Assembly: GCF_006345805.1 (NCBI RefSeq)
Contig: NC_043025.1
Span: 310,001-374,000, forward strand
Reading direction: 5' to 3'
Length of the DNA: 64,000 bases
Source: Octopus sinensis
Lineage: Eukaryota
Shown here: piece after piece, positions 1-64,000 of the stretch
Position numbering within the stretch: position 1 is the stretch's first letter
Layout: every line of letters begins with the position of its first letter
The notes under the pieces: model-generated
Told to the model about the DNA's origin: nothing
The model's input: the letters and a program-made list of their open reading frames with translations, nothing else
The model's database searches: none
Program-made: the position numbers and the translations under genes

Positions 1-229
1 GTATGTATATATGTGTATTGCCTGTTATATATGTTATATACATTATATTATTATCTTTATAATTTACTTCCATCTTTACCTTTTAATTGTCACTTTAATT
101 TTAACTTTCCTATGATATACAATTTTCAAGATGGTGTAATTTGGTTGTTCATTTTGAACCGATAAAAAGGTTTTTTTCAAATATTTTATGTATAAGTCTG
201 TGTGTGTATATATATGTATTGGTATAAAT

Positions 230-720
230 ATCAACACACAAAAATATTTTTTTCTTCTTCTCCACTTCCTCCCTTATTTTTATTTATTTTTTATTTATTT
301 TTTTTATTTTTTATTTTTTTATTTTATTTTTTATTTTTATATTTATTCTTATATTTATTTTCCCTTTTCTCTTTTTGTCTCTCTCCCTTTCTCCAAACAC
401 ACAGAGACACACACACACACACGCACACAAACACACACAGACACACAGAGACACACACACACACACACCTCCACAAAACGATCATAGAAAGTATGACCCC
501 AAATGACATTTGTCCGGCCAGCCTACCCACAACACACACTCAGTGACACCAGAATGGATAGAGAGCTAAAATTCTTAGAAAACCATAGGGGGTCCAGCAG
601 GCCAACGGAAATACTTCTTCTTCCCTCTCAGATACAAACGCACACATACACACACACACACACACACACCACACATACACACACATACACACAAACATAC
701 ACACACACATACACACATGT
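230..720. repeat. T-rich low-complexity tract and (CA)n microsatellites
   Basis: Visible directly; accounts for ORFs 188-781. Confidence 0.9.
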
Positions 721-991
721 TTTCTCTGTCTCACTTCCTCCTCACCCTCTTATACTGTCTTATTCCTCCCCACTACTATGAAACTCTATAAAATGTTCAA
801 ATTCCCCACAAAGGAATTGATTTGATTTGAAAACCCCACTGGATTGGGAGCAAGCGCTAATAATCCGAATGATATGATCTGAATGATATGATAGATATAT
901 ATATGTAAAAAATGTAATATATAAATAAATATCTATAAATATGAACCATCCGATCTGATTACCTCATTTTTTCTAATATATATATATATAC

Positions 992-1205
992 AGATCATCA
1001 TCATCATCATACTTGCTTGGCTCAGATAGATTTTCTCGAGGCAGATTCTCCGCAGCTGGATGCTCTCCCTATCGCCAATCCTCTCCTCTTTCCAAGGAAG
1101 CTAACATTTGCCAAGAACTAGACATGTTCCCGCAGAATGTTGGAAATAAGAGACCCTGCTTATATGACAGTGGCACTCATTTACAACTATCACACAAATG
1201 TCAAG
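992..1205 (-). mobile_element. Degenerate RTE-3'-end-type SINE/LINE tail with (GAT)n tail
   Basis: (CAT)n followed by the gctggatgctctccctatcgccaatc motif, homologous to the 3' UTR of the RTE copies at 5029 and 11399. Confidence 0.55.
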
Positions 1206-1410
1206 ACAAAAAGCCGCAGACACACACACACGCGCATGCACACACACGCACGCACGCACACACCCATAACACATACATTCATACATGTTGGCACACATAA
1301 AGAGCTATAATAAAAGACGCTTGTCAGAGTTACATGCAATCAGATTGAACCCAGACCATGTTGTTTGGAAGAAAAGGTCTTAATACACAGTCATCCCAGC
1401 ATATATACGT

Positions 1411-1478
<68 letters not shown>

Positions 1479-1484
1479 TATATT

Positions 1485-1522
<38 letters not shown>

Positions 1523-1564
1523 ATATATATATACGTATATATATATGTATATATAAATATATAT

Positions 1565-1790
1565 GCGTAATCCAAAAATGAAAACACAAAGAGAAAATAC
1601 AACAACGCGAGGACGTGGAACAATATAGTATTATTGGACGCTCAGGAAAGAAGAAAGAAGGAGGGTTTAACGTTTCGAGCGGAGCTCTTCGTCGGAAACA
1701 TAGGAGAAGGAAAGATCCAGAGAAGGGAAGACAGAGGGAAAAAATAACGCCAACGGTACTCACGCGGTCAAGAGAGAGAGTGAGAGATAG
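1565..1790 (-). mobile_element. Non-autonomous Penelope-like (PLE-type) repeat next to (TA)n
   Basis: Contains aacgtttcgagc-ggag-ctcttcgtcgg, typical of PLE pseudo-LTR hammerhead regions; related copy at 6585-6730. Confidence 0.5.
1665..1699 (-). ncRNA. Minimal type I hammerhead-ribozyme-like motif (PLE type)
   Basis: Minus strand reads GUUU-CCGACGA-A-GAGC-UCC-GCUC-GAAA-CGU-U-AAAC: 4-bp stem I, core with U4C and an extra A after A9, 4-bp stem II, palindromic ACGU stem III. Confidence 0.5.
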
Positions 1791-3216
1791 AGATAGATAG
1801 AGAGAGAGATAGAGATAGATAGAGAGAGAGATAGATAGAGAGAGGGAGATAACAAAGTGTACGTACGCCGCTATATAAATATATATATATGATAGATCGC
1901 CATGATAGATCGCTACCCACTAAACCTTTTTAATTTTCTCTCCCTGTCACGCAACTGGCAAAAATGACCAGTTACTGCATATAGCTAGCATTATGTCGAT
2001 TACAATATATCTATATCCAGTACATGAAACACACCTTATTATAACTGATATAGAATGCTGTGCAATAAAATAACTGGTTGAATAACACGAAGCAAACAAG
2101 CAAATATTTCTTTCCATCGTAGAAAAATATAAAACGAGGAATTGCTGATATTTGGTAAGTGAGGAATGTGTTGATGTCACTAATATGAAGAATGGTTTCT
2201 ATGTTTATAACTAATTAATTTGTTTTCTTGTAATTAAACCTACTCTTACTGTTTTCTACTGGTTACTATAACTATACAAATGTCCTTTATATGTGTGTTT
2301 GTGTATATAAATATATACACAATCGTGTTTATGTATATACATACACTTCCATTGACATCCGTCACCCATGCTTCCCTTACATGCTAACATAACTACTTCC
2401 TCCTCTCCTTTTCTATAACTCTGATTGTGATTGTCACTCCCTCTCTCCCCGGTCGCTCACTTCCCCGCTGACCATCATTCTTCCAGTAACCCACCACTTG
2501 TTACGCTCCCCTTAACATCCCTATTTTGACATACACACATTACTATTCTAGAAGCATTACTGCTTCCTTGCCTCGCATCGTAGACCCATCGTCCGCATTT
2601 ACCCTCCCTTCTACCCACTCTTGATCAGGTTACCCAGAACAATTTTAGACAAATGAGGAGCCTGGGGGAAGGCAATGTCTCTAGGACTGGCTTCACAGAA
2701 AATGGAATATGAATGAATGGAGATCTCATAGGGTAGAGAGGAAACTTAGGCTTGTTTTGGTTAGGACATGAGAACCTCCTCAAGGATGGTGTCAGAGCAT
2801 CCAGTACACTCTGCTTTGGGGTCTGCATTAAGAAGGGTTCCCAGCCTTAGCTGCCATTCTAAATAAAAATGGACAACAGAGACATGGTCCACTGGTTAGT
2901 TCTTGAAGGAAGTCAATGCTTATTTGCCAGCATGGAAAGCACACATACGAATGAAAATAACACACACACACACACACAAACACATACACAAATACAGAAC
3001 CATGAACACACACAAGCACATGAATTTGCAGAGTACAACCGGCAGGGGATGGTGGCGATCCCTGCTGTACTCTTTCGCCACTGCTTTCTCTCACTCTTTT
3101 TCTGTTGGCCTGCTCGCTTAGCCAGCGGGGTGGCGTCATTTGAAGGCTAAAACAATGCGAAGCGCATTGTGACCAGTGATGTGTAGCAACATCTGATAGC
3201 CTGGTCCACCACGCGG

Positions 3217-3222
3217 ATCACA

Positions 3223-3266
<44 letters not shown>

Positions 3267-3267
3267 T

Positions 3268-3272
<5 letters not shown>
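3217..3272. repeat. Perfect palindrome centred on (TA)n
   Basis: atcacagtga-(ta)n-tcactgtgat. Confidence 0.9.
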
Positions 3273-3310
<38 letters not shown>

Positions 3311-4137
3311 ATATAGCTACCAGCACCTCGGAAGTAGTAATTACACAAACGAGGGGTAATCTGCTAGCTATTCGTTAGGTCAACCTTTAGTGGCAGATAC
3401 GGCAACTCCAGTTGCCAACCATAAAGTAGAAAGTAACTTTTTTACTGCATATCAATCTTCAATATGGCAAAGTTTACAACCTTCTGCGGATTGTGAAAAA
3501 CTTACTATCATCTTACACGTTCATCATCCTTGGATTTTAACTCTAAATACCGTAGGTTTTTGGATTATAGCATTGCACAGAACAACCTGCGAAACGAATC
3601 CGAGAACAATTAGCAAAGTATTTTCTTTAGAACAAGACATCCGAGGTGATGCATTCTGCACCGGAGGATGCAACAGAACCTGTTGTACAGAATCCAACCA
3701 TCAAAGGACCAGAGGGTCGAAATGATGTGTGTGTGCGTGGGCGAGTGTACATTAATTTTACGGGAGTGGACACTAACTGCCTCAGCAGTTTTATGAACCC
3801 CTTATTAATATAGCAACATCAAAAGTAAACATTAAGCGAATAATTCTTCTTTACTACACTTGATCCGTTAATCATGTCTTCACCCTTGTTCAGTTCTCCT
3901 AAAACTTACTATAGTCAGGAATCTTGATTCCTGACTATAATATGACAACTTAGATTATGTCTCTAATATACACTCAAAGGAAGTTATGGAGGTACTTTAC
4001 GAAGGTTCTCTTTACTGACAGACATCAAGTGTGTATGATTAGTTTGGTCAAGTACCCAGTAGAAGACAGTAATAACACATTGGTATCTACCCGAATTTTC
4101 ATGCAGATTTTCATTTTCTATTTTTAACTCTACAAAG

Positions 4138-4347
4138 GATTATGTTCAGTTTGACATCAAGAACCATCGGGAAATGACACCATTGCTTTTAGCTGTCTCT
4201 GAGGGCCACGTCGGAATGGTGCACCAGCTGATAGCAAAAGGTGCAGACGTAAATGTTGTCAATAATGAAGGCAACAATTGTCTGCACCTGGCTGCGAAGA
4301 CGAAGAGGTTTCATTCCGAGGTTGAACCTTTAAGTATTTTAGATAAG
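4138..4347 (+). CDS. Internal exon of an ankyrin-RING-death-domain gene; ankyrin repeats (DYVQFDIKNHREMTPLLLAVSEGHVGMVHQLIAKGADVNVVNNEGNNCLHLAAKTKRFHSEVEPLSILDK)
   Basis: Acceptor ...tttttaactctacaaag| and donor |gtaagt at 4348; 210 nt, phase 0/0; ankyrin consensus TPLLLAV-x2-GH...GADVN...GNNCLHLAA. Confidence 0.9.
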
Positions 4348-5028
4348 GTAAGTTTGGAAATTGTTTATGAATATATATGTGTGTGTGTGTGGTGTGTGTG
4401 TGTGTGTGTGTGGTTTTGAAAGAAGGAGAGTGAGAGAGCGAGAGAGACAGACAGACAAACATTGACTGTCATGTCTCAATTCACACTCATCAACCTTTCT
4501 TTTAAGTAACCCAGTCCCCCACTTGATAGCCTTAGTTATATTTTGTAACTAGGAAAATTCCATCTCCTGCTACCCTCAAAGCCATGGCCTCTCTACCATA
4601 AAGAAGGTAGCCTATCTTGGACATTGGTCATATAAACACAGCCATTACTGTGTAGAGAAGAGGTGACCTCCTGAAGAGAGGAAATATTCCTTAATAATAA
4701 TGATACAGGTGACATGATAAAAGATAACCTTTATGGTGCTGGTGCCATGATAAATACATCCAGTCCATTCTATGAAGAATTCTTCAAAAGGAGAGATATC
4801 ATATATGCTCTGGCGTTCTGTGGAAATGCCATAACAATGTTGAATCTCAGAACACTAGAGAATGGATACAATGAATTAGGGTCCTTAGGGAGTTTTCCCT
4901 GCATTTAAGCATTGTATGTACAACTACACACACACACACACATATGTTAATATATATATATATATGTATATGTAGATGGCAACGGCTAAATGTATGTGTG
5001 TGTGTAAAGCTAACGACCTATATATATA

Positions 5029-6482
5029 TCATCATCATCGTCGTTTAACGTCCGTTCTCCATGCTAGCATGGGTTGGACGGTTCGACCGGGGTTCTGGGA
5101 AGCCAGAAGGCTGCACCAGGCTCCAGTCTAATTTGGCAATGTTTCTACAGCTGGATGCCCTTCCTAACGCCAACCACTCCGTGAGTGTAGTGGGTGCTTT
5201 TTACGTGCCACCTGCACAGGTGCCAGGCGGGGCTGGCAACGGCCACGGTCAGATTGGTGTATTTTATGTGCCACCGGCACGGAAGCCAGTCGAGGCGGTG
5301 CTGGCATCGGCCACGAGTCGGATAGTGCTTTTTACGTACCACCAGACCAGGGATCCTGGCTGGTTCAATTCGATTTCGCTTGCCCCAACATGTCTTCACA
5401 AGCAAAGGGGGTTGGCAAGGGTGCCTGTCGTACGGTCGCATTGGAGTATTTTACGTGCCACGGCCACGAGTCGGATAGTGCTTTTTACGTACCTCCAGAC
5501 CAGGGATCCTGGCTGGTTCAATTCGATTTCGATTTCGCTTGCCCCAACATGTCTTCACAAGCAAAGGGGGTTGGCATGGGTGCCTGTCGTACGGTCGCAT
5601 TGGAGTATTTTACGTGCCACGGCCCCGAGTCGGATAGTGCTTTTTACGTACCACCAGGCCAGGGATCCTGGCTGGTTCAATTCGGTTTCGATTTCGATTC
5701 GATTTCGCTTGCCCCAACATGTCTTCGCAAGCATGGGGGGTTGGGATGGGTGTCTGTCGTCGGATGAGGTTCTATATCGACTTCGCTTGCCTCAACCGGT
5801 CTTTGTGTCCAAGGGAGGAAAGGCATTCATAAGTGGGCTGGGCTCACTTGTCCTGCCTGGTCTTCTCACGTACAGAATATTTCCAAAGGTCTCGGTCTCT
5901 GGTCATTTCCTCAGTGAGGCCTAAAGTTCGAAGGTCGTGCTTCACCACCTCGTCCTAGGTTTTCCTGGGTCTACCTCTTCCACGGGTTCCCTCAACTGCT
6001 AGGGATTGGCACTTTCTCACACACCTATCTTCATCCATTCTCGCCACATGACCATACCAGCGCAATCGTCTCTCTTGCACACCACAACTGATGCTTCTTA
6101 GGTACAACATTTCTCTCAAGGTGCTAACGCTCTGTCGAGTATGTACACTGACATTACACATCCATCGGAGCATACTGGCTTCATTCCTCACGAGCTTACG
6201 CATGTCCTCAGCAGTCACAGCCCATGTTTCGCTGCCATGTAGCATGGCTGTTCGTACACACGCATCATACAGTCTGCCTTTTACTCTGAGCGAGAGGCCT
6301 TTAGTCACCAGCAGAGGTAAGAGCTCTCTAAACTTTGCCCAGGCTATTCTTATTCTAGCAGTTACACTTTCAGCGCACCCACCCCCACTACTGACTTGGT
6401 CACCTAGATAACGGAAGCTATCAACTACTTCTAGTTTTTCCCCCTGGAAAGTGACGGAAGTTGTTTTCTGCAGATTTTCGGA
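5029..6482 (-). mobile_element. 5'-truncated RTE-clade LINE: post-RT C-terminal region, 3' UTR with about 155-bp tandem units, (GAT)n tail
   Basis: Minus strand encodes VVDSFRYLGD...RIRIAWAKFRELLPLL...LHGSETW...RRLRWYGHVARM...GRGRPRKT; flanked by (TA)n. Confidence 0.92.
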
Positions 6483-6484
6483 GG

Positions 6485-6577
<93 letters not shown>

Positions 6578-6584
6578 GATAGAT

Positions 6585-6730
6585 CACTGGCCACTTCTCA
6601 TTCTTTATTTTCTCTCCTTATTTATTTCTGTGTTGCTTTGTGTGGAAGTGTGGAAGAGCGTAGGCTCGAAAGGTTAAAGTCTTTTTTTGTCTACGCTACT
6701 TGTCTTCGTCTTTTTTTGTGAATTCTCCCT
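6585..6730 (+). mobile_element. PLE-type non-autonomous repeat with a degenerate hammerhead region
   Basis: gaagagc-gtag-gctcgaaaggtt stem II/GAAA motif like that at 1665-1699, but the CUGANGA core is missing. Confidence 0.45.
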
Positions 6731-6788
6731 ATATATATATATATATATATATATAGGGAGAATTCACAAAAAAAGACGAAGACAAGTA
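6697..6788. repeat. Perfect 92-bp palindrome centred on (TA)13
   Basis: tacttgtcttcgtctttttttgtgaattctccc-(ta)13-gggagaattcacaaaaaaagacgaagacaagta. Confidence 0.95.
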
Positions 6789-6789
6789 A

Positions 6790-6823
6790 GAGCTGCGGCC
6801 ATGGTGATGCACCGCCGTTTTTA

Positions 6824-6878
<55 letters not shown>

Positions 6879-7205
6879 ATATATATATATATGTGTGTGT
6901 GGTGTGTGTGTGTGTGTGTGGTGTGTATATATATTATATATATATATATCATATATTATATATATATGTATTATATATATATATATATTATGTATATATA
7001 TATATAATATATATAATATATATATTATATATTGGTTGTCAAGCGAAAGTAGTTACACAAACACATTCTCACGCAATCATACACATACACACGAGGCTAT
7101 AGCAGAAAACTTTTGCCCAAAGTGCCACGTTGTGGGACTGATCCAGGAACAATGTGGTTAGTAAGCATGCTACTTACCACACAACCATTCTTGCGCCTAT
7201 ACATG

Positions 7206-7241
<36 letters not shown>

Positions 7242-7501
7242 ATATATATACATATATATATATAATATATGATATATATATATATATAAATATATACACA
7301 CATATATATACACACATATATATATATATATATGTATATATATACATATATATATAATATATGATATATATATATATAAATATATACACACATATATATA
7401 CACATATATATATATATATAATATATGTATATATATACATATATATAATATATGATATATATATAATATATACAACACACACACACACATATATATTATA
7501 T

Positions 7502-7566
<65 letters not shown>

Positions 7567-7601
7567 TAAAAACGGCGGTGCATCACCATGGCCGCAGCTC
7601 T
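6790..7601. repeat. Inverted repeat of a LINE-tail motif plus TA/GT microsatellite arms around a SINE head
   Basis: agagctgcggccatggtgatgcaccgccgttttt (6790-) is the exact reverse complement of aaaaacggcggtgcatcaccatggccgcagctct (-7601); the adjoining microsatellite interruptions also mirror each other. Confidence 0.8.
7095..7200 (-). mobile_element. tRNA-derived SINE head (octopus OR2/CORE-type)
   Basis: Minus strand ataggcgcaagaatggttgtgtggtaag...cctggatcagtcccac...gcactttgggcaaaag: A-box/B-box-like head followed by a CORE-like segment. Confidence 0.7.
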
Positions 7602-7612
7602 GAGCTGAAACT
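7568..7612 (+). mobile_element. Tail-only retrocopy of a CR1-like LINE 3' end inside (TA)n
   Basis: Nearly identical to the 3' terminus of the LINE at 9608-11245. Confidence 0.7.
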
Positions 7613-7969
7613 TAATATATATATATATATATACATATACAAATCATGCAAAGGCATTCACATCTATCCATCACTTTTGTTAACCGTTGCAGAATTCAAG
7701 CAACTCCCTGCTACCCGTATAAATAAAGGACACTTGAAATGTGGGACTATTTTTTTAACAGTTGATGATTATCTGTGTATTGTAGTAATGTCTACTTTGG
7801 TGTGAGAAACCTACTCTGGCAGCCAGTGACCTCTCCACCGACTGGAATTTTCCATCCGACAAACAGTTCGAACAGTTTATCAACTATAATGTGTTGGTGC
7901 ACATACTCAATCGTGACACCAGTTCGTTCTTCTCTTTCGTCACATTCATCATCAAAACAAATTTTTTTA

Positions 7970-8345
7970 TTAATTCATCATCATCACGTTTTTCTATGCT
8001 GGCAGACGCTGCACTCTTTGACAGGAACTGGCCAGCTGAGGAGCTATCAGGGCTCCATGTCTGTTTCCGTATGCTTTCTATGACTCAGTCCTTTGTCATC
8101 TGCTCTGTGCGGCCCAATGTCTAATGGTCCTTTCTCACCGCTTAATCACACGTCTTCCTGGGTCCACCCCTTCCGCACTTTCCTTCCACAATCAAAGATC
8201 TGCACTTCTTGATGCAGCTGTCTTCATCCATATGCATTACATAATAATACCATCGCAGTCTTCTCTCTCGCACACAACATCCGATGCCTTATATATCCAG
8301 CTTTTCTTTCAAATCCACTTAATTAAGGAAACATTATTGATCTGT
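7970..8345 (-). mobile_element. Degenerate RTE LINE 3' fragment
   Basis: (CAT)n tail on + strand; minus strand resembles RRLRWY...MDEDSCIKKC of the RTE copies. Confidence 0.65.
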
Positions 8346-8349
8346 TTAG

Positions 8350-8600
8350 ATATGTCTGTGTGTTTTTGATTTAGTTATTATGCTTGAGGGCCTTGTTATG
8401 TTGTTGGTATTCTCTTTTCTGGTATAACTTACATTATTTGGGTTGTTATGCTTATATATACAATACTCTTCCGTAAGTATTTCTCTTGCTGTGGCCATTT
8501 GGCTTTATCAAGCCAGTTGTAGAGATAGGTTCTTGTTGGTTTGTTGTCTTTCATTATTGTGACATTTCTGTCCTTATATTTTGTATATTTGACTTGATGT
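8350..8600 (-). mobile_element. Possible decayed Penelope GIY-YIG endonuclease fragment
   Basis: Minus strand YNWLDKAKWPQQEKYLRKSIVY resembles the PLE CNC...CPL.G.CL.KSIVY pre-GIY motif; heavily decayed. Confidence 0.3.
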
Positions 8601-8955
8601 TATAATAACTTTATATTGTGTTTTTATTGAATAGTTTGTGACATTTGTGATTGGCAAGTAAATATTTACTCATTAAATATCATTGTTAAGCAATAACGTT
8701 AACCACTAATGTGCGTTTTGTTCAATATAATGATCATAATTTTTGTCTTAATGTAGAGCGTAAAGTAAAAACAAATGATAATGAAAAGTGGACTCAACTA
8801 AGAGATGATGTAAGAAATCAACGCTGTGTGAATAGTTTAATCACTGGAGAAACAAACTATGTGTAAATGTAGTTGAACTGTTGTGTAATTTGGGGCATCT
8901 TTAGTATATGTTTGTGTAATCTTTAACTCATCATTTTATATTTCATCATTTGAAG

Positions 8956-9131
8956 TACTTAAAACATCTGAAACTGGGAAAGAAAGAAAGGTACTCTGAT
9001 GTGGTAGTTGCTTGCTACCTAGCCCACCACGGGGCCAACTTTTACTGTAAAAACAAAATTGGCAGAACACCATTGGACCTAATAGAAAAGGAAAATTTAA
9101 AAAAGACGTTAAATATGTTATTCCCACCGCA
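8956..9131 (+). CDS. Internal exon; degenerate last ankyrin repeat, mind-bomb-like (YLKHLKLGKKERYSDVVVACYLAHHGANFYCKNKIGRTPLDLIEKENLKKTLNMLFPPQ)
   Basis: Acceptor tttcatcatttgaag| and donor |gtaagt at 9132; phase 0 in, phase 2 out, compatible with both neighbours; GANF...KN..G.TPLDL motif. Confidence 0.88.
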
Positions 9132-9607
9132 GTAAGTATTCACTGGCAATGACAAGATAAACCATTACATTTTCTATTTTGTATATAACCGTGTTTATAT
9201 GTTTATATTGTTTTAATTCTACTGATACATTATACTGTCTTAGTGGCTTAATGAAAGGTTACACAACAGTAAGAAGAACAATAAACAATATGCAGTTGTT
9301 AAGCTAATTAAAGAAAGAACACTATTTTGATTACATTCAAATGATTGGTTGTGTTGACTTTTATACCTCTCCTAAAATCCCCACCCACCTCTCTCAGTTC
9401 CCTATTTTAAAGATTTGGGACCAATGAGAAAATGTAGAAGTAAATAGTGAAGTGATGGAATTTATCTGTCTACCAACAGATTTTCCCTCTGTCTTCTCTG
9501 TCCCACCCAGTCATGTCCATGTGAGCTATCCTGAGAAAATCACTACAAACACATACAATGAGTGTACATACATGGATACATACATACATACGTATTTTTG
9601 TTTCCTT

Positions 9608-11245
9608 GTTTCAGCTCAGAGATGCGGCCATGCTGATGCACCGCCATTTTTTTGCTACATTGTTATTACGACGAACCTCGTCTAATATATGGCACTTGGT
9701 GAAGAATGGGGTTTGACATAGCTACTCTCATTTGCACCTCTTGCCGTGAGGTAGGTTCATCTGGGACTCTCGACAGGAAGATGTCCAGCTTTGATTTAAA
9801 AACCGCTACATCTACTTTGTGCAAGTTCCTCAGACTCTTTGGGAGAATATTAAAAAGCTGTGGGCCCCTGAAACCCAGGCTGTTGCAGAAGCTGGTCCTG
9901 AAGCGTGATGACATTGCTGGGATCTTTGGCATTATGCAGTGTCGCCCCGTGCTAACATTGGTGTAGCTTACAATGCCAAAATTTGGCACAATTCCTTCCA
10001 GGATCTTCCAAGCATATATTACTGTATACCTCTCCCGTCTTCTCTCCAGGGAGTAGAGTCTTTGCTGTTTCAACCTTTCCCAGTAGCTGAGCTGTTGCAA
10101 AGAGACGATCTTCTTTGTGAATCTTCACTAGATTGCTTCAAAATCCGCTGTTAATTTTACACTGGTGGGTGACCATAGCTGTGATCAGTAATCCAGACGG
10201 CTGAGGGCGAATGTCCGCCAGTGGACCATCATGGTTTCCTTATCTCTGGTTCTGAATGTTCTTAGGATCCACCCAGCCAGTCGTTTTCACTTTGTTGCCA
10301 TCCTGGTAACGTGCACTTGGAAAGAGGTATCATCACTCATGTCGATACCCAGGTCCGTCACAGACTTAGGCTCTGGGATTGAAATTCCCTGTGGACCGGT
10401 GTATCATGTAAGTTTAATATTCAGTTTTGGATGCTGGTAGCACAAGGCCTGGATTTTTTTAGCATTAAACTGCATATTATTATCCTCAGCCCATCTGTAG
10501 ATTGAGTCCAACTCCTGCTGCAGGTGTGCAACATTGCTGGGGTTCTGTATTTTCTGCGAGACTTTCGTATCGTCTGCATAGCTGGCCAGAGTGGCTATCC
10601 GGGCATTTGAGGACATATCTGAGAGGGCCACTATAAAAAGCAGTGGTCCCAAGACAGTGCCCTGTGGAACACCACTCACTATTTGTATGTGCATAGAGGT
10701 GGTTCCATTAACCACTACTGCCTGACTCCTATCTTTCAGGAAGTCATGTAACCACACTCCAAGTTTTCCAGCTATGCCGAGGTCACGCAGTTTGTGGCAT
10801 ATCATACCATGATTCACCTTGTCAAAAGCTTTTGCAAAATCAAGGTAGATTACGTCCACATTTGATTTGTTGAGTAACTGCCTCAACACCCAGTCGTAAT
10901 GTTGTAAGAGCTGGGTCAGGCAGCTCCTACCTGGTCGAAAACCACGCTGGGTATCACTCAGCAAGTTATTTTCCTCAAGGAATGCGATTAGTTTCTTTCT
11001 GACTATCCGTTCCATGACTTTGCTGATGTGTGAAGTTAGAGAGATAGGCCTATAGCTTTTGGCATCTGCTCTACTTCCCCCTTTATGTATTGGGCATATT
11101 ATTCCCTCCGTCAGCTTGCTTGGCAGTTTATCATTTGTAAGAATCTTGAGGGGTTTTGCCAGGGCATGCTTACACGCTTTGAGGAGGATTGCTGGGAAAC
11201 CATCTGGACCAGTAATTGAGTTTGTGTCCACTTCATCTATGGCAT
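9608..11245 (-). mobile_element. 5'-truncated CR1/L2-like LINE (RT and C-terminus) with hairpin 3' tail
   Basis: ORF fragments 10404-11309 and 9666-10100: YRPISLTSHISKVMER, YLDFAKAFDKV, SGVPQGTVLGPLLF, YADD, LYSLERRRERY. Confidence 0.93.
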
Positions 11246-11398
11246 TTATACACGCATACATGGATACATAGATATATACTAACATATATATGTATATACA
11301 CACAAACATATATTTATCTTTTTATCTTATATTAAACTTTTTAATACTTGTTGATAGTTATATATATTTGATATATAAATGTATATATAAATGTATAT

Positions 11399-12616
11399 CA
11401 TCATCGTCATCATCATCGTCGTTTAACGTCCGTTCTCCATGCTAGCATGGGTTGGACGGTTCGACCGGGGTTCTGGGAAGCCAGAAGGCTGCACCAGGCT
11501 CCAGTCTAATTTGGCAATGTTTCTACAGCTGGATGCCCTTCCTAACGCCAACCACTCCGTGAGTGTAGTGGGTGCTTTTTACGTGCCACCTGCACAGGTG
11601 CCAGGCGGGGCTGGCAACGGCCACGGTCAGATTGGTGTATTTTATGTGCCACCGGCACGGAAGCCAGTCGAGGCGGTGCTGGCATCGGCCACGAGTCGGA
11701 TAGTGCTTTTTACGTACCACCAGACCAGGGATCCTGGCTGGTTCAATTCGATTTCGATTTCGCTTGCCCCAACATGTCTTCACAAGCAAAGGGGGTTGGC
11801 AAGGGTGCCTGTCGTACGGTCGCATTGGAGTATTTTACGTGCCACGGCCACGAGTCGGATAGTGCTTTTTACGTACCACCAGACCAGGGATCCTGGCTGG
11901 TTCAATTCGATTTCGATTTCGCTTGCCCCAACATGTCTTCACAAGCAAAGGGGGTTGGCATGGGTGCCTGTCGTACGGTCGCATTGGAGTATTTTACGTG
12001 CCACGGCCCCGAGTCGGATAGTGCTTTTTACGTACCACCAGGCCAGGGATCCTGGCTGGTTCAATTCGGTTTCGATTTCGATTTCGATTTCGCTTGCCCC
12101 AACATGTCTTCGCAAGCATGGGGGGTTGGGATGGGTGTCTGTCGTCGGATGAGGTTCTATATCGACTTCGCTTGCCTCAACCGGTCTTTGTGTCCAAGGG
12201 AGGAAAGTCATTCATAAGTGGGCTGGGCTCACTTGTCCTGCCTGGTCTTCTCACGTACAGAATATTTCCAAAGGTCTCGGTCTCTGGTCATTTCCTCAGT
12301 GAGGCCTAAAGTTCGAAGGCCGTGCTTCACCACCTCGTCCCAGGTTTTCCTGGGTCTACCTCTTCCACGGGTTCCCTCAACTGCTAGGGATTGGCACTTT
12401 CTCACACACCTATCTTCATCCATTCTCGCCACATGACCATACCAGCGCAATCGTCTCTCTTGCACACCACAACTGATGCTTCTTAGGTACAACATTTCTC
12501 TCAAGGTGCTAACGCTCTGTCGAGTATGTACACTGACATTACACATCCATCGGAGCATACTGGCTTCATTCCTCACGAGCTTACGCATGTCCTCAGCAGT
12601 CACAGCCCATGTTTCG
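11399..12616 (-). mobile_element. 5'-truncated RTE LINE, near-identical to 5029-6482, with a 12-bp target-site duplication
   Basis: TSD ataaatgtatat at 11387-11398 and 12617-12628; ORF 12229-12603 ends at the native stop. Confidence 0.95.
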
Positions 12617-12630
12617 ATAAATGTATATAG

Positions 12631-12746
12631 ATTTAAAATTAAAGATTTTAAATTATTAATTTATATTTATAAATTTATATATATATATATATATATATAT
12701 AAATTTATAAATATAAATTAATAATTTAAAATCTTTAATTTTAAAT
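12631..12746. repeat. Perfect 116-bp AT-rich palindrome centred on (AT)12
   Basis: 46-bp arms at 12631-12676 and 12701-12746 are exact reverse complements. Confidence 0.93.
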
Positions 12747-12871
12747 TTAAATAATTTAAATTTTAAATTTTATATTTTACATATTTTGTATGTTATATTA
12801 ATTATTTTTATTTCTATGTTTTGGTTTATGTTTTTCATTGTTTGATTTGCCTAATTGAAATTATATGTATA

Positions 12872-13718
12872 CTAGCAGAATTGCCCGGCGTTGCTCGGGG
12901 CTGAATTGCTTGAAAGTACTGTTAATGATTGCACTGAATTATGATGATTATTCAGGCAAATATTGATATAAGCTTACGGTGGGAGATAAGGACTTAACGA
13001 TCAAACGTGTGCCATTGCATTGTTTTGGGGGAACCAAATTTCTGATGAGCATTATAGGGGCACCAACTTTAAGTTTGAGAAAGTGTGGTGGTAGTCCGGG
13101 GTGCTCAAAGGAATTGAGTACCTCTATTGGATAGTTGATGACGTCCTCTGGGTCAGGAGTTGTATCGATAGACTGATATACATAGACTTCCCCAGGAATG
13201 AGTTTTAGCATTTCATCATTAATATGGTGAACAGTTTTATTCCTCGGGGCCAGTATAGCCTTTTTGCCAATCCAATCCATATTCTGATAATTAGCTTGTA
13301 GATCGGGGAACACTGCATCTCTGAGATCAGAAGGCGTCTTAACAATGGTACAAATGGAATCGATGGCAATTTTACCATTTTCATCCCCTGGTATTTTGCC
13401 TTCGCCAAGTGCAAGGAGGGTGTGAGGAAATGCTGCTGATGTGATATTACGTCACATCTGAGCACGCATATTGGTGTGAAGTTTGAGAGTTACTTCCGTT
13501 TATTTTTAAAAATATGCATTAAAATGGAAAAAAATGATGGTAAATTATTTGTAAAATCATAGACTCATCGTAGACGCGCGCTAATACCCAGAAGGGCTCG
13601 ATATGAATCATGACTATAAGATACCCGGTTTTGGTTAAACTGCATCGCAAAATGTGGGAGTAGTTAGGAATCTAAATCGGAGTAGACAGACACACAACCT
13701 TTCTTTTATATATAAAGA
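12872..13718 (-). mobile_element. Complete non-autonomous Helitron (847 bp) retaining a PIF1-like helicase fragment
   Basis: Minus strand starts TCTTTATATATAAAAG and ends with hairpin gccccgagcaacgccgggc plus CTAG; inserted between A and T; encodes AILAPRN...LKLKVGAPIMLIRNL...CNGTRLIV. Confidence 0.92.
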
Positions 13719-14395
13719 TTTTCGTCCTAAAAAACTTTGTATGGAGTGAATGGTTACCTCTTTGGAAATATATACACACACATTATACATACATGTGTGT
13801 ATAGATGAATATATAAATACATTTAAATATCTATATACACTTTTGGGCGATCTCTCTGTTTCTTAGAGATAACTTTAGATCTTATTTTCGTCATAAAAAA
13901 CTTTGTATGGAGTGAATGGTTACCTCTATGGAAATATATACACACACGTTATACATACATATGTGCATAGATGAATATATAAATACATTTATATATCTAT
14001 ATACACTTTTGGGCGATCTTTGTGCTACTTAGAGATAACTTTAGATCTTATTTTCGTCCTAAAAAACTTTGTGCGGAGTGAATGGTTACGTCTATGGAAA
14101 TATATACACACACATTATACATACATCTGTGTATAGATGAATATATAAATACATTTAAATATCTATATACACTTTTGGGCGATCTTTCTGCTACTTGTAT
14201 ATACTTTAGATCTTATATTCGTCCTAAAAGACTTTGTATGGAGTGAAAAGTTACCTCTATGGAAATATATACACACACATTATACATACATCTGTGTATA
14301 GATGAATATATAAATACATTTAAATATCTATATACACTTTTGGGCGATCTTTCTGCTACTTGGATATAGGTCTTATATTCGTCCTAAAAAACTTT
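13719..14395. repeat. Tandem array of about 166-bp monomers, 4 full copies plus a partial
   Basis: ttcgtc(c/a)taaaa recurs at 13721, 13887, 14053, 14218 and 14378. Confidence 0.95.
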
Positions 14396-14559
14396 CCTGT
14401 CACACACTCACGCACACGCACACACACACACGCACCCTCACACACACACACACGCGCACACACACACACACTCACACACACGCACACACACACGTTAGCT
14501 TACAATTTTATTTATATATTTGCGTGTCTATGTGTGTAAAGAGGAAGTGGCAGGGTTAA

Positions 14560-14855
14560 AAAGTCACTCACTACAAAAAGTGAATTACTTTCACTTTATT
14601 CGTTGCACACTGTGTCTGTGCGTTTGCGTGTGCTGTAGCCCACACTAAGAGAAGCATTAGACTCATGCACCACAATGTGAGTTTTCTCTAAATTTTGCTT
14701 AATTGGGGTTGAAATTTTAAAAAGTGGACCTGGCAAAACCCGATGCATTCTACTCTTAAAAATGCTAGGTAAATTGTAATTGAAGAAATCCTATATTGTA
14801 GATTTCTATAAGATACAAATGGAGGCAGATAAAATCTGCCTTTTATAATAAGAGA
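14560..14855 (-). mobile_element. Helitron/Helentron-like non-autonomous element 5' end
   Basis: Minus strand A|TCTCTTATTATAAAAG start with subterminal palindrome ggcagat-aaa-atctgcc (14824-14840); adjacent to (CA)n. Confidence 0.45.
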
Positions 14856-14869
14856 TACATAAATATAAA

Positions 14870-15048
14870 CAACTTATAAATAAGGGCAACCAAAAAATTT
14901 CTAATGCCAAATATACCGAAAAATTGGACATATAATTTTTTTCTCAGTACGCACGCTACTCGAAAAAAGGTCGACAGAAATTTCTAAAAAAATTTCATTA
15001 TTACCTTTTCGGACCGATTTCAGGGTTATTTCAAAAAGAACCCCTCCC

Positions 15049-15050
<2 letters not shown>
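14870..15050 (+). repeat. Interspersed repeat homologous to the arm of the 29912-30210 fold-back
   Basis: Shared ataagggc...ttctaatgccaaatataccgaaaaa...ttattacc...gg(a/t)cc(g/a)atttc(a/g)gggtta. Confidence 0.7.
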
Positions 15051-15088
<38 letters not shown>

Positions 15089-15189
15089 TACGTATATATA
15101 CATACAAACCAGATGTCTAAATATAGAGGACTTGTGAAACAGATTAGATACAATGAAGTGTTTTATATATACATATATTAATGGTTGTA

Positions 15190-15995
15190 CTTGATCTTAT
15201 CAATAAGAATCCAGACTGTTGCCATAGTAACAAAGCTAAAGTACACAGAATGAAGTTGCTTGGCACAGATTGACCTTTATCTCTGTTGTGCATGCACGCT
15301 AAGTTTTAACTTTCTAGCGCAATTCCACTGTTTACAGCAGTGCTTGGAAGGAAGGTGTGTAGCGTGTGATCGTCACATTGACAATGATATAGAAAGCTGA
15401 GCAGAGAATCTGCATCAAATTTTGTCAAAAGTTTGACGATTCCTGCTCAGAGGGCCCTAGAAATTTTTCAATAAATTTTTATCGTCCCTGACACAATCAA
15501 GGACATCTTGTGCATCTGAAACCCGTGTGTCCTTTTGGTCCGCTGAAAGCAGTTTTGGCAGACAGGCGTCTCAAACCCAAATCTTCTGTGGTAATGGACC
15601 GAACCGTAACTAACCTGCACATCCTCTGATAATTCAAGGATGGTAATTCGACGGTTTACCCACACAACTGTACGCACATCAGCAATGTTTTTTCTCAGTT
15701 CTGCTCGTTGCAGATCTTCCAGAATGTTCGTCAATATCGACATTTTCGGCCATACTTAAAATGTCTGAACCACTCTTACATGTGTGTGTGGCTCATACAC
15801 TCCTCTCCATACACTTTCTGCAACTTTACGTAGGCTTCCAAGCACTGCTGTAAACAGCGGATATGAGCTAGAACATAAAAAATTAGTGCGCATGTACAGC
15901 ACAGATTGAGATCAATCTTTGCCAAGCGGCTTCACTCTGCGTGTTTTTGCTTCGTTACTATAGCAACAGTCTGGATACTTATTGATCAGACCTCG
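15190..15995. mobile_element. Decayed Tc1/mariner element with inverted termini and transposase N-terminal remnants
   Basis: Inverted atcaataag(a/t)atccagactgttg termini, right end cctcg|ta; EQRICIKFCQK on + strand and W(F)..F..GR...D..RSG-like relic on - strand. Confidence 0.75.
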
Positions 15996-16339
15996 TATAT
16001 AGACACAAAGTTGTGTACATATATAGTTTTGTTCAGCAGAAATGGAGTCTAGAAGTGAAGTATGGTTTTGGAATATATGTGGTGCACTGCTTTTGTAATA
16101 TATCAGAGTCAAGACGTATATTTAACAAAATCTGTATAAATATACACGTGTGTGTGTCTGCGTAGCACTTATACACACATAAATCTGTCCAAACGTGGTT
16201 CTTTAAAATAGAAATTGTGAGACACTCATGGAGGTCACTGCAGAGTTTCATAATATTTTGTCCTGTAAACATGTATACCATGTAAAAATTGATATACATG
16301 AATGTTATTGATGAAATGTGTTTATATTTTGTTCCATAG

Positions 16340-16482
16340 ATGTCGCTGGTGTCAAAAGAACATGGCCACCGTGAGACTGCAACCATGTGGAGATCTTGTT
16401 CTCTGCGAGAATTGTTCTTCTGAAATGACATTTAAGAGATGCCCCATGTGTCGAGGATACACACTCAGCAAAAGTGAATTTG
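16340..16482 (+). CDS. Internal exon; RING finger of MIB/IAP (C3HC4-like) type, CRWC-x11-CGD-x3-CENC-x8-CPMCR
   Basis: Acceptor tttatattttgttccatag| and donor |gtaaga at 16483; phase 2 in (CA+A = Gln), phase 1 out; Cys spacing C-x2-C-x11-C-x-D-x3-C-x2-C-x8-C-x2-C. Confidence 0.9.
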
Positions 16483-17980
16483 GTAAGATAATATTTGGGG
16501 CTCTGTTTGTTGTCTTGTTGACCTTATTGTGTGGAATAATGTGCTTCGTGTAGACCCAGGTATGTCATAATGGGACAGATTTATGATAGGTGTCCCTGAG
16601 GTCTTTTCTTTGTGACAGTATATCTATCACTACATCCACTAAATATTGCCTTTACCTAATTTTGAGATGTCACACTTCAAGATGTCTGTCAGGATATGTT
16701 GTTTAGGTACGTACCCTGAATGTCTCTTTAGGTACGTACCCTGAATTATAAGAAATTAACAAGATTAAAAATCAAATCTCTAACATTATAAGTATAATGA
16801 TCATTAACGTTGATTAAATATTAAATTTAGTATTGAACGGTGAACATCTGTTTGCATTTAAACAAAATATTGGTGTTGACATAAAATATAAAGATAGGAA
16901 TAAAATATGAGTTCCCTGTGTGACTTGATCTCACAAATCCTTGTTTGTATCTATATATAATATACACTTATTACATTGTTTGAACAACATTTACCATCCA
17001 TATAGTCATTATTTTTCTCACTCTTGTTAGATTTTTAGATGATATTAATGCTAAAAGAGGCACAATTTTCTGAATGTTTCACCCTTTGGTCTTGATTGTT
17101 GCGTTCAAATTATTTAATGAAAGATAGTCATTGTTATTTGACCAGGAAATGAATTAATCATTAGTATTTGGCAGTGGACTTGGTTATATCTTTCTTCGTT
17201 TGCTCATGGAACTACCATAATATTAGCTGTGCTGAGACACAATCATATTCATAGTAATGAAGGTTATATGTTCTTTACTCAGATTATATACAATCTATAT
17301 TGATATCTAGTATTGCACCGTCAAGCACAGTGCCATTGTATCACATATATACCCAATTATCATGATAATTAATAAGCTATAATTCATTAACTCTCTTACA
17401 TTTGTATGTATGAAATGTAAACTTATTTTGTCATAGGAACATTGTGTACCCTCACCTAACATTTTACAACTTGTTAGGGATCATGTTGTGGAGATGATTT
17501 TTAGGGGACAGATTGTGTGTGGGATGGAGGGTATGCACATAAAGAACATGTCTTTATGGGCTCAGTTTTACTTAATTAGAGAGGAATGTTGATTAGTGAA
17601 TTCTAGAGATGAGAGTACTGTGCCATGCCATAGGTTTGGAACAGTTATAAGAAAAGAAAGACAAAGCTAAGAGAAAACTCTTATCAAGTGTTAATTAAAT
17701 GAGATAATTGCAACATTGTTAGAATATTTAATGTGTTTTTAGAGAGAGAGAGAGAGAGAGGGTGGATTTAGGAATGTTAGTCTCTTTTATTGTGGACATA
17801 TTGGGCTATTACATGGGACCACTGTAGAAAGTACAGAAATATTGACCAAAACCATAATGGTCAACATTTGACCGGTAAGGTCACCAATTGAATGACTCAC
17901 AATAACAAGATAGAGTTTAATAAAAATAAAGATGAAGAAAGTTTATTTTTAAATGTAAAACTTGGAAATATTTATTTCAG

Positions 17981-18058
17981 AGGCTCCAAAGTTTGAAGAC
18001 AGGTGTGTAAAAAAAGAGGCTACATGTCAGGAATTAGGGGCTGCATCTCAGGCAATAG
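17981..18058 (+). CDS. 78-nt symmetric phase-1 linker exon (EAPKFEDRCVKKEATCQELGAASQAI), mini-exon array unit 1
   Basis: Canonical ggaaatatttatttcag| acceptor and |gtgagt donor; 3n length, open frame, phase-compatible with the RING and death-domain exons. Confidence 0.7.
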
Positions 18059-18304
18059 GTGAGTATAAAATAATAGTTCCCAATTGATTTCTGTAAGGTT
18101 ACTTCCCCCGAGGATTTTCTGCTCGAAAGAATAACTGAAAACAGCTTCCATTCCTATTTTCCAATTGAACGATTATCTGTATAATAATTGAATTAAAGAT
18201 ATCGATTTACTGAGAGTTTATGAAATACCCATTGAGGTTAATGCTGTTGGTAATAATGTTCAAATTAGAAGACACAATAGAGTTAAATTTGTCAATTGGT
18301 CACA

Positions 18305-18700
18305 GAACTCATCATCATCATCATTATCATCATCATCATCATTTAACATCCGTTTCTTATGGCGGCATGGGTCGGACGATTTCACTGGCAAGGCAGTAGG
18401 CTGCGCCAGGCTCCAATGTGATCTGGCAAGGTTTCCACATATGTATGCCATTCCTAATGCCAACCACTCTGAGAGTGTGGTGGGTGCTTTTTACGTGCCA
18501 CCGACACAGGAGCCAGTCGGGGTGGGGGCTGGCATCGACCACATTCGGATGGTGCTTTTTACGTGCCAGCGGCACAGGGAACTAGTCAGGCGGCAGTGAC
18601 AAGGACCTATGCTTCTATGGTACTTATAACGTGACACAGGAACAGGTGCCAGTCAGGCGGCACTGGCATCGGTCACAACTACAATTTCCATTTTGATTTC
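18305..18700 (-). mobile_element. Old RTE-3'-UTR-type element with (GAT)n tail
   Basis: (CAT)n followed by sequence homologous to 5040-5330. Confidence 0.7.
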
Positions 18701-20039
18701 GATCTTGAATTGCTTTTGATTTTTCATTTCTGTTATTGCCTGGTGGACTATGATGAAAACGAGGGGTTTAGGAATGATCCCTAGTGAACTCCTACTTCTA
18801 TCCGGAATTCTTCACTATACTCATTGCCGATCCTCACCTTACTACAGGGCTCTTCAACTCTTATAATCGCTCGTCAATCCCTAGTTTCCGCATTAGCTGT
18901 AAAAAGGATTCTATTAAATATTCCACTGAAATTTCATAAAATCAAGGTTAACGTGGTTGGTAAAATGGTTAAATAAGAAGACATAATAGAGTTAAGGATG
19001 TCTTTTAGGACAGAGAACTAAAATATTTCGTTGTTTATTTGTAAACAGGTGAGGTAACGAGAAAGATTTTGTTTCTTTTGCTACTAAGGTCTTTCCTAAG
19101 TTTTCTGATAGTTTATTGTTGTTGTTATTATGTAGCCAGATGTCTATCAGGATATGTTGTTTAGGTACGTGCCCTGAATGTCTCAGGTCAGAATAGCATT
19201 GTTATAAATTAAAGAATTTAAAAATCAAATCTCTAAGATTATAAGTATAATGATCATTAACGTTGATTAAATATCAAATTTAGTATTGAACGGTGAACAT
19301 CTGTTTGCATTTAAAAATATTGGTGTTGACATAAAATACAAAGATAGGAATTAAATATGAGTTCCCTGTGTGACTTGATCTCACAAATCCTTGTTTGTAA
19401 CTATATATAATATACACTTATTACATTGTTTGAACAACATTTACCATCCATATAGTCATTCTTTTTCTCACTCTTGTTAGATTTTAGATGATATTAATGC
19501 TAAAAGAGGCACAATTTTCTGAATGTTTCACCCTTTGGTCTTGATTGTTGCGTTCAAATTATTTAATGAAAGATAGTCATTGTTATTTGACCAGGAAATG
19601 AATTAATCATTAGTATTTGGCAGTGGACTTGGTTATATCTTTCTTCGTTTGCTCATGGAACTACCATAATATTAGCTGTGCTGAGACACAATCATATTCA
19701 TTGTAATGAAGGCTATATGTTCTTTACTCAGATTATATACAATCTATATTGATATCTAGTATTGCACCATCAAGCACAGTGCCATTGTATCACATATATA
19801 CCCAATTATCATGATAATTAATAAGCTATAATTCATTAACTCTCTTACATTTGTATGTCTGAAATATAAACTTATTTTGTCATAGGAGCATCGTGTACCC
19901 TCACCTAACATTTTATATCTTGTTAGGGATCATGTTGGGGAAGGGTGTATGGAATTTAGCTTGTGGAGATGTTTTTTAGGGGACAGATTGTGTTCAGGGT
20001 GGGGGGTATGCACATAAAGGACATGCCTTGATGGCCTCG

Positions 20040-20520
20040 ATGTTACTTAGCCAGTTGGGTCTTTTCAAGCACAGAAAATTGCTGATTGTCTCAGTCGTTT
20101 TAGTTATCTTCCCGTGTGAAGCTCAGCATCTGAACATCATTTCTCACCACTTTGCCCCATGTCTTCCTCAGTCTTCCTCTTCCTCAGCTTCTCTCCACAT
20201 TTAGAGATCCGCATCTCTTTATGCTGATCACCTCATCCATATGCATCACATAACCATACTATGAAAGATCTCTCTTTTGAACTCTACATCGGATGACTCT
20301 TATACCCAGATTTGCTCTTAAGACATTTCCACTGCGACTTACCTGAACACTGATGTTGTACATCCAGTGAAGCATGCTGGCTTCATTTGACTCCGACCCT
20401 TTGCATGTCTTCTATCTTCACAGCCTATCTTTCATTATTGTGTTGTACATCTGTCCGTACACAGGTCTCATACAATCTGCTTTCCACTCTTAGGGAGAAG
20501 CCCTTCGTTACCAACAGAGT
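20040..20520 (-). mobile_element. Degenerate RTE LINE fragment
   Basis: Homologous to 5900-6310 (KGFSL...LY...CVR; GRPRKTWG..VR). Confidence 0.7.
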
Positions 20521-20641
20521 GGGGGGATTTGGGTCGGTTAATCTTGACTATTGGCTATAGGAATATTTCACAATTATAAAATATCGATGTTCATTAAAGA
20601 AATTTTACTATAAAGTATAATCTTGGAAATATTTATTTCAG

Positions 20642-20692
20642 CAAGGCCAATATTTGAAGACAAAGAGGTCCAGACAGTAGAAGAACCACGTG
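20642..20692 (+). pseudogene. Paralogous 51-nt phase-1 mini-exon (ARPIFEDKEVQTVEEPR) with dead donor, array unit 2
   Basis: Same ggaaatatttatttcag| acceptor; open 3n frame; donor reads |ctgagtata where paralogues have |gtgagtata; downstream intron is homologous to the other units. Confidence 0.6.
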
Positions 20693-22719
20693 CTGAGTAT
20701 AGAATGACATTACATAATTGATTTCTATAAATTTTAGCTTTTACTGAGCTATTTTGGTCAATAGAATGACCGAGAACAGGTTCCAATGTTATATTTCATT
20801 TGAATGCTTAGCTATAAAGAAATTCTGTTCTTCTACAACAACACGAATATCCAATAAATGTACTTTATGCAAACATCAGTTACTCATTCACTCGCAGAAC
20901 GAAAGATTCAAAAATTAAATATAAACCCTGAAACGGTTCTCTCCCGTTAAGGAGAATATTCGCCCTGTTTGTCATCTCATTGTACTCATTCATTCTCTCT
21001 CTCTCTCATTCATGCTCTTTCTCTCCGTCTTTTCAAGAAAGATGCTGGTTAAAAGTTTCAATACAATAAATGATATCATCTTCATCTTTTCTCATCTGCT
21101 CTCCATGCTCCCATACACTAGGTGGGTCATCACTGTCCAAGTCAGTTGTATCTGAAATTACTGCCAACCGTCATTTGTTGAGGAAAACATCTCACTTAAA
21201 CATTGCAGCTTTTCTAAGGTGGTAGACCCTTTCTAACCCCAACCACTTTATAAAGGGTCCTGGGTATATTTTATTGTCGCACAAGCATTAGAAATGATCA
21301 TCAATTTCCCAACAATATCAAACGTTCCTTTCAAACTTGTGGTGTCATCTTTCCTAGTTTCCACCAGCCACTTCCTAGTGTGTTCTGGGAGCATTTAATT
21401 ATAGCACAAGTAGTAATCAAGTTGTGTTACATTCTATATAATTAGACGGTCCTCACTACTCTATGATGTTTTATTTCACTGAAGCTGATGACATTTTCAG
21501 GAGGTGAGAAGGGAATGTGATGACAAAAGAATCAGGATGCGGGGAGAGAAATTTGCAATACCCCCTCTCCCGGCTGTGGGGTCTTTGTCTTACATGTCTT
21601 TTGGCTAAGTATGCCAGTACTTGTGCTTTATACAAAGGGGTCACGTACACTCTGTGGGGTGGTTGGCATCAATAAGAGCATCCTACCGTAGAAAACCATG
21701 CCAAAGAAACCATCTGGGGCCTGGTGCAGTTGTCTGGCTTGTCAGATCCTGTCAAGATTTCCAACCCATTCCAGCATGGAAAACAAACTTTGAATGTTGA
21801 TGATGATGATGCTGTCTTCCAGTAACTCATCATAATTCTTTGTCTTAGATTGTTACAGTAGTTTCCTGTCTGGTATAAAATATTAGCTCAGTATAATAAT
21901 ATCGATTGTGAAAACCGGTTCAGTGATTTTGATAACATTCATATTGAACAGAGAACATATGTTCACATTTGAACAAAACATTGATGTTAACATATGCAAT
22001 ACATGGAAAGGAATGAACGTATGAGATTCCAGTGTGACTTGAACTCACAACTCTTTTCTAACTATATATATATATAATTATCGCTTGTTACGATGTTTGA
22101 ATAACGTTTACTGTCCATATATAGACATCGTTATACTGACAATTGTTGGCTTTGAGATGGTTTCAATTGTAAGAGAGTCACTGTTTTCAGTCTTTCACAT
22201 TTTGGTTTTACTTCCGACTTGATTGTTATGTTGAAATTAGATCATGGAACCTGGTCATTGTTATTTGACCAAGAAAAGAATTCATCATTAGTATTCGGTA
22301 CTGGAAATGGTTACATTTTTCTATGGTTTCTCATGGAACTACCATAATATCAACTGTGCTGAGACACAACCATATTAATTGTAACAAATGTCACATGTTC
22401 TTCACACAGAGTTTATACAATCTATATTGATAGTTAGTGTTTAAACGCCGCATTAACATGATAATTAATCAGCTATCATTCATTAACTCTCTTACATTTG
22501 TCTGTCTGGAAGTTTCATAGCATTATCTTGTACCCTCATCTGATATTTTACACCTTGTTACCCTCAAAGTTAACATAACTTTTATATGGGTACACAACCA
22601 CATCCCTACGAACTAGTTTTTACAGCTGTATGCCCTTCCCACAATAATAAAGTGTTGATTATCAATAACTATAATGAAATTATACTATAAAACGTAAAAC
22701 TTGAAAATATTCATTTCAA

Positions 22720-22767
22720 AGACTCCAACTTCTGTGAAGGATGCCTTGACAACATCACAGCCAGTTG
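22720..22767 (+). pseudogene. Paralogous 48-nt phase-1 mini-exon (ETPTSVKDALTTSQPV) with dead acceptor, array unit 3
   Basis: Acceptor reads gaaaatattcatttcaa| (AG changed to AA); donor |gtgaga intact; open 3n frame; flanking introns homologous to the other units. Confidence 0.55.
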
Positions 22768-23559
22768 GTGAGAAGCAAATAACAGTACCTCATGGATTTC
22801 TATGAATTTAACCTTCACCTGAGCATTTGTAGTTTATCAGAATGACTGAGGACAAGATCCATTCCTAATTTACATCTGAAATATTAGCTGTATAATAATT
22901 CTATTAGACATTTTGATATCAATGGAATTTCACAAAATAGTCAACGGGGTTGGCATGGTTCGGAAAATGGATAATTTAGAAGACAATAGAATTAATACTG
23001 TATTTTGAAACGGAGGACTAAAATATGTAGTTACTAAGTTTACTGATAGGTTATTGCTGTTGTTGCTATTTAGGCAAATGTCTCTCATAATGTGACAGAT
23101 TTACAATGAAATGTGTTCCGTATGTGAACACCCTGCCTTTTTCTTTCACTGATAATAAATTTATCATTACATCCCCTAAACATTGTCTTTATCCATGTAA
23201 AAGTATTAGGTTTGATGTTGAGACAACCGTTCTCTCTCTCCCTCTCTCTCCAAGATAGACACTGATGACCCTCATCATTTATCATCTGATGTCTATGCTC
23301 CTATCGATTGGATGGATGATTCCTATCCATGTCAGTTCTTATTAACAAATACTGTCCGCCTTGATTGGATGAGGAACACATTCCGGCTTTTCTATGGTGA
23401 TGTGCCTTTCCTAACATCAACCACTTTAAAAAGGGCCTTGGGCACAATTTTGCTCCAAAAGCCCTAGAAAAATGATCATGTCGTCAACAAAATTAAACGC
23501 TCCTCTTTAACTTCTACAAGGAAATTCTGTTTGCAGATACTGAGAACAGAAAGCTAAAA

Positions 23560-24450
23560 TACAATAAAGATGAACTGGATGGATATATGCAGGAGATCCA
23601 AAGCAAAAGCAATGATTCCCATTCATAGACAGTTTGAAATGTCCATTGAAACCAGCAATCAAATACCGATTGATTAGTTCAGACTAATTTCAACCTTGAA
23701 TATTGATGGCGAGATTTACAAGGTTGTATTCACAAAGAGATCAACTGTAAATCTACAGAATAATGAATATGGGACTAAAAGTATCTCGAAGACTGGAATC
23801 CTCTGGCATTCCTGGCTGTGTGGAACCTGTGTCTTAAATCTAGGATGTGATACAAGACGGAAAGAAGATTAAAAGGGATTGAATGTTGTGTGATTTGATC
23901 TGGTTTATGGTTCTCTAGCAAACAAATTGTTGATGGAAGCAGTGGACCTGTTTTATATATGAGAAAAGATTAAGGATCTGATGAGGAGCTGCTATAACAA
24001 TTTCAATATGCAGTTCTTGAGGAAAACTTTCTCGGCAGACTGGTATCATTTTGAAACGGGAATTGCTGTAGTTTCTACAATATCAGTCATTTGGTTTGTG
24101 ATTGTTATGGAGATGTTACTTAAATCAGCAGATTGATAAGAAATGGCTCAAAGGAAAACACTCGAGAAGACATTAATGGATTACATAACAATAGTAACAA
24201 CAAATAAAAGGATATGCAAATAGTTCTGGATTAACTGGGTAGACTGAGGAACTTGGTGAAGAATGTGATTCAATGCAAATGAGTAATGAAGCCAGTCATT
24301 TCTGAAAGGTCAGCAGAAACAAGTGAAGGTCAAAATAGCAGGAGAAACCCTGATGAAGTTTAAAGGGAAACTTGAAAAACTATTACGACGATGGTACACT
24401 ACCTAATTTTGCAATAAGAGTAAAGGCATTGAGATCAAGTCACAGAACGA
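23560..24450 (+). mobile_element. Decayed RT fragment of an RLE-type (R2/NeSL/HERO-like) non-LTR element
   Basis: Relics such as GIPGCVE, DL..YGSL.NKLL, DWYHFETGI, TISVIWFVIVMEMLLKSA and FMD-like motifs, with many stops. Confidence 0.5.
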
Positions 24451-25271
24451 AGATGGTTAAAAGAAACAAATATGCCAAACATTCTGGAAAATAAAAGATT
24501 TGGAGCTCTCACTTTGTATTCCCGTCTTTCTTATATATTTTTGAGTATCAGTCCTTTTGTACCATTTCAGATGTCTTCACTGCAATAATGTGTAGATGTC
24601 CAGTTGTATGTAGTGAATGGGGTTTTGTGCAAGTGTACATTGTTTTAGGACACCTGATATCACTTTTTGTTTCATCTTTGGAGAACTGATCATTGCTCAC
24701 CTGTATTTAGGAGTCTTAAAATATTCCCTGCACCAGATAATGACCAGGTGAACTGGGATGTGGGATGATAAAATTCAAGATTTCCAACAGCAAAGAGAAC
24801 AGGTATTACGTTTATTTTACTTGAAGTGGTGTGTCATGCAATTCTGACGAGATCTTTGGAGACCACATTGGATGATATTGGACTTTAGCAGAAGATGAGG
24901 AGAATGGTGGTTAGTGAAGTGTAGAGTTCAGAGGACAGTCACATGTCATAGATTTGGTACAGATATATGAAAGGAGAGAGAGAACTATGAAATGATAATT
25001 GAATGAAATAATTGCAACATTGTTAGATTATGTAGGATGTCTCTGTTAAAGAGAAACAAGGTTTCGGAAAGTTAGTCTATTTTGTTGCGGGCCTAAATAT
25101 TGAGCTATTACCTGGTCCCACAATGGAAAGTATAAAAATACTGAGCAAAACCCTAGTGGTTACCAGCCAACCACTGATGATAACAATGTCCCACAACAAT
25201 AAACTACAGAATATTTATAGAGATAAATAAGTTTTACAATAAATTATAAAAGCTGGAAATATTTATTTCAG

Positions 25272-25343
25272 AGAGTCCAGTTCTGAAGGAGAAAGATCTT
25301 CTGAGAGTGGCTAAGAGGTTAGGACGTGATTGGTGGCAAATAG
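25272..25343 (+). CDS. 72-nt phase-1 exon encoding the death-domain N-terminal helices (ESPVLKEKDLLRVAKRLGRDWWQI), array unit 4
   Basis: ggaaatatttatttcag| and |gtgagt; L..VA..LG.DW..I is the death-domain helix 1-2 signature. Confidence 0.85.
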
Positions 25344-26199
25344 GTGAGTATATTTGATTTCTATATATTTTACTTTCACCTGATCTATTTTATTTGTCAG
25401 AATGAATGAGAACAAGTTACATTCCTCATTTCCAATTGATAGGTTATCTGTATGACAATTTTATTTACGATATTCCTGATATTTCATAAAATATCCACTG
25501 AGGTTAGCATGGTTGGTAATAATGGATAAACTAGAAAACACAAATGGCGTTTAATATTATCTTTTGGAAGAGGGAACTAAAATATATTGTTTAAGGGTAA
25601 ACAGGTGAGTGAATTTGTTTTACATTTTCTTTAGGTTCACTGTTAGGTTATTGTAATGAAGGACAAGTACCAAAGTTCACATCTAAAACAAAGCATCTTT
25701 ATTCAAACAGAAAACTTTGAGTTTGGTTCTTCTTGCAGTCATTATTTATTGGGTTATTGTGTTGGAAGCTGATAATTCCAATTTATTTTGCCATTTTGCA
25801 ATAACTTTACCACATGACATATGTCTGTAAATGCTTCAATAAAAAGAGATTTAATAAAGGTGACACAGCGAAATCCTATCATTCTCCTCAGGCGAAAACA
25901 GAGAATTCCTTTAAGGGAATTTACCAGAAAATGAACATTCACAAGTCAAGCCGAACTGCAGGGGGCATCTCTCATTCAGACTGACATAATAATAACTGAA
26001 TAGGCTCTGTAGAATTGATCGAACCTGGAGTTCATTGGAGAAGTTTGAAATGGGATTGAGTTTGACTTAGAATTATCGACTGTTGGACAATCACTGATCA
26101 TTCGATTTCCAGTGTCCTCTTGGGAACTTTGCAAGGTAGTAGATGACACAGAGGGACAGTACTTTCATGACCCTTTGAATACCAGTTCTGAAATCTAAC

Positions 26200-26530
26200 A
26201 GAATATGACAGATGTATGGGGTTCTTCTAAAGGGTCTTTGGAGTAATGTTACTCAATAGGATTTACAGTTCAGAGATCTGGGAGTCTCTCCAGGTTGAGC
26301 CACGTCTCCTCCACATCTGTGGTACCTCGGACATGTGATCAGGGTGTTGCAGCAATGAATTACAGGACAGGTTCTCAAAGTCAAACCAATGGAACAGGAT
26401 ACCGAGGGGGAGGCCAAGAAAGAAATGGTTGGATGATATCCATAGTCTTAGTTCTTCACATCATAGAATACAAGCAGAATGTCTAATGATGGATGCTTCT
26501 GACAGGACCCTATGGAGGAGGTGCCTGAGG
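26200..26530 (+). mobile_element. Decayed RTE-like LINE C-terminal fragment
   Basis: GRPRKKWLDDI near 26405-26445. Confidence 0.45.
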
Positions 26531-26914
26531 ACTCTTTCCCCACAGCCCTTTCAAGAATATTGAGCAGAGGAAATGGATGGATCATATGCTTTCACTGTTG
26601 GAGGTCAATGTTAATTCTTGAGGTTCTGATATACTTTTGCCTTCACAAAAGTTTTCCTGCCCTCGTTTACCATATATTTTCTCCCGTATAATTTTCAATT
26701 AATTTTCTTTAAAAATCTCGTTTAATTCAAACTCTTTGTTATTTTTGTCAATAGAAAACAATGTCTTATATTTTTCATGTTTCTTAGCTATTTCTTTTTT
26801 TACTTCTCTATTGATAAAGTTTGTTTGTTATATTCATAACAACCTACAGTACACAGCGTTTTATGTTATTGTCAGTGTTGTTGCATTTATTTCTTATTGT
26901 TGTGTCTTTTGCAG

Positions 26915-27114
26915 TTATTGTTTTAGAAGTTGATACAACTAAACTGAAAATTGATGATGAGTCTAATGTCACTGTAAAACAAGGCTACCAGATTCTTTAC
27001 GAATGGTTCAAAAATTGCGACCCAGAAACACGGACACACGCAACATTACGTGCAGCTCTTGAAGAAGCTGAATGTTTCGCTGCGATGGAATGTCTGTCAT
27101 TAGACGCAAAGTGA
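26915..27114 (+). CDS. Terminal coding exon; rest of the death domain (VIVLEVDTTKLKIDDESNVTVKQGYQILYEWFKNCDPETRTHATLRAALEEAECFAAMECLSLDAK-stop)
   Basis: Acceptor gtgtcttttgcag|, phase 1; ILYEW...T...L..AL pattern of death-domain helices 4-6; TGA at 27112-27114; the six canonical exons sum to 879 nt = 293 codons. Confidence 0.85.
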
Positions 27115-27356
27115 ATTTCTGTGTAACTGTTGTTGTTTAGCCTCAGATTAACCTTGACCAAACAGAGACTTATGATCAAACGCATTCCAGTCAGGACCAT
27201 CATGCCTATTTCCAAAGAGAACCCACAACCACATTGTCCAATATGCCCTTCTGTACAGTGATATCGTGTGAATTTAGCTGCTAATTCTAGCAGGTATATC
27301 AGCCACATAGTGATCCCTTCACTGGTTTGGCTCCTTTGTTAAAAATTCACATTTAA

Positions 27357-27362
27357 AATAAA
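27357..27362 (+). terminator. Candidate polyadenylation signal of the ANK-RING-DD gene
   Basis: AATAAA about 240 nt after the stop codon, followed by a GT/T-rich tract. Confidence 0.4.
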
Positions 27363-28900
27363 GACAAACTTTGAAATGTTCATTTATTGTTGTTGCTGTT
27401 GTTGTATATCTAACCCCCCCTAAGCAACCCCATTGTTAAATAGACAGCTTTAATATCTTCTGCTATATTGATAGCTATCTACCTTCATGTTTATCTGAGA
27501 GTAGAATGCCTGGTATATATATATATTGATGCCTTTTCCCTTTATATATCCTATAGAGATAGTATTTCTATATAATACATGATGTATCTAAGGATATATC
27601 TCACTTTGTCCTGTTGTGGTTTAAGACAGGCCTCTCCAAAGTGGTGGTGGTTGAATAAAAATTCAGGGGGATTTGAGTGCAATATACAATATTCTAATTT
27701 TATATTCTTACTTTATGACCTTCGTTATTTACTAATTACTGAAATTTTCGTCAGAAAAATAAAACTTCACTATTATACATATGAAAATAAATCAAAAAAA
27801 TTATAATTAAACAATAGCTGTGCTGAAAAAGTCTGAGATAATAAAATAATGACACAACATTTGTTGTTTTAATTGCATGTGTCTCCCTCTTTTTAAATAA
27901 CTTCAGATAAAGGAAGAGTACAATTCTTCCTTACAATATTTACCTTCATATTACTCCACTGTTATTTTAATTTGAAATTAGATTTCAAGTTCTTACAGCA
28001 GAGACCAAGATTAAATAAGTAACACACATGAGACCTTTATGTACATTATAAGATGTGACAGGAAGCTCTACCGAGCAGACTTTTGTGGAATTGGAAAGGA
28101 AGATTCATAAGTATTCTCCACTTTTTATTGGATTCTTTTGTGATAGAAGTGAACAAACCTGATTGTTTTCAAATTAAATAATCAAGATATTTAAATTAGA
28201 TAAAAAGAAACTTTATTCAGAAATTGATAATTACTATTAAAGCAAAACGAAATTTTACCGTTGAGTGTGTTAAATAATAAGGCACTAAAAGAGAATGACT
28301 CTCCCCAGACACAACAAAATTATTTTGTATCAAACTTTGTACAAAATTATTCTAAATAAATTGATAACATAAGTTTCTGATTTTTTGCTTGGATAACTGG
28401 GGGAGAAATTCTATTCACACATTATATGCCATGTAAATACACACAAAATAATAAAGCTGTTCAAAGCTATAGGTTACTGTTTATATAGACCAGCTGGAGC
28501 AAATTTAGTTTAACATTTAATGCGTAACAATAAACTCATTTAAAAGTGTTACTTTTCTATAAATTGAGAAAACGTAAGACTTTTAGTGACTTTATAAAAC
28601 TAAAAAGAGTAACTTCAAACTTTGATGACCCCAGACAAATTCCTTTACTGACTGAGATCTTCATCTTGTTCTGGTCAATGACTGTCAAAGTAATTTTCAT
28701 ATTTTAAAAGCATCAAAAGGAAAATATGTTGCCCAGAGAAGAGAGGTTGAATTCGTCAAATTATAAAAACTCAGAGTATAATGATGGACTGGACATTTTC
28801 TTTAGATTAATGATCAGAGGATCCCTAAACAGATGCTATATACTAAACTTCTTTATGGAAAGAGCCCCCAGCAGAAACGAAGACTACGATTTAAGGAATG

Positions 28901-28957
<57 letters not shown>

Positions 28958-29378
28958 TATATACACATTATATATATATATAACTGAGCGGATACTGCAA
29001 GGCAGTAACCCAGCATGGCTGCAATTTAATGACTGAAAAAATTAAAAAAAGAAGAAGCAATATACGAAAATTGTCATCGATGTCAACAAGTTCTCCGTCC
29101 CTCTTTTACAAATTCAGCGAAACAGTAATGAAAGCACACACACACACACAGACACACACACACATATTGGCTGACCCACACACTCATACAATTTCTTCAG
29201 AATGTCACGGTTTTAAGGTCAACATTTTTAAAGTATAAATAGCTACGAGTGTGCGTCTTTGCATGTATCTATATGTGTGGGTGTTTGTGCGTGTGTGAGC
29301 ACAGTCCATTTGACCCAGCCACGAAATTTTTTTCTCCCACGAGTGTTCCGGATCCCTTCAACTTCTCAGGTTGACAAA

Positions 29379-29580
29379 CAGGAGTGTCTGTATGGGAAGT
29401 AGCTCGCTTACCAACCACATGGTTCCGGGTTCAATCCCACTACGTGGCACCATGGGCAGATGTCTTCTACCATAGCCTACGGACCGACCAAAGCTTTGTC
29501 AGTGTATTTTGTACACGGAAACAGAAGGAAGCCCGTCGTATATATGAATATATATATATATATATAATATATATATATAA

Positions 29581-29638
<58 letters not shown>

Positions 29639-29890
29639 TGTGTGTGTTGTGTGTGTGTGTGTGTTGTGTGTGTGTGTATTTTTCTGTGTCTGTGTTTGTC
29701 CGCCCAACATAGTTTCACAACCGATGCTGGTGTGTTTACGTCCCCGTAAATTAGCGGTTCAGCAAAGGAGACCGATAGAATAAATACTAGGTTTACAAAG
29801 AATAGGTCCTGGGGGCGATTTACTCGACAAAAGTCGGTGCTCCAGCATGGCCACAGTCAAATGACTGAAACATTGTAAAAGAGTAAAAGA
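29379..29890 (+). mobile_element. tRNA-derived OR2/CORE-type SINE with internal (TA)n/(GT)n and a LINE-like 3' hairpin
   Basis: Head ggttccgggttcaatcccac B box, gcaccatgggcag CORE-like segment, tail cggtgctccagcatggccacagtcaaatgactgaaac. Confidence 0.85.
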
Positions 29891-29911
29891 GTATATAATA
29901 TATATAGATAC

Positions 29912-30210
29912 ATAATTTACAAGATAAGGGCAAAAGAAAAATTCTAATGCCTAATATGCCGAAAAAAAGACAAAATTTTCAATAACCATTATAATTTATG
30001 CGTCTCGAAACAAACCGATAGAAATCTCTAAAAATTCGTTATTACCGTATTGGTCCAATTTCGGGGTTAATACAGTAATAACGAATTTTTTAGAGATTTC
30101 TATCGGTTTGTTTCGAGACGCATAAATTATAATGGTGATTGAAAAGTTTTGTCTTTTTTTCGGTATATTTGGCATTAGAAGTTTTCTTTAGCCCTTATCT
30201 TGTAAATTAT
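29912..30210. repeat. About 300-bp fold-back palindrome (about 140-bp arms, 17-nt loop)
   Basis: Arms are near-perfect reverse complements with few mismatches; loop ggtccaatttcggggtt. Confidence 0.93.
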
Positions 30211-30343
30211 TTATAAATTTAACCTTTAAAGGTATTTGTTGATATGCTGGCCATTGATACAATTTTCTTCCCGAAAAGATTTTATCCTACATTAGTTATA
30301 TAGATCATTATATATATATACATGCAACCATATATATATATAT

Positions 30344-31500
30344 GAGAATGGCTTCATGACTTTCTGAAGAATAGAAGTCAGGTGGTAGCAGCCAATGGGG
30401 CCACTTCCATTAGCACGCAAATAGTGAGCGGTGTTCCGCAAGGCACTGTTTTGGGACCACTACTGTTCATAATGGCCCTCTCAGACATGCCCTCAGCCAC
30501 GCAGAGAGCCACGATCACAAGTTATGCAGATGATACAAAAGTTTCACAGGCAATACAGAACCCTGAAGACACTAAACACCTGCAATGTGAGCTGGACGAA
30601 ATATATAAGTGGGCTGAAAAGAATAGCATGCAGTTCAATGCTGAAAAGTTTCAAGCTTTATACTATCAGCATGCAAAACTGAATGCAATACCCAATGAAT
30701 ACACTGGACACGGAGGGATTGCAATCCCAGAGGCACAATCAGTGCGTGACCTGGGTATTCACATGAGTGATGACGCGACCTTTCATGTACATGTTGCTAA
30801 ACTGACAATGAAACGTAGACGGCTGGCTGGATGGATTCTTAGAACCTTTAGAACAAGAGAACAAGAAACCATGATGGTCCTCTGGAAGACACTTGTCCTA
30901 AGCCACTTTGACTATTGCTCTCAGCTATGGTCACCATCCAGTGTCAAGTTGATCACAGAACTTGAGGCGATCCAACGAAGCTACACGAAGAAGATAGCCT
31001 CTGTGCAGCATATGAGCTACTGGGAGAGACTCAAGAGATTAAGACTCTATTCCCTGGAGCGTAGGCGAGAAGGATATGCCATAATATATATCTGGAAGAT
31101 CCTGGAAGGTCTTGTCCCAGACTTTGGCATCGAGAGTCACACAAATGCCAGAACCGAACGCCACTGCGTAGTACCAAGGACTCCAAATTTGCCATCAAGA
31201 TGTAGGACAAGATATTGTGATAGCCTGGGCTTCAGAGGCCCACGGCTCTTCAATATCCTCCCGAAGAACCTGAGGGACCTGCATGGCGTAGATGCGGATG
31301 TCTTTAAAGTAGGACTGGATCTCTTCCTGTCAGGTGTCCTGGATGAACCAACTTCACGGCAGGAGGTGCAGATGAGGGCAGCTGCATCGAACTCTCTCAT
31401 GCATCAGATGGCGTTTGCTAAAAAGCATCCGTGAGGTAAAACCGTGTAGCAAACCAAATGGCGGTGCCCCAGCATGGCCACAGCTCATTAGCTGAAACTG
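30344..31500 (+). mobile_element. 5'-truncated CR1/L2-like LINE (RT C-half, open 350-aa ORF, hairpin tail)
   Basis: ORF 30382-31434 with SGVPQGTVLGPLLF and YADD; tail ggcggtgccccagcatggccacagctcattagctgaaac. Confidence 0.93.
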
Positions 31501-31525
31501 GAAAAATCAATCAAAATCAAAATCA

Positions 31526-31560
<35 letters not shown>

Positions 31561-31979
31561 TATTATGGCTGCCCCCTCGTTATCGAGTATGGACATTGCA
31601 CGAAGCTTAACTGTTAATGGCGCTGTGATCGAATGTGACTTTTTAGCCCAGCTAAAGATCTACAATGTCTTGTACAGAATTGGCAACTAAAACCTTAACT
31701 GGTAATAGCCGGGTGTAGTTATAACTGGGCTTCATGTACCTTTGCGTGTCGTTTAAGTCCTCCTGCCGAATTACACTCTCTTCCACATGCCCGACAGATA
31801 TGATTAGTATGGTGTGTTACACCACCTCCAGTGGCCAGGTTGTCACTCATGTCTCGTTTTATGACTAGCGGGTCTGGATTTGTATCAGGTTTTTGTCAGT
31901 CTGACAAAAGCTTTTGATATCGTCAACAGAAAAGCATTGTGCAAAGTCCCCCTGAAACTTGGGTGTTCTGAAAAATACA
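31561..31979 (-). mobile_element. RTE LINE 3' end (31561-31868, minus) joined to an inverted RT fragment (31873-31979, plus)
   Basis: Reverse complement of the 39085-39380 segment; the + strand piece encodes LYQVFVSLTKAFDIVNRKALCKVPLKLGC. Confidence 0.8.
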
Positions 31980-31994
31980 GATACATATGTATAT

Positions 31995-32028
<34 letters not shown>

Positions 32029-32033
<5 letters not shown>

Positions 32034-33704
32034 TGAAATGAAAACAAACTCAGCTACTGGCCCCGATGGATTCCCGGGAATCCTTCTAAAAGTATGTAAG
32101 AGAGTCCTCGCAAGACCACTGCAGTTCCTCTTTCAGAGCTTCCTTGCAACTGGCAAACTTCCAAGAAAACTGAAGGAAGGTAAAATACGCCCTATTCATA
32201 AAGGAGGTAGCAGAGCGGAGGCCAAGAACTACAGACCTATCTCTCTGACCTCACACATCAGCAAGGTCATGGAACGAATAGTCAGAAGGAAACTAATAAC
32301 CTTCCTTGAAGAAAATGACTTGCTGCCTGACATCCAACATGGTTTCCGACCAGGGAGAAGCTGTTTAACTCAGCTCCTACAACACTATGACTGGGTGCTG
32401 AAACGACTGCTCAACCACTCAAATGTGGAAGTCATATATCTCGACTTTGCAAAGGCCTTTGTTAAAGTCGATCATGGAATGATATGTCACAAACTGCGTG
32501 ATCTTGGCATAGTCGGAAAATTGGGAGAATGGCTTCATGACTTTCTGAAGGATAGAAGCCAGGTGGTAGTAGCCAATGGGGCCGCTTCCATTAACACGCA
32601 AATAGTGAATGGTGTTCTGCAAGGCACTGTTTTGGGACCACTACTGTTCATAATGGCCCTCTCAGACATGCCCTCAGCCACGCAGAGAGCCACGACCACA
32701 AGTTTTGCAGGGGATACAAAAGTTTCACAGGCAAAACAGAACCCTGAGGACACTAAACGCCTGCAATGTGAGCTGGACAAAATATACAAGTGGGCTGAAA
32801 AGAATAGCATGCAGTTCAATGCTGAAAAGTTTTAAGCTTTATGCTATCAGCATGCAAAACTGAATGCAATACCCAATGAATACACTGGACCTGGAGGGGT
32901 TGCAATCCCAGAGGCACAATCAGTGCGAGACCTGGGTATTTACATGAGTGATGACGCAACCTTTCATGTGCATATTGCTAAATGGCAATGAAATGTAGGC
33001 GGCTGACCGGATGGATTCTTAGAACCTTTAGAACAAGAGATCAGGAAACCATGATGGTCCTCTGTAAGATACTTGTCCTAAGCTACCTTGACTATTGCTC
33101 TCAGCTATGGTCACCATCCAGCGTTAAGTTAATCACAGAACTGGAGACGATCCAACGAAGCTACACGAAGAAGATAGCCTCTGTGCAGCATATAAGCTAC
33201 TGGGAAAGACTCAAGAGATTAAGACTCTATTCCTTAGAGCGTAGGCGAGAAAGATATGCCATAGTATATATCTGGAAGATCCTAGAAGGACTTGTCCCAA
33301 ACTCTGGCATCGAGAGTTACACAAATACTAGAACTGGGCGCCACTGCGTAGTGCCAAGGACTCAAAATTTAGCATCAAGATGTAGGACAAGATACTGTGA
33401 TAGCCTGGGCTTCAGAGGCCCATAGTTCTTCAATATCCTCCCGAAGAACCTGAGAGACCTGCATGGGGTTAATGCAGATGTCTTTAAAATAAAACTGGAT
33501 CTCTTCCTGTCAGGTGTCCCGGATGAACCAACTTCACGACAGGAGGTGCAGATGAGGGCAACTGCATCGAACTCTCTCATGCACCAAATGGCAATTGCTA
33601 AAAAGCATTCGTGAAGTAAAATCAAGTAGCAACACCAAATAGCGGTGCCCCAGCATGGCCACAGCTCGTAAGCTGAAACTAGATAAAAAATAAATAAATA
33701 AATA

Positions 33705-33708
<4 letters not shown>
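32029..33708 (+). mobile_element. 5'-truncated CR1/L2-like LINE, inactivated (YADD changed to FAGD, stop, frameshift)
   Basis: ORFs 31987-32835 and 32982-33425; hairpin tail followed by (TAAA)n. Confidence 0.93.
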
Positions 33709-33734
<26 letters not shown>

Positions 33735-33744
<10 letters not shown>

Positions 33745-34048
33745 ATAGACGTAGGAGTGGCTGTGTGATAAGTAGCTTGACAACAAACCGCAGTGTTCTG
33801 AGTTCAGGTCCACTGCGTGGCGGCTTGGGCAAATGTCTTCTATTAGAACCTAGGGCCGACCACAGTCTTGTAGACGGAAACTGAAGGAAGCCCGTCGTAT
33901 ATATATATATGTACACAGACACACACACACACACATATATATATGTATGTATGTATATATATATATATGTATGTATATATATATATATACATACATATAT
34001 ATATACATATATATATACATATATATATATATACATATATATATATAC

Positions 34049-34123
<75 letters not shown>

Positions 34124-34186
34124 TGTATATAGGTTTATATATAAACTGAAAGAAGCCCGTCGTATATATATATGTATATATACATG

Positions 34187-34236
<50 letters not shown>

Positions 34237-34455
34237 TCAATATATATATTTATATATATACGTTTGTATGTCTGTTTATCCCTCCAGCATCGCTTGACAA
34301 CCGGTGCTAGTGTGGTCACGTCCGCGAGACTTAGCGGTTAGGCAAAAGAGACCAATAAATTAAGTACTAGGCCTACAAAGAATAAGTTCTGGGGTCGATT
34401 TGCTCGAATAAAGGCGATGCTCCACCATGGCCGCAATCAAATAACTGAAAAAAGT
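33735..34455 (+). mobile_element. OR2/CORE-type SINE with expanded internal (TA)n (duplicate at about 41520-42235)
   Basis: Head taggagtggctgtgtgataag; internal duplication of aactgaa(g/a)gaagcccgtcg; tail ctccaccatggccgcaatcaaataactg. Confidence 0.85.
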
Positions 34456-34863
34456 CAAATAGAGTAAGACAGTAAGTAACGACAAAATTGCATATTCTCT
34501 TAACTACATAATTAAGGGAGATAACTAAAAAATAACTTCAAGACTTACTTCCCTAGAATCATATAAAAATAGACGTGACTGTTGATCTCTCAGTGTGTGC
34601 CTTTTCCGCTTGCAAAGGGGACATAAGCATTCGCGCACGAAGAGACACGCATATACAACCTTTCTGATGGTACCTTTAACAAATAAGCATTGGCCAGCTT
34701 ATAATTTACATTTAATAACACCCCACAACTATATAAAGTACTAACAATATCTAGTACTACCCTTTGGACTTAATTAGGTTTTTATTTTGTTTTAGTTAGT
34801 ATATATGCGTATATACACGTATATATGTATGTATGTATGTTGGTATGTATGTATGTATACATG

Positions 34864-34900
<37 letters not shown>

Positions 34901-34902
<2 letters not shown>

Positions 34903-34965
34903 CTTTGATACTTTGATAGGTTTCGGCCATTATTGGCCCAGGCCATGTCTAACTTAATAGCACCA
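34901..34965 (-). mobile_element. Tail-only retrocopy of the 48759-51751 LINE family, private to duplication copy 1
   Basis: Reverse complement of ggtgctattaagttagacatggcctgggccaatactggc plus a short tandem tail; absent from the matching tract at 42640-42720. Confidence 0.85.
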
Positions 34966-35087
34966 TATATATATATATACAGATATATATATATATATAT
35001 ATACATACATAGTAAAAAGGCGATAAAATAAATTATTATTGCCGGTGATCTAGCACAAAAGACATTTTAGCCATTAGGCTATATGTT

Positions 35088-35166
<79 letters not shown>

Positions 35167-35184
35167 TTGCATATATATATATCT

Positions 35185-35441
35185 ATATATATTTTATACT
35201 CATTTACTCTTTTACATGTTTCAGTCATTTGTCTGGGCCCATGCTGGAGCACCGCCTTTTGTTGAGTAAATCCACCTCAGGACTTATTATTTGTAAGCCT
35301 TATACTTATTCTATCCGTCTCCTTTGCCGAACCGCTATGTTATGGGGACGTAAACACACCAGCATCGGTTGTGAAGTGATGTGTGGGGGACAAACACAAA
35401 CACAGAAGCATATACACACACATATACATATACATATATAT

Positions 35442-35503
<62 letters not shown>

Positions 35504-35514
35504 TATATAAATAT

Positions 35515-35547
<33 letters not shown>

Positions 35548-35553
35548 TAATAT

Positions 35554-35608
<55 letters not shown>

Positions 35609-35650
35609 ATATATATATATATATTAATATATAATATAATATATATATAT

Positions 35651-35683
<33 letters not shown>

Positions 35684-35830
35684 CGACGGGCTTCTTTCTG
35701 TTTCTGTGTACACACAAAGCTTTGGTCGGTCCGAGGCTATAGTAGAAGACAGTCGCCCATGGTGCCACGTAGTGGGATTGAACCCGGAACCATGTGGTTG
35801 GTAAACAAGCTACTTCCGATACAGTCACTC
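35185..35830 (-). mobile_element. OR2/CORE-type SINE (duplicate at about 42930-43615)
   Basis: Reverse-complement head and tail motifs as at 29379. Confidence 0.85.
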
Positions 35831-36127
35831 CTGTTTGTTAACCTGACAGCAAGTTCAAGGTGAGCTCTGATTGGTTGTATGCAAACGAGCTCATTAATAG
35901 TGTCCGGAGCTCTCGTGGGAGAAAAAAACTTTCGCGGCTGGGTCACATGAGAAGATGTGACCACCTCTTTGTGGACTGTGCTTACACACGCACAAACAGA
36001 CACACGTCCGCACACACACACACATTGATACATGCAAAGACGCACACTCGTAGGTATTTCTGCTTTAAGAATGTTGACCTTACAACCGTGACATTCTGAA
36101 GAAATTGTATGTGTGTGTTGGTCAGCC

Positions 36128-36128
36128 A

Positions 36129-36173
<45 letters not shown>

Positions 36174-36379
36174 TTTGTGGTGTGTGTGTGTGTGTGAGTT
36201 TGTGTGTGTGTGAGAGTGTGTGTGTGTGTGTGTGTGTGAGTGTGTGTGTGTGTGAGTGTGTGTGTGTGTGTGTGTGAGTGTGTGTGTGTGTGAGTTTGTG
36301 TGTGTGTGAGTGTGGTGTGTGTGTGTGTGAGTTTGTGTGTGTGTGAGTGTGTGTGTGTGTGTGTGTGTGGTTTGTGTGT

Positions 36380-36410
<31 letters not shown>

Positions 36411-36545
36411 AGTTTGTGTGTGGTGTGTGGTGTGTGTGTGTGTGTGTGAGTTTGTGTGTGTGTGTGCTTTAAATTCGCTGTCTGTGTGCGCGCACGTATT
36501 TTTGCAAGAGTGTTTTAAGCTCATAGTTTGTGCGTGTGTGTGTGT

Positions 36546-36588
<43 letters not shown>

Positions 36589-36830
36589 TGTGTGTATACA
36601 TTATTTTTTCATTTTTGTGTGTGTGAGAGTGTGTGAGTATATAACTGTATGCTTTTATTTCTCTGTTAGTGTGAGTGTGTGTGTGTTTGTCCATGTGTGT
36701 GAGTGTGTGACTATATTTCCATTTCTGTGTGTGTGTGTGTGTGTATTTTCATTTCAGTGATTGTGCGTGTGAGAGTATTTTTATTTCTGTGTGTGCGTGT
36801 GTGTGAGGGACTGTGTGATTTATTTCTGTG
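36128..36830. repeat. Compound (GT)n microsatellite (duplicate at 43913-44600)
   Basis: Visible directly. Confidence 0.95.
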
Positions 36831-37339
36831 TGCGTGCGACAATTACAGCTACAACAACACTTTAACCATTTCTAAGATACCCACATTTGCAGATCACTAA
36901 CTACTAAATCAAAAGAAATCACAATTTATTGGATCTTTAGCGACTTAAAATATTGCACATATTTTTCTCATATGGTGACAATGCATTATTTCACAAGTGG
37001 ATAAAACAAATTCTCATACTGGCGTGGAGGGGGCTGATATTCTATCTTCAGGTGCTAAGTTCACAATGACCCCCGTATCTACGTACCTGGATCGGTCGGT
37101 CATAATTGGTTTCATTTGGAGAACTCTCGGGTATGGAATATTTATGACTATAGAAGTTGGCTTGTTACAGGCTTCGTTTATGGCCTCACTTTTGTGGATT
37201 TTCGGAAGTCCACAGACGTTACTGTGGACTTCGAAAGATTTAGTCGGCCCAAGACGATAGAAGAAAACACTTGTCTAAGGCGTCACGTAGTGGGACTGCA
37301 CCCGGAACCGTGTGGCTGGTGGGCATGCTACTCCCCCCG

Positions 37340-37384
<45 letters not shown>

Positions 37385-37617
37385 ATAGGTGTAGAGGTGG
37401 CTGTGTGATAAGTAGCTTGCAAACGAACCGCAGTGTTCTGGGTTCAGTCCCACTGCGTGGCGTGTTGGGTATGTGTCTTCTACTATAGCCTTGTCCCGAC
37501 CAAATGCTTGTGAGTGGATTTGATAGACGGAATACACCCCCCACACACACATATATCTCTCTCTATATATATGTGTGTGTGTGTGTGTATATAAGTATAT
37601 ATATATATATATACATA

Positions 37618-38751
37618 CCCCTGTGTTCCAGGGGTTCCTCGGGAAAATGGATCACCTACCCCGGTGAACGACCAGGTAGTGAAGGATAGGAGAGCCAAGA
37701 GAGCAGAAACCGGAAGCCCCCCTGTACCAATGGTCCTACAAAGAAATGAAAAATTAGAAAAACAGAAGAAAAAAGGAAGGACCGAAAACAAAAATAAGGA
37801 GGGAAAAGGAGGAAAAGGCAAAACAACCAAAGCTGAAACCCCAACCCACCACACAAACAGCAGAGAACCCCCTGGAGGATCCAATGCCCCCCCCCCTGTA
37901 CACTTCTGGAAAGAAGAAATCTGAAAGGCACCGAAGAACCTGTAAATTCTACCTGCGGGGCAAATGTTGGCATGATGAGGACGGCAAAAACTGCCGGTTC
38001 ACCCACCCGACACCCCGCCAGAACTTCAGGGGACTCAAAGAGAAAAGCTTTACCGAGGGAACACAAAAAATGTCTCCCAGGAAAACTTTCAAAAACGAAG
38101 TGCGCTCCTCAGATGTTCTGCGCAACTCAGCAGCTGAGGAACAGTCTTTTTTGTGCATGGCGCAAATAATTGTCCGGCAGCTAACCTGGCTACACCAAGC
38201 ACAGAGAAGGAACCCTGCCCACCACAGTCAACAGACACGGGATGGCCTCCCCTAACGCCTGCACAGCCGTCACCCCAATACCGTTACTAAATATTGGGGA
38301 CCTGTTGCATCAAAATAGAAACAAAATTTCTTTCGTGAGAGATCTTACTGCCTGCAATCAAACCCTATGCATAGCACTTGTGGAAACTCACCTCAACCCT
38401 GATATAGAGGACACAGAAGTACACATACCAAACTATGCCATACTGCGAACAGGCAGAAGGGAAAGGAGCCATGCTGGAGTTGCTGTATACATCCGAGATG
38501 ACCTCACACCCCAGGTCTTAATGACATACTCAAATTCGGTATGTGACACTTTAATTGTATACATAAGACAACATAATATAGCCATATGCAATACATATGC
38601 CCAAATCATAAGATTGCCTCACAATATGCCATCCAAATCACACCACAAATCGACACAAATCACACAGGCAAGTTTGAAGATTGCCTCACAATATTAAAGA
38701 AATCCTCATGAATCTGGAACACCACGTGACATATTTCTTATCGGTGATTTC
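37618..38751 (+). mobile_element. CR1-like LINE 5' part: ORF1 remnant with CCCH zinc finger, and APE endonuclease N-half (duplicate at 45406-46505)
   Basis: CKFYLRGKCWHDEDGKNCRFTHP; LLNI..L, IALVETHL, GVAVYIR, YCPP, IGDFN endonuclease motifs. Confidence 0.85.
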
Positions 38752-39377
38752 AACAACTCTTTTATGGAGAGTTAGCTAAAGGAGAACAACCTCCACATAA
38801 ACCAAAAGAGAGGTATAAGGACTTGCTGAAGGCTTCCTTAAGAGATGCTTGCATCTCTCCTGACACATGGGAAGGCATGGTTATTGATCGTAGCTGATGG
38901 AGAAGGATTGTGTACGAGGGGACAGCCACTTTTGAGAAATCTCGAGTGGCACATAAGAAAGTAAGGAGGGATGTCAGGAAGCGCATCGCTGTTACACTTC
39001 CAGATGGGAAGGGTCTTCCTATGATGCTGACATGCAGTGTCTGTGCAAGACCCTGCCTCAGAAAAGCTGGACTCAAGAGTCATCTTCGTAGTCATAAAGC
39101 GAGAAAGATGAGTGACAACCTGGCCACTGGTGGTGGTGTAACACACCATACAAATAATATCTGCCGGGCATGCAAAAGAGAGTGTAATTCGGCAGGAGGA
39201 CTTAAAAAACATGCACAGGTACATGAAGCCCAGTTACAACTACAGCCGGCTATTACCGGTAAAGGTTTTAGTTGCCAATTCTGTACAAGACTGGGCTAAA
39301 AAGTCACATTCGATCACACCGCCAGTAACAGTTAAGCTTCGTGCAATGGCCATACTCGATGATGAGGGGGCAGCCTA

Positions 39378-39380
<3 letters not shown>
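38752..39380 (+). mobile_element. RTE LINE 3' end with C2H2 zinc fingers (duplicate at 46506-47133)
   Basis: QLFYGEL..G..P...RYKDLLK, WE....DRS.WR; CSVCARPCLRKAGLKSHLRSH and CRACKRECNSAGGLKKHAQVH. Confidence 0.85.
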
Positions 39381-39439
<59 letters not shown>

Positions 39440-39731
39440 GTAAATATTAGAGCCAACTTTGAGTATGTTAGCTCTATGTGCTAGACATAGACCCACCGGT
39501 CAAAGTCGCCGACTACATTCCACATAGAAATAGCACCACAGTCAACGTTATGAAATTAAATTACAACTAAATAATGGATTAATGTTGTACATATGTTTCC
39601 TCATCAACAAAAAAAGGATTTAGTCGACTCGGGACGATAGAAGAAAACACTTGTCTAAGCTGCCACGCGGTGGGACTGCACCAGGAACCGTGTGGTTGGT
39701 AAGCAGGCAACCCCCACTGAGATTATTTACT

Positions 39732-47518
<7,787 letters not shown>

Positions 47519-47764
47519 ATAGGCGTAGGAATGGCTGTGTGATAAGTAGCTTCCCTACGAAACGCAGTGTTCTTGGTTCAGTCCCACTGCATGGTATCTT
47601 GGGCTAGTGTCTTCTACTATAGACTCGTGCCACCAAACCTTGTGAGTGGAATTGATAGGCGGAGCATACACACACACACACACACACTCACACAAACATA
47701 TATATATACATATATGTGTGTGGGGGGGCTATGTATATATATATATATAATATATATATATATA

Positions 47765-47948
47765 CACGTTTGTATGTCTGTTTATCCCTCCAACACCGCT
47801 TGACAACCGGTGCTGGTGTGTTCATGTCTCCGTAACTTAGCGTTTCGTCATAAGAGAAAATAGATTAATTACTAGGCCTACAAAAAATAAGTATTGGGTT
47901 CGAATTTCGCGAATAAAGGCGCTGCTGCGGCATGGAATATATTATATA

Positions 47949-48042
<94 letters not shown>

Positions 48043-48626
48043 TAATGTCTGTTTATTTCTCGAACATCGTTGGACAACGGGTGCTGGTGTGTACAATTCC
48101 CCGAACTTAGCGGTTCGGGAAAAGGGACCGATAGTTTAAATACTAGGCCTACAAAGTATAAGTCCTGGGGTCGATTTGCACGAATAAAGGCATTGCTCCA
48201 CCATGGCCGCAGTCAAATGATTGAAAAATTAAGTGTGTAAAATAGAAAATAACCAGAAAAGTTTATATTCTTTTAACTACATCAGTAAGGGAGATAACTG
48301 AAAATCAACTTTTAGAGTTACTTCCCTTCACATATTAATAAAAGACATGACAGTTTAAGATGAAGGCGCGTTTGTTTTTGATGCGAAGGGCACACTTGCA
48401 TTCGCGCAGGAAGAGACAAACATACGCATGCAAATTTTCTGCTGTTCACTTTAACAAATAAACATTATAATTTACATTTAATTACACCCGAAAACTATGT
48501 AAAGTACTCACCATATCTAGTACTACCCTTTGGACATGATCAGGCTTTTATTTTGTTTTAGATAGTATATATGCGTATGTGGGTATATACATGTGTATAT
48601 GTATGAATGCATGTATTTCTGTATAT

Positions 48627-48679
<53 letters not shown>

Positions 48680-48723
48680 TTATATATATATTCATAAATT
48701 TATAATTTTATATATATATATGT

Positions 48724-48759
<36 letters not shown>

Positions 48760-51700
48760 TCAAAAATGGAAGATAAAATTCCTGGAGGACTGGGTCGATG
48801 CCCATCCAAACCACATCCCTTTCTTCGTCCTCACTGAAGCCCATCTTAGTGACCTCCACTTGGAAGCCGAGGTGAAAGTTAAAAATTTCAAAGCCATTCG
48901 TGCTGATCGTGCTGGCAGAAGAAAGGGTGGGACTGCCATTTATGTTCATGATTCATTCTCAACAGAAGCTATGAACATATTTTCCAATGGATACTGCGAA
49001 GCAGTCGCTATATTCAGTCAAACCAACAACTTAACAGTAGTTGGGCTCTACAGACCACCCCAAACGCCCCTACCATGCTTCAAGGAATGCCTCAACAACA
49101 TAAAGTGTTTCATTCAGCAGTGTCAACCTGACAACATTTTAATGATGGGAGACTTCAACCTTCCCTGGGTTGACTGGTCTACAAACAGTCTGCCGCCAGG
49201 TTCTTCTCTCTCAACCCCTGACAGGGAGGCAGTGGAATCGCTTCTTGACTTCATGGATGATTTCTTCCTGTCCCAACTGGTGCTCGAACCAACGAGATGT
49301 CACAAAAACGTCTTAGACTTAATTTTCAGCAATCACACTGATACTATCCACAATATTGCAGTGGAGAAAACCCTACTCTCCGACCATGACATGGTTCTCT
49401 GTGATCTGAGATTTCACCGGCCAAAATGCAAAACAAATGTCATCCCTCCTGTTCATCCATTTGACACTATGGATTTCCACAATGCAAACTGGGAAGCGAT
49501 CAATAATGATCTTGCACAAGTCGATTGGTCCTTCACGCACACATACACCCACTAACATCAAAAAGTCCTGGCAGTCATTTGTAGACACCATTACGAACAT
49601 ATGTGGCAAACCACACCCCATTAAGATCTGCAAACAAATCTAAGTGTCGAATCCCTAGAAATAGAAAATCTCTCATCAGGAAAATTAAAAGAATTAACAA
49701 AAAAAATCAACGAGCTGAAATACTGTCAACAGCAACACACCAACCTGACTGCCATCTCGTCGCTAGAGATTAAAAAACATAAACTCCAAAACAACATTAT
49801 GTCTATCATCAATAGTCAGCGAAGAGCTGAAGAGGCCTGGGCCATTGAGAAGATCAAACTCAATCCCAAAGTATTCTTTTCATTTGCAAAAATACACAGA
49901 GTCACTGGTTCTACTGTTGGCCCTCTGATTGATGAAAATGGTACTCTTCAAGACAATGCCAAAACCATGGGAGAGATATTGCAGAAACAATATTGCTCTG
50001 TTTTCAGCAATCCTGATATGACTGATCTGGGCTGTATCAGTGATGTTACTCCCCAATACACTTTATCGGACATAACCTTTGGTGCTACTGATGTCTTAGC
50101 AGCAATAAAGGAAATGAAGCATAAATCAGCAGTAGGTCCCGATAGGTTCCCTGCTTGTGTCTTGAAGATGTGTCAACACCAACTTGCACCCACTCGAGCC
50201 AATCTGTGGCGGAACTCACTGGATGCTGGATATATACCAGAAGACCTATCCCAGTTTGTATTCCCAGTTTTCAAAAAAGGAAACAAATCGCTTGCCGTGA
50301 ATTACCGTCCAATCTCACTCAGCTCTCATATCATTATGGTATTTGAGAGAGTGCTGAGATCGCGTATGACTCACTTCCTTGAGAGTCATGATATGCTGAA
50401 CTCCAACCAGCATGGATTCCGTAATGGAAGGGATTGCCTGATGCAGCTACTGCATCATTTTGATGACGTTTTGAGAGCCTTGGGAGAGGGTTCCAACACT
50501 GATGTCATCTTCCTTGATTTCAGCAAGGCCTTTGACAGGGTTGATCATAAGATCCTTTTGAGAAAGCTGTCCAATATTGGTGTCACTGGAAAGCTGCTGC
50601 AGTGGATCAAGTGCTTCCTGTCTAACAGAACCCAACATGTTGTAGTCGAAGGAGTCAAATCCAGCCCAGCCAAAGTCAGCAGTGGTGTCCCACAAGGCAC
50701 TGTGTTGGACCCACTTCTCTTCATCATCTACATTAATGATATTACTGACACCATCAAACACAATAACATCAGAACTTTCGCTGATGATTCCAAGCTCCAG
50801 AAGGTCATCAATGGCGTGGATGACCGAATAAGCCTTCAGTCAGACCTACTGGCTGTTCTCCAATGGGCGGAAAAGAATAACATGTTACTAAACGAAGACA
50901 AATTCGAACTGATCCACTTTGGAAGGGAGGACGCTCTAAAACTCCCATATTCCCTTCCTTCTGGAGAAATTCTCATGGCGTCTAACAGCATCAGAGACTT
51001 GGGAGTAACAGTGGACAACAACATAAGCTGGGCTACACATATAAGCAGCAAAGTTGATATGGCCCGCAGAATGTGTTCCTGGATTCTCAGAACCTTCCAG
51101 TCGAGAGATTCCCACACCATTATGCTTCTCTTCTCCACTTTTGCCCGACCCCACCTTGAATACTGCTGTCCACTGTGGTCTCCCTACACAAAACAAAATA
51201 TCATGAGAATTGAAGCTCCCCAAAGGTCAATCACAAAAAAGATAGATGGCATGTCAGACCTTGACTACTGGGGTAAACTAGAGAAGCTGAAACTGTATTC
51301 ACTCCAACGACGCCGTGAACGCTACATTATCTGTATGATGTGGAAAATATTCCATCAGCACTGTCCGAATGATGTTGGCATCACCTTCAAAATGCATCCA
51401 AGGCTTGGACCACGTTCCATCCGTCCACAACAAAAATCTAAATCGCATCACATAACGACAATACGGCACAACTATTTCACCTCAATTGGACCCGCTCTCT
51501 TCAACATTACACCAGGACACGTCAAAACAGAAACTGACCACACAAAATTCAAGAAGTCATTGGACAAATTCCTTCAAACAGACCCGGACAAACCACCCAC
51601 ACCCGGATATGTCTCCGCAAACAATAACTCTCTGCTCGAATGGGCCTCAGTGCCCAAATCCTGAACTGAAAGACTTCGCCAGGTGGTGCTATTAAGTTAG

Positions 51701-51779
51701 ACATGGCCTGGGCCAATACTGGCAAAAGCCTTTCTAAGTTATTCTAAGTTATATAAATATATACATATATACATACATG

Positions 51780-51822
<43 letters not shown>

Positions 51823-51875
51823 TATCTATATATATATATATATATTATTATATATACATGATATATTATATATGT

Positions 51876-51909
<34 letters not shown>

Positions 51910-51917
51910 GTATATTA

Positions 51918-51957
<40 letters not shown>

Positions 51958-53654
51958 TGGTATAACTATGTATATATGTATGTATATATATGTATTGTAT
52001 ATATATATATCTATATATATATATATACATACATACATGTATATATTTATGTATATATGTATGTATGCATATATATATATATATATGTATGCATATATAA
52101 TATTATATATATATATATAGCTATATATATATATAATATATAAATACATGAATATACATTTGTATGTATGAGTATAATCGTATGTTGAGTATGTATGAGA
52201 AGGAGAAATTTTTTTTCAGAAATATTGTTTACTTAATATTTGTGTCTTTGTGAAATAGATGTTGGTTGGATTATGTTTCTTCATTATCTTTGTATTAATG
52301 GCGGTGGAGAAAGGATGGCGTTCCAGTGTCTTGTTTAATTGAACTCATAAATTATGTGTTAATTAAAATTACTTCATCAGTAAATGAAGGATTTAAAATA
52401 TTCTTCCTTCCCCCTATCCCCATCCACTCTAATTCTCCAATATAATATCTTTTATAGGTAATTCCAGCCTGAAGAATTCATATGTTATATAATAATAATA
52501 ATAATATGATTTTAGTCAGTTGTCTGTTTTCTCAAAAATTAAAAATATGTTTGGGAAATTATTGGCAGATACATTCGTTTGCTTCCTGGAAAACTGAAAT
52601 TGAGAATAATTTTTTTAGCCTGAAGAGAAGTGTGGAAGGATGACGGGAGGAAGAGGTGGTGGTCATGGGGAAGACTCTTGTAAAGGATTATTCCTGTTGA
52701 AATTAAGTAATGAGATTATTAACTGAAAATATGTAAACTTGTCTTGTTCAATTATCAATGTCCTTAAGTGTTGCATTATCTACACAAATGCAATCTCTGA
52801 AATAATTTGAAAACAGCTAAATTGAATTGAGAAGATAATTAAATAAAACAGAACACACTTGATAATGCTTGTTCTTTTCTGAAGAATTATATTTGACAGA
52901 AGGAATTACACAATGTTGTTGTTTTTAACAATGCTGTTCAAATATTTGCTTTTAAATTTCTCATTTTATATAAAAAAAATATATAACACTGCTCCTATGA
53001 AAACTGTTTTTTCTTTTCTTTTTATCTTGTTTTAAATTTTTAAATTTAAAAATCAAACAAATGTATTAAGGGGGTAAAACGTAGTGACTTCATGCAAAAT
53101 TTTAATATGAAAAAATTCACAAACTGGAATAAAACAAAAAATTTATCATACTTCAAATAAACTTGCAGACCTAAGTCCATTAAAGGCATCATTATGAAAA
53201 CATATTCAAAATTTTGGTTATTAATAACCAAATAGTAGAAACCGATTGACAAGATGAGACATTTCAAATAGACTTTTTATAATGAACTGCTGTCAAATGT
53301 AAATAAAGGAAATGTTAACACAGGAGATAATGACTGCGAACGATCTGCTAATTAAAGTGCAATTAGCACCATGGGTGATGGTTTAATTAGCAACACTCAC
53401 TGGTAAAGAAAACAGGGATTACCTCCTTGCCTTTCAACTCCATCCAAGCATGTTCCATGCATTAAATACCTGCCAGTTGTTACTTGGGGAATCGACAGGA
53501 TTGTTAGCGGATTGCTTAGAATGTATTGAAGTAGTCATTCTGGCATTCTGTGCCCTGAGTTCAAATCCCATCAACGTCAACTTTGCTTTTCATTCTTTCA
53601 ATACAACATCAGGTACTGAAAGGACACATCATTATAATTTTGCACTCTCATCAA

Positions 53655-53695
<41 letters not shown>

Positions 53696-54390
53696 TTCTA
53701 TCTCTCTCTCTCTTTCTCTCTTTTTCTTTGAAAGATTTCCACTGTGGTTTAACAGAGAGAGGGGTTTAACAGAGAAAGGAATACATCATTATATTTTGCA
53801 CTCTCTCATTCTCTCCCTCTCTCACTTTCTCTCTCTCTCTCTCTCTCCACTCTCTCTCTCTCTCTCTCTTTCTCTCTCTTTCCTTGAAAGATTTCCACTG
53901 TGGTTTAACAGAGAGAGGGGTTAGCTACATCATGTTTAAATACCCAAATATGAGTGTGAGGAAGGCGTCCTTATGATTCTGACAACATATGATGACTGAA
54001 GACAGGGAATGGATATGAATAGACCCCCTCATCAATAGATATACCCAATACTCAATCCTATTGAACAACCACAGTTATCTGTGGTAGTAGTAAGTACATC
54101 AGATAAAAATGCTATCTGATGCGTCTACTGAAAATCTAAGCAGGGTCCTGTCAAACTGTTCCTGTCTATTTATTTGCACAAGCTAATAATGAACCAATGA
54201 GAGATCGTGTATGTGGTGGTTAGGTCTGTTAGAGGTAGCAGCCACATCTGCCTCGTATCTTAAAACAAGGACATGTGACTCACATGGTTATATGGTCATT
54301 GCAAATAGGAAAAGACAGGATGGTCACAGCTAGAATGCTTTTGATCTCAGGCCTGCACAGTCAGGGTTGACCAAGGGCTAAGCAATAAAT
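47765..54390 (+). repeat. Tandem segmental duplication B, copy 1
   Basis: SINE tails, conserved block, LINE, (TA)n and the 2.2-kb sequence 52150-54385 recur at 54405-59412. Confidence 0.93.
48759..51751 (+). mobile_element. Near-complete ORF2 (APE endonuclease plus RT) of a CR1/L2-like LINE, second family
   Basis: ORFs 48860-49555 (GGTAIYV, YRPP, GDFNLP, VLDLIF) and 49799-51664 (621 aa; YRPISL, DFSKAFD, FADD); short frameshifted linker; 3' tail with (ctaagtt) repeats; (TA)n on both sides. Confidence 0.95.
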
Positions 54391-54404
54391 TTGTTCACAA
54401 GGGA

Positions 54405-54583
54405 TGTATGTATGTTTATCCCTCCAACACCGATTGACAACCGGTGCTATTGTGTTCATGTCCCCGTAACTTAGCGTTTCGTCAAAAAGAGAAAGATAGA
54501 TTAAATACTAGGCCCACAAAGAATAAGTCCTGGTTTCGATTTTCTCGAATACAGGCGCAGCTGCGGCATGGAATGTATATATG

Positions 54584-54666
<83 letters not shown>

Positions 54667-54777
54667 ATGTGTGTGTGTGTGTGTGTGTGCCCGATAGTTT
54701 AAATACTAGGCCCACAAAGAATAAGTCCTGGTTTCGATTTTCTCGAATAAATGCGCTGCTGCCGCATTGAATATTAT

Positions 54778-54853
<76 letters not shown>

Positions 54854-55385
54854 TGTGTGTGTGTGTGTGTGGCCGATAGTTTAAATACTAGGCCTACAAA
54901 GTATAAGTCCTGGTGTCGATTTAAACGAATAAAGGCATTGCTCCACCATCGCCGCAGTCAAATGATTGAAAAATTAAGTGTATAAAACAGAAAATAACCA
55001 GAAAAGGTTATATTCTCTTAACTACATAATTAAGGGAGATAACTGAAAATCAACTTTTAGAATTACTTCCCTTCAAATATTAATAGAAGACATGACAGTT
55101 TAAGATGTAGGTGCGTTTGTTTTTCGCATGCGAAGGGCACGCTTGCATTCCTGCAAGAAGAGACAAACATACACATGCAAATTTTCTGCTGTTCACTTTA
55201 ACAAATAAACATTGACTAGCTTATAATTTACATTTAATTACACCCGAAAACTATGTAAAGTACTCACCCTATCCAGTACTACCCTTTGGACATGATCGGG
55301 TTTTCTTTTGATTTAGATAGTATATATATGTGTATGTGGGTATATACACGTGTATATGTATGAATGGATGCATTTATGTATATAA

Positions 55386-55416
<31 letters not shown>

Positions 55417-56887
55417 AAACAAATCGCTTGCCGTGAATTACCGTCCAATCTCACTCACCTCTCATATCATTAAGGTATTTGAGAGAGTGCTGAGATCGCG
55501 TATGACTCACTTCCTCGGCAGTCATAATATGCTGAACTCCAACCAGCATGGATTCCGTAATGGAAGAGATTGCCTGACGCAGCTACTGCATCATTTTGAT
55601 GTCATTTTGAGAGCCTTGGGAGAGGGCTCCAACACTGATGTCATCTTCCTTGATTTCAGCAAGGCCTTTGACAGGGTTGATCATAAGATCCTTTTGAGAA
55701 AGCTGTCCAATATTGGTGTCACTGGAAAGCTGCTGCAGTGGATCAAGTGCTTCCTGTCTAACAGAACCCAACATGTTGTAGTCGAAGGAGTCAAATCCAG
55801 CCCAGCCAAAGTCAGCAGTGGTGTCCCACAAGGCACTGTGTTGGACCCACTTCTCTTCATCATCTACATTAATGATATTACTGACACCATCAAACACAAT
55901 AACATCAGAACTTTCGCTGATGATTCCAAGCTCCAGAAGGTCATCAATGGCGTGGATGACCGAATAAGCCTTCAGTCAGACCTACTGGCTGTTCTCCAAT
56001 GGGCGGAAAAGAATAACATGTTACTAAACGAAGACAAATTCGAACTGATCCACTTTGGAAGGGAGGACGCTCTAAAACTCCCATAATCCCTTCCTTCTGG
56101 AGAAATTATCATCGCGTCCAACAACATCAGAGACTTGGGAGTAACAGTGGACAACACACATGCTGGCTACACATATAAGCAGCAAAGTTGATATGGCCGC
56201 CGAATGTGTTCCTGGATTCTCAGAACCTTCCAGTCGAGAGATTCCCACACCGTTATCCTTCTCTTCTCCACTTTTGCCCGACCCCACCTTGAATACTGCT
56301 GTCCACTGTGGTCTCCCTACACAAAACAAAATATTATGAGAATTGAAGCTCCCCAACGGTCAATCACAAAAAAGATAGATGGCATGTCAGACCTTGACTA
56401 CTAGGGTAGACTAGTGAAACTGAAACTGTTTTCACTCCAACGACGCCGTGAACGCTACATTATCTGTATGATGTGGAAAATATTCCATCAGCACTGTCCG
56501 AATGATGTTGGCATTAGCTTCAAAATACATCCAAGGCTTGGACCACGTGCCATCCGTCCACAACAAAAATCTAAATCGCATCTCATAACAACAATACGGC
56601 ACAATCATTTCATCTCAATTGGAACCGCTCTCATCAACATTACACCAGGACACGTCAAAACAGGAACTGACCACACAAAATTCAAGAAGTCTTTGGACAA
56701 ATTCCTTCACACAGTCCCGGACAAACCATCCACACCAAGATATGTCTCCGCAAACAATAACTGTCAGCTCGAATGGGCCTTGGTGCCCAAATCCTGAATT
56801 GAAAGACTTCGCCAGGTGGTGCTATTAAGTTAGACATGGCCTGGGCCAATACTGGCCAAAACCTTTCTAAGTTAATCTAAGTTATAT

Positions 56888-56966
<79 letters not shown>

Positions 56967-57075
56967 ATATATGTATGTATATATGTATGTATGTATGTAT
57001 GTATATATGTGTGTATGTATATATCTATATATATCTATATATATATGCATGCATATAACTATGTATATATGTATG

Positions 57076-57107
<32 letters not shown>

Positions 57108-57277
57108 TATATACACATGTATGTATATATGTATGTATATATGTATTTATGTATATATGTATGTATGTATATATATATATACATGTATATAACTATATAT
57201 ATATATATACATACATACATGTATATATACATACATACATGTATATATTTATGTATATATATATATATGTATGCAAT

Positions 57278-57314
<37 letters not shown>

Positions 57315-58851
57315 CTATATATACATGTATATATATATTTGTCTGTATGAGTATAAGCGTATGTATGAGTATGTATGAAAGGAGAAATTTTTTTTCAAGA
57401 ATATTGTTTACTTTAATATTTGTGTCTTGTGAAATAGATGTTGGTTGGATTATGTTCTTCATTATCTTTGTATAATATGGCGGTGGAGAAGTATGGCGTT
57501 CCAGTGTCTTTTGTTTATTTAACTCATAAATTATGTGTAATTAAAATTACTTCATCAGTAAATGAAGGATTTCAAATATTCTTCCTTCCCCCCATCCGCA
57601 TCCACTCTAATTCTCCAATATAAATATCTTTTATAGGTAACCAGCCTGAAGAATTCAATATTTATATAATAAATAATAATAATAATGATTTTAGTCAGTT
57701 GTCTGTTTGCTCAACAATATCAAAAATATGTTTGGGAAATTATTGGCAGATACATTCGTTTGCTTCCTGCAAAACTGAAAATTGAGAATAATTTTTTAGC
57801 CTGAAGAGAAGGTGTGGAAGGATGAGCGGGAGGAGAGGTGGTGGTCATGGGGAAGACTCTTGTAAAGGATTATTCCTGTTGAAATTAAGTAATGAGATTA
57901 TTAACTGAAAATATGTAAACTTGTCTTGTTCAATTATCAATGTCCCTTAAGTGTTGCATTATCTACACAAGTGCAATCTCTGAAATAATTTGAAAACAGC
58001 TAATTTGAATTGAGAAGAAATAATTAAATTAAAAACAGAATACATTGATAATGCTTGTTCTTTTCTGAAGAATTATATTTGACAGAAGGAATTACACAAT
58101 GTTGTTGTTTTTAACAATGCTGTTCAAATATTTGCTTTTAAATTTCTCATTTCTATATTAAAAAATATATAACACTGCTCCTAATGAAAACTGTTTTTCT
58201 TTTCTTTTTATCTTGTTTTAAATTTTTAAATTTAAAAATCAAACAAAATGTATTAAGGGGGTAAAACGTAGTGACTTCATGCAAAATTTTAATATGAAAC
58301 AAATTCACAAACTGGAATAAAAACAAAAAAAATTATCATACTTCAAATAAACTTGCAGACATAAGTCCATTAAAGGCATCATTTTGAAAACATATTCAAA
58401 ATTTGGTTATTAATAACCAAATAGTAGAAACCGATTGACAAGATGAGACATTTCAAATAGATTTTTTTATAATGAACTGCTGTCAAATGTAAATAAAGGA
58501 AATGTTAACACAGGAGATAATGACTGTGAACGATCTGCTAATTAAAGCGCAATTAGCAACATGAGTGATGGTTTAATTAGCAACACTCACTGGTAAAGAA
58601 AAACAGGGATTACCTCCCCTTGCCTTTCAACTCAATCCAAGCATGTTCCATGCATTAAATACCTGCCAGTTGTTACTTGGGGATTCGACAGGATTGTTAG
58701 CGGATTGCTTAGAATGTATTGAAGCAGTCATTCTGGCATTCTGTGCCCTGAGTTCAAATCCCATCAACGTCAACTTTGCTTTTTCATTCTTTCAATACAA
58801 CATCAGGTACTGAAAGGAATACATCATTATATTTTGCACTCTCTCATTCTC

Positions 58852-58906
<55 letters not shown>

Positions 58907-59412
58907 TTTTCTTTGAAAGATTTCCACTGTGGTTTAACAGAGAGAGGGGTTAGCTACATCATGTTTAAATACCCAAATATGAGTGTGAGGAAGGCATCCT
59001 TATGATTCTGACAACATATGATGACTGAAGACAGGGAATGGATATGAATAGACCCCCTCATCAATAGATATACCCAATACTCAATCCTATTGAACAACCA
59101 CAGTTATCTGTGGTAGTAGTAAGTACATCAGATAAAAATGCTATCTGATGCGTCTATTGAAAATCTAAGCAGGGTCCTGTCAAACTGTTCCTCTCTATTT
59201 ATTTGCACAAGCTAATAATGAACCAATGAGAGATCGTGTATGTGGTGGTTAGGTCTGTTAGATGTAGCAGCCACATCTGCCTCGTATCTTAAAACAAGGA
59301 CATGTGAACTCACATGGTTATATGGTCATTGCAAATAGGAAAAAGACAGGATGGTCACAGCTAGAATGCTTTTGATCTCAGGCCTGCGCAGTCAGGGTTG
59401 ACCAAGGGCTAA
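54405..59412 (+). repeat. Tandem segmental duplication B, copy 2 (lacks about 1.5 kb of the LINE 5' part)
   Basis: A few percent divergence by eye, with many indels. Confidence 0.93.
55417..56884 (+). mobile_element. Truncated, stop-containing duplicate of the 48759-51751 LINE
   Basis: Aligns to 50281 onward; TAA near 56086 and TAG near 56402. Confidence 0.93.
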
Positions 59413-59683
59413 ACAGCACATTATATTATTAGTATTGTTGTTGTTATTGTTGTTAAGGTGACGGAAATGTGAGCACATCAGGCAAAACGCTTAGTAGCAT
59501 TTCTTCTGACTTTACATTCCAAATTCTGATTACCATGAAGCTGACTTTGCCTTTCATCCTGTTAGGGTCAGTAAAATAGGTACCAGTTGAGTACTGGGGT
59601 TGATTAATGGACTATATATTCCACTTTACCAAAATTGTTTTTATCTTCATCATCATCATCATTATCATCATCCTTATCATTAT

Positions 59684-59895
59684 GGCGGCAAGTTGGCAGA
59701 AACATTAGCACATTGGACAAAATGCTTAGCAGCATTTTATTCACCTTTATGTTCTGAGTTCAAATTCCACCAAGGTAGACTTTGACTTTCATCCTTTCAG
59801 GGTCAATAAATTAACTATCAGTGAAACACTGGGGTCATTGTAATTGACTAATCATCCTTCCCCAAATTTCAGGCCTTCTGCCTTTAGTAGAAGTT
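59684..59895 (+). mobile_element. Second tRNA-derived SINE family
   Basis: ggcggcaagttggcaga head, gagttcaaattcc B box, gactttcatcctttcagggtc central domain; decayed relatives near 53480-53600, 58680-58790 and 59460-59610. Confidence 0.65.
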
Positions 59896-59923
59896 ATTAT
59901 CATTATTATTATTATTATTATTA

Positions 59924-59962
<39 letters not shown>

Positions 59963-59964
59963 CA

Positions 59965-60025
<61 letters not shown>

Positions 60026-60060
60026 CATTATTATTATCATTATTATTATTATTATTATTA

Positions 60061-60097
<37 letters not shown>

Positions 60098-60173
60098 CAT
60101 TATTATTATAATTATTATTATTATTATTATCATTATTATCATTATTATTATTATTATTATTATTATCATTATT

Positions 60174-60220
<47 letters not shown>

Positions 60221-60303
60221 CATTATTATTATCATTATTATTATCATTATTATTATCATTATTATTATTATTATTATTATCATCATTATTATTATTATTA
60301 TTA

Positions 60304-60347
<44 letters not shown>

Positions 60348-60462
60348 ATTATTATTATTATTATCATTATTATTATTATTATTATTATCATTATTATCAT
60401 TACTATTATTATTATTATTATTATTATCATTATTATCATTATTAATATTATTATTATTATCA

Positions 60463-60497
<35 letters not shown>

Positions 60498-60524
60498 ATT
60501 GTTATTATTATTATTATTATTATT
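59894..60524. repeat. About 630-bp (ATT)n microsatellite with ATC interruptions; further (ATT)n at 60694-60847 and 61405-61515
   Basis: Visible directly; source of the poly-Ile ORFs. Confidence 0.97.
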
Positions 60525-60693
60525 CTATGTTTGACTTTTGCTTTATATTTGTACAAGTTGGCTCCAAGTCTCACCCAGAGACCTCAAGAGACAACAGGGT
60601 TGGAAGTCCATGTTGTTGTTATGCCTAGTGTGCCATATATTCAGGGGGTGGGGATGTTGTACTAATGAATGTCTAAAAAAAAAAGGGTTTTTA

Positions 60694-60750
<57 letters not shown>

Positions 60751-60764
60751 CATCATCATCATCA

Positions 60765-60829
<65 letters not shown>

Positions 60830-60847
60830 TTATTATTATTATTATTA

Positions 60848-61406
60848 CTGAGTGAGAGAGCAGTTCATGCCATCAAAGTGACACTGGGGTACAATATACG
60901 AAGCCCAATATACCCATCATGACTACCCGTCTGATAAAGGTACACCAGGCACATGCATCACAACCATATGTGCGCGACATGGTGATCTCATATCAAGATA
61001 AACAGCACATGACCTTGCAGGTGGGGCCCAGTTAGAATTTTCTTCAGGTTGAGTAGCCCATTCCGCTCAAACGGTTCCTGAATAAGGGTTGTTTAAGGAT
61101 GTTGAAAAAAACACCCATGTTTCCAGAGGTGAACTATTCAAACCCCAAAGAATCCCTCTCAACACATGGCTATGATGCTCCCCCACTACTTCTGCTCGTG
61201 ATCAGAGATGCACATATCGTCAGCCACTAAGGGACATGGTCAACTGGTTAAGGTCAAACAACTGACAAGCAAATCTGTGGTATTGAGCAGAATATTTGCT
61301 GTAGCCCATCTTTTATACCAAGACAAAACAATGTACATGATAACACTTCCAATCAGTTAAGATCAGAAGCCATGAGAGCCACTGCCTGGTACTGCATCAG
61401 GGCATT
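60848..61406 (-). mobile_element. About 560-bp non-coding interspersed repeat embedded in (ATT)n, probably a LINE 3' UTR or SINE with a (TAA)n tail
   Basis: Higher-complexity block flanked on both sides by (ATT)n; no protein similarity recognised. Confidence 0.4.
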
Positions 61407-61415
61407 TATTATTAC

Positions 61416-61515
<100 letters not shown>

Positions 61516-63898
61516 GGCAGCGGTGTACTGGAACTGGCAGCAAAACGGGAGCATTCCCGGTTTTGTGAGCCGAGGAGCAGTAACACTGCTGAAGAAAGAT
61601 CTAAACAAGGGAAATGTAATAGATAACTTTAGGCCCATCACTCTGCTTAATGCAGACTTGAAGATTTTGGCCAAGGTGTTAGCCAAGAGGTTGGCGCTTG
61701 TCATCGAAAAACTGGTTGACAAGGCGCAAACGTGCACCGTGCCGGACCGGATCATCCATGACAACCTCCACCTGATGCGCTACATCATAGACAGGGTAGT
61801 TAACGAACCTGGCATGGGTGGGGCGCTGATCAATCGAAAGCTTTCGATAGGGTAGACCATCGATACTTGGAGGCAGTCCTCAGAGCGGCTGGCTTCGGTC
61901 CCGTCTTCCGCGGCTGGATAGCCACTTTGTACAGAGGCATCCGTTCGGTAGTTCGCGTAAATGGACATCTATCGAGACCTTTCGACATCGCACGTTCGGT
62001 TCGTCAGGGATGCCCCCTCTCGTCGCTTCTAAACGTATTGACTCTCGAGCCACTATTGCGGAAGCTGGCAACTCTGAGAGGCATCCCGTGAGAACTGGGA
62101 TGCGGGACGAGCGTGTCTGCATACGCGGACGACGTCACCGTCATAGTGTCTAGCCACGAGCACATCGAGCAGGTCGGCGAGACACTGAAAAACTACGAAG
62201 CAGTGACAGGAGCAAAAATCAACCGGGAAAAGTCAGTGGGCTTGCGACTAGGCACCTGGAGAAGCAAACCCATGCCGTCCACCAGCGCCTCCGTTGTGGG
62301 ACGCTGGACCGACGGTCCGGTCGAGTTGCTCGGGGTCTGGTTCAGTCCGGACCTCCAAATGGAGAAGAACTGGAACGAGATAACGAGTAGGGTGGTCACT
62401 CTCGCCCAGCAATGGGCCGAGAGGAAACTGTCCCTAAAAGGTCGGGCGGAGGTGGCGAACACGTACATCGCGTCCATCATCTACTACCGCCTGACCGTCG
62501 TGCCTTGTTCCGACCCTACCGTCACCAAACTAGAACGTATTCTCTTTCGTTTCTTGTGGAAAGGATGCGTCCCGATGGTCTGACGATTCATTTGCTGCCA
62601 ACTCCCGTTAAAAGGAGGGCTGGGCATGCCGTGGTTGATGATGCGCAGACATGCGCTGAGACTGCGACATCTCAGGCTCTTCGTAGACGACGGTGAACAG
62701 GTGTGGTCACCGTTTGTGAGGCACGCGTTCCCGCAGCTCGTCTCCATGACCGAAATGCAATCGTAGATCAAAATGAGGCCGAGGAAGGGCGAATGGCATC
62801 GCGAGTGTCGCGTTGCTCTCAAGCAACTTTGCCGTCTTGGGTCAACCTCGAGTGACTCCATCACAACCAAAGCATTCTATAGGGGATTAGTGGAGGAGAG
62901 GTACGACGATGAGCTCGGGGCGAACCTGGACGTCGACGAGGAATACCTAACCCGCCTTTTCGGGACTACTTTCGGGCCAGGGCCCATGGACAACTTCCAG
63001 AGATCCCTGGCCTGGCAGTGCTACCGAGAAGCGCTACCCGTTCGGGATAAGCTCTACAGACACGGCTCGAGAAACATGGGGCCGACCTGCCCGAGATGCG
63101 GTCAGAGCGACGAAACTGTTCTGCACGCACTCGTGCAGTGTCCAACAATTTCCGACCTGTGGGCTTATGTCGAACAACTGCTGTTACGTGTGGGACGAGT
63201 TGGTTTATCAGCTGAGTCTATTGTCAATATTGTCACGCCTCCTTCCTTCAAACGGGAAGGAAGAGCTATTTTCATCATCCTTGTGGCTATGGCGAAAGAA
63301 ATGCATCTGGTGGACGCGTCTGAAAGGATTGGAGAGAAACACTTTCCTCTCTGGTCAATCTCTCATCAACTTCTTCAAGTATCACTTGAAGAGGAAAGTG
63401 AGAGTAGAGAGGCAAGTTTTGTCTAGTGAATGTTTTAAAAAAAGATGGGTGACTTTAGCAAGGATGGCACGTATGAATGACGAAGCCACCTTGAGCATAA
63501 TCCTATGAACCCAGAAATTGAAAACAGAGGATTACCCACTTGCAAACAAATGTGGTAACATATAACAATATTGACCGAGGTTACCGTTGTCTTTTTCGTA
63601 GGCTTTTCTTCCCACGGATAAACCTTATCTGCCTCCCCCTTTACACCGTACATCATGACACTGTGATACACGATCCCTATTGATCGTTTATGTTCCTCTT
63701 CCCCTTTTTCCTCTTTTTTCTTCTTTTTTTTTTTCTTTTCTTTTGTTTCTTTTCCTTTTTTATCTTTTTTTCTTTTCCCCCTTTTACGATCCCTTTTGAT
63801 CGAAAACCTACGCCACTTTTTTTTCTTCCCCCAAAAGAAAAGCTCTGCCTTGTAATTTGTCCCATCTGTGTGCAGCCCTGTGTGGCTAATAAAGAAAC

Positions 63899-63953
<55 letters not shown>

Positions 63954-63962
63954 CCTATCTAT
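61516..63962 (+). mobile_element. 5'-truncated Tx1-clade (L1 superfamily) LINE: RT, zf-RVT, 3' UTR, AATAAA and (ATCT)n tail
   Basis: NFRPITLLNADLKILAKVLAKRL, KAFDRVDH, SVRQGCPLS, SAYADD, KINREKS, LSLKGR, CPRCGQSDETVLHALVQC; several stops and frameshifts; AATAAA at 63888-63893. Confidence 0.93.
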
Positions 63963-64000
63963 TGATGTCGATCTCTCTACGTCTCAGTTACTCTCTCTCC

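Follow-up and report, generated by a model that had tools for sequence, protein, structure and literature searches.

An Octopus gene of a family joining a mind-bomb-2-derived ankyrin-RING module to a RIPK1-type death domain, with a probable mechanism as a death-domain-recruited E3 ligase

Exons, linker cassettes and isoforms at the locus

The window is the whole 64,000-nucleotide stretch of Octopus sinensis DNA analysed here (contig NC_043025.1, positions 310,001 to 374,000), and all coordinates refer to it. Positions 4138-27114 hold the last, 3′ six exons of an annotated gene on the + strand, all six with canonical AG/GT splice sites. These exons join in frame to 879 nt with no internal stop, as the first-pass annotation had read them, and their translation is identical to residues 159-450 of the RefSeq protein XP_036370783.1 (P0001), which is 450 amino acids long. 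Residues 1-158, whose coding sequence lies upstream of the window, consist of ankyrin repeats only. The product is an ankyrin-repeat, single-RING, disordered-linker and death-domain (DD) protein of about 450 amino acids. The proposed domain order is real; its ankyrin and RING parts pass their Pfam thresholds, and its DD is validated at the family level only.

The first exon in the window (4138..4347, + strand, 210 nt, phase 0-0, acceptor aaag/G, donor AAG/gtaagt) encodes residues 159-228, comprising one full ankyrin repeat and the start of an interrupted last repeat (DYVQFDIKNHREMTPLLLAVSEGH...LSILDK), with a Pfam Ank score of 44.5 bits. Residues 229-287 come from the second exon (8956..9131, + strand, 176 nt, sites gaag/T and CA/gtaagt), which supplies the second half of the interrupted repeat (VVVACYLAHHGANFYCKNKIGRTPLDLI) followed by the RING lead-in and aligns with the corresponding ACYLAQEGADV segment in Gekko MIB2. 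The RING exon (16340..16482, + strand, 143 nt; CRWCQKNMATVRLQPCGDLVLCENCSSEMTFKRCPMCRGYTLSKSEF) encodes a zf-C3HC4_3 RING of the IAP/MIB type in which the His at zinc ligand 4 is changed to Asp. It is followed by the linker cassette exon L1 (17981..18058, + strand, 78 nt, phase 1-1, canonical sites; EAPKFEDRCVKKEATCQELGAASQAI). DD exon 1 (25272..25343, + strand, 72 nt, phase 1-1, canonical sites; ESPVLKEKDLLRVAKRLGRDWWQI) encodes residues 361-384, which form helix 1 and the start of helix 2 and are modelled as helix with high confidence. DD exon 2 (26915..27114, + strand, 200 nt; VIVLEVDTTKLKIDDESNVTVKQGYQILYEWFKNCDPETRTHATLRAALEEAECFAAMECLSLDAK*) includes the TGA stop codon; its acceptor, tgcag/TT at 26915, is the RefSeq choice, and another AG lies 12 nt downstream.

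Within the RING-to-DD intron lies a tandem array (16680..25543, + strand) of about four diverged units, each ~2.5 kb long and holding one cassette: L1, L2, L3 or DD exon 1. Self-BLAST aligns 16680-17574 with 19138-20049 at 91.5%, 19284-19925 with 21942-22560 at 72%, and the L1 unit with the DD exon 1 unit (17584-18277 and 24902-25543) at 67% over 709 nt. L1 is a tandem copy of DD exon 1 that has diverged from it, the acceptor region being common to both; the linker is made of tandemly duplicated phase 1-1 cassette exons, themselves copies of DD exon 1. In the AlphaFold model the L1 linker is predicted to be disordered, with pLDDT below 50. The other two cassettes have decayed. L2 (20642..20721, + strand; ARPIFEDKEVQTVEEPR...) has an intact acceptor and a donor changed to G/ctgagt, and its counterpart in the paralogue P0005 is a spliced internal exon. 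L3 (22720..22767, + strand) keeps its reading frame and donor, and its acceptor AG has become AA. RefSeq lists five isoforms, which, like the gene model, are Gnomon predictions. L1 is present in X1-X3 and skipped in X4, while X5 terminates in L2, before the DD, where read-through of the cassette supplies the stop codon (terminus ...SKSEFARPIFEDKEVQTVEEPRAEYRMTLHN).

Origin of the ankyrin-RING half and of the death domain

The source of the ankyrin-RING half is an E3 ligase of the mind-bomb-2 type, of which it represents the C-terminal half. Residues 10-325 of P0001 are collinear with residues 442-864 of Gekko japonicus MIB2 (P0294; BLASTP, E=4e-32), the interrupted last ankyrin repeat of MIB2 included, and the best named non-Octopus matches spanning both the ankyrin and the RING parts of the query are MIB2 proteins. 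In the full protein the Pfam Ank families pass at 132-135 bits, and the RING scores 38-39 bits (38.2 on the full protein) against a cut-off of 27. The likeness to vertebrate MIB2 thus consists of an ankyrin array with an interrupted last repeat, then a zf-C3HC4_3 RING. However, the real MIB2 proteins in the match list, of ~950 amino acids, also carry MIB/HERC2 (PF06701), ZZ (PF00569) and REP/SH3_15 (PF18346) domains, and Pfam detected none of these in the full RefSeq model P0001, nor any second RING beside its single RING stretch. The octopus protein is therefore without the MIB/HERC2-ZZ-MIB/HERC2 (MZM) region and the REP/SH3 part of MIB2. MIB2 has two and MIB1 three C-terminal RINGs, whereas the octopus protein has one; conversely, it ends in a DD, which no MIB2 in the match list possesses, as the first-pass annotation had stated of MIB2.

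That annotation had also called the gene a mind-bomb-like E3 ligase. The description holds for the C-terminal half; on the RefSeq model, the missing MIB/HERC2, ZZ, REP and second RING domains show that the gene is not a MIB orthologue, and the upstream exons, where MIB_HERC2 and ZZ domains were to be sought, contribute ankyrin repeats alone. RefSeq labels several isoforms and paralogues 'MIB2' or 'MIB1-like', and the homology of the ankyrin-RING part could be taken to mean that the gene is a canonical orthologue of Mind bomb (MIB1/MIB2) with an action on Notch ligands, its N-terminal MZM and REP domains being merely upstream of the window. This is hardly credible for a gene that is one of dozens of paralogues, with one RING instead of two, and whose full protein matches only Ank, RING and DD.

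Among solved structures, the family RING profile is nearest to cIAP1 (1.3e-10), then to cIAP2 and XIAP, and Foldseek matches the RING to those of cIAP2, IDOL and MUL1. The pairing of a death-fold domain with a RING of this type in a single protein is shared with cIAP1/cIAP2 (BIRC2/3) and oyster IAPs. In cIAPs the death-fold domain is a CARD located N-terminal to the RING, whereas the octopus protein carries a true DD after the RING and ankyrin repeats in its N-terminal part. IAPs contain at least one BIR domain, whereas the octopus protein has neither BIR nor UBA; a Pfam scan found no BIR domain in P0001 or in the scanned paralogues. Oyster IAPs have been reported with BIR, death-fold and RING domains, the 'DD' being that of Gene3D 1.10.533.10 (PMC8917759).

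Seven of the eight zinc ligands of the RING (C-C-C-H-C-C-C-C) are canonical. Ligand 4 is Asp (PCGD), at a position where the remainder of the family has a near-invariant His; this copy and 16 of the 65 family proteins listed carry 'PCGD' in place of 'PC[x]H'. Every O. bimaculoides family RING examined has His, and in the tree the O. bimaculoides rows fall outside the O. sinensis/O. vulgaris clade that contains all Asp-type RINGs, so the Asp is derived. With this ligand, ligase activity of the predicted RING is not assured. This copy retains the other seven ligands, the Pro preceding C3, the CP.C motif and the hydrophobic residue that follows the RING, and conservation of the RING across the Asp group is high, which speaks for constraint and against decay. 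In related treble-clef fingers Asp can serve as a zinc ligand, as it does in the last ligand position of LIM domains.

The DD belongs with those of RIPK1, FADD and the ankyrins, an assignment validated through the paralogues, the family profile and the predicted fold, and not through the gene's own Pfam score. Against Pfam Death (PF00531) the DD of P0001 reaches 14-17 bits (E 0.055-0.005) where the cut-off demands 22.6, and as a single sequence its best PDB match reaches an E-value of only about 0.3. The DDs of paralogues pass at 35-40 bits, and 24 of 25 family DDs match PF00531 at E<=0.01 (best 8.5e-15). Searched against the PDB, the family profile matches the RIPK1 DD best (2e-14; PDB 6ac5, 9v9e), which is also the best structural match to the family DD; the next nearest are the DDs of ankyrin-3 (1e-10), PIDD and FADD. 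Ankyrin-3 and ankyrin-2 rank fifth and eighth among the PDB matches, and CRADD, Fas, TNFR1 and TRADD are found as well. The AlphaFold model of the region (pLDDT 84-90) superposes on the RIPK1 DD with a TM-score of 0.76 and an rmsd of 2.8 Å and on the FADD DD with a TM-score of 0.78, and the top Foldseek matches are the DDs of RIPK1, FADD, THOC1, TNFR1 and Fas, with PYD lower. The domain is a divergent subtype: only four long helices are predicted, and the helix-3 region, which bears a 2-residue deletion, is modelled as coil with lower confidence. Residues conserved across the family DDs are nevertheless kept. With an Asp RING and a sub-threshold DD, both activities are less certain than the first-pass annotation assumed.

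The likeness to RIPK1 is confined to the DD, since RIPK1 has a kinase domain and a RHIM and the octopus protein neither. Ankyrin repeats with a C-terminal DD also occur in ankyrins 1-3, DAPK1, ANKDD1A/B and NF-kB p100/p105; none of these is known to contain a RING or MIB-type ankyrin repeats.

An expanded family in Octopus

In the data searched, the fusion of ankyrin-RING and DD is found only in Octopus, where it forms a large, so far undescribed family. A search of 1.84 billion representative proteins (1.84e9) gave 209 matches, and all RING+DD matches whose origin was looked up belong to O. sinensis, O. vulgaris or O. bimaculoides. Family members lie on at least 25 O. sinensis scaffolds. RefSeq and UniProt already list them with automatically assigned names, among them 'MIB2-like', 'ankyrin-3' and 'PP6 regulatory ankyrin subunit', and no published description of an ANK-RING-DD family was found in the literature. 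The lineage-specific domain shuffle proposed earlier thus stands as to lineage, within these data, but the gene belongs to a large family and is no one-off. Paralogues have exchanged RING and DD modules. Some proteins with the family DD (P0159, P0155, P0153) have no RING, and in P0147 the DD is attached to an adhesion GPCR.

The gene model extends over 272 kb, with a paralogue nested within it on the opposite strand, and for this reason the join between the upstream ankyrin exons and those in the window could be partly a modelling artefact. The whole gene might likewise be an annotation artefact or a decaying young duplicate, with DD exons that are fortuitously in frame or belong to a separate transcript and a true product that ends earlier, like X5. 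The length of the model, the DD-less end of X5 in L2 and the two of four intron cassettes already dead are in keeping with this, as are the many family members on small unplaced scaffolds and one O. vulgaris paralogue model in which an aberrant C-terminal sequence replaces the second half of the DD. We consider it improbable, however, because the six exons are free of internal stop codons, agree in phase and are bounded by canonical sites, more than 40 distinct proteins from three species share the RING-linker-DD order, the exons of an O. vulgaris paralogue locus are arranged alike (ANK, ANK, RING, cassette(s), DD1, DD2) and the family-conserved DD residues persist in this copy.

Proposed mechanism and alternatives

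In mammals, MIB2 regulates RIPK1 and cell death in a RING-dependent manner: it binds RIPK1 via its MZM region and ubiquitinates it, DD lysines included, thereby restraining cell death (PMC5912950). The reading that we favour, and consider moderately probable, is that the octopus protein, which combines a MIB2-derived ankyrin-RING module and a RIPK1-type DD, acts as a DD-recruited E3 ligase, which would function in cell-death or immune signalling and may couple DD signalling to ubiquitination, as first proposed. Through homotypic DD-DD contacts, the DD would bring the protein into oligomeric signalling assemblies of the TNFR/RIPK1/FADD or MyD88/IRAK type, standing in for the MZM region that mammalian MIB2 needs for RIPK1 binding. 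The RING could then recruit E2~ubiquitin and ubiquitinate neighbouring components or the protein itself, with the ankyrin repeats as a possible second binding surface. Inclusion or skipping of linker cassettes and the DD-less X5 might tune this coupling or switch it off.

A ligase-dead scaffold or decoy is a less likely option. Here the His-to-Asp change would disable the second zinc site in the subclade, and the protein would act through its ankyrin repeats and DD alone, either as an adaptor or by capping DD oligomers in a dominant-negative manner. The derived 'PCGD' motif, set against the His retained in O. bimaculoides, suits such a role, and the family DDs that lack a RING or sit on an adhesion GPCR indicate that the DD can work independently of the E3 module. 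The tolerance of Asp as a zinc ligand in LIM domains, together with the retained ligands and motifs and the high conservation of the RING in the Asp group, speaks against it.

More tentatively than for the DD-recruited ligase itself, it is possible that octopuses evolved their own diversified set of DD-targeted ubiquitin ligases, in which the fusion of a MIB2-type ankyrin-RING part with a RIPK1-type DD was multiplied to dozens of loci and its modules were exchanged. If so, the gene would represent a 'Rosetta-stone' fusion, uniting two partners that in mammals are separate, interacting proteins. Exchange of RING exons, linker cassettes and DD exons between paralogues, together with their alternative splicing, would then generate combinatorial variety with which a cephalopod could control immunity or cell death.

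In marine invertebrates, death-fold and TRADD-N proteins have undergone lineage-specific expansions (Kaur et al. 2021, PMC8195603). The octopus family resembles them in being large and fast-changing, in joining a death-fold adaptor to repeats and ubiquitin-system domains, and in architectures that vary between related species. That study reports such expansions chiefly from sessile or herding marine animals and states that TRADD-N proteins are few or absent in cephalopods (PMC8195603); unlike those expansions, the octopus expansion involves the DD and not TRADD-N.

Gene model and the MIB2-related module

The DNA of the window is animal, AT-rich and laden with repeats, and it carries the last six coding exons of the ankyrin-RING-death domain (DD) gene on the plus strand. 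These exons (4138-4347, 8956-9131, 16340-16482, 17981-18058, 25272-25343 and 26915-27114) have canonical AG/GT borders, sum in frame to 879 nt and end in TGA. Their 292-residue translation is fully identical to residues 159-450 of the 450-aa Octopus sinensis RefSeq protein XP_036370783.1 (P0001), so the coordinates, exon count and length proposed in the first-pass annotation were exactly right. A five-exon model of 789 nt, with its last acceptor at 26927 and no Death match, was overturned by the RefSeq protein. The 90 nt absent from that model are a 78-nt linker cassette, L1, and the 12 nt added by the earlier acceptor at 26915; a scan for the absent exon made before the RefSeq comparison gave no convincing candidate. 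Residues 1-158 of P0001 consist of ankyrin repeats only and are coded upstream, their exons having no match in the window, 1-4137 included.

The RefSeq gene range of isoform X1, on a 17.06-Mb O. sinensis scaffold, spans 272 kb. Within this range, on the opposite strand and approximately 18-54 kb upstream of the window, lies another ANK-RING-DD gene encoding 481 aa, and the range also contains a 105-aa gene. The family is locally clustered. A tblastn search of the window itself found no paralogous copies beyond decayed cassettes. Given the 272-kb span and the nested member, the assignment of the far-upstream ankyrin exons in the RefSeq model is provisional.

The ankyrin and RING portions of the protein are related to MIB2. 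Residues 10-325 of P0001 are collinear with Gekko MIB2 (residues 442-864; E=4e-32) over a stretch that starts with the first ankyrin repeat, extends to RING1 and takes in MIB2's peculiar interrupted last repeat, whose pattern is common to both proteins (...HLA...FHSEV... insert ...VVVACYLAHHGANF...TPLDLI). When the last ankyrin repeat and RING of a longer family member were used as the query for relatives, the best named matches outside Octopus, at 94-98% of the query, were vertebrate MIB2 proteins with MIB_HERC2, ZZ and SH3_15 domains. However, the octopus protein differs from MIB2 in that Pfam finds none of these N-terminal domains in its full RefSeq sequence, upstream part included, and only a single RING. 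The earlier description of the gene as mind-bomb-like therefore holds from the ankyrin repeats to the RING but does not extend to the N-terminal domains, for which a check of the upstream exons had been proposed, or to a further RING. A canonical MIB orthologue is rejected on the same grounds; by its sequence, the focal protein stems from the C-terminal half of a MIB2-type gene.

The RING of the focal gene (16340-16482) is distinguished by its fourth zinc ligand, which is Asp (PCGD) instead of the usual His. Of the 65 family proteins listed, 16 have Asp at this position, and all 16 belong to O. sinensis or O. vulgaris; the other pattern-readable RINGs of the family have His, among them all those examined from O. 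bimaculoides. In a tree of the last ankyrin repeat and RING, the Asp forms fall inside an O. sinensis/O. vulgaris clade with support of 100/97; the tree was used just for this placement, since the MIB2 outgroup falls within the family, with a very long branch, and makes the rooting uninformative. The Asp-type RINGs keep the remaining seven ligands and the flanking motifs, so that Asp may be either a tolerated zinc ligand or the mark of a ligase-dead subgroup. The second reading would make these proteins scaffolds or decoys instead of ligases: the substitution itself speaks for it, and the conservation of the remaining ligands and motifs speaks against it.

Identity of the RING and death domain

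In Pfam searches of the whole P0001 protein, ankyrin families score 132-135 bits and zf-C3HC4_3 passes its cut-off of 27 with 38.2 bits. The Death model reaches 14 bits (E=0.055), under its cut-off of 22.6, with an alignment over model positions 3-80 of 86; searched singly, the DD of the focal gene reaches the DDs of FADD and PIDD only at E ~0.3-0.6. The case is stronger among its relatives. With Pfam Death, P0020 reaches 35 bits and P0047, another paralogue, 40 bits, and PF00531 is matched by 24 of 25 non-redundant family DDs (best 8.5e-15). Compared with solved structures, a profile of the family DDs matches the RIPK1 DD first (2e-14), then ankyrin-3 (1.4e-10), followed in order by PIDD, ankyrin-2/1, FADD, CRADD, Fas, TNFR1 and TRADD.

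The predicted fold agrees with this assignment. An AlphaFold model of the RING-linker-DD region has a mean pLDDT of 70.9, with most of the DD at 84-90, the RING at ~70-76 and the linker below 50. In Foldseek, the modelled DD superimposes on the RIPK1 DD (TM 0.76, rmsd 2.8 A, 94 columns) and on the FADD DD (TM 0.78), while the modelled RING falls on the RINGs of cIAP2, IDOL and MUL1; the E-values, at 0.03 or worse, are weak, which is to be expected when domains are just 50-90 residues long. The C-terminal death domain called from the sequence thus remains below threshold in the focal protein's own Pfam score but is borne out by the family profile and the predicted fold, and these comparisons secure its identity at the family level. 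A profile of the family RINGs likewise matches those of cIAP1, cIAP2 and XIAP at ~1e-10. Membership of the IAP family was considered and rejected, as neither P0001 nor the scanned paralogues have a BIR match.

Linker cassettes and mosaic paralogues

The linker between the RING and the DD is built from cassette exons. RefSeq isoforms X1-X3 include L1 and vary in their upstream ankyrin exons, X4 skips L1, and X5 splices from the RING exon into a second cassette, L2, and ends within it, so lacking a DD. Between the RING and DD exons, the 8.8-kb intron holds a tandem array (16680-25543) of approximately four diverged units of ~2.5 kb. Every unit has a single cassette, and the same acceptor region (CTTGGAAATATTTATTTCAG) precedes it each time. 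L1 (78 nt, phase 1-1) is functional; L2, the source of the X5 stop codon, is dead, its donor now reading G|CT, as is L3, whose acceptor is now AA. The fourth cassette is the first DD exon itself (72 nt, phase 1-1), and L1, L2 and L3 are evidently duplicates of it. As L1 and the first DD exon share phase 1-1, the reading frame is kept whether they are included or skipped. Paralogues carry from zero to ~6 cassettes.

Comparison of the paralogues suggests that modules have been exchanged between them. In 595 pairwise comparisons within the family, identity in the RING shows essentially no correlation with identity in the DD (r=0.11). RINGs are at most 50% identical in 12 of the 31 pairs whose DDs are at least 95% identical; P0001 and its paralogue P0021, for instance, share 99% identity in the DD and 34% in the RING. 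Conversely, of the 21 pairs whose RINGs share 90% identity or more, 7 have DDs at most 55% identical. Unless many of the gene models are chimeric, this mosaic suggests that paralogues have undergone exon shuffling or gene conversion with one another. With its linker of cassette exons and its shuffled RING and DD modules, the family is a clear case of exon duplication and shuffling yielding new architectures.

Distribution and proposed role of the family

In a first homology search, ~65 Octopus proteins, 148-457 aa long, shared the ANK-RING-DD layout; the names given to them automatically include 'MIB2-like', 'MIB1-like', 'ankyrin-3' and 'PP6 regulatory ankyrin subunit'. The O. sinensis members alone are spread over at least 25 scaffolds; many of these are small and unplaced, and there could be haplotigs among them. 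The same exon layout is found at the O. vulgaris locus (L001) of paralogue P0132, and the rival explanation that the focal fusion is an annotation artefact or a decaying copy can be weighed here. The annotated P0132 product departs from the DD midway in its last exon (L001 36804-36962) and ends in unrelated residues, which suggests that the frame has shifted, that the copy is decaying or that the assembly is wrong here. The focal gene carries two dead cassettes of its own; its six exons, with the DD, are nonetheless in frame, and their layout recurs in paralogues.

A HMMER search of 1.84 billion representative proteins with a RING-plus-DD profile gave only 209 matches (E<=1e-3). When separate RING and DD models were applied to the best 150 of these, the matches with both domains all ranked above E ~1e-13, and those whose origin was looked up all came from O. 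sinensis, O. vulgaris or O. bimaculoides. The fusion, first read as a lineage-specific domain shuffle, thus appears confined to Octopus within the reach of this profile and collection, in which decapodiform and nautilus representation is uncertain. The same type of DD occurs without a RING in Argonauta hians (P0153) and in the DD-only 'RIPK1-like' proteins P0155 and P0159 of O. bimaculoides; next in rank among the DD matches come proteins with several DDs from starfish, a coral, a tubeworm and cod. The octopus type of DD also forms the cytoplasmic C-terminus of P0147 (O. bimaculoides XP_014788728.1, 1283 aa), labelled 'G-protein coupled receptor 126-like' in RefSeq and a family-2, i.e. adhesion-type, GPCR in UniRef. 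The N-terminus of P0147 has LRR-like repeats by eye, and its pairing of receptor and DD is unusual.

Full-text literature searches found no paper describing the ANK-RING-DD family, in octopus or elsewhere. RefSeq and UniProt already contain the focal gene and its relatives, and some of the UniProt entries bear the name 'Death domain-containing protein'. The architecture is new but assembled from familiar parts, and nothing in it is categorically new. Since the proteins are already public under misleading automatic names, the practical value of the observation is modest for now.

Cephalopod innate immunity and cell-death signaling are poorly known. The octopus gene joins a MIB2-type ankyrin-RING module, a flexible cassette linker and a RIPK1-type DD in one frame, an arrangement repeated in dozens of paralogues. 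While this description at the level of sequence is solid, the ligase and DD functions are proposed. The DD would bring the protein to death-domain oligomers through homotypic contacts, and the RING, if active, would ubiquitinate components of those oligomers. Mammalian MIB2 binds oligomerised RIPK1 via its N-terminal MIB/HERC2-ZZ-MIB/HERC2 (MZM) region and ubiquitinates it, including on lysines of the RIPK1 DD, suppressing cell death in a RING-dependent manner (PMC5912950). The octopus proteins have no MZM and carry a RIPK1-like DD instead, which by analogy may offer an alternative route to the same kind of complex. The covalent union of a MIB2-type ligase half and a RIPK1-type DD is independent evolutionary evidence that these modules cooperate, and the family provides a natural fused MIB2/RIPK1-type version for study.

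The family is a large, fast-evolving and modular expansion of a DD protein in a cephalopod. In its size, in its turnover between sister species and in its modular mosaicism, it is typical of the expansions of immune or cell-death genes that have been described in other marine invertebrates (PMC8195603; PMC8917759); cephalopods showed few death-fold/TRADD-N expansions in one survey (PMC8195603). Both its 'Rosetta-stone' MIB2-RIPK1 aspect and its shuffled, cassette-built composition merit further attention in comparative immunology.

Repeats within and beside the gene

Introns 1 and 2 of the focal gene hold copies of a 1.2-kb repeat (5029-6231 and 11407-12616) in the same orientation and 99.1% identical, with internal tandem sub-repeats of ~150 nt and an apparent retroelement ORF tail on the minus strand that has no Pfam match. 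The two copies appear either to have been inserted very recently as a pair or to reflect a duplication within the gene. Intron 2 also contains, on the minus strand, a reverse-transcriptase ORF (10404-11309; RVT_1, 116 bits) and a fragment of a Pif1-helicase 2B domain (12948-13313; 57 bits) that is probably Helitron-derived. On the 3' side of the gene, a LINE-derived tandem duplication of ~7.8 kb (31975-39767 and 39748-47516, 97-99% identity) carries ORFs for endonuclease and reverse transcriptase. Two further LINE copies (50280-53766 and 55416-58951) are 93.5% identical to each other, and a reverse-transcriptase ORF of 621 aa lies at 49799-51664. Long (TA)n and (CA)n tracts occur throughout the window, for example at 6421-7600, 33362-34320 and 35982-36524, and a trinucleotide microsatellite of ~800 nt (59844-60665) reads as poly-Ile in one frame.
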